Virus genome (UHGV): UHGV-0117027 | Reading direction: 5' to 3' (one strand) | Origin: a virus | Length of the DNA stretch: 17,497 nt | In this document: one piece after another, positions 1 through 17,497 of the stretch | Numbering within the stretch: the first letter of the stretch is position 1 | How the letters are laid out: each line of letters begins with the position of its first letter | The notes under the pieces: generated by a model | Seen by the model: only the letters and a program-made list of their open reading frames with translations | The model's database searches: none | Told to the model about the DNA's origin: nothing | Position numbers and translations under genes: made by a program

Positions 1-2
1 CT

Positions 3-371
3 ATGAGTAAGATTGCGCGATTCAGTTACAAGGCATTAGCCACCATTTACCCCGTAACGCGTGACGACTGGACAAACTCCGATGTATACGGCGCACCATA
101 CCTGGTTGATTGCGCATGGGAACGCACGGACGGCACTGCAACAGACGCAAACGGGAATGAGGTTAGCAACACAATAACCGTATATACCGAACTGCTTCAT
201 AATTTGCAGCCAGTACAGCGCCCGGAAATTGGCTGGATGGTCGCAACTGGTGACACCACTGATATTTCCGACCCGCTGGCGGCAGGCGCGAACGTTATAA
301 CTGGGATCGTTAAATGGGATATGGGTCTATTTTACGATACGCCGGATTATAAGATCGTGACAGGGGGTTAA
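3..371 (+). CDS. head-tail joining / adaptor protein (putative, by position)
   Basis: 122-aa ORF from ATG at 3 (upstream context outside window); stop TAA 369-371 sits 2 nt before the next start; first gene of a tightly coupled head-tail/tail block. Function from synteny and size only. Confidence 0.4.
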   Translation: MSKIARFSYKALATIYPVTRDDWTNSDVYGAPYLVDCAWERTDGTATDANGNEVSNTITVYTELLHNLQPVQRPEIGWMVATGDTTDISDPLAAGANVITGIVKWDMGLFYDTPDYKIVTGG

Positions 372-373
372 TT

Positions 374-838
374 ATGCCTATTAAGGGCGTTAAACGCGTA
401 AGGGAGCGATTAAGGCAGGAGTTGAAGGAAATCACAGATAAAAAGACGCACGAAGTTTTATGGCGCGTTGGTATGCTGGCTGGTGGCTTCGCTGCAAACA
501 TGACCCCGGTTGATACGGGCTTTTTAATTAACAGCCAGTTTCAGTATATAGGGAACACGGCTGACGGTATGCAATTACGCCTGGGATATACGGCACGCTA
601 CGCTGAATGGGTGCACAACATGCCAGGTACATTAAAAGGACAGCCGCGCGAGCATTTCGGAAAAACAAATAACCTTTCAGATTTCGGACCCAAACAGGTA
701 ATAGAATTCGGCGGCGGTACTGGTAAGGGTAAATACTGGGATCCAAACGCGGAGCCGGAATTCTTGCGCAAGGCATTCGAAGACCCTAACCACGCTGATG
801 ATATTTACAAAGAAATTGTAGAAGGTTACAAGGTATGA
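374..838 (+). CDS. head-tail connector / tail completion protein (putative, HK97 gp10-like by position)
   Basis: 154-aa ORF; GGGGG Shine-Dalgarno upstream of ATG 374; stop overlaps next start (ATGA at 835-838), indicating translational coupling. Confidence 0.45.
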   Translation: MPIKGVKRVRERLRQELKEITDKKTHEVLWRVGMLAGGFAANMTPVDTGFLINSQFQYIGNTADGMQLRLGYTARYAEWVHNMPGTLKGQPREHFGKTNNLSDFGPKQVIEFGGGTGKGKYWDPNAEPEFLRKAFEDPNHADDIYKEIVEGYKV

Positions 839-1221
839 AACGCAGCGAAGTGTACGACAATATAAGGGATTGGATTAAATCCCACGGATACGATGAAGGC
901 TATATTTTGCAGGCCCGTTTCTGGAATGAAAAATCCAATTCGAATAACGACCGATATATTGTTATCCAGCAAAACGGCGGCGCGGCTGGCGAGGAAGCAA
1001 TAACCCGCGACTATTTCCGCATCCTGGTTATTTCTGCGCGTAATGATGCAAATATCAGTGAAGTGGAAGACCTGGCTGACGCCATCCGTCAAAGTATGTT
1101 AACAGAATATAAAACTGATAAAATTACACACATGAAGCCAGTTGGCGCTATTCCTGCGATGCAGACAAGAGAAGGGCGCTTTATTTTTACCGTAGCTTTT
1201 CAAACCATCATATCCAGATAA
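835..1221 (+). CDS. tail terminator / tail completion protein (putative)
   Basis: 128-aa ORF coupled to the upstream gene and immediately preceding the major tail gene; size and position typical of siphovirus tail terminator proteins. Confidence 0.45.
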   Translation: MKRSEVYDNIRDWIKSHGYDEGYILQARFWNEKSNSNNDRYIVIQQNGGAAGEEAITRDYFRILVISARNDANISEVEDLADAIRQSMLTEYKTDKITHMKPVGAIPAMQTREGRFIFTVAFQTIISR

Positions 1222-1234
1222 GAGGTAATTAAAC

Positions 1235-1711
1235 ATGTCTCAGACTTGCGAAAAAGGCGCGTTTTTAGGCCGCGACGTTGCTGTATTCTACGCTATCGCT
1301 TGTCCTAACGCGAAACCTGAAGACGGCTCTTATAAAGCGTTAGGCATGATGCGCGGCAAAACGCTTTCCGTAGAATGGGAAACCGCAGACGCCACCGCTG
1401 ATAAATCAGCAGACTACACCAAAGAATCACTTGTCACTTACAAATCTGTTTCTTTCTCAGGTGACGGCGTATCCCGTACTGAAGAAATTCATAATCAGAA
1501 GGCACTTAAACGCCACGTTATTAACCCAGGCGAAACAACCGGATCGCAACCATATGTTTGGCTTAAAATTGTTTCCCCGGCTGATGTGACTGAAGGTCCG
1601 TTTCTTTGCACTTCCTTTAAAGAAGAAGACCCTAACGACGACGTTTCCACCTGGTCCATTGAGTGTTCAAGTGCTGGCAAGGTGACGGTTGGCGACATCC
1701 CAGCAGCATAA
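1235..1711 (+). CDS. major tail tube protein
   Basis: 158-aa ORF with strong SD (AGAGGTAA) before ATG 1235; followed by a hairpin attenuator, then chaperone and tape measure, the canonical siphovirus order. Confidence 0.6.
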   Translation: MSQTCEKGAFLGRDVAVFYAIACPNAKPEDGSYKALGMMRGKTLSVEWETADATADKSADYTKESLVTYKSVSFSGDGVSRTEEIHNQKALKRHVINPGETTGSQPYVWLKIVSPADVTEGPFLCTSFKEEDPNDDVSTWSIECSSAGKVTVGDIPAA

Positions 1712-1729
1712 TAATCAATATTAACAATC

Positions 1730-1755
1730 GGGGCCATCTGGCCCCTTTCTTTTAA
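1730..1755 (+). terminator. rho-independent terminator / attenuator after major tail gene
   Basis: GGGGCC (1730-1735), loop ATCT, GGCCCC (1740-1745), then TTTCTTTT (1746-1753). Confidence 0.5.
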
Positions 1756-1765
1756 GGTGACAGCT

Positions 1766-2443
1766 ATGATCCATGTTCGAACGGGACAATTTGCGGCGGT
1801 GGTAGACGGCAGGCGGTACGTGTTTAATCCCTGCTTCGCTGCAATGGCTAAAATCGGCAGTGACAGCGAACTGGTCGAATACTTCGCAACCATACACGGT
1901 GGCAAATATCCATCACGATTGCCAGCGGATCCAGACCTTCGCAATCGCATTATGGCGCGGTGTTATGGTGAAATGGTGCAAACGTCCATGCACATCCTGA
2001 AATGTTGCTCAGACGACGAAATAGGCACGCTATTAGGCGAATGTAGGTTTACTCCTTCCGGCAAGTTACGACTAAGACCAGGACTGATGCCTACCAGTGA
2101 CGTTATCACGCTGGCGCAGCATTGCATGTACCACGGTTTAATCGGTGACGGGCCGGAAGAAAATACAAGCGAGATCCAGGAAGGTGAGTACAAGCCGACA
2201 TTTGATGTACTTGATTTCGTTTATTCTGCCGTTGCCCACCTGGGGTTATCTGAATCAGAAGCATGGGGCATGACAATGACCGGATATAGGGCCGCAGTAC
2301 GCGCCAAAATGCCGCAAGAAGCAAGAAACAAACAAAAACGACCAAATGTATTGCTTGACAAAAAGGCTTATGACGATGGAATGAGGGAGGCTATGGAGGT
2401 ACTGGAAAGAATGAAAAATCGCGAGCAAGAAAAAGCCCGGTAG
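1766..2443 (+). CDS. tail assembly chaperone (putative; single ORF, no frameshift partner visible)
   Basis: 225 aa from ATG 1766 (SD AAGGTGA at 1754-1760; the track start at 1757 is GTG). Lies between major tail and tape measure. Highly charged C-terminus. No overlapping +1/-1 ORF of useful length. Confidence 0.5.
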   Translation: MIHVRTGQFAAVVDGRRYVFNPCFAAMAKIGSDSELVEYFATIHGGKYPSRLPADPDLRNRIMARCYGEMVQTSMHILKCCSDDEIGTLLGECRFTPSGKLRLRPGLMPTSDVITLAQHCMYHGLIGDGPEENTSEIQEGEYKPTFDVLDFVYSAVAHLGLSESEAWGMTMTGYRAAVRAKMPQEARNKQKRPNVLLDKKAYDDGMREAMEVLERMKNREQEKAR

Positions 2444-2458
2444 ATCCGGGCTTTTTTT
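2434..2458. terminator. hairpin terminator, candidate bidirectional, between convergent genes
   Basis: GCCCGG (2435-2440), loop TAGAT, CCGGGC (2446-2451), flanked by A-run (2431-2434) and T-run (2452-2458); the chaperone stop TAG lies in the loop and the minus-strand gene ends at 2457. Confidence 0.7.
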
Positions 2459-2954
2459 AATAACCTATATAATATTCGTGGTGTTTATCTATTACTTTTT
2501 TATACATGTTAGCGCCTTCTTTGACGCACATGTTTTTGAAGTCAATTCTTACCCTATCTAATGCCATCCCGTCGGCAGCGGCATAAGCGTTATTGTCGTG
2601 ATCTTTTATCGCCCGTTCAGCAGCCATGATGGCAAGTCCAGCGACAAAGTTTTTAAATTCATTATCATTTTGTTTGTTTTCAGCAGCAGCCATCACGAAA
2701 GCGAAACTTTCACCGTGCGCTTTTATCATTTCAGCGTCACCTTTTTTGGTCCTGCTATCTTTATTTAAGATGAAATACTCCCAGTTAACGCCGTGCCTAC
2801 CAATTGAAAAAAAGTTTACATTTGCCATTGTATATGCTTTTTCGTAGGCTGGATAAATAGCGTCGCACATCTTGCTGACTTCATTACTTGCATTTGCATT
2901 GACCGCGAATATTGCCATGACCGCAGCTACCGCGACTTTTACTAGCCGTTTCAT
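2457..2954 (-). CDS. secreted protein of unknown function (N-terminal signal peptide)
   Basis: 165-aa ORF opposite to the tail genes; N-terminus MKRLVKVAVAAVMAIFAVNANA-SNE is a classic Sec signal peptide with an AxA site; SD GAGG 7 nt upstream of the ATG. Confidence 0.7.
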   Translation of the reverse strand: MKRLVKVAVAAVMAIFAVNANASNEVSKMCDAIYPAYEKAYTMANVNFFSIGRHGVNWEYFILNKDSRTKKGDAEMIKAHGESFAFVMAAAENKQNDNEFKNFVAGLAIMAAERAIKDHDNNAYAAADGMALDRVRIDFKNMCVKEGANMYKKVIDKHHEYYIGY

Positions 2955-2966
2955 AACCCGCCTCGA

Positions 2967-3056
2967 TTAATTTTTGTTTTTAAGTGCTTTTAACATTTCT
3001 TCTATGAAGTCCGCATAGCGTTCATGTTCGTTGGGACGATAGTTTACGTTTTTCAT
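2967..3056 (-). CDS. small ORF (29 aa), first gene of the leftward cassette
   Basis: ATG at 3056 preceded by AGAGGA SD with 7-nt spacer; encodes MKNVNYRPNEHERYADFIEEMLKALKNKN; stop 12 nt before the secreted-protein start. Too short for composition-based support. Confidence 0.3.
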   Translation of the reverse strand: MKNVNYRPNEHERYADFIEEMLKALKNKN

Positions 3057-3133
3057 TTTCTTATCCTCTTTTGCTTCCTCCGGTTTATCCGGTCCTTTCA
3101 AACCCCTTTGCTCTATCCCTTTCCTTTAGTCTC

Positions 3134-3162
3134 TTTATACAAAATGGAGTCGTTATAGTAAA
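3134..3162 (-). promoter_or_regulatory. candidate sigma70-type promoter for the leftward cassette
   Basis: Minus strand reads TTTACT (+ coords 3157-3162), 17-bp spacer, TATAAA (+ coords 3134-3139). By-eye match only. Confidence 0.3.
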
Positions 3163-3163
3163 G

Positions 3164-3202
3164 ACATTTTGTATAAAATAGATACACAGATCACAAAAGT
3201 GG
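3164..3202 (+). promoter_or_regulatory. conserved bipartite element upstream of the tape-measure gene
   Basis: ACATTTTGTATA (3164-3175), 8 bp, ACACAGATCACAAAA (3184-3198) then GTGGAG (SD). The same 12-mer and 15-mer recur exactly at 15342-15353 and 15367-15381. Confidence 0.5.
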
Positions 3203-3212
3203 AGTAACAATC

Positions 3213-5426
3213 ATGACAACAAATGTGGGCACGATTGAGTATACCGTTGACGCAAAAACCGAGCGGTTACTAGTAGCTCAACGCAAGGCGGAGGACTCGT
3301 TTGATAAAATCGAGCAAGGCGCTAAACGCACCGATAAATCAGTGCAGTCACTTAATACCACGATAAGTAATTTATCCAAAGCCGTGAACATTGGAATGAT
3401 GGTCATGGCTGCAAAAAAATTCCTGGAGATCGCAGATAACGTAAATCTGCTACGCGCCAGGGTAACACGACTATCAAGCGGCATTGCTGACGCAAAATCG
3501 AATTTTGACGGGATTGTTCAGATATCGAATCGCACAGGGATGAGTGTTCAAAGCACCGGGAAGCTGTGGGAAAGCCTAAAAGCCAGCCTACAGGATACCA
3601 GCGCGACCAGTCAGCAGGTATTGCAGCTTACCGACTCGCTTCAGAAAATAGGCCGTATCGGAGGTAGCTCATCAGATGAAATGTCAAACGCACTTCGCCA
3701 GTTAGGGCAGTCCCTGACGGGTGGCATTGTTCGCGCGGAAGAATACAACTCTGTGCTTGAAAACATGCCCGAAGTATGGCGACGCGTCGCCAAACAAATG
3801 GGGATCTCGATGGGTGAACTTCGCGCAAGAATGCTTGATGGTAAGCTCACCGCCGAGGATGTTACCAATTCAATTCTTGCTGGCGCAGAAGACATAGAGA
3901 AGGACTTCGCAAAACTGCCAACAACAACAGATCAGGCATTTAACGAGCTAAAAAACAACTTCGATCTGTTAATTGACACGCTAAACCAAACGCTTGGAGT
4001 GTCTGATTTGGTAGTTACTGGTATACAGGCTGTTTCTAGTGAAGTCCAGATGTTATCTGGTTGGTTTAAGTCCCTGGCGAGCGATAGCACGTCATTAACT
4101 GATAAATTGTGGCTATTGGCTGGGGCGTTTGAGGGTATAGTGCCTGGGCTTAGTTTGTTCCGCGCTCAAGCGAAACAGGTTGGATGGTTTGATGGCGGAG
4201 AACAGCCATTTGTTTCCACTCTCCCCACGGGGCAAGCTGGTGTAAGTCGCATAACGTTTAAGCCTCAACCTGGTGGTAAGGGTAAGAAAGGCAAAGGTAA
4301 AAAAACCGGCAAATCAGAAGCCGAGCGCCTTGCGGAACAGGGTGTGCGCATTTCAGATGCATATAACGAAGATTCGGCAGCAATGCGCAAAGCGCTTGAA
4401 TCACAAAAAGCCATAGATGCAGCCTTTAAAGCCGGGAAAATAACCATGCTTGAATACAAAGGCGCAATGAAGGGAATTGGTGATGAATTGCGCGAAACTC
4501 TGGCGGAAATTAACGACCCGATCAATAGGCTGCAAGAAAAATGGGACAAAATGATTCCATCACTGGATCAGAAGCGCGGTGAACTAGACCCAATACAGCA
4601 GGCGCAAAATGAATGGACCGTTCGTAAGCAAATGCTGGAAGATCTTGGCGCTACTGAGCAATATATGAGGGAACAAGAAAGAGCGCACGCACAGGAAATG
4701 CTCACCCTTGAGTGGGAGCGATATAAAGCACAGTCAATGAGCTACAAACTGTTGGGCGATACCGTTGATGCAATGGGCGGATCTGCAACAAATGCGCTTG
4801 TGGGCCTGGTTAACGGCACTCAAAGCTGGCAGCAGGCGCTGGCTAACATTGGCAATACAATCCTTTCCTCCGTTATCGGTACGCTTGTTCAAATGGGGGC
4901 TGAATGGGTCAAGCAGCAATTGATAGGCGAGGCCGCCAGCGCAGCCGCAACAGCTAAAGCATTGGCAGAGGCTACCGCTTTGGGATCTGCGTGGGCTACT
5001 CCTGCATACCTGGCAAACGTAGCCACGATGGGCGGCGCGGCGACCGTGGGGGGTACGAGTCTTGCCACTGGTGTGGCTGGAGCAAAAGCGCTTGGCCTGG
5101 CTGGCGCTCGTTATAACGGCGGTGCGGTGGCTGCGGGCAGCCTCTATAAGGTCGGCGAACACGGTAAACCGGAGATCTTTCAGGCGAGCAATGGGAGTCA
5201 GTACATGATCCCGGGTGACAACGGCAGGGTAATACCAAATCGCGACATTGGTGGTGCTGGTGGTGGTAGCGTTAGCATAAACGCGCCGATTAGTGTTTAC
5301 CCACAAAATGGATGGAGCGATGAGGATGCCAAAAAGCTGCAACAGGACATGGAAAGGATCTGCATGGGCCTGATGCACCGCGAATCATCCAGACCAGGCG
5401 GAATGCTGCAACCTCGCAGGAAATAA
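3213..5426 (+). CDS. tail tape measure protein
   Basis: 737-aa ORF after the chaperone; helical N-terminal two-thirds, a Lys/Gly-rich stretch (KPQPGGKGKKGKGKKTGK) and a Gly/Ala-rich C-terminal region; SD GGAG 9 nt upstream of the ATG. Confidence 0.9.
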   Translation: MTTNVGTIEYTVDAKTERLLVAQRKAEDSFDKIEQGAKRTDKSVQSLNTTISNLSKAVNIGMMVMAAKKFLEIADNVNLLRARVTRLSSGIADAKSNFDGIVQISNRTGMSVQSTGKLWESLKASLQDTSATSQQVLQLTDSLQKIGRIGGSSSDEMSNALRQLGQSLTGGIVRAEEYNSVLENMPEVWRRVAKQMGISMGELRARMLDGKLTAEDVTNSILAGAEDIEKDFAKLPTTTDQAFNELKNNFDLLIDTLNQTLGVSDLVVTGIQAVSSEVQMLSGWFKSLASDSTSLTDKLWLLAGAFEGIVPGLSLFRAQAKQVGWFDGGEQPFVSTLPTGQAGVSRITFKPQPGGKGKKGKGKKTGKSEAERLAEQGVRISDAYNEDSAAMRKALESQKAIDAAFKAGKITMLEYKGAMKGIGDELRETLAEINDPINRLQEKWDKMIPSLDQKRGELDPIQQAQNEWTVRKQMLEDLGATEQYMREQERAHAQEMLTLEWERYKAQSMSYKLLGDTVDAMGGSATNALVGLVNGTQSWQQALANIGNTILSSVIGTLVQMGAEWVKQQLIGEAASAAATAKALAEATALGSAWATPAYLANVATMGGAATVGGTSLATGVAGAKALGLAGARYNGGAVAAGSLYKVGEHGKPEIFQASNGSQYMIPGDNGRVIPNRDIGGAGGGSVSINAPISVYPQNGWSDEDAKKLQQDMERICMGLMHRESSRPGGMLQPRRK

Positions 5427-5432
5427 ACAAAA

Positions 5433-5460
5433 CCCCGGCACAATGCCGGGGCTATTTTAT
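5433..5460. terminator. hairpin terminator, candidate bidirectional, between convergent genes
   Basis: CCCCGGC (5433-5439), loop ACAAT, GCCGGGG (5445-5451), then TATTTTAT; on the other strand the hairpin is followed by TTTTGTTTATTT. The minus-strand 59-aa gene ends at 5457. Confidence 0.7.
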
Positions 5461-5636
5461 TCAATTTCATCATTTTTAAATTCGCCGTTTGCATAAAGCT
5501 GCAATGCTCTTATCAGTTCGTCAGCTTGCTTTTTGTCTATTACAATCATCTCGCAGTCGCTAACGATCCATAATCTTCCGTCATCTTCAATACTAAGATC
5601 AATCCTTCTGCATTCTTCAGTATCATGAATAATCAT
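5457..5636 (-). CDS. small protein (59 aa), unknown function
   Basis: ATG at 5636 with GAAGG SD 7 nt upstream; hand-translated as MIIHDTEECRRIDLSIEDDGRLWIVSDCEMIVIDKKQADELIRALQLYANGEFKNDEIE; last gene of a four-gene leftward operon. Confidence 0.5.
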   Translation of the reverse strand: MIIHDTEECRRIDLSIEDDGRLWIVSDCEMIVIDKKQADELIRALQLYANGEFKNDEIE

Positions 5637-5674
5637 TATAAACCTTCATCATGTTATTGATTTCGTGAATAAAT

Positions 5675-5845
5675 TTACTCAAATCTTGTATATCCTCTCT
5701 CAATTTTCCCTCCGTGTACACTTCTGGCAAATACCGCGTCAGTACACCTAAAAAATGGGCATGTATATGTATCCCCTTTACTATCCATATATTTTAGCAC
5801 CCATGCCATGCGTTTTACGTTGCTTTTATTTGCCGGATTTTTCAT
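5675..5845 (-). CDS. small protein (56 aa), unknown function
   Basis: Internal ATG at 5845 with GGAGG SD (8-nt spacer), preferred over the TTG start of the 64-aa track ORF; MKNPANKSNVKRMAWVLKYMDSKGDTYTCPFFRC... Confidence 0.45.
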   Translation of the reverse strand: MKNPANKSNVKRMAWVLKYMDSKGDTYTCPFFRCTDAVFARSVHGGKIERGYTRFE

Positions 5846-5876
5846 TTTGTTTTCCTCCGCAACATTCAAATCCGTG

Positions 5877-6131
5877 TCACTTGTGAGCGCCTTTCACCCC
5901 ACAGTGCCTGTTATATTCCAGGTGGTCAATAATTAACCACATCTTTAAATCTTCGCTGAATAACCGCCAATCGGGGTTGATGTCAAATTTATAACCGTAG
6001 CCATCGCGTAATTTTTTGGGGTTGGCCTCTTTTTTAAGAAAAGCATCAAGCAATTGCTTTCCTTTCTTGATGATCCGGTCCTGTGCGTTTTTCTGTGCTT
6101 TCAGGTTTTTACCAATCGCCACCAATTTCAT
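5877..6131 (-). CDS. small basic protein (84 aa); RelE/YafQ-like toxin fold is a weak by-eye candidate
   Basis: ATG at 6131 (track ORF starts at an upstream GTG). Lys-rich N-terminal half, then NPDWRLF strand, MWLIID strand and C-terminal EYNRH; recalled YafQ/RelE-type toxins share the PDW...strand...basic/His C-terminus pattern. Not verified by alignment. Confidence 0.5.
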   Translation of the reverse strand: MKLVAIGKNLKAQKNAQDRIIKKGKQLLDAFLKKEANPKKLRDGYGYKFDINPDWRLFSEDLKMWLIIDHLEYNRHCGVKGAHK

Positions 6132-6149
6132 AACACACCCCACAATCCA

Positions 6150-6305
6150 TTAGTTGACCACTTTCAGGAAGAAATCACGGTACTCGTTTTCCTTCGCATT
6201 CATCATGAATTGACCGTATTTGAATGCGTCATCAAAGCCTTTGACTATCGCCACTTCCACCTGTTCGAATGCGTTGTTCAGCATTACCACTACATAACGC
6301 TTCAT
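6150..6305 (-). CDS. small protein (51 aa), first gene of cassette
   Basis: ATG at 6305 preceded by AAAGGAGG SD (5-nt spacer); hand-translated as MKRYVVVMLNNAFEQVEVAIVKGFDDAFKYGQFMMNAKENEYRDFFLKVVN; stop 18 nt before the 84-aa gene start. Confidence 0.5.
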   Translation of the reverse strand: MKRYVVVMLNNAFEQVEVAIVKGFDDAFKYGQFMMNAKENEYRDFFLKVVN

Positions 6306-6346
6306 ATTGGCCTCCTTTGTCGGTACTGCTTTTTCTTCTTGCTTAC

Positions 6347-6375
6347 TATATACATCTTGTCACGCCTTATGTGAA
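6347..6375 (-). promoter_or_regulatory. candidate sigma70-type promoter for the four-gene leftward cassette
   Basis: Minus strand reads TTCACA (+ coords 6370-6375), 17-bp spacer, TATATA (+ coords 6347-6352), about 40 nt upstream of the first cassette start codon. Confidence 0.35.
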
Positions 6376-6390
6376 GCCATTTTGTAAACT
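6376..6390. promoter_or_regulatory. conserved intergenic element GCCATTTTGTAAACT
   Basis: 14 of 15 identical to GCCATTTTGTTAACT at 7972-7986; both sit at the head of a leftward cassette and contain the ACAAAATGG core on the minus strand. Confidence 0.45.
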
Positions 6391-6474
6391 GGTTATAATT
6401 CTTGTGATGAATTTCTCATTTTTCGCGTAGAAGCGCGTAAAGATGTATGCAATATGTAACTTATAGGGGGAATC

Positions 6475-6828
6475 ATGCCAGAAGTTTTCAGATGGACGCC
6501 GCAAAGAAGCTACAGCGTGACCAGGGAACCAAATGTGTCTGTCGTTAAACTTGGTGATGGTTATGAACAGCGCCAGGCGAAAGGGATTAACACGTTGCTT
6601 GATAGTTATACCCTGGTTTTCAAAGGCAGTAGCGCGGGATGTGGTGATGGTGGAAACGTGGCGATCCAGGCCGAAGCATTTTTGAGGGCGCGCGGCGCTG
6701 TCGAGGCGTTTTACTGGACTCCATCGATCGACGGGGTGCAAAGGCTTTTCGTTTGCCGTAGCTGGAGCATGACCAAAGACGGGCCTGTGTACACGCTAAA
6801 CGCAACGTTTGAACAAGTTGTTGGCTAA
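6475..6828 (+). CDS. M: minor tail protein M homologue (distal tail protein)
   Basis: 117 aa; N-terminal FRW...V..V.LGDGYEQR and C-terminal ...FEQVV match the lambda gpM pattern as recalled (FRW...FGDGYSQR...EFEQVV); GGGGGA SD upstream. Confidence 0.9.
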   Translation: MPEVFRWTPQRSYSVTREPNVSVVKLGDGYEQRQAKGINTLLDSYTLVFKGSSAGCGDGGNVAIQAEAFLRARGAVEAFYWTPSIDGVQRLFVCRSWSMTKDGPVYTLNATFEQVVG

Positions 6829-6840
6829 TGGGGGGTTGTT

Positions 6841-6981
6841 ATGTACGGGACTTGTGTGGTTGACAAAACTTACGCTTTTACATTGTTTGACGACTATGAG
6901 ATCAACGACCTTACTGTAAAAGCTGACAACGGCGATATATGGTATCTTCACGACGTTGGCGATGGGTACGTGGGGGTGTAG
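6841..6981 (+). CDS. small ORF (46 aa) downstream of M, unknown
   Basis: ATG 6841 preceded by GGGGGG SD (5-nt spacer), 13 nt after the M stop; MYGTCVVDKTYAFTLFDDYEINDLTVKADNGDIWYLHDVGDGYVGV; below the ORF-track length cutoff. Confidence 0.3.
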   Translation: MYGTCVVDKTYAFTLFDDYEINDLTVKADNGDIWYLHDVGDGYVGV

Positions 6982-7033
6982 ATCCCGGGAAGGGAAGGGG
7001 GTTTTATTTTTGGTTGATGGCGTATAAACACGA

Positions 7034-7061
7034 CCCCGCGCGAAGCGGGGTTATTATTATT
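7034..7061. terminator. GC hairpin with T-tract (candidate terminator, possibly bidirectional)
   Basis: CCCCGC (7034-7039), loop GCGAA, GCGGGG (7045-7050), then TTATTATTATT; the minus-strand cassette ends at 7057 inside the T-tract. Confidence 0.5.
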
Positions 7062-7173
7062 CCATTTCCATTAATGCTATATTTTCCGCTATCGTTTTCC
7101 AGTCCAGATCTACAGCATGAACGCCAAATACTATCAATCCCATTATTATTAGCGCCAAAACTTCTATTTTCAT
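7057..7173 (-). CDS. small hydrophobic peptide (38 aa), predicted single-pass membrane peptide
   Basis: ATG at 7173 with AGGTG SD (7-nt spacer); hand-translated as MKIEVLALIIMGLIVFGVHAVDLDWKTIAENIALMEME; the hydrophobic stretch LALIIMGLIVFGV would span a membrane. Confidence 0.4.
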   Translation of the reverse strand: MKIEVLALIIMGLIVFGVHAVDLDWKTIAENIALMEME

Positions 7174-7183
7174 AATCTGTCAC

Positions 7184-7432
7184 CTATAAGTTATCACGCA
7201 GATAATTAACGCCCTTATCAGTGACGAATGAATGGTTAACCTGGTTTTCATCCGTCATGATGATAAATAACTTTTCCTGTAGGTATTTAGCTTTCGGGTA
7301 CAGCGTTAAACAGACCTGGTACAGTATCCCGCGCTCAATCAGCAAATCAATAAATTCGTGTTCATGATAACCAACGAGGCGGGCGGCCTGTTTCAGCGTG
7401 TACACATAATCGCCGTGATTGCGCCGCCCCAT
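7184..7432 (-). CDS. small protein (82 aa) with helix-turn-helix-like segment, putative DNA-binding
   Basis: Start at 7432 overlaps an AGGGGG SD placed on the upstream gene stop; segment TLKQAARLVGYHEHEFIDLLIERGIL resembles an HTH. Family not identified. Confidence 0.55.
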   Translation of the reverse strand: MGRRNHGDYVYTLKQAARLVGYHEHEFIDLLIERGILYQVCLTLYPKAKYLQEKLFIIMTDENQVNHSFVTDKGVNYLRDNL

Positions 7433-7441
7433 GTATCCCCC

Positions 7442-7789
7442 TTATTTATCGAATGCTGCAAGATTATCCATGCAGAAGTCTTTCGCAGCTTTTTCGTATT
7501 CGCGTTTTGCTTCTGGATCGTCAGCCGGGAAACCTTTTGCGTGTATTTCACCAGGGCAAGACTGATCCATAGAGTCTGCAAAATTAACATTGAAGTTAAC
7601 ATTAATATCTTTCGGGTTCATATCTTCCACCTCATCAACTATCTGTACCGGATTAGCAGCATATTTCACTGGATGGCCTAAACTACATTCAAGAATCCTG
7701 CCTTCTTCCAGGGCTACTTCTTCGCTATCAAATAATCCGAAACACTCCTTGCTACCACTTAACCACACATCAAGACTGTATTTTTTCAT
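7442..7789 (-). CDS. acidic protein (115 aa), unknown function
   Basis: Internal ATG at 7789 (MKKYSLDVWLSGSKE...) with GAGG SD, preferred over the longer 149-aa track ORF whose 5' part overlaps the upstream gene in another frame. Confidence 0.55.
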   Translation of the reverse strand: MKKYSLDVWLSGSKECFGLFDSEEVALEEGRILECSLGHPVKYAANPVQIVDEVEDMNPKDINVNFNVNFADSMDQSCPGEIHAKGFPADDPEAKREYEKAAKDFCMDNLAAFDK

Positions 7790-7958
7790 TTTTGTTAGCC
7801 TCATATTTGACAGGTTCGATCTGGTATCCCAAAAGGCGGTCATCCTCAGCAAGTAAAAGCGCGTCAACCAATGCTTCCCCCTCGTCGTCATACAGGGCGA
7901 TAACCTTTTCCCTACCGTCTGTCATGAATACCGTCAACTTCCATGGCTTTTCAGTCAT
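7770..7958 (-). CDS. small acidic protein (62 aa; alternative in-frame start at 7976 gives 68 aa)
   Basis: ATG 7958 with GGAGG SD (6-nt spacer); the in-frame ATG at 7976 also has an AAGGGGAAG SD and lies inside the conserved ACAAAATGG element. Overlaps the next gene by 20 nt. Confidence 0.5.
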   Translation of the reverse strand: MTEKPWKLTVFMTDGREKVIALYDDEGEALVDALLLAEDDRLLGYQIEPVKYEANKNEKIQS

Positions 7959-7971
7959 AACGCACCTCCGC

Positions 7972-7986
7972 GCCATTTTGTTAACT
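7972..7986. promoter_or_regulatory. conserved intergenic element GCCATTTTGTTAACT
   Basis: Near-identical to 6376-6390; a related CCATTTTGG lies at 8035-8043 and an oppositely oriented ATCACAAAATG at 8064-8074. Confidence 0.45.
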
Positions 7987-8063
7987 TCCCCTTCGTTTGA
8001 GTAAAATATACATATTGTAAAAACCATGAACAATCCATTTTGGTGTGATTTAGCGTGACGCAT

Positions 8064-8074
8064 ATCACAAAATG
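8064..8074 (+). promoter_or_regulatory. ATCACAAAATG element 24 nt upstream of the L start
   Basis: Same core as ATCACAAAAGTGG (3190-3202, 23 nt before the tape-measure ATG) and ATCACAAAATGG (15373-15384, before the tail-fibre gene). Confidence 0.45.
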
Positions 8075-8087
8075 ACAAGGTGAGAAA

Positions 8088-8792
8088 ATGCGCAATATTC
8101 CGAGAGAGATGATTATTGATTCCGTCGATGCCGGAGTTGGCGCGGTCATTGACTTATTTGAACTGGACCTTACTCCCCTGGGAGGCGAGGTTATCCGCTT
8201 CCATTCCGGCGCGAACGGCTATTACGGCCAGGTTATCTGGAAGGGAGTAGCTTACAACAGCTACCCGATCGAGACGACGGGCTTCGAAATGAAAAACGAG
8301 GGCGTTTATTCGCGGCCTCAAATGGTTGTAGCCAATATCGGCGGGCTAATCACAGGGATGAATAACGATTTCAACGACCTGCGAGGAATGAAGGTTACGC
8401 GCCGCCAGGTGGAGGTTAAATACCTGGACGCCGTTAACTTCCCTAACGGCAATCCAGACGCAGATCCATCTATTGAGGCTGTATCTTTTTACGTCGTTGA
8501 AGCAATGAGCGAAGAAACAGCGGATCAGGTGCAATATGAATTGTCAACGCCAATTGATGCAGATAAAGCCGTTATCCCAGGGCGCACCATCCTTGCTGAC
8601 GTTTGTCAGTGGCAATACAGAGGCGACGGGTGCATGTATTCTGGCGGCCCGGTCGCAACTGATAAAGATACACCAACAAGTGACCCAACGTTAGACAAAT
8701 GCAGCCACCGCCTTAGCGGTTGCCGTTTGCGTTTTCCGCGTCCGGCAGCACTGCCGATCTCCTGTTTTCCTGGTTCCAGCAAGGTAGGTTAA
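8088..8792 (+). CDS. L: minor tail protein L homologue
   Basis: 234 aa; segments ...RRQVEVKYLDAVNFPNGNPDADP..., ...PGRTILADVCQWQYRGDGCMYSGGPVATD...DKCS..LSGC closely parallel lambda gpL as recalled, including four C-terminal cysteines (lambda L binds an Fe-S cluster). Confidence 0.9.
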   Translation: MRNIPREMIIDSVDAGVGAVIDLFELDLTPLGGEVIRFHSGANGYYGQVIWKGVAYNSYPIETTGFEMKNEGVYSRPQMVVANIGGLITGMNNDFNDLRGMKVTRRQVEVKYLDAVNFPNGNPDADPSIEAVSFYVVEAMSEETADQVQYELSTPIDADKAVIPGRTILADVCQWQYRGDGCMYSGGPVATDKDTPTSDPTLDKCSHRLSGCRLRFPRPAALPISCFPGSSKVG

Positions 8793-8794
8793 TC

Positions 8795-9526
8795 ATGGGG
8801 ATGGAAGACAAAATGTCGCGTTATGCCGCCGCGCATCCGTTTGAGGAAGTTTGCGGACTTGTAATAGATAACGAGTATTTTTACCCGTGCGCTAACGTGT
8901 CTGAAACACCTTACAACAGCTTCAAGATTTCGCCGGACGATTACATCAAAGCGGACGAATTGGGCGTTATAACCGCCGTTTTCCACTCCCACGTTGATGA
9001 TATTTCGGTATTGTCTGCGCGGGATCGACAACAGCAGGTTATTTCCGGTCTGCCGTGGTTTTTATATTCCGGCGGCAAGATAAGAAAATTTCGCCCGGTG
9101 GCGCACCTGCTAGGCCGTAAGTTTGTGCACGGGGTAACTGACTGCTACGCGCTTTTCCGTGACGCCTATCACCTTTGTGGTGTAGACCTGCCGGACTTCG
9201 AGCGCCTTGATGGCTGGTGGCTGCGCGGTGAAAACCTGTATTTAAAAAACTTGCCGCAAAACGGGTTTTATCAGGTTGATGCGCAAAGCATCCAGCCAGG
9301 TGACGTAATCATCAGACAGCCGTTTAAAGGTGCGGATCCATGCCACGCAATGATTTACCTGGGTGATAACACGGTTTTGCATCATGACCATGCCGGACTA
9401 TTAAGCCGCCGCGAGCAAATGCGGCCTGCTTATGTTCGACAAACGCATTCAATATGGAGATCTGATAAATGCTCAAATTTAGATTTACGGGCAATCTTCG
9501 AAGATATTACAGCAAAGTGTGTTTAA
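8795..9526 (+). CDS. K: tail assembly protein K homologue (JAB/MPN plus NlpC/P60 domains)
   Basis: 243 aa from ATG 8795 (SD AGGTAGG, 3 nt after the L stop). JAB/MPN-like motif AVFHSHVDD and NlpC/P60 motif HGVTDCYALFRDAYHLCG match lambda K (HGVTDCYTLFRDAYHLAG) as recalled. Confidence 0.9.
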   Translation: MGMEDKMSRYAAAHPFEEVCGLVIDNEYFYPCANVSETPYNSFKISPDDYIKADELGVITAVFHSHVDDISVLSARDRQQQVISGLPWFLYSGGKIRKFRPVAHLLGRKFVHGVTDCYALFRDAYHLCGVDLPDFERLDGWWLRGENLYLKNLPQNGFYQVDAQSIQPGDVIIRQPFKGADPCHAMIYLGDNTVLHHDHAGLLSRREQMRPAYVRQTHSIWRSDKCSNLDLRAIFEDITAKCV

Positions 9527-9999
9527 ACGTTGAAACGCCAGCGCAAGGGCTTCGCTTATTGACCGCGCAGAATCAGGAATTCAAGAAGGCGTTTTTAAAT
9601 ACTCCTTTGCGCTTACGAATTGCCGGGAAAGATTACGACGAAAAGACCGCGCCAGCGGCGGTTAATAGCAAATATCCAGATGGAACTACAGTAATTATTG
9701 CGCCAATAGTGGAAGGTGGTATAGCAGGGATCGGCGTTGTCGGCTGGATTATGATTGGAATATCAGTTGTTAGTGTCGCTTTTTCTATTTTTATGTCTCG
9801 CAACATGAAGGTAAAAACATCATCAGAAAGCGCACAGGACAATACCATCACAAATAACACTTATACCAGCGTAGAAAACAAGGTAGGACAGGGTAGACCA
9901 GTGCCTATTCTACTTGGCGAAATGAAAGTAGGTTCAAACGTCGGATCGTTAGGCATAGACACAACCAACAATAAAGACGCTTTAGACGTTGTAAGTTAA
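9469..9999 (+). CDS. I: tail assembly protein I homologue
   Basis: 176 aa; start overlaps the 3' end of K by 58 nt with GGAG SD; hydrophobic central segment and C-terminal QGRPVPILLGEMKVGSNVGS matching lambda gpI (QGNVLPVLYGEMRVGSRVVS) as recalled. Confidence 0.85.
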   Translation: MLKFRFTGNLRRYYSKVCLNVETPAQGLRLLTAQNQEFKKAFLNTPLRLRIAGKDYDEKTAPAAVNSKYPDGTTVIIAPIVEGGIAGIGVVGWIMIGISVVSVAFSIFMSRNMKVKTSSESAQDNTITNNTYTSVENKVGQGRPVPILLGEMKVGSNVGSLGIDTTNNKDALDVVS

Positions 10000-10013
10000 C
10001 AGGAGAATTAACC

Positions 10014-13000
10014 ATGAGTAGCGGCGGCGGCAAAGCAAAAACACCAACATTAATAAATGATAACCTTTATCACAAACAGTTTTATCGTGTGCTGGATATT
10101 ATTTCGGAAGGCCCGATTTATGGCCCTGTCAATACCAGTGCGCCATTAAATAGCGTAATGCTTAATGACACGCCTGTAACTGACGCGAACGGTAATACCA
10201 GCATCCCAGGCGTTAGCGTGGCGTGGCGTAATGGTACGTTAGATCAATCACCGATTAACGGTTTTAATGCCATCGAATCCACGGTAATGGTTAACGCACA
10301 GGTGAAACACGACACGCCGCTGGTAAGGACCGTATCAGATCCGAACGTGACGCGAGTCCGGTTAAATATTGGTGTGGATTCACTGGTGGAAAGCGATAGC
10401 CAATCAAACCAGAAAGAAACATCTGTCATTATGGCGATCGACGTTAAACCGTCCTCATCCTCAACATGGTCGTCTATTAAGGCCGTGCAAATAGGTCCAG
10501 GTAAAATCAGCGGAGAATACCTTGAAGCGCATATTATTGATGCGCCAGATGAAAAGCCGTTTGATATTCGCGTTCGCCGCGTAACCGCTGATAGCACAGG
10601 TGATCTATTGCAGAATGATACGCGGTGGAGTAGCTACAGCGAAATAATCGACGATAATTTGTCTTATCCTCACACTGCTGTAGCAGGCGCGGTAATTGAT
10701 CACGATCAGTATACTGACACACCTACACGCACTTATCACCTGCGTGGGCTTATTGTTGACGTGCCTGATAACTACGACCCGGAAACGCGCACTTATTCCG
10801 GTTTATGGCTTGGCGGCTTTAAACAGGCTTACACTAATAACCCTGCGTGGATCTTTCGTTACCTGGTTAAAAACGAGCGTTTCGGCCTTGCCCGCCATGC
10901 TGGTTATATCGACGTTGACGACGGCGCATTATACACACTTTCCCAATACTGCGACCAGTTGGTCGATGATGGTTACGGTGGCCTTGAGCCTCGCGTGACG
11001 CTTAATGCGTACATAACAGAGCAAATGAGCGCCCGCGATTTGCTGGACAATATCGCCGGGATGTTCCGTGGCATCGCGTTATGGGACGGGCAACGTCTTA
11101 CCGTAATGATTGATGCACCGCAAGATCCAATCGCCACCATTACGAATGCAAACGTCGTTGATGGCGCGTTCACTCGTTCGAGTATCGCCCGTGCGGAATG
11201 CTACAACGCCGTGATCGTATCCTGGACTGACCCGGAAAACGGGTGGGAGCAGTCAAAAGAGTATGTAGCAGATGATGAGCTAATCGCCCGCGATGGTTAC
11301 AACGAAACCACGATGGAGGCGTTCGGCTGTACGTCACGCGGGCAAGCGTACCGCGCGGGCAAATGGCTGATAGAAACAGCAAAACGCGAGCCGTCAAAAT
11401 TCACGTTTAAAATGGCACGTGACGCGATTCACTTTACGCCAGGGGATATAGTCGAAATCCTCGACAATAACCGCGCAGGTGCGCGTTTAGGTGGGCGTAT
11501 CGTGGCGAACAATGGAAACGTGATAACGGTCGATAAGGTTGACAGCGACTATATCACAGCAGGCGACACCATCAGCTTACTCGACAGCGACGGCAAATTT
11601 AAAAAACATCAGATTACTGGTGTAAACGGAAACGAAATCACACTAGCGGCGGCCCCGGCATGGATTCGGAACGGTACTGTATTTGCTGTATCCACCGAAG
11701 CGGAAAAACCCGTTTTATGCCGGATCACCAGTGTAGCCGAAACCGAAAATAATAGCGTGTATACCATCGAAGCAGCGCAACATGACCCGAACAAACAAGC
11801 GGTAGTCGATGAAGGCGCGATATTTGAAATCAACAACGACACGCTTAATCACTTCCGTGTCCCGAACATTGAAAACCTGAAAGTGGTAAACATCGGATCT
11901 GAAACAGTTCAATGCCGAGCTACATGGGAAACACAGACAACCACGCATCGCATGACATTCGAGATCCGCATATACAATACTGATGGTGCGGTGGTTAAAA
12001 GCTACGAAACAACGAAATACAGTTATGATTTTTATGGTATTGACGCTGGCGCGTATTCGTTAGGCGTTCGCGGAAGAAACGATACTGGCATGAAAGGCGC
12101 TGAAAGCATTGTTGATCTTGTTATTGGTGCTCCAGCCGCGCCAGTTGGCGTAAATTGGGTTCCAGGCGTATTTCAGGCGACCGTGTACCCGATAAGCAAA
12201 ACCACGCTTACTACCGATACGTCATATGAATTCTACTATGCAGGGGAAAATCAGATCACAGATCCGGCAAAAATAACCACGTCGGCACAGTTTACCGGGC
12301 GCGGGTATCAGTGGACGTTCGGCGGCATGAATACGGGCCATACTTATTACGTTTATGTGCGCACTCGTAATGCTTTTGGTGTGTCTGATTTCGTCGAGGC
12401 ATCAGGTAAGCCAACAGAGGATTTTGACGAAATCACTGATTACGTTACAAAGGATGTAATGGAATCAGAGCAATTCAAGGAGATGATTAGCGACATTAAA
12501 GATCTTGGTGAGCGCACTGATATTGTAGAAGGAGCTACCGAAGACCTTAAAATAGCTACAGAGGATCTTAAAGCTGACACAGATACACTTAAAAAAGACA
12601 CCGAAGACCTTTATAAAAAAGTCGAAGAAAACGCCGATGAAATAGGCAAACATGAGGTAAGAATAGACTCATTAGAGGTATCAAACGAAAACGTTAACAA
12701 CGAACTGGCACAGGCAAAAGCAAGTTTACAAAACGCTTCGCTTGCTCTGATCAATAACTCGCTTGCTCAAACTAACACGCGGGTTACTCTTACCGCTCAA
12801 TATAAGAAAGGTCGCAACGAAACAAAGGCACAGATTGACCGCATCGACAACGTTATCGCAGAGGAGAAAAAAGCGACAGCGGAATCACTGGAAACCATCA
12901 CAGCCGAAATAAATACGATAGACTCAAACATCAAAGGAGAAATAGCCCGCGTAGACAAAGCAATCGCAACCGAAACGCAGGCGAGAACGGAAGCTATAAG

Positions 13001-14066
13001 CAACGTTAACGCCAGTATCAGCAGCCTGGAAAACAAAACTGATGCGAGCGTTTCTCGTCTCGATCAAGCTATCGCTGACGAATCAAGCGCCCGCGCTCAG
13101 GCAATATCAGGAATCAGTGCGGAGCTTGGTCTTGTTGAAAATGAGGTTGATAAAAACAGCAACGAAATAGATCAGGCAAAAGCAAGTCTGCAAAACGCCT
13201 CGATTGCACTTATCAACAACTCAATAGCGCAAAGCAAGATGAGCACCGTTATTGAGGCGAAGTACAGGAAAGGCCAGACAAAAACAAAAGCGGAAATAGC
13301 AAGGATCGACACAGCAATAGCAGACGAAACCCAGGCCCGCGCGGAGGCTATAGCATCACTTGAAGCCAATATTAATGAAAACATTTCAGCAAAAATAACA
13401 GATATATCAACGGCGCTCGCAACTCACGAGGCATCAAGTGCTGAAAAATTTGTTCAAATATCGGCATCTTTCGACGATGTAAACTCAAGTATCACGGAAT
13501 GGTCACAGGCCATGACAACGACTGACGAGGCATTATCAACCAAAATTGACCAGTTAAAAGTAACTATTGACGGGAACACAACAGCCATAGAGACGACATC
13601 GAAAGCGTTAACGGACTTTAAGGGGAATGTCGATGCATCATACTCTATTAAGATCGCGACAGACAGCAGAGGCGTTAAATATGCTACCGGCATGTCGCTC
13701 GGCCTTACTGGTAGCGGGACTAATGTCCAATCGCAGTGTATTTTCCTCGTTGATCGCTTCGTGTTAATGACCGCCGCAAACGGCACATATACAACGCCTT
13801 TCTATGTCACTGGCGGCGCAATGTATGTACGTGAAGCGTTTATTAAGGACGCATCAATCACTAACGCGAAAATAGGTTCTTACATCCAATCAAATAACTA
13901 TGTTTCCGGCAGCACAGGCTGGAAACTTGATAAATCCGGTACATTCGAAAACTACGGATCAGTAAGCGGTGAAGGAGCAATGAAATGGACGAACACAACT
14001 ATCTCAGTAAAAGATGGTAATGGCGTGTTACGCGTCCAGATTGGGCGAATTACCGGATCATGGTAG
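10014..14066 (+). CDS. J: host specificity / central tail fibre protein J homologue with extended coiled-coil stalk
   Basis: 1350-aa ORF directly after I with AGGAG SD; large N-terminal tail-tip region, a heptad-rich repetitive stalk (about aa 800-1200) and a beta-rich C-terminal domain; position and size match lambda J. Confidence 0.9.
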   Translation: MSSGGGKAKTPTLINDNLYHKQFYRVLDIISEGPIYGPVNTSAPLNSVMLNDTPVTDANGNTSIPGVSVAWRNGTLDQSPINGFNAIESTVMVNAQVKHDTPLVRTVSDPNVTRVRLNIGVDSLVESDSQSNQKETSVIMAIDVKPSSSSTWSSIKAVQIGPGKISGEYLEAHIIDAPDEKPFDIRVRRVTADSTGDLLQNDTRWSSYSEIIDDNLSYPHTAVAGAVIDHDQYTDTPTRTYHLRGLIVDVPDNYDPETRTYSGLWLGGFKQAYTNNPAWIFRYLVKNERFGLARHAGYIDVDDGALYTLSQYCDQLVDDGYGGLEPRVTLNAYITEQMSARDLLDNIAGMFRGIALWDGQRLTVMIDAPQDPIATITNANVVDGAFTRSSIARAECYNAVIVSWTDPENGWEQSKEYVADDELIARDGYNETTMEAFGCTSRGQAYRAGKWLIETAKREPSKFTFKMARDAIHFTPGDIVEILDNNRAGARLGGRIVANNGNVITVDKVDSDYITAGDTISLLDSDGKFKKHQITGVNGNEITLAAAPAWIRNGTVFAVSTEAEKPVLCRITSVAETENNSVYTIEAAQHDPNKQAVVDEGAIFEINNDTLNHFRVPNIENLKVVNIGSETVQCRATWETQTTTHRMTFEIRIYNTDGAVVKSYETTKYSYDFYGIDAGAYSLGVRGRNDTGMKGAESIVDLVIGAPAAPVGVNWVPGVFQATVYPISKTTLTTDTSYEFYYAGENQITDPAKITTSAQFTGRGYQWTFGGMNTGHTYYVYVRTRNAFGVSDFVEASGKPTEDFDEITDYVTKDVMESEQFKEMISDIKDLGERTDIVEGATEDLKIATEDLKADTDTLKKDTEDLYKKVEENADEIGKHEVRIDSLEVSNENVNNELAQAKASLQNASLALINNSLAQTNTRVTLTAQYKKGRNETKAQIDRIDNVIAEEKKATAESLETITAEINTIDSNIKGEIARVDKAIATETQARTEAISNVNASISSLENKTDASVSRLDQAIADESSARAQAISGISAELGLVENEVDKNSNEIDQAKASLQNASIALINNSIAQSKMSTVIEAKYRKGQTKTKAEIARIDTAIADETQARAEAIASLEANINENISAKITDISTALATHEASSAEKFVQISASFDDVNSSITEWSQAMTTTDEALSTKIDQLKVTIDGNTTAIETTSKALTDFKGNVDASYSIKIATDSRGVKYATGMSLGLTGSGTNVQSQCIFLVDRFVLMTAANGTYTTPFYVTGGAMYVREAFIKDASITNAKIGSYIQSNNYVSGSTGWKLDKSGTFENYGSVSGEGAMKWTNTTISVKDGNGVLRVQIGRITGSW
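12711..13634 (+). repeat. in-frame tandem duplication (period 462 nt = 154 codons) inside J
   Basis: CAGGCAAAAGCAAGT...CAAAACGC at 12711 recurs at 13173; protein QAKASLQNASLALINNSLAQ versus QAKASLQNASIALINNSIAQ; shorter R[IVL]D-x-[AV]IA-x-E..AR.EAI units occur at least four times. Confidence 0.6.
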
Positions 14067-14072
14067 AATTAA

Positions 14073-14102
14073 GAGGCCGACTTGTTCGGCCTCAGTTTTA
14101 TT
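14073..14102 (+). terminator. rho-independent terminator / attenuator after J
   Basis: GAGGCCG (14073-14079), loop ACTTGTT, CGGCCTC (14087-14093), then AGTTTTATT; the SD of the next gene (GGAGG 14105-14109) follows immediately. Confidence 0.6.
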
Positions 14103-14116
14103 ATGGAGGTGTAACT

Positions 14117-14428
14117 ATGGATACTTTCGGCGTGGCAACATGGGACGCCAACGGCAACGCTAATAACTACGGCATCAAGCCATCCGTCGTGGTTGGCTAT
14201 ATTTCCTTGTCTTCCGGGCAAGTGTCAGGCACATATAATTTTACCGTTCCTACAGGATGTAAATTATCTTATGCCATGACGCTTGATTATGGCACAACAT
14301 CATCAACGCGTAGAAAGATCAGTATTTCCGGCGGTACTGTTTCCATTTCCTCAGCAGGGGATACGGTGGGCGCTAATATATGGCCCGCATCGCAATGTGA
14401 ACTGGTTATTTTTACGGAGAACGCATAA
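14117..14428 (+). CDS. small beta-rich protein (103 aa), tail-associated, unknown function
   Basis: ATG 14117 with GGAGG SD (7-nt spacer); stop TAA abuts the next ATG (TAAATG); N-terminus MDTFGVATWDANGNANN resembles that of the following gene. Confidence 0.55.
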   Translation: MDTFGVATWDANGNANNYGIKPSVVVGYISLSSGQVSGTYNFTVPTGCKLSYAMTLDYGTTSSTRRKISISGGTVSISSAGDTVGANIWPASQCELVIFTENA

Positions 14429-15028
14429 ATGGCTACTTTCGGCGCTTATTTACGTTTAAGTAATGGCAATATTTTCGTAACTCCAGATTCGACACCTATG
14501 TGCCTTTATTCACGGGTTGCTCTCAATTCAAGCCAACAGCAAACAATAGCCGTCCCCAATGGGAAGCCTGTAATGGTATTCATAAAAAACACAGACGATA
14601 CCGCTACTGGTGTAGCCTATCGCAATTCATCGTCTACCATAGTGATTCCACCAGGAAACGGTTACGCGTATATATTCAGTATCTTCCCGCAATCGCGTCC
14701 GAAGTGGGGTATGGCTATATGGAACGCTTCCGGTGAACTGGTATTGACAAACGAATCAAGAATATTGACAGACATTGTTACGGTGGGGACAGCCGGATCA
14801 AGTGGTGGAATTTATATCGACCAGACATTATCAGGATCTTATGCGGTAGTGCCTCAGATATTAGGGGCCGTTGTAGGTATGGGTTCTGCGACAATATATA
14901 CAGAGGCATACTACAACGGCAGCACTACACGAATTCGCGGGAAGATGGTTGGTAGCTTGCAACAGATTTACGGTTACATTAATCACGGGAACGCTATCAC
15001 CGCCATTAAAACCGACGCCTATGATTAA
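14429..15028 (+). CDS. beta-rich protein (199 aa), paralogue-like partner of the upstream gene, unknown function
   Basis: Translationally coupled to the upstream gene; N-terminus MATFGAYLRLSNGN...; Ser/Thr/Gly/Asn-rich like fibre or adhesin domains. Confidence 0.6.
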   Translation: MATFGAYLRLSNGNIFVTPDSTPMCLYSRVALNSSQQQTIAVPNGKPVMVFIKNTDDTATGVAYRNSSSTIVIPPGNGYAYIFSIFPQSRPKWGMAIWNASGELVLTNESRILTDIVTVGTAGSSGGIYIDQTLSGSYAVVPQILGAVVGMGSATIYTEAYYNGSTTRIRGKMVGSLQQIYGYINHGNAITAIKTDAYD

Positions 15029-15264
15029 TTCAGTTCCGGGCAATCCGTTTTCTTGAAGTGGTCAACGCTTACCCATTGGAAGTTAAACGGATACCCGGCC
15101 TTAACCATTTTATGACCGCCAACATCCGCGACACCGAAGACTGCAACCGCATATTCATTACCGCCAGCCTGATAAATTGCCGTGCATTCACGTTTCGGCA
15201 TATCAGCACAACCAACCATACCAGCGACCATTGCAGCTATAGCGATATTTTTAAAGCCTTTCAT
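15025..15264 (-). CDS. small lipoprotein (79-aa precursor), candidate Cor/Llp-type superinfection exclusion protein
   Basis: ATG at 15264 with GGAGGA SD (7-nt spacer), preferred over the far-upstream track start at 15408; MKGFKNIAIAAMVAGMVG-C: signal peptide plus lipobox-like Cys, mature part about 60 aa with two more Cys. Divergent from the tail-fibre gene. Confidence 0.6.
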   Translation of the reverse strand: MKGFKNIAIAAMVAGMVGCADMPKRECTAIYQAGGNEYAVAVFGVADVGGHKMVKAGYPFNFQWVSVDHFKKTDCPELN

Positions 15265-15341
15265 TGTCTTATCCTCCATTGTTCCGTCGGTTGTAGTATC
15301 CATAAACATCGTTTTCTCAACATTGATATAAATCAATAAAT

Positions 15342-15384
15342 ACATTTTGTATAGGTCAGGAATGTAACACAGATCACAAAATGG
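15342..15384 (+). promoter_or_regulatory. conserved bipartite element upstream of the tail-fibre gene
   Basis: ACATTTTGTATA (15342-15353), 13 bp, ACACAGATCACAAAA (15367-15381) then TGG; exact copies of the two blocks at 3164-3175 and 3184-3198. Confidence 0.5.
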
Positions 15385-15423
15385 TAAAATTACCAGGTTA
15401 ATTAACATAATGGAGTCATTGCG

Positions 15424-17220
15424 ATGATTTACACAACAGGCACGATAGCCGTTAGCGGAAAAACAGTTACCGGAACGGGGACTGAATTCAACGCCGCATT
15501 ATCTCTGATCAGAGTTGGGTGCACTCTTATTGCCATTAGCGATCCGGTGCAAATTTTTTCAATCACAGAGGTAAAAAGCGCAACAAGTTTGTCGGTAACT
15601 CCGGCGGCAAGTCCGGCTATTCCGGCTGGGACTAAATTTAGCATCCTGCTTTCAGATTCGATCTCTGTAGATGGTCTTGCTCAGGATGTTGCCGAAACAC
15701 TACGTTACTATCAGGGCAAGGAATCAGAAATAGCTGACGCCGTCGAATTTTTTAGCGACAACAAAGATGTGATTTCAGCCTCAAAATTAGCATCAGAATC
15801 AGCTACCACTGCAACCAACGCAGCAACAACAGCAACAAGCGCCGCCGATTCAGCTAAGGCATACAGAGACGAGGCCCACGAATACGCCAATCAGACGGCT
15901 CAGCCTTACGCGTATGTTTTGCAGCCGCTGCCGGATGTATGGATACCGTTTAACGATTCTCTCGATATGATTACTGGTTTTTCTCCTTCCTATAAAAAAA
16001 TTGTTATTGGTGACGATGAAATAACGATGCCTGGCGACAAGATTGTTAAGTTTAAACGTGCATCGAAAGCAACCTATATTAACAAATCTGGTGTGCTGAC
16101 AGAGGCTGCCATTGACGAGCCACGATTTGAACGTGATGGCCTGCTTATTGAGGGGCAAAGAACGAACTTCTTCCAGAACAGTGCAGACCCTTCGAAGTGG
16201 AATAAGTCAACTTCACTGGACGTTACAGAAACAGGCACAGATAGTTTCGGGTTTAATTATGGCCGGTTTGTCGTACAGGATTCGATTGTTGGTACAAGTA
16301 AAGCGCATACCATTATCGGACTGTATTCGAGTACCGGAGGGGTTGATACTTCAGGGGACGAAAAGTATGTAACTATATCCTGTCGGGTAAAAAGTGAAGT
16401 TGATAATATCGCCGTTCGTATTTTATTTGAACATTATGATGGGGAGGTAAGGACATCAATAGGAACAGCAAACCTTAACCTTACCACCCGCATAATTAGC
16501 AAGACAGGTCAGACAAGCCGTGTTACAGCAAGGTCTGTTAAGGATGATGCAACTGGCTGGATATTTTTTGAGGCTACATTAAAAGCAGATACAACAGAAA
16601 ATACGGTTGGTGGTTTTGTCCAGTATTCTCCAGATACAGGGCAGATGGTTGCATCAGGGGATTATCTCGATGTAACCACTCCACAGATTGAGGCTGGTAC
16701 AGGCGCATCATCTTTTATTGTTACGGGGACGGCGGCGGCAACGCGTGCAAGTGACATAGCCACGGCCCCGATAAAGAACAACCTTTATAATGCACCATTC
16801 ACTATTCTTTGCGAGGTACATAAAAATTGGGAAAAAACGCCGAGTTCAGCGCCGCGTGTTTTTGACACAGGCGGCCATCAGACTGGCGCGGCTATAATTC
16901 TTGCTTTTGGGTCGTCGACAGAATACGACGGATTTCCTTATTGCGATATTGGAGGAGCAAACAGGCGCGTTAACGAAAACGCATCAATGCAAAAAATGAT
17001 TATCGGCATGAGGGTTAAAAGCACCTATGATGCATGTTGTGTCAGTAACGGACGCATATCAAGCGAAACAAAAACAACATGGAGATATATATCTAACGCA
17101 GCAATATTCCGTTTCGGCGGTCAAACAACATCAGGGGAGCGACATCTTTTTGGACACATTAGAAATTTCAGGGTATGGCACAAAGCATTAACCGATGCGC
17201 AATTGAGCGAGATTGTTTAA
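15424..17220 (+). CDS. side tail fibre protein with Ala/Thr-rich N-terminal region and LamG/ConA-like C-terminal domain (putative)
   Basis: 598 aa; GGAG SD 8 nt upstream; low-complexity SESATTATNAATTATSAADSAKAYRDEA typical of tail-fibre N-terminal regions; C-terminal ...RHLFGHIRNFRVWHKALTDAQLSEIV resembles the end of LamG-like jelly-roll domains. Confidence 0.8.
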   Translation: MIYTTGTIAVSGKTVTGTGTEFNAALSLIRVGCTLIAISDPVQIFSITEVKSATSLSVTPAASPAIPAGTKFSILLSDSISVDGLAQDVAETLRYYQGKESEIADAVEFFSDNKDVISASKLASESATTATNAATTATSAADSAKAYRDEAHEYANQTAQPYAYVLQPLPDVWIPFNDSLDMITGFSPSYKKIVIGDDEITMPGDKIVKFKRASKATYINKSGVLTEAAIDEPRFERDGLLIEGQRTNFFQNSADPSKWNKSTSLDVTETGTDSFGFNYGRFVVQDSIVGTSKAHTIIGLYSSTGGVDTSGDEKYVTISCRVKSEVDNIAVRILFEHYDGEVRTSIGTANLNLTTRIISKTGQTSRVTARSVKDDATGWIFFEATLKADTTENTVGGFVQYSPDTGQMVASGDYLDVTTPQIEAGTGASSFIVTGTAAATRASDIATAPIKNNLYNAPFTILCEVHKNWEKTPSSAPRVFDTGGHQTGAAIILAFGSSTEYDGFPYCDIGGANRRVNENASMQKMIIGMRVKSTYDACCVSNGRISSETKTTWRYISNAAIFRFGGQTTSGERHLFGHIRNFRVWHKALTDAQLSEIV

Positions 17221-17230
17221 GGTGGTGAAT

Positions 17231-17497
17231 ATGAAAGATGTTAGCTTGCAATTTACTGATAAACAGCAATACAACGATATTGTGATTAATAGCGGCTGGC
17301 TGGACGCCAACTGGTCAACCGTATTTGTTGATGAAATTGGTTTTGTGCCTGTATTCGATGATCCAGAAAGTGAGACACCTGTACTGATTGAGCAAAAGGG
17401 CTATTACGTCAACATGCGCATTACTGGCGACGATGTTGATTTGTCGCCGCTGGAAAAATTCATCATCACAGATCCCGGCGTCCGCGCATGGGCTTGA
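17231..17497 (+). CDS. small protein (88 aa) downstream of tail fibre, possible fibre assembly/accessory protein
   Basis: ATG 17231 with AGGTGGTG SD, 10 nt after the fibre stop; in-frame TGA at 17495-17497 ends the ORF exactly at the window edge. Function from position only. Confidence 0.45.
   Translation: MKDVSLQFTDKQQYNDIVINSGWLDANWSTVFVDEIGFVPVFDDPESETPVLIEQKGYYVNMRITGDDVDLSPLEKFIITDPGVRAWA

Follow-up and report, generated by a model that had tools for sequence, protein, structure and literature searches.

The DNA analysed here (the window, 17,497 nucleotides of the virus genome UHGV-0117027) represents the tail module of a temperate siphophage of the mEpimmI type (mEp021-like) that is integrated in E. 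coli. The mEpimmI relatives show 83-88% nucleotide identity to the window across the common parts. As listed in Table 1, 11-12 minus-strand genes lie within the tail module and are spread over four gene boundaries, or slots: chaperone/TMP (slot 1), TMP/M (slot 2), M/L (slot 3), and post-J genes/fibre (slot 4), where TMP is the tape measure protein. Each slot holds from one to four or five small opposite-strand genes. The four interruptions of the tail operon described in the initial annotation are thus all present where it had placed them. The annotations of relatives agree on the minus-strand genes, whether made by PGAP (four E. coli genomes), by PHANOTATE (mEp013), manually (mEp021), or by the ENA gene caller. 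In seven annotations taken together, antisense genes number about 69, compared with 12 non-structural genes in sense orientation. The phage encodes a Q-like antiterminator, and outside the cassettes the genes of the 40-kb rightward arm are all on the plus strand. Gene annotation and Pfam searches revealed no integrase or transposase among the window genes.

Table 1. Genes and regulatory features of the tail module, with positions in the window.
Feature	Position	Strand	Basis
DUF6246 tail-assembly-chaperone-position gene, slot 1 left flank	1766-2443	+	PGAP name, identical M15 prophage
T1, two-way intrinsic terminator, AAAAAGCCCGG-TAGAT-CCGGGCTTTTTTT	2428-2458	both	folding
C1, secreted 165-aa protein, signal peptide MKRLVKVAVAAVMAIFAVNANA, variable slot-1 cargo	2457-2954	-	
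28-aa leader-like ORF (MKNVNYRPNEHERYADFIEEMLKALKNK), RBS GAGGATAAG, cassette 1 first gene	2970-3056	-	
Divergent regulatory region 5′ of TMP	3057-3212		sequence motifs, conservation
Tape measure protein (TMP)	3213-5426	+	
T2, two-way terminator	5431-5453	both	dG -16.3 and -20.1
C2a, 59 aa, variable cargo	5457-5636	-	phrog_13627
C2b, 56 aa, variable cargo; start re-set to ATG 5845, RBS GAGGAA	5675-5845	-	
C2c, ParE-like toxin-family protein, 84 aa, near-core in clade	5877-6131	-	Pfam PF24732
C2d, 51 aa, cassette 2 first gene, candidate antitoxin partner	6150-6305	-	phrog_29810
Divergent regulatory region 5′ of M	6306-6474		σ70-like scores, conservation
Minor tail protein M	6475-6828	+	
Mdown, small sense ORF	6841-6981	+	phrog_3249
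T3, two-way terminator	7032-7052	both	folding
38-aa hydrophobic peptide MKIEVLALIIMGLIVFGVHAVDLDWKTIAENIALMEME, cassette 3 last gene	7057-7173	-	
C3a, 82-aa KilAC/ANT-domain protein, near-core	7184-7432	-	Pfam PF03374
C3b, 115 aa	7442-7789	-	phrog_38567
C3c, 62 aa, RBS GGAGGTG	7770-7958	-	phrog_29559
Divergent regulatory region 5′ of L	7959-8087		σ70-like scores, motif, conservation
L, K (C40 peptidase), I, J, contiguous	8088-14066	+	
Hairpin directly 3′ of J	14073-14093		dG -15.3
pJ1 (103 aa) and pJ2 (199 aa), sense genes	14117-15028	+	
cor, 79-aa exclusion lipoprotein (MKGFKNIAIAAMVAGMVGC...)	15025-15264	-	NCBIfam NF047972, phrog_1119
Divergent regulatory region between cor and fibre gene	15265-15423		motifs, conservation
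Tail fibre / head-spike-fibre-domain protein, slot 4 right flank	15424-17220	+	

In slot 1, the DUF6246 gene is kept in 28-29 close relatives. The stop codons of the two convergent genes lie within reach of T1, which overlaps each of them (dG -19.7 on the plus strand and -17.0 on the minus strand). C1 has no match in Pfam, PHROG, NCBIfam, PADLOC, or PDB, and its homologues form only 6 clusters, exclusively in E. coli. Its AF2 model is a 4-helix structure (pLDDT 73) that gave no match in a fold search. The C1 body is common to 1/29 close relatives; the alternatives in this slot are at least seven different envelope proteins, every one of them a lipoprotein, a signal-peptide protein, or a TM protein. 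The TMP itself is mosaic, with two alleles of about 42% amino acid identity and a body common to only 2-7/33 relatives.

In slot 2, 25 of 27 distinct relatives have a hairpin equivalent to T2 with A- and T-rich flanks. In UMNK88, the annotation has a 171-nt gene where C2b lies. C2c matches the ParE-like Pfam family with E 5.9e-12 (45.9 bits; cutoff 24.4), and its homologues are confined to the phage clade of the window; its AF2 model (pLDDT 50.6) did not confirm the fold. C2d ends 18 nt upstream of this gene and both are co-conserved, while no antitoxin family match was found for C2d. In slot 3, the T3 hairpin is the same in relatives, with the loop inverted in some. Homologues of the 38-aa peptide are annotated in mEp013 (gene 96) and WCHEC025970. 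C3a scores 29.1 bits against PF03374 (cutoff 25.3), and the PGAP name is concordant.

In all close relatives, L and K are 2 nt apart, and I and J are separated by 10-17 nt. Pfam searches gave no match for pJ1 and pJ2. The C-terminus of J, pJ1, pJ2, and cor are inherited as one block, in which the Cor exclusion lipoprotein is linked to the receptor-binding tip of J. The cor product matches NF047972 with 52.7 bits (cutoff 31), and a 240-nt cor is annotated in relatives. The true start lies at 15264, with the RBS GGAGGA and the lipobox MVGC. The last cassette had initially been extended to 15408, but that end belongs to a non-coding N-terminal extension of cor, in which the variable sites per codon position are 11/11/7. 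The PGAP call for cor in M15 is over-extended.

Coding potential was assessed by counting variable sites at codon positions 1/2/3 across homologues; the control gene M gave 17/10/65. A third-position excess with a bias toward synonymous over nonsynonymous changes was found in nine minus-strand ORFs. The counts are 6/1/14 for the 28-aa ORF (44 synonymous vs 9 nonsynonymous changes), 14/8/25 for C2a, 5/9/23 for C2b, 21/18/64 for C2c (30 full-length homologues), 5/2/33 for C2d, 12/3/40 for C3a, 17/10/38 for C3b, and 2/2/22 for cor. A plus-strand ORF (6054-6374) overlapping the minus-strand genes gave 22/5/3, a pattern opposite to that of the minus frames. The coding status of C3c (10/7/10, with an internal stop in one homologue) is uncertain. 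These codon patterns show that most of the minus-strand cassette genes are coding. The ribosome-binding sites described initially are present, with strong RBSs such as AAGGAGG of C2d. The impression that the cassettes are AT-rich was only partly right. Their GC is 0.35-0.45 vs 0.42-0.52 for the structural genes, and a low GC3 (0.32-0.42) is limited to C1 (0.40), C2a (0.32), C2b, C3b (0.35), and cor, whereas the ParE-like gene, C2d, and the KilAC gene have a GC3 of 0.53-0.60, like M and L.

The hairpins T1 (2428-2458), T2 (5431-5453), and T3 (7032-7052) have an A-tract on one side and a T-tract on the other and fold with dG of -16 to -20 kcal/mol, which none of 200 shuffles equalled. No hairpin was found at the convergent pJ2/cor junction, where the stop codons overlap (15025-15028). 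Thus, the initial count of bidirectional hairpins at three of the four junctions is correct. In these three slots the two-way terminators sit at the downstream (3′) side of the cassette. In every slot, the 5′ end of the cassette adjoins a 130-170-bp AT-rich divergent region that is conserved in the clade. Similar terminators also lie between plus-strand genes, after the tube gene and after J.

The promoter calls are consensus matches in AT-rich DNA; with this caveat, six of the top ten σ70-like scores in the window fall within three of the four divergent regions, which cover about 4% of the sequence, and the key promoter-like hexamers are kept in relatives. Together with the strong RBSs and the two-way terminators, these promoter-like sites are signals of autonomous units. 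Region 6306-6474 has a leftward TACAAAATGGC-TTCACA-17/19-TATATA/TATAGT and a rightward GTGAAG-17-TATAAT, both among the top 10 of 175,000 scored positions; the TATAAT and the CATTTTGTA core are kept in nearly all relatives. Region 7959-8087 has a leftward TTGTTC-17-TATATT and a rightward TTGTTA-18-TAAAAT, whose -10 boxes overlap, and a motif ACGCATATCACAAAA 15 nt 5′ of the L start codon. Region 3057-3212, with a core kept in 30/30 relatives, has an inverted repeat TATACAAAATGG-N16-ACATTTTGTATA (3136-3175) and a motif ACACAGATCACAAAA (3184-3198); its σ70-like matches are weak in both directions (cassette 1 promoter score about 5). It is a paralogue of region 15265-15423, which has the leftward candidates TTTACC-16-TACATT or TTGATT-17-AACGAT, a rightward extended -10 TGGTA(A/G)AAT, and the motifs CATTTTGTA and ACACAGATCACAAAA. 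The phage-wide intergenic motif CATTTTGTA marks the cassette promoter regions. At the leftward promoters predicted for cassettes 1 and 2, TACAAAATGG immediately precedes the -35 box, as it does at the strongest predicted early promoter (TTGACT-17-TATATT) beside the repressor gene.

Are these junctions true cargo sites? The contents of the slots change between relatives, while the flanks (terminator plus promoter module) stay. The slots are occupied in 28/28, 32/32, and 29/30 close relatives. Since close relatives hold the same four slots, the cassettes are not four recent insertions. The initial description as four insertions is wrong, as the mEpimmI clade as a whole has the four slots as an ancestral trait. 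In a distant Enterobacterales clade, TMP-M is empty in 28 loci and filled in 40, and M-L is empty in 18 and filled in 54 with 32 ORF families, while L-K is tight in 67/67. These junctions are therefore true hotspots, in agreement with the initial suggestion. The slots are mixed in content. The chaperone/TMP cargo (C1), the TMP-proximal half of cassette 2 (5457-5900, common to 7-16/33 relatives), and the J-tip/pJ1/pJ2/cor block (13900-15300, common to 3/33) are swapped and AT-rich, whereas 5900-6474 (31-33/33) and 7200-8087 (about 30/33) are near-core. The ParE-like/C2d and KilAC/C3b genes are near-core, clade-restricted and, apart from C3b, like structural genes in GC3, which suits genes with a role for the phage better than cargo that is exchanged. 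Relatives also carry as cargo CapR/T5orf172, DUF1883, VasI-like, and retropepsin-like proteins and an IS200-family (IS200/IS605) transposase. No cargo protein matched the PADLOC defence models.

The comparison with lambda holds, as M and L are 2-12 nt apart in lambda-type loci. In contrast, the idea that accessory genes sit at module ends failed: the HK97 record annotates the morons gp15 and gp22, a 'reverse moron' gp23, and terminators inside the tail cluster. The arrangement is best read as moron cargo slots of a known type, common to the whole mEpimmI group (mEp021, mEp013, mEp010, mEp044, mEp515, mEp554; MH706966, PP180001-5). This group is of the same lineage as the window and has the same four slots with minus-strand genes; the layout is already visible in the mEp021 GenBank record, and MH706966 already annotates two-way terminators. 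The individual slots carry different cargo: the window has C1, C2a/C2b, and the pJ1-pJ2-Cor block, while mEp021 has gp63, a zinc-ribbon protein, and DUF6453 (gp80) with Lpp, and mEp013 has a 436-aa CapR/T5orf172 protein. According to the available passages of PMC11893012, the group depends on N-like and Q-like antitermination, its variable genes are placed 'mainly in the regulation cluster', a KilAC-like protein is near-core, and Lpp/Cor-type lipoproteins exclude phages when expressed; these passages neither call the tail slots hotspots nor discuss antisense orientation. The same source identifies mEp021 gp80, encoded by a minus-strand post-J gene, as a virion structural protein by mass spectrometry. 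Thus, at least one antisense slot gene is made in lytic growth, and not all such genes are lysogeny cargo.

HK97, considered with HK022 as one comparison system for its morons, likewise has genes added within a lambda-like tail cluster, and these have terminators of their own (NC_002167, Juhala et al. 2000 annotation). These are single, mostly sense genes, including the moron gp22 and the 'reverse moron' gp23 between I and J, and TMP-M-L-K are contiguous, whereas the window has 11-12 genes, nearly all antisense, and uses the TMP/M and M/L slots too. HK97 gp15, an envelope protein that blocks DNA entry, lies between the chaperone and TMP genes as C1 does. C1 has no sequence similarity to it. 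The slot-1 cargo of the window's clade is always envelope-targeted. A role of gp15 in superinfection exclusion is reported (Cumby et al. 2012, as cited in PMC11364771). The cor gene resembles those of phi80, N15, T1, and HK022 (NF047972, phrog_1119) in family match, lipobox, length (about 79 aa), and location just downstream of J/host-range genes; unlike them, it is inherited in a block with the J C-terminus and two sense genes. C2c and C2d resemble type II ParE/RelE modules in the ParE_like Pfam domain above the gathering threshold, the size of about 84 aa, and the 51-aa co-conserved gene 18 nt upstream, but C2c represents a one-phage-clade subfamily at a tail module site, with shortened copies common.

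The cassettes may best be read as morons that lie in antisense orientation within a Q-antiterminated late operon, thus forming a 'noncontiguous operon', and that have σ70-like promoters in the divergent regions. The phi80 gene taiEcA, antisense in a Q-controlled late operon, is a defence gene expressed in the lysogen and lowered by Q (PMC11364771). Direct RNA-seq of the 80alpha tha/ith noncontiguous operons revealed overlapping transcripts and several such sites per genome (PMC11087260). The phi80 taiEcA/atiEcA and 80alpha systems were shown experimentally; each of them concerns one gene that is not among the tail genes but lies upstream of the packaging module or within the lysogeny module, unlike the four multi-gene cassettes inside the tail module here. 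It is probable, and the explanation that I favour, that fixed slots for exchangeable antisense cargo lie in a Q-antiterminated tail operon and that the cassettes are transcribed leftward. The tail genes would be read within a long rightward late transcript, which the Q-like antiterminator would let pass the internal terminators. Leftward transcription of each cassette would start at a σ70 promoter of its own within the divergent region and stop at the two-way terminator. With that promoter and this terminator, a cassette could be expressed in the lysogen, independently of late transcription, and make no RNA antisense to the tail gene upstream of it. Convergent late transcription after induction, antisense through the cassettes, may damp them; the TaiEcA protein level stays constant after induction (PMC11364771), so such a shut-off is not guaranteed. 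The variable cargo may serve lysogenic conversion or superinfection exclusion, and the phage itself may be what the near-core ParE-like and KilAC cassettes serve.

This last point leads to a doubtful alternative, in which the near-core C2d/ParE-like and C3c/C3b/KilAC genes are developmental genes of the phage rather than lysogeny-expressed cargo: regulators, anti-host factors, or assembly factors made in lytic growth, in a fixed, ancestral antisense placement, so that true cargo sites are limited to slots 1 and 4 and the distal part of slot 2. Their presence in nearly all of the 33 close relatives, their M- and L-like GC3, strong purifying selection, and the reported near-core KilAC protein and virion protein gp80 argue for it, as do the clade-restricted ParE-like homologues and an architecture kept in the most divergent member. 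However, one relative (L014) has an exact deletion of the whole M-L cassette with the flanks, region 7959-8087, and the tail genes intact; several prophages carry shortened ParE-like genes (47-61 aa); and the pairing of a ParE-family toxin with a small partner gene upstream is typical of an addiction/defence module, not of morphogenesis. It is unlikely that the tail region instead consists of four or five rightward units (to the chaperone gene; TMP; M; L-J-pJ; fibre) with their own promoters and terminators, the antisense cassettes merely filling inter-operon gaps without functional antisense interplay. Conserved rightward promoter-like elements precede M (TATAAT of GTGAAG-17-TATAAT), L (TTGTTA-18-TAAAAT), and the fibre gene (TGGTAGAAT), so the tail genes may not rely on read-through alone; strong rightward terminators follow the chaperone gene, TMP, and M; and a ACRCAGATCACAAAA element lies at a fixed distance 5′ of L (23/31 relatives) and the fibre gene (21/27). 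But ACRCAGATCACAAAA is absent at the other late-gene starts, and the terminators between plus-strand genes are as in read-through late operons. If the tail genes had constitutive σ70 promoters, the lysogen would express them unless these were repressed; a search 5′ of the tail genes found no sequence resembling a repressor operator. The encoded Q-type late regulator and the reported dependence of the group on Q-like antitermination also speak against separate units.

It is highly improbable that mobile DNA entered a lambda-like tail operon in four recent, independent insertions, and the comparative data have already largely refuted this. The AT-richness of C1, C2a, C2b, C3b, and cor and the IS or HNH elements that occupy these gaps in some relatives would be in its favour, but all four slots are occupied in all close relatives, the flanking module is conserved around varying contents, no terminal inverted repeats or flanking direct repeats of the cassettes were found, and the window lacks an integrase or transposase. 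It is scarcely credible that the ORFs on the minus strand arose by chance or are artefacts of annotation. Several of these ORFs are very short, at 28-62 aa, C3c has no third-position excess, and the M15 cor call is too long; against this stand the nine ORFs with third-position excess and the opposite pattern of the overlapping plus-strand ORF, the strong RBSs, the matches in Pfam, NCBIfam, and PHROG, and the same calls from five independent gene callers.

The plus strand of the window carries, in order, two unnamed genes, the tail terminator and tube genes, a DUF6246 gene at the chaperone position, the tape measure protein gene (TMP), M, L, K (a C40 peptidase), I, J, two further sense genes (pJ1 and pJ2) and the tail fibre gene. 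The initial annotation described minus-strand genes in four gaps of this series, and the ORF positions agree with exactly these four: C1 between chaperone and TMP (slot 1); C2a, C2b, a ParE-like gene and C2d between TMP and M (slot 2); a KilAC gene, C3b and C3c between M and L (slot 3); and cor between pJ2 and the fibre gene (slot 4). Five independent annotation pipelines called the same minus-strand genes across seven relatives. Antisense genes are nested between genes of the same operon in this layout, and the rest of the 40-kb rightward arm lies entirely on the plus strand.

Are the antisense ORFs truly coding? Variable alignment columns were counted per codon position (1/2/3) among close relatives. 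The counts were 6/1/14 for a 28-aa ORF, 14/8/25 for C2a, 21/18/64 for the ParE-like gene, 5/2/33 for C2d, 12/3/40 for the KilAC gene, 17/10/38 for C3b and 2/2/22 for cor, with 17/10/65 for M as the control gene. The coding status of C3c is doubtful (10/7/10). Two candidates were rejected as non-coding: the N-terminal extension that PGAP gives to cor (window 15265-15408; 11/11/7) and a plus-strand ORF antisense to the cassette genes (6054-6374; 22/5/3). The latter exemplifies the antisense artefacts chosen by a greedy longest-ORF caller. Since that caller picked non-coding antisense ORFs, strand tallies overstate the sense-strand cargo.

At 99.9% identity, the window matches a prophage of E. 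coli M15 integrated at dgcM/ydaM, whose record differs by an IS903B insertion before the fibre gene. In M15 (L002, 18025-18408 and 18520-19488), the IS separates cor from the fibre gene, whose 5′ end is lost; the M15 fibre match begins at residue 20, and the window has no IS903B. Identity to mEp013, mEp021, mEp515, mEp044, mEp554, mEp010 and MagusPhagus is 83-88% over the shared parts, which amount to 54-75% of the window; the unmatched parts are the cassettes, the TMP body and the J tip. All of these phages are members of the mEpimmI group, which was described in 2025 (PMC11893012). At least part of the window is matched in 1227 of 5426 complete genomes, and the phage group carrying these slots is common in human-gut E. 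coli. The 53.5-kb prophage (L127) also encodes a Dam-like methyltransferase (17718-18257). PGAP names the product of its gene at 32297-33667 "anti-CBASS protein Acb1 family protein", while the positional counterpart in mEp021 (gp52) is annotated as a portal protein; the Acb1 name is possibly a misleading automatic label.

To place the junctions in a wider context, 80 IMG/VR loci and 43 genome loci were fetched with the M protein as query, eleven anchor proteins were placed on them by tblastn, and the gaps were measured. In the close clade (M at least 85% identical; 32 loci), the gaps are 640-1275 bp for chaperone-TMP, 681-2330 bp for TMP-M and 1196-1888 bp for M-L, while L and K are always 2 bp apart and I and J 10-17 bp apart. 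The sole exception is one locus (L014) with an M-L gap of 125 bp, where the entire M-L cassette is gone between two TTGTTA microhomologies and the region upstream of L is kept. At TMP-M, 28 loci of the distant clade (M 60-72% identical; Enterobacter, Atlantibacter, Citrobacter, Erwinia, Pantoea, Yersinia and others) are empty and 40 filled; at M-L the corresponding counts are 18 and 54, and L-K is empty in 67 of 67. In lambda-type loci (M 35-47% identical), M adjoins L, and TMP and M are likewise adjacent. Thus, TMP-M and M-L are real hotspots of long standing, and the four-slot layout dates back to the ancestor of the mEpimmI clade. The hotspot architecture proposed in the initial annotation is borne out, but its four insertions are not, since the slots of the close clade are filled throughout apart from that one locus. 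Comparison of TMP-M and M-L for alternative cargo, which had also been proposed, found different fillings, including 32 ORF families (≥50 aa) at M-L in the distant clade.

At TMP-M and M-L, genes lie between genes that are adjacent in related phages, as in the Hendrix/Juhala sense of a moron. Cassettes 1-3 also have terminators of their own, in the form of two-way hairpins; cor has none. No terminal inverted repeats or flanking direct repeats turned up around any of the cassettes, and a transposon or integron origin was rejected on that ground. Neither the Rfam scan nor the tRNA scan gave a hit. Selfish elements exploit the same gaps as the cassettes. An IS200-family (IS200/IS605) transposase gene lies in TMP-M of locus L033 (8733-9242). 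HNH endonuclease genes lie between I and J in mEp021 (L126 11668-12234) and in L132, and one adjoins the ParE-like gene in L132 (the HNH coordinates in L132 are 6243-6755 and 1448-2014).

The hairpins closing cassettes 1-3 (T1-T3) have folding energies of -16 to -20 kcal/mol, and none of 200 shuffles folded equally well. A hairpin was looked for at the pJ2/cor junction and not found, which leaves two-way terminators at three of the four junctions, as had been claimed. Further hairpins follow the tube gene and J. The loop of T3 occurs in both orientations among relatives (GCGCGAAGC versus GCTTCGCGC; compared with L003 and L004), and this palindrome appears to have been flipped or exchanged.

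The cassettes are not uniform in conservation, as judged by the number of 33 close loci covering each part of the window. The C1 body is common to only one of 29 relatives. TMP (3213-5426) is a mosaic with two alleles of about 42% amino acid identity; the allele and body found in the window are common to 2-7 of 33 loci, and all relatives share just the first ~30 codons (~90 nt). The stretch 5457-5900 is common to 7-16 loci, 7000-7200 to 19-22, and 13900-15300 (J tip, pJ1, pJ2 and cor) to three. In contrast, 5900-6474 (the ParE-like gene, C2d and the promoter region) is common to 31-33 of 33, and 7200-8087 (KilAC, C3b, C3c and the promoter region) to about 30. Sharing breaks off at the terminators on one side and at the promoter region or 5′ ends on the other. 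The cassettes had been thought AT-rich, and their GC content is indeed 0.35-0.45 against 0.42-0.52 for the structural genes. At third codon positions, this holds for C1, C2a, C2b, C3b and cor (GC3 of 0.32-0.42) but fails for the ParE-like gene, C2d and KilAC, whose GC3 of 0.53-0.60 is like that of structural genes. The variable genes are those with low GC3; the near-core genes have a structural-gene-like GC3.

What do the slots carry? The cor product is predicted to be a Cor-family exclusion lipoprotein (NF047972, 52.7 bits against a cutoff of 31; phrog_1119, E 4e-22), with a lipoprotein signal peptide, MKGFKNIAIAAMVAGMVG, followed by the lipobox cysteine when read from the re-set start at 15264. 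Its inheritance together with the J tip fits what is expected of a receptor-matched exclusion gene. In relatives, slot 4 has DUF6453 and an Lpp lipoprotein in place of cor; Lpp proteins of mEpimmI phages were shown to exclude cognate phages (PMC11893012). Slot 1 encodes an envelope-targeted protein in every relative: two lipoprotein families (VasI-like and BamE-like), three signal-peptide proteins including C1, and small transmembrane proteins. Near-identical signal peptides (MKRLAKV...NANA or ...LVGC) are found on unrelated mature slot-1 proteins in the window and in four relatives (L006, L007, L010 and L017), and recombination may have occurred inside the signal-peptide coding region. Homologues of C1 form only six clusters, all from E. 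coli. Its AF2 model is a four-helix bundle (pLDDT 73) for which Foldseek returned no PDB match with E<0.8. C1 was rejected as a homologue of the HK97 moron protein gp15 by sequence, as BLASTP gave no alignment at E<=100; genomic position and envelope targeting alone are in common.

In slot 2, the ParE-like protein matches PF24732 (ParE_like; 45.9 bits against a cutoff of 24.4), and NCBI names its relatives "ParE family toxin-like protein". C2d (51 aa) is encoded on the same strand, 18 nt upstream of the ParE-like gene, and is co-conserved with it. This ParE-like subfamily was found in the mEpimmI clade only, and truncated copies occur. Its AF2 model has low confidence (pLDDT 50.6) and consists of a long helix followed by three or four strands, an order compatible with RelE/ParE; no PDB sequence matched. 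Cassette 3 comprises a KilAC/ANT-domain protein (PF03374, 29.1 bits against a cutoff of 25.3, profile positions 23-105 of 108), a 115-aa protein (C3b) and a 38-aa hydrophobic peptide. PDB sequence searches with C1, the ParE-like protein, C3b and KilAC gave nothing useful, and among all cargo proteins NCBIfam matched Cor alone. PADLOC profiles of known anti-phage defence systems matched none of the cargo proteins at better than E 0.007. Other slot contents in relatives include a 436-aa CapR/DUF4379/T5orf172 protein, DUF1883, a retropepsin-like protease, an IS200-family transposase and HNH endonucleases. The 436-aa protein is the product of mEp013 gene 88 (L001 6879-8189, minus strand, in the TMP-M slot); from its five DUF4379 treble-clef zinc-finger repeats, CapR-homology domains and C-terminal T5orf172, it is plausibly a conflict or defence protein.

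Divergent regions upstream of TMP, M, L and the fibre gene separate a leftward cassette from a rightward tail gene. When the whole window was scored on both strands with a σ70 position-weight matrix, six of the ten top scores fell inside three of these four regions; the region upstream of TMP scored weakly, including the cassette 1 site. Upstream of L, the -10 boxes of the two predicted promoters overlap. The predicted hexamers, which are consensus matches only, are kept across relatives while adjacent bases vary. The region upstream of TMP (3049-3212) is about 75% identical to that upstream of the fibre gene (15257-15423), and the paralogous stretch takes in the RBS and ATG with which the first minus-strand gene starts. 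This points to duplication of a cassette promoter module.

The 9-mer CATTTTGTA has 12 exact copies in the 53.5-kb prophage. Ten of them are intergenic, although intergenic sequence makes up 12.5% of the genome and a Markov-1 simulation expects 0.2 ± 0.45 intergenic copies. Of the 11 copies in mEp021, which occupy homologous positions, 10 are intergenic. Four copies are in cassette promoter regions, and others flank the repressor gene. At the strongest predicted early promoter, the motif is directly upstream of the -35 box (TACAAAATGGA-TTGACT-17-TATATT), and it abuts the -35 box at several predicted promoters (TACAAAATGG-[-35]-17-[-10]); cassettes 1 and 2 show the same order at their predicted leftward promoters, as does TMP at its predicted rightward promoter. 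I infer that CATTTTGTA is promoter-associated, either UP-like or a regulator half-site; if so, it would support real promoters at the cassette borders. It was rejected as a -10 box because the downstream hexamers have no conserved T at position 6.

A GATC-containing element, ACRCAGATCACAAAA, precedes the start of L by 15 nt in 23 of 31 relatives and that of the fibre gene by 42 nt in 21 of 27; upstream of TMP it was found (≤2 mismatches) in only 3 of 30. Neither ACACAGATCACAAAA nor ACRCAGATCACAAAA occurs elsewhere in the prophage or anywhere in the distant clade, and ACACAGATCACAAAA was therefore rejected as a general late-promoter element. To either side of the repressor gene (L127 11440-11560 and 12350-12395), the predicted early promoters are bracketed by inverted TGCRAGTCA-like half-sites, for example TTGACTCG-N22-CGAGTCAA around TTGACT-17-TATATT; these half-sites are candidate operators of the mEpimmI repressor. 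A search for the half-site found four against 7.2 expected, none of them in the divergent regions or tail cassettes; direct repressor control of the cassette promoters is thus unsupported.

Re-set gene models, terminators, predicted promoters and motif copies (window positions unless another locus is named)
Feature	Position	Strand	Remark
cor, re-set model	15025-15264	-	RBS GGAGGA; lipobox MVGC; 79 aa, against 127 aa by PGAP in M15
C2b, re-set start	5845	-	
Additional small ORF	2970-3056	-	28 aa
Additional small ORF, cassette 3	7057-7173	-	38-aa hydrophobic peptide
Hairpins closing cassettes 1-3	2428-2458, 5431-5453, 7032-7052		A-tracts upstream, T-tracts downstream
Predicted promoter upstream of M		leftward	TTCACA-19-TATAGT (or 17-TATATA); σ70 scan
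Predicted promoter upstream of M		rightward	GTGAAG-17-TATAAT; σ70 scan
Predicted promoter upstream of L		leftward	TTGTTC-17-TATATT; σ70 scan
Predicted promoter upstream of L		rightward	TTGTTA-18-TAAAAT; σ70 scan
Predicted promoter upstream of fibre gene		leftward	TTTACC-16-TACATT; σ70 scan
CATTTTGTA in cassette promoter regions	3138-3146(-), 3165-3173, 6378-6386, 15343-15351		
CATTTTGTA elsewhere in L127	4283, 11499, 12342, 13021, 16455, 19990		L127 positions
ACRCAGATCACAAAA sites	3184-3198, 8058-8072, 15367-15381		

How might the interrupted module be transcribed? The prophage has a gene for a Q-type late regulator (antiterminator), and mEpimmI phages reportedly depend on N-like and Q-like antitermination (PMC11893012). 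The most economical proposal is a noncontiguous operon. A single Q-modified late transcript would pass T1-T3 as well as the hairpins that follow the tube gene and J. Transcription of the leftward cassettes would begin at promoters of their own and be halted by the two-way terminators. The cassettes should then be expressed in the lysogen, and convergent late transcription should damp them. Three observations argue against reading the cassettes as cargo alone: the ParE-like and KilAC cassettes are near-core, the mEp021 virion protein gp80 is encoded on the minus strand, and rightward promoter-like elements are conserved before M, L and the fibre gene.

A more elaborate alternative, which I consider unlikely, takes the four slots as a coordinated docking system. 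Each slot would be framed by a two-way terminator on one side and a bidirectional promoter module with CATTTTGTA on the other, the TMP and fibre modules being paralogous copies. A factor acting at the motifs would switch the modules leftward (cassette, in lysogeny) or rightward (tail gene, in lysis), so that tail-gene and cargo expression would be reciprocally wired at four points, besides Q antitermination. The conserved frames would also serve as handles for cargo exchange by homologous recombination.

The noncontiguous operon has precedents, and antisense nesting in phage late operons already has a named mechanism. Such an arrangement was demonstrated experimentally for taiEcA in the Q operon of phi80 (PMC11364771) and for 80alpha (PMC11087260). 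In HK97, the annotation of morons inside the lambda-like tail cluster dates back to 2000 and includes one that is antisense, with terminators; the gp15 moron occupies the position of slot 1. The GenBank record of mEp021 (2018) has exactly the same layout and already shows the bidirectional terminators. In the retrieved passages of the mEpimmI paper (PMC11893012), I found no recognition of the four junctions as conserved cargo slots with conserved frames, and no mention of TMP-M and M-L as Enterobacterales-wide hotspots or of the shared promoter module and motif. Current concepts are unchanged by the finding. If the proposed reading is right, the tail slots bring prophage-borne envelope, exclusion and toxin genes together in a compact catalogue. 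New exclusion or defence genes could be sought at the TMP-M and M-L junctions throughout Enterobacterales, as has been done at P2/P4 hotspots, and the element would offer a natural system for testing antisense (noncontiguous-operon) control at several sites of a Q-antiterminated late operon.

Two repeats were found around J. The openings of pJ1 and pJ2 are near-identical over 16 nt (ATGGMTACTTTCGGCG; 14117-14132 versus 14429-14444). Inside J, a 74-nt repeat of 80% identity, spaced by 462 nt (12698-12771 versus 13160-13233), suggests an internal duplication in the distal part.

Follow-up and report, generated by a model that had tools for sequence, protein, structure and literature searches.

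The window, i.e., the whole 17,497-nucleotide stretch of viral DNA that was analysed (UHGV-0117027), contains an accessory cassette (2430-3195) that is antisense to the tail operon and occupies the slot between two of its genes. The left boundary is a gene for a DUF6246 protein (1757-2443, plus strand; PF19759, 190.7 bits; phrog_791), which lies in the position of the tail assembly chaperone and, judging from position alone, would have this role; the right boundary is a tape measure gene of the TMP_3 type (3213-5426, plus strand; PF20155, 176.5 bits). On the minus strand, the slot contains a gene for a 165-aa protein (2457-2954, read from 2954 to 2457), recognized as an ORF with homologs and a signal peptide, and a 29-aa gene, MKNVNYRPNEHERYADFIEEMLKALKNKN (2967-3056, read from 3056 to 2967), recognized from a codon-position test, its pN/pS ratio and an in-frame indel. 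Both ORFs were found exactly where the original prediction had placed them, between the chaperone-position and the tape measure genes. The GC content of the slot is 0.39, versus 0.48-0.50 for the flanking tail genes.

Positions 2300-3300 are 100% identical to a prophage on the chromosome of E. coli M15 (NZ_CP185789.1), in which the RefSeq annotation reports the 165-aa ORF as a “hypothetical protein” (WP_421519520.1) and leaves the 29-aa ORF without annotation. The closest sequenced phages are mEp021, mEp010, mEp013, mEp044, mEp515, mEp554 and MagusPhagus. PMC11893012 places mEp021 and its relatives in the “mEpimmI” group, whose members are temperate siphophages, Nus-dependent and non-lambdoid; a term search of that paper for gp62-gp64 and for morons returned no mention.

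The exported 165-aa protein

The signal peptide of the 165-aa protein was judged by classical rules and Kyte-Doolittle hydropathy, not by SignalP. Codons 1-22 (2889-2954, minus strand) comprise an n-region, MKRLVK, with a charge of +3, an h-region, VAVAAVMAIFAV, of 12 residues with a mean hydropathy of 2.9, and a c-region, NANA|S, with Ala at -3 and -1, which satisfies the A-x-A rule before Ser23. These are the features expected of proteins secreted by Sec and processed by SPase I, namely a charged n-region, an h-region of 10-15 residues and small residues at -3/-1, and they support the Sec signal peptide claimed originally, which by this rule-based check appears canonical and cleavable. A lipobox ([LVI][ASTVI][GAS]C) was not found in the protein, its first Cys being residue 30, past the A-x-A site.

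The mature domain of 143 aminoacids (2460-2888, minus strand) reaches a maximal 19-residue hydropathy of 0.56, thus lacking an additional hydrophobic segment. Structure prediction, which had been proposed as a check, yielded with AlphaFold2 a helical bundle made of four long helices and a short one (pLDDT 79.6, pTM 0.80), without a fold neighbor; indeed, the comparison with BFVD gave no match with E <= 0.001. Cys30 and Cys143 are invariant in the family alignment, and a Cys30-Cys143 disulfide probably stabilizes the protein.

The 165-aa gene is a real gene and not a chance ORF. Its homologs, sharing 45-98% identity, display pN values of 0.31-0.37 against a saturated pS of 0.85-0.95 in the deep comparisons, while the closest pair in the family has a dN/dS of about 0.42 and its aminoacid changes concentrate in residues 73-93. 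When 5.8 billion proteins were searched with a word index, six clusters were retrieved, all from E. coli and with 49-98% identity; an exhaustive search with a profile, covering 1.84 billion cluster representatives, gave two matches, one of which, P0007, is an additional distant member. The protein is accordingly a member of an orphan family, which comprises about eight clusters in databases of billions of proteins, all of them from phages of E. coli. All four copies for which the locus was read (the window, L010, L021 and L023) occupy the same chaperone-tape measure slot; P0007, the homolog of strain KKa019 and the IMG/VR copy L023 are all found in this slot. No match rose above noise in Pfam (E <= 0.1), PHROGs, NCBIfam or the sequence profiles of the PDB, and no family of the PADLOC defence profiles matched either of the two ORFs or any of the alternative cargo types described below.

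The small gene and the expression signals

The 29-aa gene is preceded by a Shine-Dalgarno sequence, GAGGA (3064-3068, read 3068-3064), with a spacing of 7 nt to the ATG, and 12 nt separate its stop codon from the start of the 165-aa gene. The latter has its own Shine-Dalgarno sequence, GAGG (2961-2964, read 2964-2961), 6 nt before the ATG, and the junction TAA-N-GCGRGGTGGGTT-ATG ahead of it is common to loci with other cargo. The 29-aa peptide is hydrophilic and has neither a signal peptide nor a transmembrane segment. Among 13 distinct sequences, the variable columns at codon positions 1/2/3 are 7/5/21, pN/pS is 0.077 in its own frame versus 1.0-2.8 in the other sense frames, and the one length variant is an in-frame 3-nt indel of a single codon; the start codon and its Shine-Dalgarno context, AGAGGATAAGAAAATG, are invariant. 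These data indicate that the 29-aa ORF is a genuine protein-coding small gene under purifying selection, and its absence from RefSeq makes it another small protein missed by annotation.

The small ORF is present in 43 of the 66 loci that could be delimited, in each case directly following the promoter as first gene, and the cargo gene next to it belongs to one of at least five unrelated types; it is missing upstream of the 165-aa homolog in strain KKa019. In the loci devoid of it, the promoter and the Shine-Dalgarno junction (TAAGCGRGGTGGGTT-ATG) are kept, and the block with the small ORF and the purine-rich leader is absent. In a phage collection searched by tblastn, the small ORF is confined to mEp021-like phages. 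Since it precedes unrelated cargo and is absent before the KKa019 homolog, the small ORF belongs to the 5′ part of the cassette rather than being a partner dedicated to the 165-aa protein; thus, of the earlier proposal of a co-translated leader or small partner, the real, selected gene with its Shine-Dalgarno sequence is retained and the specific partnership is not. Translational coupling between the two genes is plausible. A role of the peptide itself, rather than a mere aid to the translation of the next gene, is favoured because the aminoacid conservation is strong.

Plus-strand readings of the slot were also considered and rejected. Neither a G-T-type frameshift extension nor the ORFs called by PHANOTATE (mEp515_85 and others) agree with the cargo DNA, which is not conserved between phages; a 44-aa ORF on the plus strand (3024-3158) lies outside the mirrored frame, and the substitutions are distributed as expected for the 29-aa frame on the minus strand. 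Plus-strand PHANOTATE ORFs that cover the small-gene region in other loci are probably spurious (L001:4610-4729, L002:4627-4731, L005:2568-2669 and L006:2485-2670). Among the deposited phage records, only that of mEp515 annotates the minus-strand gene of 27-29 aminoacids. In E. coli UMNK88 (L011:2599-2700), the purine-rich 5′ leader has gained about 90 nt ahead of the small ORF; this insertion gives rise to an additional 32-aa ORF rich in Arg and Lys, which was seen in three loci.

Directly past the stop codon of the 165-aa gene lies a bidirectional intrinsic terminator (2430-2456), common to this gene and to the convergent DUF6246 gene. The hairpin, GCCCGG-loop-CCGGGC extended by A/U pairs, has a folding energy of -17.0 kcal/mol on the minus strand (z -5.0) and of -19.7 kcal/mol on the plus strand (z -5.9), and none of 200 shuffled sequences folded as well. 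At the other end, transcription would start near 3127 on the minus strand, leaving a putative 5′ UTR (3057-3127) that is purine-rich, contains several GGA/AGGA motifs besides the Shine-Dalgarno sequence of the small gene, and is unstructured (fold z -1.0). The Rfam covariance models gave no match in 2955-3212, the sole sub-threshold matches being terminator-like and located at 2398-2512; this result, together with the unstructured 5′ UTR, ruled out a known regulatory RNA or attenuator in the leader.

Upstream of the putative start site, a 44-bp promoter block (3134-3177) is delimited by a perfect 13-nt inverted repeat (3134-3146 and 3165-3177). Its minus strand reads TACAAAATG (3173 to 3165), 2 nt, a TTTACT -35 hexamer (3162 to 3157), 17 nt and a TATAAA -10 hexamer (3139 to 3134), and its plus strand has the mirror-image arrangement, facing the tape measure gene. 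The block is kept in all related loci, with or without the small ORF. A consensus promoter scanner made no call at TTTACT-17-TATAAA, because the -10 hexamer ends in A; by consensus and conservation, a putative sigma-70-like promoter would drive the cassette. Further upstream, a conserved element, TGTGATCTGTGTATCT (3180-3195, minus strand), is centered at about -61; in its left half it agrees with the CRP half-site TGTGA, and its counterpart in the cor upstream region is TGTGATCTGTGTTACA. Its designation as a CRP site is speculative.

The TACAAAATG motif is present in 12 copies in the 59-kb M15 prophage, versus 0.73 expected (about 16-fold), and in 10 copies in the first 50 kb of mEp021, versus 0.57 expected and a maximum of four in 300 shuffles. 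The copies are mostly intergenic, although two of the 12 in M15 are within or at the end of a coding sequence, and several are placed exactly 2 nt upstream of a -35-like hexamer. In the window, they are located at 3138-3146 (plus strand) and at 3165-3173, 6378-6386 and 15343-15351 (minus strand); others are found in L081/L003 and L082. The sites include the promoters of three antisense tail-region cassettes and a strong promoter immediately past the repressor gene. Lying at -46 to -38 and rich in A, the motif resembles a proximal UP-element subsite. As an alternative to an UP-element-like sequence, it could be the binding site of a phage regulator. The cassette may be expressed in the lysogen; however, the occurrence of the motif also beside early promoters near the repressor gene means that the cassette could instead be controlled by the repressor. 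The inverted repeat was also considered as a repressor operator, but PMC11893012 gives no operator sequences.

The cassette is not the only unit of this kind, as the mEpimmI tail operon is interrupted by at least four antisense accessory units. Directly past the tape measure gene, a second cassette (5457-6305, minus strand; GC 0.39) comprises a 51-aa gene (phrog_29810), an 88-aa protein with a ParE-like toxin domain (PF24732), a 64-aa ORF and a 59-aa gene (phrog_13627), with TACAAAATG-gc-TTCACA-17-TATATA as promoter (6386-6347, minus strand); it may be a toxin-antitoxin or defence moron. A third cassette (7184-7891, minus strand) is located between tail genes and, according to the M15 annotation, encodes a KilAC-domain antirepressor and two hypothetical proteins. 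The RefSeq cor gene (127 aa; 15025-15408, minus strand, start at 15408) appears over-extended: an alternative lipoprotein start is found at 15264 (MKGFKNIAIAAMVAGMVGC...), preceded by the Shine-Dalgarno sequence GGAGGATAAGAC, and a copy of TACAAAATG (15351 to 15343) lies inside the annotated N-terminus. The TGTGATCTGTGTTACA sequence upstream of cor is a near-consensus CRP-like site. In M15, an IS903B element is inserted directly downstream of cor (L003:33221-34189), where the window has instead an uninterrupted ORF of 598 aminoacids (15424-17220); the window thus probably does not derive from M15 itself, despite the identity over 2300-3300.

Cargo exchange in the slot

The interval between the DUF6246 and tape measure genes was catalogued in 20 annotated E. 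coli/phage loci and 46 IMG/VR loci. Across these approximately 66 loci, the slot is occupied by at least seven cargo types, which are unrelated to one another and combine in mosaic fashion. The family of the 165-aa protein (type A, 160-167 aa) is rare, with four loci; the other types are a secreted protein of 137-139 aa, represented by mEp021 gp63 (type B), a secreted protein of 116-119 aa (type C), a VasI-domain lipoprotein of 203-219 aa named TagO by PGAP (type D; PF11319, 57.6 bits), a BamE-like lipoprotein of 124 aa (type E), a pair of membrane proteins of 35 and 100 aa (type F) and a membrane protein of 59 aa (type G). A few cargo proteins, e.g., one of 106 aa, have no export signal, and on the basis of these predictions the cargo appears mostly, though not exclusively, directed to the envelope. 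The VasI/TagO lipoproteins are a common cargo, being found in 20 of the 66 loci (e.g., L004:2361-3020, L018:1864-2475 and L019:1813-2472); this family, otherwise known solely as a T6SS accessory and of unknown function (PMC13584744), is thus given a phage context by the slot.

Types A, B, C and D start with MKRL(A/V/I)K, and the signal peptides of types A-C end with (A/V)FNANA. Remote homology among the latter three was rejected, since hhalign aligned type A with B and C over just 28 and 33 columns, within residues 1-33, which correspond to the signal peptide region alone plus a few residues. The type B gene of mEp010 (L005:2433-2498) and the type C gene of E. coli 127 (L013:2435-2500) have nearly identical signal-peptide DNA and unrelated mature domains, which suggests that recombination joined the two parts at the signal-peptidase site or close to it. 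A specific interaction between cargo and tape measure protein is unsupported, because the cargo type does not follow the tape-measure type: type A is found with three types of tape measure protein and type D with four.

A broader reading of these observations is that the slot is a dedicated “export cassette”, made of a common promoter, the gene of 27-29 aminoacids and a signal peptide, onto which recombination would graft interchangeable periplasmic, lipoprotein or membrane effectors. The helical 165-aa protein would then represent a new class of soluble periplasmic entry blockers, functionally similar but unrelated to the Spackle protein of phage T4, and the 29-aa peptide a new small factor that regulates or assists either the expression of the cassette or export. 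Taken as a whole, this reading seems doubtful to us. In any case, at least seven swappable, mostly envelope-directed cargo genes are available in the slot behind a single promoter, and this natural set could easily be tested side by side.

Possible functions and comparison with known systems

The opposite strand, the low GC content, the promoter-like site, the terminator and the replacement by unrelated genes in sister phages with the same tail genes identify accessory cargo, as the original prediction had held, and not tail machinery. Three of these properties (terminator, base composition, replacement among syntenic relatives) are those by which morons are recognized in silico, and 2430-3195 is very probably a moron cassette, encoding an exported periplasmic protein together with a real small gene. 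That the product also acts as a protective factor in the envelope, most likely by superinfection exclusion, is an explanation for and against which we consider the case evenly balanced. A sigma-70-type promoter, TACAAAATG-N2-TTTACT-N17-TATAAA, would drive a short operon formed by the 29-aa gene, as a generic component of the 5′ part, and then by the 165-aa gene, and transcription would stop at the bidirectional terminator. After export through Sec and cleavage past Ala22, the 165-aa product would fold in the periplasm as a soluble helical bundle of about 16 kDa, where it would be a protective factor in the envelope of the lysogen.

The most likely role of such a factor would be to block a post-adsorption step in the entry of competing phages, protection from another envelope-directed attack being less likely. 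Location, export and precedent are the grounds for proposing an exclusion or conversion function, and superinfection exclusion by the 165-aa protein, being argued by analogy, is a tentative assignment that falls somewhat short of an even chance. In mEpimmI phages, the structural gene cluster encodes exclusion lipoproteins, the Lpp proteins, which were shown experimentally to exclude phages (PMC11893012) and are here taken to be of the Cor type. A counterpoint to the argument by precedent is that the 165-aa protein is predicted to be soluble in the periplasm, whereas HK97 gp15 is inserted in the membrane and Cor is a lipoprotein.

The same properties could serve in a defence not directed against phages. 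The 165-aa protein would in this case confer periplasmic immunity to bacterial envelope weapons, such as colicins, T6SS or CDI effectors and lysozyme-like enzymes, and the slot would be an array of interchangeable orphan immunity-type genes. A periplasmic, small, helical, probably disulfide-bonded and fast-evolving protein (dN/dS of 0.42 in the closest pair, residues 73-93) would suit this role, and the VasI/TagO lipoproteins of the alternative cargo belong to a family otherwise known from T6SS clusters alone. However, the function of VasI/TagO is itself unknown (PMC13584744), no similarity of the 165-aa protein to known immunity families and no cognate toxin gene nearby were found, and every copy of the family whose locus was read is phage-borne; immunity of this kind is, in our opinion, unlikely. 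Lysogenic conversion without defence, through a fitness or virulence factor acting on host physiology or on the animal host, as lambda Bor and Lom, would agree with a prophage moron that occurs in gut E. coli isolates and has an exported product, and such roles are common among morons (PMC3594210). Nevertheless, Bor and Lom are outer-membrane proteins, while the 165-aa protein would be soluble in the periplasm and without an anchor, the hypervariability and mosaic exchange of the slot fit an arms race better than host adaptation, and the family is very rare, which makes this possibility distinctly unlikely.

A function in the lytic cycle of the phage itself would imply late expression, rather than expression from the prophage, of a periplasmic protein that, for instance, modulates lysis or spanins or keeps the progeny from adsorbing to lysing cells. 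The TACAAAATG motif is shared with early-region promoters near the repressor gene, so that expression could depend on induction, and Llp of phage T5 is a precedent for progeny protection; yet, late expression is disfavoured by the antisense orientation of the 165-aa gene to the late operon, whose transcription is strong. Furthermore, the gene is dispensable, sister phages carrying unrelated genes in its place, and the lysis genes are located elsewhere. We thus regard a lytic role as very unlikely. A tail-associated structural or assembly protein would have refuted the secreted cargo proposed originally, but the position inside the tail gene cluster is the sole point in its favour. A cleavable Sec signal is incompatible with virion assembly in the cytoplasm, neither Pfam nor PHROGs gave a match of the 165-aa protein to a tail or virion structural family, the gene runs opposite to the tail genes and has a terminator of its own, and it is absent or replaced in phages with nearly identical tail genes; moreover, mEp021 gp63, in the corresponding place, is annotated as a hypothetical protein, while several of its neighbors are annotated as virion structural proteins. 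This explanation is effectively refuted.

Current concepts are not changed by these results, as the moron slot and its general logic have been known since HK97. Their value for specialist follow-up lies in the swappable cargo behind a common promoter, small gene and signal peptide and in the enriched promoter motif, and in nothing else. If the 165-aa protein indeed blocks entry from the periplasm, a soluble, non-anchored exclusion factor would join a short E. coli list and would provide a handle on the step of siphophage infection between adsorption and the entry of DNA in the cytoplasm.

HK97 gene 15, the first moron described, is located between the tail assembly chaperone and tape measure genes and encodes a YebO-like inner-membrane superinfection exclusion protein expressed by the prophage (Juhala et al. 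2000 and Cumby et al. 2012, via PMC3594210). The cassette resembles it in occupying the same slot of a siphophage tail operon and in being an add-on with its own terminator and deviating GC content, whose product is predicted to be directed to the cell envelope; its promoter, which gene 15 also has, is putative. Gene 15 is on the same strand as the tail genes, while the 165-aa cassette is antisense. The products also differ, gp15 being a small inner-membrane protein of the YebO family and the 165-aa protein a soluble, helical and, by prediction, signal-cleaved one, unrelated in sequence; indeed, no homology to YebO was detected in Pfam (E <= 0.1), nor a membrane segment in the mature part. The phage lineages are different as well, the cassette belonging to the mEpimmI group, which is termed non-lambdoid in PMC11893012.

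As regards function, the nearest precedent for the 165-aa protein is T4 Spackle, with which it would share Sec export, a helical structure and, probably, a disulfide bond, although no sequence or structural similarity between the two was detected. Spackle (Sp) is a periplasmic superinfection exclusion protein, which inhibits the gp5 tail lysozyme. It is Sec-exported, soluble, small and mainly alpha-helical, with a disulfide, and it demonstrates that a soluble periplasmic protein can block an incoming phage. However, Spackle is about half the size of the 165-aa protein and comes from a lytic phage, and a lysozyme target is not evident for the 165-aa protein.

Like the predicted product of the 165-aa gene, lipoproteins of the Cor/Llp type are envelope proteins of prophages, with genes placed antisense among those for the tail. 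In the window, the region upstream of cor and its Shine-Dalgarno context are paralogous to those of the cassette, with TTTTGTGATCTGTGT...TATACAAAATG and GGAGGATAAGA-AATGAAA in common. Unlike the 165-aa protein, which has an SPase I site and neither a lipobox nor homology to Cor, Cor is a lipobox lipoprotein that inactivates an outer-membrane receptor. Finally, the defence/accessory hotspots of temperate phages, e.g., those of P2 and P4, are fixed slots with conserved core flanks, in which unrelated cargo is exchanged among relatives. The chaperone-tape measure slot is similarly fixed, flanked by core genes and open to cargo exchange; unlike those hotspots, its cargo is mostly directed to the envelope, and the secreted types share as 5′ part a conserved putative promoter, an optional gene of 27-29 aminoacids and the region coding for the signal peptide.

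Follow-up and report, generated by a model that had tools for sequence, protein, structure and literature searches.

What role does the short word ACAAAATG play in the phage DNA in which it recurs, on both strands, in all four divergent intergenic regions? The stretch analysed here (the window, 17,497 nucleotides) comes from an E. coli prophage of the mEp021-like (mEpimmI) group and represents its tail region. It contains 12 copies of ACAAAATG against 1.40 expected, a number reached in none of 200 dinucleotide-preserving shuffles, and five copies of the 9-mer ACAAAATGG against 0.27 expected (0/200 shuffles reached five). Non-coding DNA makes up 8.7% of the window, yet holds 8 of the 12 copies, at a density of 5.3 per kb compared with 0.25 per kb in coding DNA (binomial P ~1e-6). 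The initial annotation had described the word as intergenic throughout, with no copy inside a gene. Its positions were all found in the sequence, one with a small correction (the plus-strand copy lies at 8067-8074, not 8066), as was the one-mismatch variant CATTTTGG at 8036-8043. However, five exact copies had been missed, at 2666(-), 4546(+), 5303(+), 5843(-) and 8808(+). Because four of these are intragenic (one in the 2457-2954 gene, two in the tape measure gene and one in the K gene), the description does not hold for the whole window, although the non-coding bias is strong. The copy at 5843(-) provides the ATG of a small unannotated reverse ORF. In mEp021, ACAAAATG is the most enriched intergenic 8-mer, with 13 copies in 6.3 kb of intergenic DNA versus 2 in 47.5 kb of coding DNA.

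The same prophage encodes, ~26 kb upstream of the window, a Rep021-type repressor that is lambda-CI-like, combining an N-terminal HTH_3 domain with a C-terminal S24 peptidase domain. Rep021 confers immunity, and its operators were left undefined in the mEpimmI paper (PMC11893012); for the related epsilon34 repressor, the predicted operator is WTACRAWWTGTAT (Villafane et al. 2008, PMC2629481). In the early-promoter regions that flank the repressor gene of mEp021, ACAAAATG was the sole common repeat besides the nut boxA element. It also adjoins the repressor gene in unrelated phages whose repressors carry the recognition helix GIT[KQ]GG[LI].HWLN.RREP, namely Klebsiella KPP5665-2, Salmonella ST64T, Erwinia Midgardsormr38 and Vibrio phage P2, which have in common only a repressor with this helix, and the word.

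We then considered 47 prophage loci from other genera, selected solely via the repressor N-terminal domain. An operator was present beside the repressor gene in 46 of them. It takes the form of an 11-17 bp pseudo-palindrome, (W)TAC-N5-GTA(W), with the ideal sequence TACAAAATGTA, in which ACAAAATG(G) represents the A/T-rich centre plus one arm. In nearly all 47 loci TAC-N5-GTA lies at ~-80 and -21 from the repressor start, a fixed placement that spans Enterobacterales, Vibrio and Pseudomonas, and the middle site of this upstream array is found family-wide at ~-48 to -38 from the start codon. The 88 sites near the repressor start amount to 18.7 per kb, compared with ~0.2 per kb in more distal flanks. 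Paired sites in these phages and loci typically lie 25 bp from each other; in at least 14 of the 47 loci, pairs with exactly this spacing follow the repressor gene, the middle site often being TACAAAATGGA. Related repressor/operator systems have arrays at both early promoters flanking the repressor, with neighbouring sites 25-26 or 30-34 bp apart. The suggestion of a regulator site is thereby given a concrete form, the word being the core of the operator of the phage's own CI-like repressor family, to which Rep021 would bind. The proposed organisation as inverted pairs needs rewording: since the site is itself pseudo-palindromic, the orientation of the 8-mer means little and the spacing between neighbours is the meaningful geometry, so that pairing stands in the sense of a fixed distance of 25 or 32-37 bp. 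In mEp021 itself, the canonical -80/-48/-21 triplet is missing from the gap that separates the repressor gene from its divergent neighbour; there are imperfect sites at -83 and -48, plus a copy inside repressor codons 3-5. Moreover, a few recognition-helix positions do differ between Rep021 and the outgroup repressors.

A family position weight matrix (PWM) built exclusively from the foreign sites of the 47 loci gave 11 intergenic matches in mEp021, where per-segment shuffles yielded 1.2 (maximum 3). In the window its top scores were 17.4, 15.2, 14.2, 10.5 and 10.4, and the site spacings of 25, 25, 25 and 32-37 bp match those of the family. The bare TAC-N5-GTA pattern was not enriched in the window (3 versus 2.8 expected); hence, the signal requires the A/T-rich centre. 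Five to seven good sites, with 25-bp spacing, overlap the -35 and -10 elements predicted for divergent promoters. These promoters are sigma-70 consensus predictions from our own PWM scan, of which a stricter scan recovers just one. In the recurring layout one site abuts the upstream edge of the -35 and another, at a distance of 25 bp, overlaps the -10, the same layout as at the ST64T early promoter beside the repressor gene. The earlier idea of a promoter element is thus borne out in so far as sites overlap predicted -35/-10 hexamers, but no single register fits contact with RNA polymerase.

In the first region, operator R1a (TACAAAATGGA, 3138..3148, PWM 10.5) overlaps the -10 and spacer of the predicted promoter P_left1 (TTTACT-17-TATAAA, 3134..3162, minus strand, score 8.4) and lies at ~-41 of a weak rightward promoter; it is invariant in 7 phages and in 24/24 homology-selected loci. 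The conserved operator R1b (GACATTTTGTA, 3163..3173, PWM 14.2) is 25 bp from R1a and abuts the P_left1 -35. P_left1 is predicted to serve the reverse cassette starting at 3056, and in relatives the junction 15-25 bp downstream of its -10 leads into one of at least five different cassettes. In the second region, the weak operator R2b (TACATCTTGTC, 6351..6361, PWM 7.3), within a conserved block, overlaps the -10 of predicted P_left2 (TTCACA-17-TATATA, 6347..6375, minus strand, score 9.1), which would serve the reverse cassette 5457-6305. Operator R2a (GCCATTTTGTA, 6376..6386, PWM 8.8), 25 bp from R2b, abuts the P_left2 -35 and sits in the spacer of predicted P_right2 (GTGAAG-17-TATAAT, 6371..6399, plus strand, score 10.4), which points toward tail gene M at 6475. 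Among the homology-selected loci listed, R2a precedes the M start by ~99 bp, and it has the variant form CCATTTCGT in 3/7 phages; all loci with full flanks have a family match of at least 8 within 140 bp upstream of M. A further operator-like site missed earlier (TGCAATATGTA, 6448..6458, PWM 10.4) is directly upstream of the M ribosome-binding site, and its counterpart in some relatives is TACAAAATGTA or TACAATATGTA (score 13.7).

The third region contains the strong operator R3b (TACATATTGTA, 8009..8019, PWM 15.2), also missed earlier, which has perfect arms and an 11-mer identical in all group-1 loci inspected. R3b overlaps the -10 of predicted P_left3 (TTGTTC-17-TATATT, 8005..8033, minus strand, score 9.0; 12.4 for the mEp021 orthologue) and the start region of predicted P_right3 (TTGTTA-18-TAAAAT, 7978..8007, plus strand, score 9.0). 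P_left3 is predicted for the reverse cassette 7184-7958, which includes a KilAC antirepressor-like gene, and P_right3 points toward L-K-I-J. The weak site TCCATTTTGGT (8034..8044, PWM 1.7), which contains CATTTTGG, lies 25 bp from R3b and abuts the P_left3 -35, in the register that the upstream operator has at the ST64T early promoter beside the repressor gene. Two core-only weak sites carry the exact 8-mer: GCCATTTTGTT (7972..7982, PWM -2.2), invariant in 7 phages, overlaps the P_right3 -35, and CACAAAATGAC (8066..8076, PWM 1.7), variable among relatives, directly precedes the tail gene L ribosome-binding site.

In the fourth region, the conserved operator R4a (TACATTTTGTA, 15341..15351) has the highest score in the window, 17.4, and matches the family ideal perfectly. 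The promoter region in which it lies is that of the reverse Cor/Lpp lipoprotein cassette. The weak site CACAAAATGGT (15375..15385, PWM 2.5), 34 bp from R4a and invariant in 7 phages, abuts the TGG-TAAAAT extended -10 of predicted P_right4 (ATGTAA-17-TAAAAT with TGn, 15362..15390, plus strand, score 8.0; 8.4 in mEp021), which points toward the side tail fibre gene at 15424. In the RefSeq annotation of an identical prophage, the Cor lipoprotein gene begins at 15408 and would extend over the copies at 15343 and 15376. Judging from the lipobox (MKGFKNIAIAAMVAGMVGC) and 82-aa homologues, the true start is probably near 15264, so both copies are probably intergenic.

Across mEpimmI phages ~15-20 operator copies are dispersed, about three quarters of them away from the repressor flanks, and in many the right arm is degenerate, with TGG in place of TGT. 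The mEp021-like phages have extra arrays in several gaps of the early operon, including that between the N-like gene and erf, and in the tail cluster, where all four divergent intergenic regions carry them. In mEpimmI tail loci there were 4.31 matches per 10 kb, compared with 0.09 in relatives with a 70% identical M protein, and family matches in ST64T are confined to the two operator regions flanking the repressor gene.

We consider it likely that ACAAAATG is the operator core of the lambda-CI-like immunity repressor and that the sites silence the window promoters in the lysogen. From the observed motif statistics, conservation and association of the operator with the repressor family, we infer Rep021 binding, promoter activity and the direction of regulation. 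In a lysogen, repressor dimers would bind operator pairs cooperatively and occlude two sets of promoters: the leftward ones, which serve the reverse-oriented accessory cassettes, and the rightward internal ones, which serve the fibre gene and tail genes M and L-K-I-J; loss of repressor would release all these promoters together. Operators at four divergent promoter regions of the tail cluster, as well as beside the repressor gene, would be an unusual arrangement. The sites at 7972, 8034, 8066 and 15375 keep the centre and have lost both arms (family PWM -2.2 to 2.5), and may therefore be very weak or relics. Cor-type exclusion lipoproteins are usually considered prophage-expressed, which fits poorly with silencing by the immunity repressor.

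This last point bears on a related but rather unlikely scheme, in which the repressor binds but some sites activate: a dimer centred at ~-41 and in contact with the -35 would stimulate the leftward cassette promoters, much as lambda CI at OR2 stimulates PRM, and block the opposite tail promoter, making each region a miniature OR-type switch that keeps the cassette on and the tail off in a lysogen. Four promoters (P_left1, P_left2, P_left3 and the rightward early promoter on the downstream side of the repressor gene) share one arrangement, in which the word is centred at ~-41 and ends exactly 2 nt before the -35, a fixed register typical of class II activation; the family-wide middle site upstream of the repressor gene and the expected prophage expression of Cor/Lpp exclusion genes also agree with it. 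However, the same promoters carry a -10 site that is often stronger (R3b 15.2 versus 1.7; mEp021 R1 18.8 versus 10.9), the order of strength in R1 flips between the window and mEp021, and the rightward early promoter, necessarily repressed in a lysogen, has the same -41 arrangement.

That fixed -35 register, and the adjoining of -10-like hexamers in other promoters, could instead reflect an intrinsic element for host RNA polymerase (a proximal UP-element subsite or spacer) copied along with promoters. At -45 to -38 the word fits 7/9 positions of the proximal UP consensus, which Estrem and colleagues are said to have given in 1999 as AAAAAARNR. We regard this as improbable: the word is found in either orientation and in no fewer than four registers with respect to promoters, its TG is one base off the extended -10 position, and the invariant C and TGG are not UP features. 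Moreover, it does not rise above background in the tail loci of related enterobacterial phages, and across genera it tracks one repressor gene at fixed distances. Equally improbable, in our estimate, is that another regulator reads the sites, be it the MarR-like gp08, which is conserved in and restricted to the mEpimmI group, a Cro analogue, which would be expected to share the repressor's operators, or host OmpR, whose sites resemble ACATTTTG (ACATTTTGAAAC in the ompC C1 site resembles R4a). Yet sites adjoin the repressor gene in Klebsiella, Salmonella, Erwinia and Vibrio phages without gp08, the motif is kept in mEp515 and MagusPhagus where the small winged-helix gp14 is just 36% identical, and a host factor leaves the fixed -80/-21 position at one repressor family unexplained. 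A translational role of the core ATG (tiny uORFs, leaderless or alternative starts), raised in the initial annotation, is the least credible: the motif ATG is a start codon with a Shine-Dalgarno at 5843 and at two mEp021 gene starts, which looks like an ordinary A-rich start context, and that at 7976 is in frame 18 nt upstream of the annotated start 7958, but GGAGGTG between these two ATGs serves the downstream one, intergenic copies lack a Shine-Dalgarno, the word is oriented both with and against transcription, the ORFs that it opens span 2-7 codons and are not conserved, and the same word lies upstream of promoters in other phages.

Read as repressor operators, the sites most closely resemble those of the L/ST64T/epsilon34-type c2 (CI) repressors of P22-like phages, which belong to the same family (HTH_3 + S24) and share the recognition helix at 44% overall identity. 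ST64T has the same operator word: the array that follows its repressor gene contains two copies of TACATTTTGTA at 25-bp spacing. It also shares the layout in which one site precedes the -35 and another covers the -10. All five good ST64T sites flank the repressor, whereas about three quarters of the mEpimmI sites lie elsewhere, including the four tail clusters, and often have the degenerate right arm. Lambda CI is a homologous repressor (best PDB match 3BDN, E = 4e-19), the lambda OL/OR operators are likewise pseudo-symmetric with one strong and one weak half and neighbours ~24 bp apart, and the gene order here is the mirror image, with the repressor followed by an N-like gene with its own promoter and nut site. 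Lambda differs in operator sequence and in having only six operators, all at the immunity region, and no cro gene is evident adjoining the repressor here. In mycobacteriophage L5 (gp71 stoperators) and in P1 (C1), one immunity repressor has roughly 20-30 scattered, mostly intergenic sites, some in gaps inside operons, as with the N-like gene-erf and other early-operon sites here. Those repressor families are unrelated, and L5 and P1 sites are asymmetric, in L5 oriented with transcription, whereas the sites here are pseudo-palindromic, occur in either orientation and overlap predicted promoters rather than acting only as roadblocks. Phage morons have their own promoter and terminator and are usually considered autonomously expressed in the lysogen. 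The reverse accessory cassettes resemble them in being flanked by bidirectional terminators and swapped among relatives, with junctions that adjoin the conserved promoter/operator block, but the cassette promoters here carry predicted immunity-repressor operators.

The 8-mer ACAAAATG, which the initial annotation had described as recurring in the window's four divergent intergenic regions (R1 to R4), occurred 12 times on the two strands. In 200 dinucleotide-preserving shuffles of the 17,497-base window the mean was 1.40 and the maximum 5, and none reached 12. Its 9-mer form, ACAAAATGG, was present in five copies, compared with 0.27 expected in the window. All but one of the positions originally listed were correct, the exception being 8066, which should read 8067. 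The list was incomplete, as five copies had been missed (2666 (−), 4546 (+), 5303 (+), 5843 (−) and 8808 (+)), and the statement that no copy lies inside a gene did not hold, since four of these five are within genes. The copy at 5843 forms the ATG of a small reverse ORF with a GAGGA Shine-Dalgarno sequence. The intergenic bias itself was borne out, with 8 of the 12 copies in the non-coding 8.7% of the window (5.3 vs 0.25 per kb; binomial P ~1e-6). It also extended to the complete genome of mEp021, where ACAAAATG ranked first among the intergenic 8-mers (6.3 kb of intergenic sequence contained 13 copies, and 47.5 kb of coding sequence 2). Once one-mismatch variants were counted, mEp021 had ~21 intergenic sites, located on both sides of the gene for Rep021, its lambda-CI-like immunity repressor, in several early-operon gaps and in R1 to R4. 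The nut boxA element aside, ACAAAATG was the sole repeat that the early-promoter regions on the two sides of the mEp021 repressor gene had in common. The reading of the copies as inverted pairs was retained only in part, because CAAAATG is nearly self-complementary and the orientation of the 8-mer therefore has little meaning.

The window shared ~85% identity with the tail regions of seven 'mEpimmI' temperate coliphages, mEp013 and mEp021 among them. The E. coli M15 prophage adjoining dgcM (ydaM) was identical to it over the first 11,703 bases and nearly so beyond; in this prophage an IS903B is located within the side tail fibre gene (L004 15520–16488 vs window 15424–17220), which is intact in the window (598 aa). 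The + strand tail cluster is broken by four reverse (− strand) accessory cassettes, which give rise to the four divergent intergenic regions: 2457–3056 at R1, 5457–6305 at R2, 7184–7958 at R3, including a KilAC antirepressor-like gene, and 15025–15264 at R4, encoding a Cor-type lipoprotein. Bidirectional terminator-like hairpins, GC-rich and with T runs on both strands, were detected at the distal ends of three cassettes (5431–5453, 7032–7052 and 14073–14093) and 3' of the tail tube gene (1730–1745); none was found beside the fourth cassette, 2457–3056.

Rep021 contains HTH_3 and Peptidase_S24 domains. The repressor was 96–100% identical to that of mEp021 among sequenced phages, and 94–100% identical mutually in the M15 prophage and all seven sequenced relatives. 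Heteroimmune E. coli prophages were sought for a covariation test, and all the relatives found had the same repressor. The only paper on the mEpimmI group reports that Rep021 confers immunity, states that its operators are undefined and does not mention the ACAAAATG motif (PMC11893012). More distant homologues were identified in Klebsiella phage KPP5665-2 (51% identity), Erwinia phage Midgardsormr38 (46%), Salmonella phage ST64T/L (c2, 44%) and Vibrio phage P2 (40%). The recognition helix of Rep021, ITKGGLSHWLNGRREP, aligned with that of the ST64T, Klebsiella, Erwinia and Vibrio homologues, and all four phages kept both the helix GIT[KQ]GG..HWLN.RREP and the same word beside the repressor gene. 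In ST64T, aagTACATTTTGTATTGAC and aagTACATTTTGTATTGT lie 25 bp apart 3' of the repressor gene, the first copy abutting the −35 TTGACG and the second overlapping the −10, while TACATTTCGTA lies upstream of the gene. The Erwinia phage carries TACATTTCGTA, TACAAAATGTG and TACAGATTGTA upstream of its repressor gene, and the Klebsiella phage has TACATTCCGTA, TCCATTTTGTA and TACGTTATGTA upstream and TACATAACGTA and TACAAAACGGA, 25 bp apart, downstream. As the same word stands beside repressor genes in unrelated phages, we read the site as a pseudo-palindrome, TAC-N5-GTA, with an A/T-rich centre, of which ACAAAATG represents the centre and parts of both arms. Independently of our survey of the Rep021 family, WTACRAWWTGTAT was predicted in the epsilon34 genome paper as the operator of a related repressor (closest relatives L and VT2-Sa; PMC2629481).

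The family survey was performed on one genome per bacterial species, searched with the repressor N-terminal domain, and yielded 47 loci, all outside E. coli, from Enterobacterales, Vibrio, Pseudomonas and other bacteria. TAC-N5-GTA was present at ~−80 and ~−21 of the repressor start in almost every one of these loci. The 100 bp upstream of the repressor genes contained 88 such sites (18.7 per kb), compared with ~0.2 per kb in the distal flanks, and neighbouring upstream sites were spaced 25–34 bp apart. The middle upstream site was often TACAAAATGGA, exactly the mEpimmI form, TACAAAATGTA was among the commonest 11-mers, and at least 14 of the 47 loci had exact 25-bp pairs 3' of the repressor gene. 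In mEp021 and the M15 prophage, beyond the window, TACAAAATGGA abuts the −35 of the rightward early promoter and CACGGGGCGTA follows 25 bp on. Relative to the repressor start, both have imperfect sites at −83 and −48, and the canonical −80/−48/−21 triplet was not reproduced upstream of their repressor gene. Literature searches for the 10–11-mers returned nothing relevant, and a scan of viral contigs for TACAAAATGGNTTGAC gave mostly chance matches, the 15-base pattern being too short.

A first position weight matrix (PWM) from 16 sites was too weak and was superseded by a family PWM of 17 columns based on 131 sites from non-E. coli prophages only. With this matrix, all five matches scoring ≥10 in ST64T, and most of those in the Klebsiella phage, lay within the two operator regions, one on either side of the repressor gene. 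The mEp021 genome had 11 intergenic matches ≥10, compared with 1.2 (maximum 3) when coding and intergenic segments were each shuffled with their own composition kept. The mEpimmI phages had 15–19 PWM matches per genome, and the M15 prophage ~21, distributed over its left arm, early right arm and tail region; 15 of the ~21 fall outside annotated genes. In the window, 5 of 17,481 positions scored ≥10: sites R4a (15341–15351, TACATTTTGTA, 17.4), R3b (8009–8019, TACATATTGTA, 15.2), R1b (3163–3173, GACATTTTGTA, 14.2) and R1a (3138–3148, TACAAAATGGA, 10.5), and a new site absent from the initial annotation (6448–6458, TGCAATATGTA, 10.4). Sites R2a (6376–6386, GCCATTTTGTA) and R2b (6351–6361, TACATCTTGTC) scored 8.8 and 7.3, respectively. 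Two of the best sites, at 8009 and 6448, are without the exact 8-mer. The family consensus was not matched at 7972, 8034, 8066 and 15375, where the centre is kept and the arms are degenerate (PWM −2.2 to 2.5). The copies of ACAAAATG inside genes scored −2.4 to 4.8 and are probably non-functional. The bare TAC-N5-GTA pattern showed no enrichment in the window. Sites are 25 bp apart in R1 (3138 to 3163) and R2 (6351 to 6376), 37, 25 (8009 to 8034) and 32 bp (8034 to 8066) apart in R3 and 34 bp apart in R4 (15341 to 15375); the 25-bp and 32–34-bp gaps are within the family range, and the 37-bp gap is slightly wider. A second short word, GATCACA, which contains a Dam site, was observed at 3190–3196, 8063–8069 (ATATCACA at 8062–8069) and 15372–15378, just 5' of the weak core-only sites and upstream of the + strand genes. 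It is part of CRP-like TGTGA-N6-TCACA arrangements at 8051–8069 and 15361–15379, and at R1 only its ATCACA part is conserved.

The sites were conserved within the group. In loci chosen by tail protein M homology only, mEpimmI phages had 6.1 copies of ACAAAATG per 10 kb, compared with a background level of 0.32 in distant relatives whose M protein is ~70% identical; the corresponding densities of PWM matches in tail loci were 4.31 and 0.09 per 10 kb. Each of the 24 homology-selected loci had the R1 and R2 sites, and all those inspected had TACATATTGTA at R3. The perfect R1 inverted pair, TATACAAAATG-N18-CATTTTGTATA, was present in 44 viral contigs, with the N18 spacer in every case; these were mostly ~50–57 kb, the rest being either fragments below this size or longer prophage contigs. 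Footprints were not resolved by column-wise comparison of the group, as the intergenic regions are conserved throughout. The cassette left of R1 (window 3057–3135; L010–L053) was wholly different among relatives, in at least five unrelated versions. The R1 cassette junction always lay 15–25 bp left of R1a, and because of this constancy the conserved R1 promoter/operator block seems to be a boundary for cassette exchange. HNH endonuclease genes were observed between tail genes I and J in mEp021 and mEp515 (L002 12668–13234; L005 6080–6583), and mEp021 has a second one ahead of the helicase gene. Both insertions are missing from the window's phage, and the operator beside the helicase gene is kept with or without the insertion.

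Promoters were predicted with a simple sigma-70 PWM made here, and one was also called by a separate scan. On the − strand, P_left1 (3162–3134, TTTACT-17-TATAAA) would serve the cassette starting at 3056, P_left2 (6375–6347, TTCACA-17-TATATA) the cassette 5457–6305 and P_left3 (8033–8005, TTGTTC-17-TATATT) the cassette 7184–7958. On the + strand, P_right2 (6371–6399, GTGAAG-17-TATAAT) would serve tail gene M, P_right3 (7978–8007, TTGTTA-18-TAAAAT) L-K-I-J and P_right4 (15362–15390, ATGTAA-17-TAAAAT) the side tail fibre gene. At the predicted P_left1–3, and at the phage's rightward early promoter 3' of the repressor gene, one site stops 2 nt short of the −35, and its partner 25 bp farther downstream covers the two leading bases of the −10. 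The ST64T early promoter beside the repressor gene has this same architecture. The sites also fall in the spacer, −35 or start region of the opposite predicted promoter, so that one bound dimer pair would block both divergent promoters.

The analysis shows the motif statistics, the conservation, the site geometry and the link between this operator and this repressor type across the family; Rep021 binding, promoter activity and the sign of regulation we infer as follows. In the lysogen, Rep021 dimers would occupy the site pairs cooperatively and would keep silent both the internal rightward tail promoters and the promoters of the reverse cassettes, including those of the KilAC antirepressor-like gene and the Cor-type lipoprotein. 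Loss of the repressor would free all of these promoters immediately, with no need for Q-mediated late transcription. Sites within same-direction early operons, such as those located between the N-like gene and erf and those in other early gaps, may be roadblocks to read-through, like L5 stoperators. Two readings of the tail sites, to which jointly we give an even chance, would be that a CI-type repressor directly gates bidirectional promoter modules in the late (tail) operon, or that each module is an OR-type mini-switch. Under gating, the 'late' region would comprise four repressor-controlled early-type units, combining accessory cassettes as 'lytic conversion' functions, the KilAC antirepressor-like gene and the Cor-type exclusion lipoprotein among them, with Q-independent promoters for tail genes. 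Under the switch, the repressor would, in the lysogen, activate the cassette and shut off the tail promoter. A minority alternative is that Rep021 activates the cassette promoters from −41, as at lambda PRM; it would suit expression of Cor in the prophage, but we disfavour it because strong sites cover the −10 of the cassette promoters.

Other readings of the word fared less well than an operator bound by Rep021. Among host factor sites, the DnaA box fits at eight of nine positions, but the conserved part lies beyond the box, and the CRP-like TGTGA-N6-TCACA fits only two places. As an UP-element proximal subsite, the word is at −46 to −38 in only four to five promoters, and other copies overlap the −35, the spacer, the −10 or the ribosome-binding site. 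Among phage proteins, gp14 (mEp021, L005 10615–10860) is a small winged-helix protein like the N-terminus of replication initiators, encoded at the head of the leftward early operon, and is not Cro-like; no obvious cro gene adjoins the mEp021 repressor gene. The gp14 gene is divergent from the repressor gene and is exchanged with the replication module in mEp515 and MagusPhagus, where a 36%-identical replacement occurs and the motif is kept, and gp14 was rejected as the binder. The MarR-like gp08 was also rejected, being group-specific and absent from other phages with the operator. The copies did not combine a Shine-Dalgarno sequence at the right distance, a conserved frame and a single mRNA orientation, and the uORF or translational role suggested earlier was abandoned. 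A sigma-70 element in a single register (extended −10 or −35 overlap) was dismissed, as the TG is one base off an extended −10 and registers coexist, as were alternative sigma consensus sequences. Like the DnaA and CRP-like sites, those of IHF, Fis, TyrR, CpxR and OmpR do not account for the link to the repressor gene.

Further sites were observed elsewhere in these genomes. A 16-nt repeat, ACAAAATGG(T/A)(A/T)TGACT, occurs in mEp021 at L005 11173–11188 and 11928–11943; one copy comprises the operator and −35 of the rightward early promoter and the other spans codons 3–8 of the repressor gene, where it is a possible autoregulatory site just 3' of the repressor's own promoter. In the M15 prophage, at a position upstream of the window, a near-perfect operator-like palindrome, TACATAATGTA (PWM 18.5), lies over the major capsid start codon (L003 606266–606276), and TACAAACTGTA (PWM 14.9), conserved in mEp021, lies within the portal gene. 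In the early right operon of mEp021, a block with four motif copies and the promoter-like CCATTTTG-TATACT (L005 20079–20200) is directly 5' of the boxA-like TGCTCTTTAAAAA, the published nutR2 region. This juxtaposition suggests a repressor-controlled internal early promoter feeding the nutR2 antitermination site.

With regard to annotation, several small ORFs and the start codon of Cor seem to be mis-called. The RefSeq start of the Cor exclusion lipoprotein gene is at 15408 (−), with a product of 127 aa (window 15025–15408), and this longer call would put both R4 sites within coding sequence. A start near 15264 is indicated by the signal peptide, the lipobox MKGFKNIAIAAMVAGMVGC and the 82-aa length of homologues. 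The RefSeq prophage annotation also lacks two small reverse ORFs, each preceded by a good Shine-Dalgarno sequence, of 29 aa from ATG 3056 (2967–3056 (−)) and 57 aa from ATG 5845 (5675–5845 (−)); small genes are annotated in relatives at both positions.

Among coliphages isolated from the human gut, mEp021-like phages are reported to match lambdoid phages in frequency, and the analysis proposes an operator sequence for a repressor whose operators had been undefined (PMC11893012). This proposed operator is tied to a repressor/operator family across Enterobacterales, Vibrio and Pseudomonas prophages, and the repressor regulon is predicted to reach the tail gene cluster. If this is correct, the reverse 'moron' cassettes would be directly immunity-controlled rather than autonomous lysogenic-conversion genes, and the repressor would gate promoters internal to parts of the tail operon. 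The conserved regulatory blocks may act as cassette-exchange junctions. The results also bear on the annotation of the Cor start and small ORFs, and existing reagents (a Rep021 expression plasmid and lysogens) allow a direct test.

An operator with its repressor is of an already known kind; what is new is that CI-type operators are dispersed into the tail operon, where they stand at each junction with an accessory cassette. Like L5 stoperators, the mEpimmI sites are dispersed in short intergenic gaps of both genome arms. However, the L5 stoperator is an asymmetric site in one orientation to transcription, whereas the mEpimmI site is pseudo-palindromic, with its 8-mer in either orientation inside operons transcribed in one direction. 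In logic, not in ancestry, the mEpimmI regulon is akin to the multi-operator regulons of P1 C1 and L5 gp71, and either the gating or the mini-switch reading would, if true, extend genome-wide control of the P1 C1 and L5 stoperator type to the classical CI family.

Follow-up and report, generated by a model that had tools for sequence, protein, structure and literature searches.

Dispersed dyads and CRP-type boxes in the tail-module control regions of an mEpimmI coliphage: candidate operators of a CI-type repressor

The tail module and its repeated sequences

The window, by which we mean the whole stretch of 17,497 nucleotides that was analysed, is the tail module of a temperate coliphage of the mEp021 group (mEpimmI), a group reported to be as frequent as lambdoid phages among human stool isolates (PMC11893012). 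Its sequence matches a prophage of E. coli M15 at 99.9% identity. The module also has matches in about 1,200 E. coli genomes, and 48 mEpimmI genomes have been published. The M15 prophage carries the gene for Rep, which lies outside the window and whose product has an HTH_3 and a Peptidase_S24 domain, its best solved relative being the lambda repressor (3bdn, E = 1e-20). The genes of the phage also include a Q-like antiterminator and an N6-adenine methyltransferase.

The tail-gene cluster contains leftward accessory cassettes that encode a Cor-type lipoprotein, a ParE-like toxin and an ANT-like protein, with bidirectional terminators at the cassette edges. Four divergent control regions, A to D, lie ahead of the tape-measure, M-like, L-like and tail-fibre genes, respectively, and each of these four tail-gene blocks comes after one of the leftward cassettes and is served by a predicted sigma-70 promoter of its own. 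Lambda-like relatives have just a terminator and an SD sequence after such cassettes, which means that restart promoters are not strictly required. At the position of the Cor-type gene, mEp021 and mEp010 encode lipoproteins, perhaps homologous to that of the window, that were shown to exclude phage (PMC11893012).

An earlier note had located two exact repeats shared by regions A and D, and its positions hold: a 12-mer, ACATTTTGTATA, occurs at 3164-3175 and 15342-15353, and a 15-mer, ACACAGATCACAAAA, at 3184-3198 and 15367-15381, with spacers of 8 and 13 bp between them. As also claimed, both repeat pairs are inside divergent intergenic regions, delimited in A by a leftward start codon (3054-3056) on one side and the ATG of the tape-measure gene (3213) on the other, and in D by the start codon of the leftward Cor-type gene at 15262-15264 and the fibre ATG at 15424. 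The note further held that such repeats are not expected by chance, which stands for the 15-mer pair and for the collinear arrangement but not for the 12-mer taken alone: exact 12-mer pairs number 26 in the window compared with 13.6 per Markov-1 shuffle, while 0.19 exact 15-mer pairs are expected per shuffle, and the best local alignment between regions A and D scores 41 compared with a maximum of 26 in 300 shuffles.

Furthermore, we found a third copy of the 12-mer, inverted (CCATTTTGTATA, minus strand), at 3136-3147, and related copies in region B (6377-6389 and 6446-6460) and in region C (7973-7985, 8007-8021 and 8058-8072). The 12-mer lies within a palindrome, TATACA-N3-TGTATA, of which it makes up 12 of the 15 bp, and has a core, CATTTTGT, in common with the reverse complement of the 15-mer. 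The sites and their neighbouring genes are listed in Table 1.

Table 1. Putative binding sites, predicted promoter elements and selected genes of the window
Feature	Position	Strand	Remarks
Operator-like site O_A1, TATACAAAATGGAGT	3136..3150		Score 10.1; holds the inverted 12-mer; in 7 of 7 named relatives; overlaps predicted leftward -10 TATAAA (reverse complement of 3134-3139)
Putative operator O_A2, AAGACATTTTGTATA	3161..3175		Score 14.4, inside the training range; holds the 12-mer; adjoins or overlaps predicted rightward -10 TAAAAT (3174-3179)
Weak CRP-type box, AGATA-CACAGA-TCACA + AAA	3180..3198		7 of 10 half-site bases; holds the 15-mer; operator score below 0; AGAGA-N6-TCACA in relatives
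Weak operator-like site, AAGCCATTTTGTAAA	6374..6388		Operator score 6.2; within the spacer of the predicted promoter of the M-like gene, GTGAAG-17-TATAAT (-10 at 6394-6399; promoter score 11.0)
CRP-type box, TGTGA-TGAATT-TCTCA	6403..6418		1 mismatch; in 8 sequences TGTGA is kept and the spacer varies
Operator-like site, TATGCAATATGTAAC	6446..6460		Score 9.8; directly 5' of the SD of the M-like gene; unchanged in 7 of 8 sequences compared, variant in MagusPhagus
M-like gene	6475..6828		
12-mer-like word, CCATTTTGTTAAC	7973..7985	+	Provides predicted -35 TTGTTA (7978-7983); -10 TAAAAT (8002-8007); promoter score 11.0; in 39 distinct relatives -35 and -10 invariant, spacer variable
Putative operator O_C, TATACATATTGTAAA	8007..8021		Score 16.5; minimum 14.4 and median 16.5 in 39 distinct relatives; overlaps predicted rightward start and predicted leftward -10 TATATT (reverse complement of 8005-8010)
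CRP-type box, CGTGA-CGCATA-TCACA	8054..8069		1 mismatch, as in 38 of 39 distinct relatives, which retain CGTGA and TCACA around 11 different spacers (half-sites nearly constant); overlaps the 15-mer-like word ACGCATATCACAAAA at 8058-8072
Cor-type superinfection-exclusion lipoprotein gene	15025..15264	-	NCBIfam lamb_exclu_cor, E = 1e-14; leftward cassette adjoining region D
Perfect FNR-type box, TTGAT-ATAA-ATCAA	15323..15336		Kept in relatives with the Cor-type cassette; centre 41.5 bp from the predicted leftward start (~15288) of the Cor-type gene
Putative operator O_D, AATACATTTTGTATA	15339..15353		Score 20.4, as high as the top training site; across 29 distinct relatives the median is 17.2; holds the 12-mer; centre at about -51 relative to the start predicted for the fibre promoter, a distance that cassette-less variants retain
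CRP-type box, TGTAA-CACAGA-TCACA + AAA	15363..15381		1 mismatch; holds the 15-mer; fills the -35/-10 spacer of the predicted fibre promoter
Extended -10 of the predicted tail-fibre promoter, TGGTAAAAT	15382..15390	+	Promoter score 10.0; predicted start about 15397
Tail-fibre gene	15424..17220	+	

The 12-mer as a putative Rep operator

The palindrome follows the 15-bp dyad consensus (T/A)ATACA-N3-TGTAT(A/T), and the window sites that begin at 15339, 8007 and 3161 match TATACA-W3-TGTATA at 10 or 11 of the 12 arm positions. By alignment, we found Rep homologues with the same recognition helix (GITKGxxSHWLNxRREP) that are encoded in the classical cro-rep order in Tatumella, Serratia, Enterobacter and Citrobacter prophages, in ST64T and in an Erwinia phage. 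The gaps between cro and rep hold two or three tandem dyads in these phages (three in most; two scored in ST64T), and the OL positions hold one to three further dyads, with a spacing of 25-33 bp. In unrelated lambdoid or P22-like phages (ST64T, Erwinia, Tatumella, Serratia, Enterobacter), TATACA-N3-TGTATA is found only in the OR/OL arrays.

We therefore scored the window with an operator matrix trained solely on 19 sites from the arrays of four heterologous prophages (training range 11.3-20.4); the operator arrays of ST64T and the Erwinia phage were read directly. O_A2, O_C and O_D score within the training range, and high scores are kept among the distinct relatives of regions C and D (Table 1). 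For region A, conservation was examined in 8 sequences, and an IMG/VR search with the N-terminus of the tape-measure protein yielded a single locus. The earlier note had proposed a shared promoter or operator, and a matrix derived from the OR/OL arrays of unrelated phages favours the operator in the case of the 12-mer; the shared promoter is not supported, as set out below.

We infer that Rep would be the cognate repressor for the dyad in the same phage. An operator adjoins the -35 of a strong P_R (promoter score 15.0), where one strong operator takes the place of the usual array, and a weaker operator-like site adjoins the -35 of a P_RM-like promoter. The weak, apparently leaderless repressor promoter is similar in this respect to that of lambda, in which OR2 adjoins P_RM. 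In a relative with an unrelated Cro-like protein and a gp08-like protein of 29% identity, the HTH of Rep is near-identical and the sites are retained.

Several other binders were considered. An Lrp/AsnC-type protein was suggested by the PGAP name of a phage protein (L009 5161-5718, minus strand) and by the abcde-W3-e'd'c'b'a' shape of the site, but this protein has no Pfam or NCBIfam match, and the Lrp/AsnC-named protein is 29% identical in a relative with the sites retained. The Cro-like protein was likewise rejected, since it is swapped for an unrelated HTH_3 protein in the L171 lineage, where the sites persist. The motif is not known to fit the consensus sequences of OmpR, IHF, Fis, LexA, TyrR, EvgA, DnaA or GadE. 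A search of the genome contigs for Rep gave no match, and a literature search for the motif strings found no relevant paper. The binder may instead be a host protein or some other conserved phage protein that shares the specificity of Rep.

Next, we examined how the dyad is distributed along the genome. In the complete mEp021 genome, CATTTTGT is the 8-mer most enriched in intergenic DNA, with 14 of its 17 copies located in the 6.4 kb of intergenic sequence. A palindrome scan found 10 sites in the M15 composite genome (0.47 expected) and 8 in mEp021 (0.6 expected). The matrix scan found 10 sites in the M15 composite genome (1.6 expected) and, at a score of at least 12, 9 sites in mEp021, from the replication genes through the fibre gene; the same threshold gives exactly 4 sites in ST64T, all 4 at OL or OR. 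The 9-10 operator sites of mEp-type genomes are four to five times the number expected by chance. Many of the sites are in short intergenic regions, among early and late genes and in both orientations. About half of the strong ones are located in replication, recombination and tail-gene intergenic regions instead of being confined to OL/OR, and each of the four divergent control regions in the tail module contains a putative operator, beside conserved predicted sigma-70 promoters.

CRP-type boxes and predicted promoters

The 15-mer, which by its operator matrix score of -0.9 is not an operator, corresponds to the right half of a TGTGA-N6-TCACA site together with the spacer. Only three sites in the window match this pattern with one mismatch or none, in regions B, C and D, and the region A copy has 3 mismatches. 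In the D regions of relatives, TG.AA and T(C)ACA are retained, and most copies have 2 mismatches. Furthermore, the boxes co-occur with the dyads: ATCACA boxes are over-represented within 50 bp of operator centres (7 of 40 compared with 0.62 expected; P = 3e-6), and in the early region of M15 a perfect TGTGATGTGGATCACA is found between two operator-like sites, one of which was scored in the matrix scan. Relative to the predicted leftward starts, the predicted box centres are at -60.5 (A), -72.5 (B), -63.5 (C) and -82.5 (D), and in A, B and D the box overlaps the predicted rightward promoters. Judged by the consensus match, host cAMP-CRP would be the simplest candidate for a protein that binds this box.

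Collectively, these results suggest that the 12-mer and the 15-mer are probably protein-binding sites rather than a shared promoter. On balance, we lean towards a joint reading, in which the 12-mer would be a Rep operator that is dispersed through the genome and the 15-mer would be half of a CRP-type site located beside operators.

We also examined whether the shared motif can be a promoter that restarts rightward transcription, as the earlier note had proposed. The promoter weight matrix gives about one similar-scoring match per kilobase, and all promoters and starts given here are predicted, the starts near 3186, 6406, 8014 and 15397 for the rightward promoters and near 3127, 6338, 7998 and 15288 for the leftward ones; a simple promoter scan found fewer sites overall than in shuffles, and only the region C promoter was recovered. 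We therefore regard promoter calls as weak unless conservation supports them. A restart promoter is plausible directly upstream of the fibre gene, where TGG followed by TAAAAT, TAGAAT or TATAAT forms an extended -10 in every mEp-type variant, including those without the leftward cassette, and where cassette-less variants retain the order of terminator, operator, 30-31 nt and TAAAAT. A promoter made of the shared motif is not supported. Measured from the predicted rightward starts, the operator centres fall at about -18 in region A, -25 in B, -36 and +1 in C and -51 in D, and the 15-mer spans about -2 to +13 in A and -30 to -16 in D. The distance from motif to -10, which is fixed for a core element of a sigma-70 promoter, differs among A, B, C and D, and because of these differing positions a shared promoter is unsupported. 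From its predicted position at -51, O_D would not be an obviously repressing site.

Accounts that assign another role to the repeats have to be weighed against the same data. We consider it unlikely that the 12-mer and 15-mer are themselves the -35 and -10 (or extended -10) of a common rightward promoter for late restart. In support of such a promoter, the region C word CCATTTTGTTAAC provides the predicted -35, the end of the 12-mer merges into TAAAAT in region A, and TAAAAT is the -10 in 4 of 5 promoters compared. Nevertheless, the distances from the motif to the conserved -10 are unequal in A to D, the dyad is found in both orientations and recurs as the unit of the operator arrays at OR and OL in unrelated phages, and the regions have no significant similarity to the late promoter region of the phage upstream of the holin gene. 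We also consider it rather unlikely that a phage protein binds the 15-mer in place of host CRP, either Rep at a cooperative second site of low affinity or another regulator such as the Q-like or ANT-like protein. In support of such a protein, the 3' end of the 15-mer joined to TGG gives ACAAAATGG, which is identical to the core of the operator at P_R (TATACAAAATGGATT), the operator-to-box spacing of 20-48 bp partly overlaps the OR/OL spacing, and ATxACAAAATGGTAxAAT is invariant in 29 distinct D regions. This account has to contend with an operator matrix score of -0.9 or lower for the box, with a pattern of conservation in which a free spacer of 6 bp separates two half-sites of 5 bp, the geometry of the CRP/FNR family, and with the loss of the box in cassette-less D variants that retain the operator.

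The presence of GATC in both window copies of the 15-mer and in most relatives, together with the methyltransferase gene, could point to a methylation switch operated by host Dam or by a phage Dam-like enzyme, and the earlier note had raised Dam sensitivity. We find such a switch quite improbable. Of the distinct D regions, 25 of 29 carry GATC, as do 35 of 39 distinct C regions. GATT, AATC or TATC stands in its place in four D regions and in three or four C regions, among them the C copy of the window, and cassette-less D variants (AATGACAAAACG) have no GATC, whereas ACAAAATG is invariant. A Dam switch is unsupported because GATC is not invariant, and the tetramer is there because the extended CRP-type half-site is ATCACA; across mEp021, GATC is neither depleted nor unusual (249 observed, 210 expected). 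We give very little credence to the idea that the identity between A and D is a functionless product of recent duplication or gene conversion. In most relatives, 1-2 bases distinguish the A copy from the D copy, or A is without the full 15-mer, so that the perfect identity of the 15-mer is lineage-specific and may be due to patch recombination. However, both elements are kept at the same places in 29-39 distinct relatives despite varying flanking cassettes, contrary to the remnants of a recent duplication that the earlier note had named as a possible refutation, and throughout the genome the dyad is far more frequent in intergenic DNA than expected. Finally, the inverted CAUUUUGU/ACAAAAUG arms might fold in 5' leaders and control translation or processing, which agrees with a 13-bp hairpin in region A (z = -2.0, either strand) and with several sites near SD sequences. 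We hold this to be extremely improbable, given that there is no Rfam match, that the fold z is about 0 for C and D, and that the sites are in either orientation with respect to transcription, including at OR/OL of other phages.

Two further candidates were tried and dropped. Late-promoter alignments against regions A to D are no better than shuffles, which removes the 15-mer as a Q-binding element and region D as a late-promoter paralogue. A site-specific cassette junction was suggested by one relative, L100, which is without cassette C and has the motif at the junction, but the microhomology is only 2 bp.

A possible regulatory network and its relation to known systems

Under the joint reading of Rep operators and CRP-type boxes, we hypothesize that Rep would occupy the dispersed operators in the lysogen, where bound Rep would silence the internal rightward promoters or block read-through. 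Upon loss of Rep, those promoters would fire, and transcription of the tail genes would restart past the cassettes. We infer this direction of regulation, as we do the proteins bound, from sites whose identity, enrichment, conservation and co-occurrence are observed. The CRP-type box, which would act at class-I-like distances from the predicted leftward promoters, would probably tie the expression of the accessory cassettes, and perhaps the silencing of the tail promoters, to host physiology.

More tentatively, it is possible that a CI-type repressor with a genome-wide operator network directly silences or roadblocks Q-independent sigma-70 promoters ahead of every tail-gene block and at several early junctions, with host CRP and FNR sites in addition. 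Prophage silencing, the exclusion and toxin-antitoxin cassettes and tail restart might in that network be wired to Rep and to nutritional and oxygen status, for which we see a modest chance. If the operator works at about ten places, prophage silencing and late-gene logic would be different in mEpimmI phages, with internal promoters that bypass the cassettes, and our proposal would link host physiology (CRP, FNR) to the expression of exclusion and toxin-antitoxin cassettes. The genomics paper on mEpimmI maps no operators or tail-region promoters (PMC11893012). The operator matrix can already be used for annotating immunity specificity and regulatory sites in the mEpimmI group.

The leftward cassettes, with their bidirectional terminators inside the tail cluster, are like the moron units of lambdoid phages, which have a promoter and a terminator of their own within the late operon. 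They differ from those of lambda-like relatives in that a conserved region with a predicted promoter and a putative operator precedes the structural genes downstream. The boxes resemble class I and class II CRP/FNR sites in the TGTGA-N6-TCACA geometry with a free spacer, in the perfect FNR-type box of region D and in the predicted distances from leftward starts, -41.5 for the FNR-type box and -82.5, -72.5 and about -61 to -63 for the CRP-type boxes. However, their left halves are imperfect (CGTGA, TGTAA, AGATA), and they overlap predicted rightward promoters. We know of no phage moron that CRP controls from a site of this kind.

CI-type repressors are a textbook case, acting solely at two operator clusters of the immunity region. 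The 15-bp dyad and its putative binder, an HTH_3 and S24 repressor, are similar to the OR/OL operators of lambda CI and of the C2 repressors of P22 and L; the closest sequence match is the phage L/ST64T immunity type. In ST64T, an Erwinia phage and several enterobacterial prophages, arrays of the dyad separate cro from the repressor gene and precede the N-like gene. They differ from the CI and C2 operators in their dispersal beyond the immunity region and in the one strong site at P_R where three are usual. In their dispersal, they are like the C1 operators of P1 and the stoperators of Cluster A mycobacteriophages (L5, Bxb1), in which one repressor has many dispersed intergenic sites, late regions included. 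The repressors of P1 C1 operators and stoperators are monomeric and not of the CI type, and their sites are asymmetric, orientation-dependent and 20-30 in number, the stoperator site being 13 bp long. In contrast to stoperators, the sites described here are dyad-symmetric, are found in both orientations and number about 10, and the candidate repressor is a lambda CI homologue with a dimerising S24 domain. The role proposed for Cluster A stoperators is that transcription is silenced or blocked at them in the lysogen (PMC9283540, PMC6550527). Should the genome-wide network considered above be real, the mEpimmI operators would be a dyad-symmetric, CI-family counterpart of the P1 C1 operators and the mycobacteriophage stoperators.

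Repeated words in an mEp021-group tail module

Judging by sequence, the window is the tail module of a temperate coliphage of the mEp021 group (mEpimmI), with 83-88% identity to mEp013, mEp515, mEp044, mEp554, mEp010, mEp021 and MagusPhagus across aligned segments that make up 54-75% of the window. Its identity to a prophage adjoining dgcM in E. coli M15 reaches 99.9%. Within the matching stretch this prophage has an IS903B insertion; the M15 chromosomal copy (NZ_CP185789.1, 607964-626526) is about 1 kb longer than the window because of this IS903B-family insertion. In nearly all group members, leftward cassettes of accessory genes interrupt the rightward tail-gene cluster at the same four places, and mEp554 lacks the cassette before the tape-measure gene. 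We term the divergent control regions before the tape-measure, M-like, L-like and tail-fibre genes regions A, B, C and D. Three cassettes of the window end in bidirectional terminators and the first in a single leftward terminator, and their products include a Cor-type exclusion lipoprotein, a ParE-like toxin and an ANT/KilAC-like protein. In two mEpimmI members, lipoproteins at the cor-type position exclude superinfecting phage, and immunity is conferred by the CI-like repressor Rep; the published description maps neither operators nor tail-region promoters (PMC11893012).

The 12-mer ACATTTTGTATA and the 15-mer ACACAGATCACAAAA of the earlier note lie where it placed them, with spacers of 8 and 13 bp, and each pair is flanked by a leftward start codon on one side and, on the other, by the first rightward structural gene (tape-measure, 3213; fibre, 15424). 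Its statement that such repeats are not expected by chance holds for the 15-mer pair (0.19 exact pairs expected per Markov-1 shuffle) and for the collinear arrangement (best local alignment score of regions A and D 41, maximum 26 among 300 shuffles), but not for the 12-mer alone: an exact 12-mer repeat is unremarkable in 17.5 kb, where we counted 26 pairs against 13.6 per shuffle. Furthermore, we found an inverted 12-mer copy and related copies in regions B and C that the earlier note did not list.

Coordinates of the repeated words and associated features in the window
Feature	Coordinates	Strand	Remark
12-mer	3164-3175		
12-mer	15342-15353		
12-mer, inverted copy	3136-3147		
15-mer	3184-3198		
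15-mer	15367-15381		
Region B	~6306-6474	divergent	upstream of M-like gene
Region C	~7960-8087	divergent	upstream of L-like gene
Putative operator	15339-15353		matrix score 20.4
Putative operator	8007-8021		matrix score 16.5
Putative operator	3161-3175		matrix score 14.4
Operator-like site	3136-3150		matrix score 10.1
Operator-like site	6446-6460		matrix score 9.8
CRP-type box, region B	6403-6418		at most one mismatch
CRP-type box, region C	8054-8069		at most one mismatch
CRP-type box, region D	15363-15378		at most one mismatch
FNR-type box, region D	15323-15336		perfect
Cor-type exclusion lipoprotein gene	15025-15264	minus	

Several features of gene content were observed alongside. A ParE-like toxin gene and a small upstream ORF (5877-6143 and 6150-6305, both minus strand), in the cassette between the tape-measure and M-like genes, form a probable toxin-antitoxin pair. 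The cassette before the L-like gene encodes an antirepressor-like ANT/KilAC-domain protein of 82 aa (7184-7432, minus strand), and its predicted promoter is overlapped by the region C operator. In one IMG/VR relative (IMGVR_UViG_3300045988_076424), this cassette is missing entirely, together with a small ORF that lies between the M-like and L-like genes; the junction coincides with the CCATTTTGTTAAC word and shows 2 bp of microhomology, and the promoter-operator region ahead of L remains intact. Between the J-like and cor-type genes, two rightward ORFs (14060-15028; 122 and 199 aa) have no counterpart in the named relatives, and a bidirectional terminator (14073-14093) lies inside the first, which may therefore not be real. 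The 1350-aa J-like gene holds a 74-nt internal repeat (12698-12771 and 13160-13233, 80% identical, 462 bp apart), whose 22-nt core recurs more weakly (73%) in the fibre gene, at 15490 and 15952, again 462 bp apart.

The 12-mer as a candidate operator of Rep

The 12-mer is probably part of the operator of Rep, the CI-type immunity repressor of the phage, whose gene lies outside the window. No 8-mer of the complete mEp021 genome is more enriched in intergenic DNA than CATTTTGT/ACAAAATG: intergenic DNA makes up 12% of the genome and holds 14 of the 17 copies. Many copies form 15-bp palindromes, TATACA-W3-TGTATA, 12 bp of which are covered by the 12-mer. A scan requiring at least 10 of 12 arm matches found 10 such sites in the M15 composite genome (0.47 expected) and 8 in mEp021 (0.6 expected).

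Rep combines HTH_3 and S24 peptidase domains, with lambda repressor as its best solved relative. Its recognition helix recurs (alignment A1) in homologues from Tatumella, Serratia, Enterobacter and Citrobacter prophages, from Salmonella phage ST64T (phage L immunity type) and from an Erwinia phage, all with a classical lambdoid or P22-like gene arrangement. The cro-repressor gene gap of each carries two or three tandem dyads (three in most, two scored in ST64T), and one to three more stand at the OL position, spaced 25-33 bp. We regard this comparison of OR/OL arrays as the decisive evidence for the operator reading. A weight matrix trained on four heterologous arrays only (training scores 11.3-20.4) gives the window sites scores of 9.8 to 20.4 (Table); in ST64T, as a control, exactly four matches score at least 12, all at OL/OR, and in mEp021 nine such matches extend from the replication genes to the fibre gene. 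In one mEp relative the sites are kept with a nearly identical Rep HTH despite an unrelated Cro-like protein and a gp08-like protein of 29% identity, which points to Rep, or with lower probability a host factor, as the binder.

Within the immunity region, the strong predicted P_R (TTGACT-17-TATATT, score 15.0) has an operator directly against its -35, and in the three lineages examined this operator is the only conserved element besides the hexamers; a weaker operator-like site abuts the -35 of a P_RM-like promoter. The latter (TTGCAT-17-TAGGGT; mEp021 11100-11220, M15 prophage 11530-11585) has 6 nt between its -10 and the ATG of rep, and the rep transcript predicted from it appears leaderless, like lambda cI mRNA from P_RM. 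The mEp021 record annotates a later rep start codon than PGAP does for M15.

Elsewhere in the M15 prophage, the major capsid gene has a top-scoring operator sequence (TATACATAATGTATT, 36265-36279, 20.3) across its start codon, and mEp021 has no equivalent site. A 185-aa protein of the replication operon (5161-5718, minus strand), named by PGAP 'Lrp/AsnC family transcriptional regulator', has no match in Pfam or NCBIfam and resembles two winged-helix repeats.

CRP-type and FNR-type boxes

The 15-mer, scoring -0.9 or lower under the operator matrix, appears to be a distinct element. With 4-5 upstream bases it reads TGTAA-CACAGA-TCACA, 9 of 10 positions of the CRP-family consensus TGTGA-N6-TCACA, and the only window matches to this consensus with at most one mismatch are the three listed for regions B, C and D (Table). 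In the copy of region A, the left half matches poorly (AGATA; AGAGA in relatives). In region C, CGTGA and TCACA are kept in 38 of 39 distinct relatives across 11 different spacers, a pattern that reads as the signature of a dimer site. Seven of 40 ATCACA boxes lie within 50 bp of operator centres (0.62 expected). Cassette-less region D variants have lost the box (AATGACAAAACG) and kept the operator, which ties the CRP-type box to the leftward cassette. Region D also holds a perfect FNR-type box, TTGATATAAATCAA, conserved in relatives with a Cor-type cassette. Relative to the predicted leftward start of the cor-type gene (~15288), the centres of the FNR-type and CRP-type boxes lie at -41.5 and -82.5, respectively; the CRP-type boxes of regions A, B and C stand near -60.5, -72.5 and -63.5. 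Such distances, all from predicted starts, are suggestive only, and the position of the FNR-type box suggests anaerobic control of superinfection exclusion.

CRP-type sites were also seen in the M15 early region, where a perfect core TGTGATGTGGATCACA (20008-20023) lies in the region holding TERM_4 in mEp021, flanked by two operator-like sites (one scored in the matrix scan, the other read by eye), and at 11541-11556, where a site with one mismatch overlaps the P_RM-like -35 in front of rep. ST64T has no perfect TGTGATGTGGATCACA-type site.

The earlier note raised Dam-methylation sensitivity from the GATC in the 15-mer. Of the distinct sequences, 25 of 29 for region D and 35 of 39 for region C contain this GATC, with GATT, AATC or TATC as substitutes while ACAAAATG is invariant. 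The extended CRP-type half-site ATCACA accounts for the presence of GATC, and the idea of a Dam switch is therefore left without support. Effect-free remnants of a recent duplication, which the earlier note had named as a refuting outcome, are contradicted by the conservation of the elements, although the perfect identity of the two 15-mers in this phage is lineage-specific and may reflect patch recombination. An RNA element found no family match in Rfam, and folding of regions C and D was unremarkable. Local alignments of regions A-D with the late-promoter region ahead of the holin gene gave no significant similarity.

Predicted tail-region promoters and the proposed switch

Under a sigma-70 matrix, regions B, C and D each show a predicted pair of divergent promoters (scores 10-11), and region A shows weaker ones. 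Comparable scores turn up about once per kilobase, so the argument for promoters rests on conservation, where three observations support them. Among 39 distinct relatives, region C has an invariant -35 TTGTTA (within CCATTTTGTTAAC) and -10 TA[A/C]AAT around a varying spacer, with a nearly invariant operator directly after the -10. Among 29 distinct relatives, ACATT.TG, ATxACAAAATGGTAxAAT and GTTAATTAAC are invariant in region D. Five distinct D variants, found at six loci, are without the leftward cassette yet retain the order terminator, operator (such as a perfect TATACATAATGTATA), 30-31 nt, TAAAAT, the operator centre still near -50/-51, so that operator and promoter would belong to the fibre gene rather than the cassette. 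In lambda-like relatives where a leftward gene precedes L, only a terminator and an SD are present.

Operator centres stand at about -18 (A), -25 (B), -36 and +1 (C) and -51 (D) from the predicted rightward starts, positions compatible with repression or roadblocking. These unequal distances (-51 to +1) do not fit the 12-mer motif as a fixed core-promoter element. The 'shared promoter or operator' of the earlier note is supported in its operator part for the 12-mer, through the heterologous-array matrix scores, but not as a shared promoter.

From the observed identity, enrichment, conservation and co-occurrence of the sites, we infer binding and regulation. In the lysogen, Rep would occupy the dispersed operators and either silence the internal promoters that serve the tape-measure, M, L and fibre blocks or stop read-through, with the leftward cassettes expressed under host CRP (plus FNR for cor). 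Once Rep is lost, the internal promoters would restart tail-gene transcription past the cassettes, alongside Q-dependent read-through. The operator reading is directly testable with the existing pRep021 plasmid.

The 12-mer would be a member of a known operator type, that of the phage L / ST64T immunity. In its logic, the dispersed operator use proposed for this CI-type phage recalls the C1 operators of P1 and the stoperators of mycobacteriophages (PMC9283540, PMC6550527); sequence symmetry and protein family are different.

Follow-up and report, generated by a model that had tools for sequence, protein, structure and literature searches.

The window, a 17,497-nucleotide stretch of DNA from UHGV virus genome UHGV-0117027, carries between two genes of its tail operon an antisense cassette of four small genes, the constant core of which is the pair p51 and p84. 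Profile searches and structure prediction give good support for a RelE/ParE-superfamily fold in p84, and we tentatively favour a reading in which the pair forms a toxin–antitoxin-like core, p51 neutralizing a RelE-type p84, that is carried by the phage as a moron. Prophage-borne RelE/ParE toxins are familiar, and the toxin-like identity of p84 is itself not new, because the family already has an entry in Pfam and a product name in RefSeq. Less ordinary are the fixation of the core pair in every locus found, its antisense orientation and a putative antitoxin that is an ORFan.

Predicted RelE/ParE fold of p84

The gene p84 (positions 5877–6131, minus strand) encodes an 84-residue basic protein with a net charge of about +9, for which an earlier note, made from the letters of the DNA, had suggested a RelE/YafQ/YoeB-like identity. 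As a fold class this guess is borne out by family matches, database names and a structural model. The protein matches the Pfam family PF24732 (ParE_like, ‘ParE-like toxin domain’) with 45.9 bits (E 5.9e-12) against a gathering cut-off of 24.4 bits, over profile positions 2–67 of 67, and a precomputed PF24732 label is found on all intact p84 homologues. RefSeq lists homologues in other E. coli prophages as ‘ParE family toxin-like protein’, and p84 also matches PHROG 1525, an entry without an assigned function. The family motif WRL...W.I..H.EYN is present in p84, and the segments that the note had singled out by eye (WRLF, WLIID and EYN) turn out to be conserved strands and the C-terminal helix of the ParE_like family. 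Within this family the mEp-type members possess an extra N-terminal β-hairpin (residues 1–16) that is absent from the 73-residue members of Sortsnevirus. A literature search on PF24732 yielded no experimental work on the family.

Sequence searches retrieved few relatives of p84. An exhaustive phmmer search against 1.8 billion representatives returned just 6 matches, and the family was widened with tblastn matches in Sortsnevirus and jumbo Klebsiella phages, followed by two profile searches. In Pfam, p84 matched none of PF05016, PF06769 and PF15738 at E<=1, PDB searches with the single sequence and with a profile gave no match, and hhalign comparisons with single RelE, YoeB, YafQ and ParE sequences were not significant. 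p84 differs from the RelE/YoeB/YafQ/HigB group of type II toxins, which are ribosome-dependent mRNA interferases, in showing no detectable sequence homology to them, and none of the RelB, YefM, DinJ or HigA-type antitoxins of those systems adjoins it.

A first AlphaFold model of p84, based on 20 near-identical sequences, reached a pLDDT of 70 and gave meaningless Foldseek matches; it was replaced by a second model from a 38-sequence alignment (pLDDT 89.9, pTM 0.79). In the latter, an N-terminal β-hairpin (residues 3–13) is predicted to precede a helix (18–32), three strands (47–50, 55–59 and 65–69) and a C-terminal helix (70–77). Structure prediction and a Foldseek search had been proposed in the earlier note as a check on p84, and the outcome is in its favour: the high-confidence model recovers hardly anything but toxins of the RelE superfamily, and all of its close structural neighbours are toxins. 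The best match is YoeB, with a probability of 0.90 and a TM score of 0.49, at E-values that are not significant. At the level of the fold, the predicted structure places p84 in the RelE/ParE superfamily, as its superposition on solved toxins of this class is better than that on other folds.

Two residues alone are invariant across 38 diverse family members: Arg56, which lies in the central strand, and His70, which directly follows the last one. Tyr73 and Asn74 come close to invariance, Tyr73 being replaced by Phe in one class of p84 alleles (class B, see below). The catalytic residues of RelE-type interferases lie on the face of the sheet and at the C terminus, examples being E46, R65 and H83 in YoeB and R61, R81 and Y87 in RelE; the equivalence of p84 residues to these is based on a non-significant hhalign alignment. 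RNase-type members of the superfamily (HigB1, YafQ, RelE and YoeB) score higher against the p84 model than ParE structures do, the difference being slight. Taking these scores together with the invariant Arg/His pair and the strong positive charge, which would better fit an RNA-cleaving enzyme of the RelE/YoeB/YafQ type than a ParE-type poison, we lean towards an RNase rather than a gyrase poison.

A constant gene pair and its exchangeable cargo

All four open reading frames described in the earlier note are present on the minus strand where it had placed them. In the order of transcription, p51 (6150–6305), p84, p56 (5675–5845) and p59 (5457–5636) encode 51, 84, 56 and 59 residues, with 18, 31 and 38 nt between them. 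They were compared over 48 related loci, namely 44 from IMG/VR that were collected via p51, the window, one E. coli genome locus and two phage records. Wherever a gene is present its frame is intact (48/48 for p51, 48/48 for p84, 23/23 for p56 and 21/21 for p59), and pooled Nei–Gojobori dN/dS values of 0.05, 0.09, 0.11 and 0.18, respectively, indicate strong purifying selection. As these low ratios stand against a synonymous divergence of 0.3–0.65, all four reading frames are real protein-coding genes, including p56, which RefSeq PGAP leaves uncalled. An overlapping 35-residue frame at 5623–5730 was rejected; purifying selection acts on the frame of p56.

That each gene has a good Shine–Dalgarno site, as had been claimed, is slightly overstated. 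The sites of p51 (AGGAGG) and p56 (GGAGGA) are strong and that of p59 (GAAGG) is moderate, but p84 is preceded by a weak, G-rich GGGGTG. None of the four proteins matched NCBIfam, and in PADLOC their sole match to a defence model was that of p84 to PDC-M02A, which is sub-significant (E 0.0099).

The description of the cassette as a four-gene operon overstates its unity, as p51 and p84 alone are constant and p56 and p59 are interchangeable cargo. Downstream of p84 the 48 loci carry either nothing or combinations of a 30-residue frame, a 49-residue frame, an HNH endonuclease gene, p56 and p59. The basic p56 protein occurs in 23 of the 48 loci and is 51% identical to part of a 75-residue protein in two unrelated phage contigs (L004 and L005); the acidic p59 protein, found in 21 of the 48, comes in two sequence types and matches phrog_13627 (E 8e-8). 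The contigs L004 and L005 are lytic-phage-like, carry a ParE_like gene of their own and hold homologues of both p56 and the 30-residue frame, from which it follows that such small genes move between phages of very different kinds. Hence p56 and p59 are independent, exchangeable cargo, and each was rejected as an antitoxin of p84, the acidic p59 included, since each is missing from about half of the loci. The PDB matches of the p56 homologue were weak antibody-VH look-alikes only and were treated as chance, and sequence searches of the PDB with p51 and p59 gave nothing usable.

p51 as a candidate antitoxin

In all 48 loci p51 lies directly upstream of p84, at a distance of 18–24 nt, so that the two are neighbours in the same orientation and are passed on jointly, as in type II toxin–antitoxin systems. 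Of the four genes p51 is under the tightest constraint, and its ribosome-binding site is stronger than that of p84. The 51-residue protein matches phrog_29810 alone, a PHROG of unknown function, and searches of Pfam, NCBIfam, PADLOC and the PDB returned no antitoxin, DNA-binding or other family. Homologues were found within the mEp_immI phage group and none outside it, and p51 is unlike both ParD and PaaA2.

The decay of the two genes is asymmetric. At four loci (L092, L093/L094 and L095, with three distinct lesions) p84 is frameshifted in A-runs, and in each of them the p51 frame is intact; the reverse, a broken p51 beside an intact p84, was not seen in about 50 loci, a small sample gathered mostly via p51.

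Recombination has also acted on p84. Nine loci carry the class B allele, which over codons 17–84 is 62% identical in amino-acid sequence to the allele of the window (class A) and saturated at synonymous sites (pS 0.93). Codons 1–16 of p84, as well as p51, show ordinary divergence between the two classes; that of p51 (pS 0.44, pN 0.03) is the same as within one class, and p51 remains ~92–98% identical across the loci with the swapped allele. It follows that the toxin core was exchanged by recombination from codon 17 onwards while p51 stayed unchanged, and therefore that p51 and p84 do not co-vary, as the members of a toxin–antitoxin pair would be expected to.

We regard an antitoxin role of p51 as plausible. 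The linkage in 48 of 48 loci and the asymmetric decay of p84 count in its favour; the lack of an antitoxin-like domain, of co-variation and of a conserved partner in the wider ParE_like family counts against it. In the mechanism that we tentatively favour, p51 would be a dedicated neutralizer of p84, made in excess from its much stronger ribosome-binding site, and owing to this excess the pair would behave as a type II toxin–antitoxin module. The lysogen might carry the pair for prophage retention or for phage exclusion.

ParE_like genes in other elements and alternative readings of p84

Members of the ParE_like family also occur in lytic phages (Sortsnevirus and jumbo Klebsiella phages), in ICE-like islands and on plasmids, where their genes sit in long same-direction operons. 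They are found in virulent-type phages and within strings of small early genes and have no common neighbour. The upstream gene encodes one of two unrelated proteins of 115–125 residues in Sortsnevirus, a 73-residue zinc-ribbon protein in phages of 40–46 kb, a lysine-rich 69-residue protein in contigs that have a gene in common with rV5-like phages, and, in E. coli islands and on enterobacterial plasmids, a DUF2857 protein. In ICEclc, DUF2857 forms the BisC subunit of the activator of transfer competence (PMC7423338); this neighbour is a regulator and not an antitoxin. As the upstream neighbours are unrelated across these contexts, the ParE_like family is without a conserved antitoxin. Translational coupling of ParE_like genes to the upstream gene is common, but it says nothing specific about a partner, since they are coupled to the downstream gene just as often.

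These contexts are what one would expect if p84 were a stand-alone phage effector of RelE fold that needs no antitoxin, with p51 unrelated to it and merely linked. The precedent is RegB of phage T4, a phage-encoded, RelE/YoeB-like RNase without an antitoxin, which serves as a model for how the ParE_like members of lytic phages may act; during infection, p84 could then function for instance in the shut-off of host or early mRNA or in counter-defence. The occurrence of the family in virulent-type phages and in small early gene strings without a common neighbour, its position in islands and plasmids behind the gene of a BisC-type regulator, the failure of p51 to follow the allele swap in p84 and the confinement of p51 to one phage group all agree with such a role. 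Nevertheless, p51 and p84 are never separated in the 48 mEp_immI loci while the neighbouring cargo is freely shuffled, and p51 is kept where p84 has decayed. The moron features described below further point to a cassette that is expressed while the prophage is repressed, a state in which an unneutralized toxin would be costly, and RegB, about twice as long as p84, is absent from the fold matches of the model. We consider a stand-alone p84 possible, if somewhat doubtful.

The canonical catalytic constellation cannot be mapped onto p84 with confidence, and this observation, like the Tyr73 to Phe exchange in class B alleles, would suit a catalytically inert RelE/ParE-fold binder: a regulator, a ligand of the ribosome or of nucleic acid, or an inhibitor of host defence. 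The cassette would in that case bring together small genes that act independently in anti-defence or exclusion, in line with cargo that comes and goes as in accessory-gene hotspots and with the single, sub-significant defence-model match among its products. However, the invariance of Arg56 and His70 at about 25% identity suggests a conserved active or binding site, and the structural neighbours of p84 are toxins throughout, so we judge an inert p84 unlikely.

The Pfam name ParE_like might suggest that p84 is a true ParE-type gyrase poison and p51 a small antitoxin that, like PaaA2, lacks a DNA-binding domain; PaaA2–ParE2 stems from an E. coli O157 prophage. Set against the ParE toxins of the ParDE and PaaA2–ParE2 systems, p84 obtains lower structural scores than against the RNase branch and has no match to the ParE_toxin family PF05016, and its conserved Arg/His pair would be more typical of that branch; we therefore hold a gyrase poison to be improbable.

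Returning to the reading of p51 and p84 as a neutralized RelE-type pair, the family to which p84 belongs is spread over enterobacterial phages, both temperate and virulent, and over ICE-like islands and plasmids (PF24732, PHROG 1525), and the mEp_immI cassette is its cleanest test case, because the two-gene core is fixed in phages that can be cultivated on E. coli K-12 (mEp021, mEp010, mEp013, mEp044, mEp515 and mEp554). The two p84 allele classes and the frameshifted copies offer natural controls. If p84 is an active RNase that p51 neutralizes, a new antitoxin fold would be gained, and a prevalent group of gut coliphages would be given a function; if p84 acts alone, the idea of antitoxin-free, RegB-type phage RNases of RelE fold would be extended. 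Either outcome would be useful but incremental, as prophage RelE/ParE toxins and tail-operon morons are well known.

A moron-like unit antisense to the tail genes

Bases 5300–6500 of the window are 100% identical to the chromosome of E. coli strain M15 and 88–95% identical to the six phages mEp515, mEp010, mEp044, mEp013, mEp554 and mEp021; the element that hosts the cassette is an mEp021-like (mEp_immI) E. coli prophage. The mEp_immI group comprises Nus-dependent, non-lambdoid phages, and the paper on their genomes makes no mention of the four-gene cassette (PMC11893012). On the plus strand the tail genes encode a DUF6246 protein, the tape-measure protein, a lambda-M-type Phage_min_tail protein and tail protein L. 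The cassette had been placed between the tape-measure gene and M, and the annotation of its flanks agrees: on one side is the tape-measure gene (3213–5426, plus strand), as named by PGAP at the 100%-identical M15 locus, and on the other the gene of a lambda gpM-type minor tail protein (6475–6828, plus strand; Pfam Phage_min_tail, E 2e-29).

Downstream of the cassette, the hairpin terminator seen in the earlier note was recovered by a scan of both strands. It consists of a 10-bp stem with 7 GC pairs (5453–5431) followed by a T-rich tail, and is annotated as terminator T15 in phage mEp515. Because it is detected on both strands, this bidirectional intrinsic terminator (5431–5453) serves both the cassette on the minus strand and the tape-measure gene on the plus strand. 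The GC content of the cassette is 37–42% compared with 47–60% in the tail genes. Its own terminator and a base composition unlike that of the flanking late genes agree with the way in which morons are defined (PMC3594210).

The idea that a module of this kind would be out of the ordinary in a tail operon does not stand, since tail operons are where morons classically lie: gene 15 of HK97, the first moron, adjoins the tape-measure gene and possesses a promoter and a terminator of its own as well as a deviant GC content (PMC3594210). With the tail-operon morons HK97 gp15, lambda lom and Tab of a Pseudomonas prophage the cassette shares the nature of an extra, GC-poor unit between tail genes that has a terminator of its own and, in addition, the position next to the tape-measure gene (PMC3594210; see also PMC10884400). 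It differs from them in being antisense to the tail operon and multi-gene, in having a core that does not come and go but is fixed in each of the 48 related loci collected via p51, and in carrying a toxin-fold protein as cargo instead of a membrane exclusion protein. We propose that the cassette is a horizontally acquired accessory unit of the moron type, inserted antisense into the tail operon of an mEp021-like prophage, with p51 and p84 as its constant core and p56 and p59 as separate, exchangeable cargo. Its transcription would probably run from the intergenic region beside the M-type gene to the bidirectional terminator behind the tape-measure gene.

It is very improbable that p51 and p84 form a new toxin–antitoxin pair with an unseen 51-residue antitoxin fold and that, owing to their antisense position, transcription of the tail operon is the trigger. 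In the quiet lysogen the cassette would then be transcribed and p51 would restrain a RelE-like RNase. Once the prophage was induced, or a related phage superinfected the cell, antiterminated late transcription would run head-on through the cassette, the synthesis of p51 would collapse and the freed p84 would shut off translation of the host or of the competitor.

A possible start of cassette transcription can be read from the DNA itself. A candidate sigma-70 promoter on the minus strand (6347–6375) comprises TTCACA (6375–6370), a 17-nt spacer and TATATA (6352–6347). As the earlier note had stated, these elements are there, and they are conserved: TTCACA is kept in 40 of 42 distinct upstream sequences, across which the −10 block, reading TATATA or TATACA, is conserved too. 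The final T of the −10 consensus is never present, which explains why a consensus promoter scan did not call the site, and promoter-like sites in the whole region show no excess over shuffled sequence (8 versus 6.7 expected). The site stays a candidate promoter with a weak consensus. An Rfam search of 5200–8200 matched no RNA family. The intergenic region from which p51 and the M-type tail gene diverge (6306–6474, 169 bp) is highly conserved in an alignment of 42 distinct sequences and contains two copies of TACGCG 10 bp apart as well as a 27-nt imperfect inverted repeat.

Alleles and broken copies of p84

The ParE_like gene p84 of the main minus-strand cassette (window 5877-6131) occurs in two allele classes with a mutual identity of 62%; the loci given for this comparison are L003, L009, L026, L028, L030, L032, L034, L037 and L043. 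For the allele swap we place the recombination breakpoint at approximately codon 16, so that both p51, the 51-aa ORFan directly upstream, and the N-terminal β-hairpin of p84 are left unchanged and the remainder of p84 is exchanged. Broken copies of p84 are present in four related loci (L092, L093, L094 and L095). All their frameshifts fall within or close to two A6 runs, TTAAAAAAGAGG and CCCCAAAAAATTA, located in p84 codons 33-40 (window ~6000-6045), which suggests that these runs are a slippage hot spot or, alternatively, a source of sequencing error in some assemblies.

Conserved and spurious elements of the cassette

The divergent intergenic region at 6306-6474 is more conserved than p84. 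It contains two TACGCG motifs at a distance of 10 bp from each other and, at about 6393-6398 on the plus strand, a perfect TATAAT. In addition, an imperfect inverted repeat of 27 nt (6339-6365 and 6433-6459) places AAGATGTAT on both strands. These elements may act as shared regulatory sites. A minus-strand ORF of 35 aa with a TTG start (5623-5730), which partly coincides with p56 in a different frame and terminates within the start of p59, was judged spurious, because the conserved frame is that of p56.

Insertions in the tail module

HNH endonuclease genes are found at varying positions in the cassette hotspot of L003 (phage mEp515, 2811-3317), L026, L029, L043, L093 and L094. They are inserted either at the junction of p84 and the downstream cargo or in the interval between the M-type gene and p51; in mEp515, the inserted HNH gene shares sequence with the 3′ end of p84.

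The minus strand carries a second antisense cassette, also GC-poor, in the interval that separates the M-type tail gene from the L gene (7004-8149), with its own bidirectional, terminator-like hairpin at 7032-7052. Its 82-aa protein matches the KilAC antirepressor domain (PF03374) at E 1e-6, and a search for family matches to its 149- and 64-aa ORFs returned none. A third antisense ORF, of 165 aa and likewise GC-poor (38-40%), is located on the minus strand between the DUF6246 and tape-measure genes (2457-2954) and has no match in Pfam. The tail module is therefore broken three times by backward-facing inserts.

Cassette families in other contexts

The metagenomic contigs L004 and L005 encode, amid runs of small genes, homologues of three cassette families, namely the 30-aa variable cargo ORF, p56 and p84 (L004 175-539 and 2838-3104; L005 1436-1824 and 4001-4267); p51 is absent from both. 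These contigs have one gene in common with rV5/phi92-like large phages. The 75-aa p56 homologue (L004 312-539) gives weak matches, with a lowest E-value of 0.002, to antibody VH and nanobody chains over their FR2-CDR2-FR3 segment (MAWIVRNSDNKGDIWVEAF...SRSVRGG versus MSWVRQAPGKGLEWVS...ADSVKG), a resemblance that is probably due to chance.

P0071, the commonest E. coli ParE_like member, is listed in 3872 index blocks. As seen in L013-L020, L066-L070 and the plasmids NZ_CP056253 and NZ_CP061046, its gene is always directly preceded, with a 4-nt overlap, by a gene for DUF2857, the BisC-type subunit of ICEclc-like transfer activators (PMC7423338). The gene order of this operon is DnaB, DUF2786, DUF2857, ParE_like, DUF7446 and Ead/Ea22.

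Follow-up and report, generated by a model that had tools for sequence, protein, structure and literature searches.

The window analysed here is a 17,497-nucleotide stretch of viral DNA (UHGV virus genome UHGV-0117027) and falls within the mEpimmI (mEp021) phage family described in the literature. Over the region considered here, its sequence is the same as that of a prophage in E. coli M15, and matches to the region were found in 35 of 5,426 complete E. coli genomes. Between the tail genes M and L lies a minus-strand block of four genes, gA-gB-gC-gD. Their products are an acidic 62-residue protein with one β-β-α-β domain (gA, 7770–7958; phrog_29559), an acidic 115-residue protein with an N-domain and a C-module (gB, 7442–7789; phrog_38567), an 82-residue stand-alone KilAC/ANT domain protein (gC, 7184–7432; phrog_5689), and a single-pass hydrophobic peptide of 38 residues, referred to as type 1 (gD, 7057–7173). 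gA and gB overlap by 20 nt, and the gaps between gB and gC and between gC and gD are 9 and 10 nt. The same architecture is annotated in the mEp515 and mEp021 records, and a search with Rfam found no RNA family in the window.

A previous sequence-only reading of the window had described these genes as an operon encoding two acidic proteins, a putative DNA-binding protein and a small membrane peptide. All four open reading frames were confirmed at their coordinates and are conserved, the genes overlap or are spaced by 9 to 10 nt and are followed by their own terminator (7032–7052), and the descriptions of gC as a DNA-binding-like protein and of gD as a single-pass membrane peptide were borne out. 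That reading had also put the minus-strand genes at about 1.2 kb. This figure fits the M–L gap (1,259 bp) but not the minus-strand coding block, which extends over about 0.9 kb, positions 6841–6981 of the gap being occupied by a conserved plus-strand gene after M. The G+C content is 0.42 to 0.44 across 7001–8000, compared with approximately 0.51 in the flanking windows 6501–7000 and 8251–8750.

The two acidic proteins have the same calculated pI (4.4), with net charges of −6 for gA and −12 for gB, in agreement with their earlier description as acidic. For gA, an upstream ATG at 7976 would give a protein of 68 residues. Judged from the sequence, the 62-residue form represents the true start; it has a GGAGGTG Shine–Dalgarno sequence (7963–7969) and is the form annotated by PGAP, and several relatives have either lost the upstream ATG or carry it in another frame. 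The AlphaFold2 model of gA (mean pLDDT of 81) contains three strands (residues 6–12, 17–23, and 42–49) and one helix (residues 26–37). In gB, residues 1–50 form a variable β-β-α-β domain that is paralogous to gA, residues 55–88 are a low-confidence linker in the predicted structure, and residues 73–115 make up a nearly invariant C-terminal module, the near-invariance extending over the last 45 residues of the protein. Alignment of gA with the gB N-domain using hhalign gave a score of 22.6, compared with 9.1 ± 2.0 for column shuffles, none of which (0 of 300) reached 22.6. We infer that gA and gB arose via duplication of one small acidic domain. The 51-residue first gene of the other cassette (6150–6305) was considered as a third paralogue and rejected, as it shows no similarity.

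The variable domains of gA and gB evolve four to six times faster than the neighboring genes. Identity to relatives ranges from 43 to 100% for gA and from 56 to 100% for gB, compared with 84 to 100% for M and L, and gA and gB alleles reassort independently between relatives. Within gB, dN falls from 0.335 in the N-domain to 0.047 in the C-module. The C-module may also be made as a separate 59-residue isoform from a putative internal in-frame start (7619–7633, minus strand), which comprises GAGGTGG at 7627–7633 and an ATG (Met57) at 7619–7621. The sequence RAGGTGGAA-NNN-ATG is kept, synonymous sites included, in 33 of 39 distinct sequences, conservation of Met57 is at least 90%, and stand-alone C-module homologues of 56 residues (P0079 and P0080) start at the Met that is equivalent to Met57.

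Searches with gA, gB, and gD gave nothing significant in Pfam, NCBIfam, or PADLOC. A Big_3_4 match of gA was dismissed since it scored 17 bits against a cut-off of 27, and no Pfam match to DUF7336 was obtained for gB (E up to 1) or for gA plus 15 homologues (E up to 10). A profile search with gB against 1.84 billion representative proteins returned only members of the family and fragments, together with a few stand-alone C-module proteins and long repetitive ones. Stand-alone C-module homologues are found in two phage settings that are unrelated to each other, in neither case beside a KilAC gene, and the idea of a dedicated gB–gC partnership is therefore unsupported. The gA/gB family is confined to the mEpimmI-type phage group.

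At the level of structure, a fold search of gA and the gB N-domain against BFVD matched uncharacterised small phage proteins only, with overlapping sets of targets. Among these are DUF7336-like proteins, which share with the gA/gB N-domain a size of about 50 to 60 residues and a β-β-α-β topology; Foldseek gave target TM-scores of 0.65 to 0.80 for this comparison, with E-values of only about 0.02 to 0.1. The possibility, raised earlier, that the acidic proteins are DNA mimics was not supported by these results, there being no match in Pfam or NCBIfam and the predicted fold being a small β-β-α-β domain rather than a DNA-mimic architecture. Neither sequence nor predicted fold places the acidic proteins in a known family of DNA-mimic anti-restriction proteins such as Ocr and ArdA.

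None of the four proteins had been assigned to a nameable family from the sequence alone, and for gC this assessment had to be revised. gC matches Pfam PF03374 (KilAC/ANT) with E = 1.3e-6 and 29.1 bits, above the gathering cut-off of 25.3, the match spanning residues 10–82 of gC and positions 23–105 of the 108 in the profile. A precomputed PF03374 assignment exists for six of the seven gC homologue clusters, and the same KilAC naming is given by PGAP and by the mEp021 record, in which gp71 is a putative antirepressor. gC is 89 to 100% identical in all relatives, and its family homologues are all 82 residues long. The next relatives in the phage collection, at 30 to 38% identity, are the C-terminal domains of larger Rha/Ant antirepressors. 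gC itself is not a classical two-domain antirepressor, as it has 82 residues and lacks an N-terminal AntA/B, Bro-N, Rha, or KilA-N domain. A sequence search for a solved KilAC structure found none.

Previous studies have described the activities of three isolated KilAC domains. CreP, a 103-residue stand-alone KilAC protein, is bacteriostatic and induces filamentous growth of E. coli, with weak co-precipitation of FtsZ (bioRxiv 10.1101/2024.01.05.574328); the C-terminal domain of Phi11 Gp07 slows growth and filaments E. coli (PMC5944126); and the KilAC domain of AriS by itself blocks the SOS response (PMC9043618). The tested KilAC activities all come from overexpression and differ from each other (division block versus SOS block). 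Like gC, CreP, which comes from the CRISPR locus of Acinetobacter baylyi ADP1, consists of a single KilAC domain of approximately 80 to 100 residues with no N-terminal DNA-binding domain. The “TxKG” motif of the CreP preprint (bioRxiv 10.1101/2024.01.05.574328) is found in gC as TDKG (residues 71–74), and AARLVG (residues 16–21) is only an approximate form of “AKxLxL,” the two motifs, which have been noted for CreP and P1 KilA, having been read from the gC sequence by eye. The genetic settings differ: CreP belongs to a CRISPR-Cas locus, where a CRISPR-like RNA represses it, whereas gC is found in the tail module of a prophage, preceded by two acidic proteins and followed by a membrane peptide. 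AriS (Listeria), Phi11 Gp07 (S. aureus), and P1 KilA/Ant also have PF03374 in common with gC, and in AriS and Phi11 Gp07 the isolated C-terminal domain is the host-directed part, responsible for the SOS block or filamentation (PMC9043618, PMC5944126). These proteins carry AntA/B, Bro-N, Rha, or KilA-N domains and are encoded in early or immunity regions, whereas gC is the domain alone, encoded in the late region on the opposite strand.

gD is not annotated by PGAP, and a homologue is annotated in the mEp515 GenBank record. The type 1 peptide is present in 35 of 49 entries; the entries without it have an unrelated hydrophobic peptide of 24 residues at the same place, and 10 entries have an additional one of 23 to 26 residues. 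A small hydrophobic open reading frame, of one of three unrelated types, occurs right after gC, or after one inserted gene, in all 49 entries. The dN/dS of gD is 0.15 overall and 0.09 in the transmembrane part. gD may nevertheless be dispensable, since its start codon is ATA in about seven relatives.

The predicted σ70 promoter of the operon (8005–8043, minus strand), with its A-rich box, −35, and −10 read from the sequence, lies on the L side of the block. The −35 hexamer, TTGTTC (8028–8033), is TTGATC in most relatives and lies beside the A-rich box CCAAAATGG (8035–8043). A 17-nt spacer separates it from the −10 hexamer, TATATT (8005–8010), and transcription is predicted to start near 7998. 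Together, the hexamers match the consensus at 8 of 12 positions, which is only moderate, and with a cut-off of 9 of 12 the promoter scan did not list this promoter. The promoter stretch is almost invariant across the family, being more conserved than the coding sequences of gA and gB. The conservation of this intergenic sequence could alternatively reflect a role in the late transcript, which runs rightward, or in starting the translation of L.

Upstream of the predicted promoter lies a CRP-like box, TGTGATATGCGTCACG (8054–8069, minus strand), which matches TGTGA-N6-TCACA at 9 of 10 positions and is the only exact TGTGA-N6-TCAC in the window. The lac CRP site has the same level of match (9 of 10). 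Sites with at least 9 of 10 matches to the CRP core number three in the 17.5 kb, and all are upstream of leftward units, compared with an expectation of approximately 0.5 anywhere in the window. In 36 distinct family sequences, the half-sites of the box are invariant and its spacer is variable. Based on the predicted −10, the box is centered at −63.5 here and at −62.5 in relatives with a 1-nt deletion, which is not exactly a canonical class I position (near −61.5, −71.5, and so on). The upstream motif set that includes the CRP-like box is common to all four leftward units in the window, namely the gA–gD operon, the cassette at 5457–6305, the Lpp exclusion gene, and the unit at 2457–3101, the fourth of which has one good CRP half-site only. 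The Lpp unit has been functionally validated as a superinfection-exclusion gene (PMC11893012). Two other ways of reading the upstream sequences were rejected: a LexA box, and with it SOS control, because the operon promoter contains merely a half-site-like TGTATAT, and the use of box A as the −35 for a −10 within box B, because the spacing is variable (19, 22, and 24 nt).

Directly 3′ of gD, the bidirectional intrinsic terminator GACCCCGCGCGAAGCGGGGTT (7032–7052) ends the leftward operon as well as the M-orf46 transcript arriving from the other side; its stem is kept in relatives, and its loop is variable. With a conserved promoter-like region on the L side and this bidirectional terminator on the M side, the leftward unit would be insulated from the surrounding rightward late operon.

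The order gA-gB-gC and its place between L and M are the same in 48 of 48 related loci (44 from IMG/VR and 4 from GenBank), and variation at the locus is limited to gD and a few inserted genes. In addition, a KilAC-like protein is listed among the mEpimmI core genes from manual analysis (PMC11893012). This is not the behavior of variable cargo, and the term cargo used in the sequence-only reading is misleading. All four frames are kept in relatives, and the dN/dS values of 0.27 (gA), 0.23 (gB), 0.11 (gC), and 0.15 (gD) indicate that all four genes are under purifying selection. Species-representative genomes contained no relative of gB or gC, and the module appears to be confined to E. coli prophages and gut viromes.

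Late operons of temperate phages can contain morons, that is, autonomous promoter–gene–terminator units such as lambda lom and bor, HK97 gene 15, and the Lpp/Cor/Llp exclusion lipoproteins. The gA–gD operon is moron-like in that it is independently terminated between structural genes, has a G+C content below that of its neighbors, and shares upstream motifs with Lpp; its terminator is strong, and its promoter is predicted and falls below the scan cut-off. Unlike morons, which are single genes that some relatives carry and others lack, it comprises four genes, of which gA-gB-gC are fixed in all 48 loci, as is characteristic of a core module. The operon represents an uncharacterised accessory module whose general type is already known, not a new kind of system, and only by analogy is a role in lysogenic conversion or exclusion plausible.

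The explanation that we tentatively put forward, giving it somewhat less than an even chance, is that a host-directed leftward operon, independent of the late operon, has become fixed in the tail region of mEpimmI phages and encodes a KilAC protein affecting division or SOS. Host σ70 RNA polymerase would transcribe this operon without relying on late transcription, most likely in the lysogen or at an early stage of infection, and since the same upstream motifs are common to all four leftward units, the operon is probably co-regulated with the other three, including the Lpp exclusion gene. The TGTGA-N6-TCAC box suggests activation by cAMP-CRP, a phage regulator being the alternative. The products would act on the host cell and not in the virion. 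By analogy with the three tested isolated KilAC domains, gC is the likely effector, which would bind a host protein and thereby slow cell division and/or damp SOS. gA and gB may serve as adaptors or modulators that have a fixed partner and a variable one, a view that fits their fast variable domains and the nearly frozen C-module of gB, and the tiny inner-membrane peptide (gD here) probably cooperates with gC at the membrane.

We regard as unlikely that the operon is instead an anti-defence or counter-defence cassette, one of the roles suggested from the sequence alone, in which early-expressed gA and gB would inhibit defence systems of the host or of a competing prophage and their variable domains would track the targets. 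The small, acidic, fast-evolving domains, the independent reassortment of gA and gB alleles, and the resemblance of the fold to many uncharacterised small phage proteins are in line with this idea. Positive evidence was not obtained, however: none of the four proteins matched PADLOC models (E up to 1), and known families of anti-restriction, anti-CRISPR, or other inhibitors gave no match by sequence and no convincing one by fold. The relevant dN/dS values (0.22–0.27) are well below 1 and give no sign of positive selection at this resolution. Furthermore, the orientation against the late operon and the promoter motifs in common with Lpp, which acts in the lysogen, fit prophage expression better, and the KilAC protein and the obligatory membrane peptide would be left unexplained.

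A toxin–antidote arrangement resembling an addiction or abortive-infection module, with gC as a bacteriostatic toxin held by gB and/or gA, seems improbable. CreP is toxic to E. coli and serves as the toxin component of a repressed module, gB is immediately upstream of and translationally close to gC, and in gB a disordered linker joins the folded N-domain to a conserved C-terminal helix, a layout like that of a type II antitoxin; moreover, both gC and the gB C-module are nearly invariant. However, no toxin or antitoxin family was matched, and homologues of the gB C-module stand alone in other phages with no KilAC neighbor. Similarly doubtful is the broader idea that the four leftward units constitute one cAMP-CRP-driven, host-controlled regulon tying to host nutrition both exclusion and a division/SOS device, the latter consisting of the stand-alone KilAC protein, the obligatory mini membrane peptide, and the two duplicated acidic adaptors.

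We consider it very unlikely that gC is part of a true antirepressor switch, binding the CI-like repressor Rep and causing SOS-independent prophage induction, for example, under cAMP-CRP control. KilAC domains do occur in classical antirepressors (P1 Ant and Rha/Ant proteins), gp71 is so labeled in the mEp021 record, and most phages of the mEpimmI family are not UV-inducible (PMC11893012). However, the KilAC domain of AriS acted on host SOS, phage-specific regulation having been mapped to the N-terminal domain, which gC lacks; the operon promoter contains no LexA box; and the same promoter design drives Lpp, which must be on in stable lysogens, and this is hard to reconcile with an induction trigger. 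Finally, the notion that these proteins are accessories of tail assembly, or that the block is non-functional filler separating M from L, for which location inside the tail module is the sole support, can practically be discarded, as the genes run opposite to their surroundings, have a terminator of their own and a promoter-like region that is conserved, match no tail chaperone family, and show purifying selection, which rules out filler, and their counterparts gp71–74 do not carry the label “virion structural protein” that the mEp021 record gives to proteins detected by mass spectrometry.

In one collection of E. coli phages from the human gut, mEpimmI prophages have been reported to occur as often as lambdoid phages. 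Functional work on small proteins would find clean targets in the gA/gB family and in the mini membrane peptide, which is always present. The CRP-like box common to the leftward units provides a concrete and inexpensive hypothesis for how prophage accessory genes could be coupled to host physiology, and the regulon reading, if true, might account for the lack of UV inducibility in most of these phages. Should gC behave as other isolated KilAC domains do, these prophages have an inbuilt means of slowing host division or muting SOS, and this effect, if real, would touch prophage induction, tolerance to SOS-triggering antibiotics, and competition with co-resident prophages.

The interval between the tail genes M (6475–6828) and L (8088–8792) carries four genes on the minus strand, transcribed leftward: gA (7770–7958, 62 aa), gB (7442–7789, 115 aa), gC (7184–7432, 82 aa), and gD (7057–7173, 38 aa). 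All four ORFs are present as the sequence-only reading had described them, and they form a block between M and L, but this block comprises about 0.9 kb of coding sequence rather than 1.2 kb, because the gap also contains a plus-strand gene directly 3′ of M (6841–6981, phrog_3249, 46 aa, acidic). The latter gene has a dN/dS of 0.12 and is kept in all relatives; it is part of the rightward transcript and ends at the bidirectional terminator that also closes the leftward operon. Elsewhere in the tail module, the tape measure protein is encoded at 3213–5426, and K, I, and J lie rightward of L.

gA and gB overlap by 20 nt; 9 nt separate gB from gC and 10 nt separate gC from gD, and a Shine–Dalgarno sequence is present at both of these junctions. 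The terminator (7032–7052), directly 3′ of gD, is a hairpin rich in G+C, and T-runs occur on both strands. For gA, the start giving 62 aa is preferred over the 68-aa start because a GGAGGTG Shine–Dalgarno sequence precedes it, PGAP chose it, and the upstream ATG is out of frame or lost in several relatives. The acidity noted earlier is borne out (pI 4.4 for both gA and gB; net charge −6 and −12, respectively); gC is neutral, and gD is hydrophobic with an acidic tail. The four genes make up a conserved and insulated operon that runs counter to late transcription, on the other strand.

Positions 6400–8200 match seven deposited phages at 84–89% identity (mEp013, mEp554, mEp515, mEp010, mEp044, MagusPhagus, and mEp021), which belong to mEpimmI, a published group of temperate siphophages from human faeces that are Nus-dependent and non-lambdoid (PMC11893012). 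The cassette (6830–8090) is 100% identical to a chromosomal prophage of E. coli strain M15 and is matched in 35 of 5,426 complete E. coli genomes, chromosomally every time. For comparison, we used 44 IMG/VR loci fetched via gC and four GenBank/RefSeq loci. The unit had been taken for cargo; instead, gA–gB–gC is a fixed core of the family, found in all 48 loci with order, orientation, and L–M position unchanged, and an “antirepressor KilAC-like” protein has been listed as a core gene by manual analysis (PMC11893012). Identity to the window proteins is 89–100% for gC, 84–100% for M and L, 56–100% for gB, and 43–100% for gA, and gA and gB alleles have reassorted independently among relatives. Pooled Nei–Gojobori estimates of dN/dS (24–41 distinct sequences per gene) are 0.27 for gA, 0.23 for gB, 0.11 for gC, 0.15 for gD, 0.08 for M, and 0.05 for L; given the low values for gA–gD, all four are therefore real genes under purifying selection.

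What varies among relatives is the identity of the last small gene and the presence of additional genes that have inserted at the gB–gC or gC–gD junction, including HNH/AP2 homing endonuclease remnants. HNH and AP2-like genes or remnants are scattered in the relatives' tail region (L047, ~3530–4000; L001, 2984–3490 and 7634–8200; L002, 7887–8453), at gB–gC, in the first cassette, and at I–J, and are absent from the window. They appear to be homing endonucleases of the free-standing type that exploit these intergenic junctions.

The statement that no family could be named fails for gC, which matches the Pfam ANT/KilAC profile (PF03374) over nearly its whole length (29.1 bits; gathering threshold, 25.3) and has no other domain. 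Beyond the family, the nearest sequences (30–38% identical) are C-terminal regions within larger Rha/Ant antirepressors of Vibrio, Cronobacter, Hafnia, and Stx phages; a sequence-based search for a solved structure found none. gC is the sole operon product with functional precedent, which comes from tests of three isolated KilAC domains. In Phi11 Gp07, the C-terminal domain causes E. coli to filament and retards growth (PMC5944126); CreP, a 103-aa stand-alone KilAC protein, is bacteriostatic, makes E. coli filament, and co-precipitates FtsZ weakly (bioRxiv 10.1101/2024.01.05.574328); and the KilAC domain of Listeria AriS suffices to block the SOS response, probably by acting at RecA (PMC9043618). 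Based on these precedents, gC is proposed to act on the host as an effector that would slow division and/or damp SOS. Most mEpimmI-family phages are reported not to be UV-inducible (PMC11893012), which is compatible with SOS damping by gC but is no evidence for that function.

For gA and gB, profile and structure searches leave the earlier “no family” verdict standing: neither matches Pfam, NCBIfam, or PADLOC, and both are assigned to PHROGs of unknown function. In word-indexed and exhaustive profile searches, their homologues were confined to E. coli prophage and virome sequences, apart from a handful of stand-alone gB C-terminal modules, and none was found in species-representative genomes. 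Several gA homologues (P0060–P0062, P0066, P0070; L004, 1471–1626) are named “transporter” by NCBI; since they are 51–67-aa soluble acidic proteins without a hydrophobic segment, the name looks like a propagated annotation error. AlphaFold2 models gA as a β-β-α-β domain (pLDDT 81) and gB as a gA-like topology in residues 1–50 (pLDDT ~90), followed by a low-confidence linker (55–88) and a C-terminal helix. gA and the gB N-domain align profile to profile over 44–47 columns with a score of 22.6, which 0 of 300 column shuffles reach (9.1 ± 2.0); the two are paralogues. Searching a viral fold library with either returns overlapping sets of uncharacterised ~55-aa proteins, some labelled DUF7336. That gA and gB are anti-defence proteins would fit their fast evolution, but with no family or fold to support it and dN/dS well below 1, this seems unlikely, though still worth considering.

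Evolutionary rates differ strongly among three stretches of gB, namely the N-domain (residues 1–50, dN 0.335), the linker (51–72, dN 0.169), and the C-module (73–115, dN 0.047; pattern ADSMDQSCPGEIHAKGFPADDPEAKREYEKAAKDFC.DNL..FDK). We favor gA and gB as duplicated acidic modulators that would have one conserved and one variable interface. At least 90% of sequences have Met57 of gB, and RAGGTGGAA-NNN 5′ of it is kept in 33 of 39 distinct sequences, synonymous sites included; stand-alone 56-aa homologues from unrelated phages (P0079, P0080) start at the equivalent Met. For these reasons, a candidate internal start within gB (GAGGTGG, 5 nt, and the in-frame ATG of Met57; 7619–7633, minus strand), producing a 59-aa C-terminal isoform, is plausible. 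Such stand-alone C-modules, which lack a KilAC neighbour in other phages, also speak against a toxin–antidote module in which gB would neutralise a toxic gC, a reading that the gene layout fits but that we consider doubtful at best.

The N-terminal hydrophobic helix of gD is conserved (dN/dS 0.09), two C-terminal variants give products of 38 or 45–49 aa, and the start codon is ATA in about seven relatives. Relatives without gD have in the same place an unrelated 24-aa hydrophobic ORF (MCEHYVLEMIIIIIGL...; MCEHYVLEMIIIIIGLLCILLSTL; L035–L048, e.g. L039, ~4247–4330) coupled to the gC stop codon, and ten relatives have an additional 23–26-aa hydrophobic ORF (..VIENVLVVAGAI..; ..VIENVLVVAGAIAIVYAFLN) in the gC–gD interval (L009, L029, and others). 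Both ORFs fall below the size limit of standard gene callers. A mini hydrophobic ORF follows gC, directly or after one inserted gene, in 49 of 49 entries; the mini membrane peptide is always 3′ of gC, by non-homologous replacement. This obligatory peptide may be a partner of gC at the inner membrane.

The upstream region of the operon is phylogenetically footprinted: the 130-bp L–gA intergenic region is near-invariant in 36 distinct family sequences and exceeds gA and gB in conservation. It contains a CRP-like box (TGTGATATGCGTCACG; 8054–8069, minus strand), an A-rich box (CCAAAATGG), a TTGTTC resembling a −35 element (most relatives have TTGATC), and, after a 17-nt spacer, the predicted −10, TATATT. 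The half-sites of the TGTGA-N6-TCAC box are invariant across the 36 sequences and its spacer varies, as expected of a site for a dimeric regulator. Nine of its ten core positions agree with the CRP consensus; the box is centred at −63.5 or −62.5 relative to the start predicted from the assigned −10, and it could be bound by CRP, a phage regulator, or gC itself. A rightward promoter-like site (TTGTTA, 18 nt, TAAAAT; 7978–8007) overlaps the leftward −10 (8005–8010); promoter activity at 7978–8010 may be symmetric and bidirectional, in which case it could restart L-K-I-J transcription as well.

Exact TGTGA-N6-TCAC occurs just once in the window, and sites matching the CRP core at 9 or more of 10 positions number three in 17.5 kb, versus a calculated ~0.5; all lie immediately upstream of leftward units, namely the first cassette (6403–6418), the gA–gD operon (8054–8069), and a lipoprotein gene (15363–15378). 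The first cassette (5457–6305, minus strand) separates the tape measure gene from M; it is preceded by a conserved region of its own and followed by a bidirectional terminator (5431–5453). PGAP calls genes at 5457–5636 (59 aa), 5877–6131 (84 aa), and 6150–6305 (51 aa), and a 64-aa ORF (5675–5869) appears only in the mechanical ORF list. Its 51-aa first gene has no detectable similarity to gA or gB; mEp515 also has an HNH endonuclease gene in the equivalent slot. The 79-aa lipoprotein gene (15025–15264, minus strand; lipobox MKGFKNIAIAAMVAGMVGC...), in a position equivalent to mEp021 gp81, is the local member of the family's Lpp proteins, which have been shown experimentally to exclude superinfecting phages (PMC11893012). 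The mechanical list extends it to an ATG at 15408; a start at 15264 is more likely, because the longer ORF would include the conserved upstream boxes.

The fourth unit (2457–3101) has the same TTTTGTGATCTGTGT left half-site, and a ACAAAATG box is common to all four; this 8-mer occurs 12 times versus 1.4 expected (0 of 200 shuffles reach 12), some copies being start-codon contexts. The TTTTGTGAT/TGTGA-N6-TCAC(A) and ACAAAATG boxes lie at 3159–3198, 6372–6418, 8005–8069, and 15337–15381 (minus strand), in three of the four units a −35 element is followed after 17 nt by TGTATAxx, and mEp021 has the same boxes upstream of gp63 and of lipoprotein gp81. These motifs suggest common regulation. The three units examined for an intrinsic terminator, namely the fourth unit, the first cassette, and the gA–gD operon, each end at one (2425–2456, 5431–5453, and 7032–7052, respectively, the last two scored bidirectional). 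A putative Q-type late regulator is encoded by mEp021, which would allow late transcription to read through such terminators.

The functional assignment of the operon is entirely inferential. Host RNA polymerase would transcribe it apart from the late operon, along with the other three leftward units, and most plausibly in the lysogen, because one unit with the same motifs is an exclusion gene, useful only there. KilAC domains are known from phage antirepressors, but gC is very unlikely to be a true antirepressor: its predicted promoter design is common to a lysogen-expressed gene, and it consists of KilAC only, whereas AriS has an N-terminal domain that carries the phage-specific regulation (PMC9043618). 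A tail-assembly role, or mere filler, is scarcely credible given the opposite strand, the insulation, and the purifying selection, and the mEp021 record does not label these proteins “virion structural protein.”

Deposited records already include the genes, as hypothetical proteins and a protein with a KilAC domain; the phage family has been described in print, and leftward accessory units within tail modules are a familiar theme. New here are the status of the unit as a family-core operon rather than cargo, the gA/gB duplication, the split evolutionary pattern of gB with its possible internal start, the constant presence of a mini membrane peptide after gC through non-homologous replacement, and the upstream motif set, including a CRP-like box, common to four leftward units; for gC, the literature on isolated KilAC domains provides a concrete functional lead.

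Follow-up and report, generated by a model that had tools for sequence, protein, structure and literature searches.

A probable cor gene, encoding a superinfection-exclusion lipoprotein, in the tail module of an mEp021-like Escherichia coli prophage

T1 and phi80 are classic FhuA phages, and Cor is a textbook function of lysogenic conversion; in phi80 its gene is annotated as a moron for lysogenic conversion, blocking FhuA. In the virulent phage T5 an early-expressed lipoprotein, Llp (PDB 8A60 with FhuA and 7QJF free), binds the periplasmic face and the plug of the same transporter, carries a Cys11-Cys58 disulfide and closes the receptor allosterically, the extracellular loops EL7 and EL8 folding inward so that the phage receptor-binding protein is blocked (PMC9586334). 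In work with the BASEL collection, the locus downstream of gpJ was described in allelic variants that correspond to the different receptors (PMC8594841), and a 2026 study of KanT1 described a cassette formed by Cor and two upstream genes as a consistent feature of the FhuA-targeting BASEL phages (PMC13164509). In this line, Rtp45 (PDB 9RPS), from the LptD-targeting phage Rtp, is, as Cor is predicted to be, a small outer-membrane lipoprotein of the periplasmic face, encoded downstream of gpJ, and it alters the extracellular loops of its receptor; it targets LptDE, however, which is no TonB-dependent transporter. A further set of exclusion lipoproteins is encoded in the mEpimmI group of temperate phages (PMC11893012), where experiments showed that the type-A protein of mEp021 excludes OmpA-dependent relatives, and the type-C protein of mEp010 excludes LamB-dependent relatives but not mEp013 itself.

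The gene considered here lies at positions 15025..15264, on the minus strand, of a stretch of 17,497 nucleotides (the window, which means the whole piece of DNA that was analysed). It represents the tail module of a temperate phage like mEp021 and mEp013, to which its DNA is about 85% identical. The gene is most probably cor (a probability of roughly 0.85), that is, the gene for the lipoprotein by which FhuA-dependent siphophages bring about superinfection exclusion and lysogenic conversion, carried in this case by an mEp021-like (mEpimmI) E. coli prophage. An initial annotation had proposed a receptor-masking factor of the Cor/Llp kind purely by analogy, seeing no direct sequence similarity to either protein. 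This last statement was wrong. The protein matches PHROG 1119, 'Cor superinfection exclusion protein', at an E-value of 1.2e-22, and the NCBIfam equivalog NF047972, 'phage exclusion lipoprotein Cor', with 54.1 bits (cutoff 31; E 1.1e-14) over model positions 8-76 of 78, and in pairwise blastp comparisons it is 60.6% identical to Cor of PeterMerian, 48% to that of T1, 36% to that of HK75 and 33% to that of phi80; with the tblastn matches included, identity is about 60% for Cor proteins of Drexlerviridae and Dhillonvirus phages and 48-49% for that of T1. How many relatives were recovered depended strongly on the method: a word-indexed search with the single protein sequence gave 8 and a profile search 20, and by far the most productive was tblastn against phage genomes, with 229 records at E ≤ 0.01, 212 of them at E ≤ 0.001. 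Judged by these alignments, the gene is a true homologue of cor and not a mere analogue.

The lipobox cysteine, Cys27, Cys75 and the tetrapeptide G57-Y58-P59-F60 are invariant in the 17-18 aligned Cor members (T1, phi80 and HK75 included), and the mature protein contains the motif AGYPF-x-[FWY]-x-[WY]-V, whose GYPF core is invariant across the family alignments. Pfam-A holds no model for the family and gave no match to the 79-aa protein even at E ≤ 1. The name itself is not new, as RefSeq already assigns 'cor: phage exclusion lipoprotein Cor' to the gene in prophages of the E. coli strains M15, where the locus is 99.5% identical to the window over 14000-17497, and Ecol_244, with 94.7% identity over the aligned 68% of the same interval; the latter prophage is among the 48 genomes of the published mEpimmI group (PMC11893012). 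We are thus dealing with a known family member, which adds no new kind of system. An o-spanin reading of the gene was also considered and was rejected, given the specific match to the Cor family and the position in a tail module and not beside lysis genes.

The open reading frame runs on the minus strand from an ATG at 15264 to a stop codon at 15027-15025 and encodes the precursor MKGFKNIAIAAMVAGMVGCADMPKRECTAIYQAGGNEYAVAVFGVADVGGHKMVKAGYPFNFQWVSVDHFKKTDCPELN. A mechanical list of open reading frames gives it 127 aa from an ATG at 15408, but the shorter form is the correct one, since a strong Shine-Dalgarno sequence (GGAGGA) lies 7 nt 5' of the ATG at 15264, the alignments of all family members start at the Met of the 79-aa form, and in six phages (T1, PeterMerian, bob, JulesPiccard, phi80 and HK75) in-frame stops are found upstream of this Met. 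The PGAP calls differ between strains, 79 aa in Ecol_244 and 127 aa in M15, and the longer forms of 127 and 106 aa in databases and in the mechanical list are therefore rejected as start-codon miscalls. The window allele differs from that of Ecol_244 at 5 nucleotides; 4 of the changes are synonymous and one (M16L) is not, which leaves the proteins 98.7% identical. The frame is a real gene under constraint and no chance ORF. The 79-aa precursor with a signal peptide and a lipobox-like cysteine that had originally been described thus holds, on the evidence of the frame, the Shine-Dalgarno sequence and the alignments.

The signal peptide, read from sequence patterns, comprises residues 1-18, with the n-region MKGFK (Lys2 and Lys5) and a 13-residue hydrophobic core leading to the lipobox MVG|C19. 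Residues 9-19 match the PROSITE PS51257-type lipobox pattern; the strict pattern [LVI][ASTVI][GAS]C is not matched, solely owing to the Met at -3. A Met is unusual at this position. In Ecol_244 a Leu stands there (LVGC), and each of the two alleles, MVGC and LVGC, is present in many independent assemblies; one protein cluster comprises 97 members. The N-terminus accordingly has the features of a lipoprotein signal peptide and would make the precursor a putative substrate of signal peptidase II. The predicted mature protein has 61 aa (about 6.7 kDa), with three cysteines, Cys1 (predicted to be lipidated), Cys9 and Cys57, which are Cys19, Cys27 and Cys75 in precursor numbering. In E. coli, an Asp at +2 keeps a lipoprotein in the inner membrane; the residue at +2 of mature Cor is Ala, and sorting to the outer membrane is therefore implied.

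The initial annotation had stressed the linkage to a fibre gene, and the geometry is as it described, with cor divergent from a 598-aa lateral fibre gene at 15424-17220 across a 159-bp spacer. The informative neighbours, however, lie on the other side, in a cassette of about 1.46 kb (about 13860-15320) that holds the C-terminal tip of J, two small genes and, as its last gene, cor. The J-like central tail fibre gene occupies 10014-14066 on the plus strand, and its last ~70 codons (13860..14066) form the left end of the swapped cassette. Just after its stop codon comes a GC-rich hairpin with an 8-bp stem (14073..14093) that is terminator-like on both strands; in T1 a terminator is annotated in the corresponding place, between ST32 and the homologue of J. 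The first small gene (14117..14428, plus strand) encodes a gp22-like protein of 103 aa that matches PHROG 557, 'outer membrane protein' (E 1.3e-28). The correct start codon is that of Met20 in the 122-aa frame of the mechanical list, in agreement with PGAP in Ecol_244 and M15, and alignments with PeterMerian bas05_0023 (59% identity), phi80 gp22 (51%) and T1 ST32 (44%) begin at residues 20-23. The second (14429..15028, plus strand) encodes a gp23-like protein of 199 aa that matches PHROG 425, 'membrane associated protein' (E 1.3e-49), and is 62% identical to PeterMerian bas05_0024 and 44-50% identical to T1 ST31, phi80 gp23 and HK75 gp22. Neither of these two proteins matched Pfam-A at E ≤ 0.001, and PADLOC matched none of the three small cassette proteins. 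Altogether, the three proteins are 59-62% identical to their PeterMerian counterparts, while against those of T1, phi80 and HK75 the gp22-like and gp23-like proteins reach 44-51% and Cor 33-48%.

As for the function of the two small genes, they were regarded as putative receptor-binding proteins in the BASEL paper (PMC8594841), and a link to exclusion was suggested in the KanT1 paper (PMC13164509); the gp23-like protein may accordingly be a putative receptor-binding component or have an exclusion-linked role. The in-situ structure paper on T1 was consulted for a role of the gp22 and gp23 homologues, and the C-terminal central fibre is unresolved there.

Comparison with the two described types of cor locus places the window close to the first of them. 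The Cor proteins of T1, PeterMerian and other Drexlerviridae and Dhillonvirus phages, of 72-79 aa, are 48-62% identical to the window protein and have in common with it the lipobox cysteine, the two further cysteines and AGYPF; the window arrangement, with cor convergent to the pair of small genes, recurs unchanged in T1, PeterMerian, bob and JulesPiccard. The window Cor differs in an N-terminus 2 residues longer, an additional C-terminal PELN tail and a lipobox MVGC where the T1-type proteins have L[TS]GC. The stop codons of cor and of the convergent 199-aa gene (14429-15028) overlap by 4 nt, with neither spacer nor terminator, unlike in T1-type loci, and the window phage is a temperate, mEpimmI-type prophage, whereas T1-like phages are virulent. 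On the other hand, the Cor proteins of phi80, N15, the HK022-like HK75 and mEp167 belong to the same family at 33-36% identity, with the three cysteines and the motif in common, but have a 3-residue insertion before the second cysteine. The lambdoid genes sit in the same position, after the gp22 and gp23 homologues, but are co-oriented with J-gp22-gp23 and have their own annotated promoter and terminator, whereas the window cor is convergent.

The limits of the cassette come into view when the window is aligned with its relatives at the nucleotide level. By blastn, homology to mEp013 stops at 13858 and restarts at 15322, and homology to mEp021 stops at 13875 and restarts at 15336, while homology to PeterMerian covers 13845-15214. 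The proteins agree: by blastp the window J matches the J of mEp013 only to aa 1312, and the C-termini of the T1 and phi80 J proteins to the very end. Base composition gives no clear sign of foreign origin, the GC content of the cassette (about 0.44-0.48) being that of its surroundings, with a single dip, to about 0.38, around the intergenic region. By the alignments, cor forms with the J tip and the gp22-like and gp23-like genes one conserved and horizontally exchanged cassette.

In the sister phages the same place is filled by other genes. Like the mEpimmI Lpp genes, the window cor lies on the minus strand between J and the fibre gene that follows, and it has slot, strand and phage group in common with type A (mEp021 gp81, linked to OmpA) and type C (mEp010/mEp013, linked to LamB). 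In mEp013, a J about 150 aa longer is followed by an unrelated 82-aa lipoprotein gene on the minus strand, and in mEp021 a J longer still is followed by a 311-aa gene and a 72-aa lipoprotein gene; a blastp comparison of the window Cor with these two lipoproteins (mEp021_81 and mEp013_104) gave no match at E ≤ 0.01. The mEpimmI Lpp genes pair with long C-terminal receptor-binding domains of J, whereas the window cor pairs with gp22-like and gp23-like genes. Despite their unrelated lipoprotein genes, mEp013 and mEp021 conserve with the window, in a four-way alignment, a distal block of the intergenic region at about 15322-15423, beside the fibre gene. This block is common to three types of cargo, and the locus therefore looks like an exchangeable module of recognition and matching exclusion, of which the window carries the T1/phi80-type version; the cassette has taken the place of the lipoprotein and of the J C-terminus, specific for LamB or OmpA, that the sister phages have.

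In this regard, mEpimmI phages would change receptor by exchanging a module of about 1.5 kb that moves recognition and exclusion genes together, a tidy case of modular co-transfer; the lipoprotein slot of this phage group was published before (PMC11893012). The sole mildly new point is the predicted use of FhuA by a subset of mEpimmI phages through a T1/phi80-type cassette. We consider it somewhat more probable than otherwise that, among temperate phages of the mEpimmI type (Nus-dependent and non-lambdoid), this is the first for which use of FhuA is predicted, by means of a complete recognition and exclusion cassette acquired from the T1/Drexlerviridae gene pool, and that the block at 15322-15423 serves as a shared expression site for swapped lipoproteins and receptor-binding determinants specific for OmpA, LamB or FhuA.

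The prediction of FhuA comes from the phages that carry the same genes. The closest whole cassette is that of PeterMerian (Bas05), whose terminal receptor was determined by experiment to be FhuA (BASEL S5 table); from this, from the use of FhuA by T1 and phi80 and from the BASEL and KanT1 reports, we infer that FhuA is the receptor of the prophage and the target of its Cor. The practical value of the cassette is thus predictive, its presence indicating FhuA as the terminal receptor of a prophage.

How such a protein might act is suggested by its predicted fold. An AlphaFold2 model of mature Cor (pLDDT 83.9) has five beta-strands and is predicted to be a small beta-barrel superimposable on T5 Llp. 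The comparison with Llp and Cor models that had been recommended at the outset came out in favour of both: in Foldseek searches of the PDB, Llp (8a60_B) was the top match, with a TM-score of 0.59 and a weak E-value of 0.036 for what is a common small barrel fold, and in BFVD a Cor protein came first (TM 0.91) and lipoproteins of T5-like phages next. Llp is the best PDB match by two methods, with a structure-based identity of 23-27%; the alignment profile of Cor also found it among PDB sequences at E 0.0018 (21.7 bits), in an aligned stretch that is partly signal peptide. The Cys9-Cys57 spacing of the mature protein matches Cys11-Cys58 of Llp, and a Cys27-Cys75 disulfide (precursor numbering) is accordingly expected by analogy. 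Some differences should be kept in mind, as Llp lacks AGYPF, the window Cor reaches no Llp-specific family model, and pb5, the receptor-binding partner of Llp in T5, is unrelated to the gp22-like and gp23-like proteins. The only similarity of the window Cor to Rtp45 is a profile match at the level of the signal peptide (E 2.4).

The Llp-like fold, the cysteine spacing and two recent papers that arrive at this view for other Cor proteins together make an allosteric jamming of FhuA from the periplasm, as by Llp, the most likely mechanism. The 79-aa precursor would be exported, acquire its lipid on Cys19 and be cut by signal peptidase II, and the disulfide would tie the ends of the small SH3-like barrel, which would then bind the periplasmic face and the plug of FhuA. 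So locked, the transporter would no longer offer extracellular loops that accept the receptor-binding proteins of phages, and neither the lysogen nor the debris of lysed cells would adsorb cognate or other FhuA-dependent phages. A Cor lysogen would be expected to resist T1, T5, phi80 and other phages of this kind; it may also resist colicin M and albomycin, and its ferrichrome uptake is the likely price. Of the receptor-masking factor first proposed, membership of the Cor family stands by sequence and the Llp fold by the model, but a literal masking of the outer surface is improbable, and we prefer jamming of the Llp type.

Three other explanations have to be weighed against this one. Cor might block FhuA-dependent infection in a way unlike Llp, through other outer-membrane protein partners or by stopping DNA entry after adsorption. 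A 2026 preprint on Llp indeed calls the molecular mechanism of Cor exclusion not elucidated, and Cor and Llp are only 23-27% identical; yet the predicted Cor fold is that of Llp, which is the top PDB match by both methods, the cysteine pattern is retained, and that same preprint reports a predicted structural similarity to Llp for other Cor proteins and, where it cites Uc-Mass 2004, a general inactivation of FhuA functions by Cor. An AF3 model reported for KanT1 Cor has an ipTM of 0.84 (PMC13164509). We regard a non-Llp mechanism as unlikely. Still lower is the probability that a Cor-family lipoprotein and its cassette have been retargeted to a receptor other than FhuA, for instance another TonB-dependent transporter, with different phages excluded as a result. 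The cassette proteins are, it is true, only 44-62% identical to those of proven FhuA phages, and receptor-matched exclusion lipoproteins for BtuB, LptD, YncD, LamB and OmpA are found in related slots (PMC8594841, PMC11893012). But phages with the J-gp22-gp23-cor arrangement and a determined receptor (T1, phi80 and PeterMerian) use FhuA across a range of 33-60% identity to the window Cor, and the HK75 cassette is of the same lambdoid type as that of phi80; moreover, the KanT1 study places the cassette specifically in FhuA-targeting BASEL phages (PMC13164509), and the gene arrangement differs considerably between loci for different receptors (PMC8594841).

The last possibility, which we hold to be very improbable, is that the allele is decaying or inactive, either because the Met at -3 prevents lipoprotein processing or because the gene is not expressed. 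MVGC does fall outside the strict lipobox consensus, and a sigma-70 scan upstream of cor found no promoter scoring at least 9/12, the best candidate reaching 8/12 in a relaxed scan. Such a simple scan is insensitive, however, and both the many independent assemblies with MVGC or LVGC and the 4:1 ratio of synonymous to non-synonymous substitutions relative to Ecol_244 speak against decay, as do the strong Shine-Dalgarno sequence and the match to the PS51257-type pattern. Jamming of FhuA by an active Cor remains the preferred reading.

For its expression, which we assume to take place from the prophage in the lysogen, the divergent intergenic region (15265..15423), whose sequence was read directly, offers the ribosome-binding site of cor and the distal conserved block, where the cor promoter presumably lies together with the leader and ribosome-binding site of the fibre gene. 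A Fur box, which would have meant co-regulation with fhuA, was looked for as well, and the idea was dropped, since no site scored above 11/19 against the 19-bp consensus. No terminator lies directly 3' of cor, because its stop codon overlaps the convergent gene; the first terminator-like hairpin that transcription on the minus strand meets after cor is the one at 14093-14073, so that transcripts of cor may continue, in antisense, across both small genes.

The fibre gene lying downstream of cor, the exclusion lipoprotein gene (window 15424-17220 for the fibre gene), is mosaic as judged from its protein matches. The fibre of the sister phage mEp013 matches that of the window only over the first ~112 aa (81%), and that of mEp021 over ~160 aa (55%). 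The rest of the protein resembles the tail fibres of the unrelated coliphages ev243, 2G7b and PhiR49_2, and also matches the NCBIfam 'phage head spike fiber' (GTA-like) domain. In the related prophage of the E. coli M15 chromosome, an IS903B element (IS5-like; NZ_CP185789 5489-6545) is found at a site equivalent to window ~15487, just within the 5' end of this gene. The M15 prophage is otherwise 99.98-99.1% identical to the window and, since its fibre gene is interrupted by IS903B, the window derives from a relative without the element. In the chromosomes of both M15 and E. coli Ecol_244, which carries another related prophage, the prophage ends beyond the right end of the window, ~0.4 kb before ydaN/zntB, in a zntB-dbpA-ttcA neighbourhood, and therefore the right edge of the window lies near the prophage-chromosome junction.

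The conserved intergenic block between cor and the fibre gene contains short palindromes (15265-15423, minus strand), such as TTGATTTATATCAA and GTTAATTAAC, and these palindromes are kept in mEp013 and Ecol_244 although the adjoining lipoprotein genes differ. The palindromes may be regulatory, but neither a promoter nor a Fur box was assignable in 15265-15423. Regarding the lipoprotein itself, the published survey of mEpimmI phages relied on the strict motif [LVI][ASTVI][GAS]C to find lipoproteins, and 8 of its 48 genomes were reported to lack one (PMC11893012). The MVGC allele of the window (lipobox codons at 15208-15219) falls outside this motif, and therefore some of those eight genomes might carry alleles of this kind.

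A Cor gene 59-62% identical to that of the window was also observed in eight phage records with Campylobacter jejuni given as the host, among them Campylobacter phages A14a (MG065641), A13a (MG065679), A14b (MG065640), A136 (MG065687) and A15b (MG065637), these five being 47-48 kb in size with a single exception of 22 kb. The Cor scores of the Campylobacter-labelled records equal those of E. coli T1-like phages. The host label of these records looks doubtful; as an alternative to a wrong label, they may represent contaminating coliphages.

Further upstream, the J-like central tail fibre (1350 aa; gene at 10014-14066) shows a long, internally repetitive, coiled-coil-like stretch at residues ~820-1180, which gives weak SMC-type matches and to which the J protein of mEp021 aligns by blastp at several offsets. 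The length of J differs among relatives: that of mEp013 has 1504 aa and that of mEp021 has 1727 aa. The tail module also holds two stretches (window ~5430-8090) with nothing but short ORFs on both strands, which are bordered by the tape-measure gene (3213-5426) on the left and the L-like gene (8088-8792) on the right, and separated by a minor-tail gene of ~117 aa (6475-6828). In mEp021, the annotation of their counterparts shows islands of small genes on the minus strand with terminators at the borders; a zinc-ribbon protein and an antirepressor-like protein are among the products. The stretches in the window are possibly moron islands.
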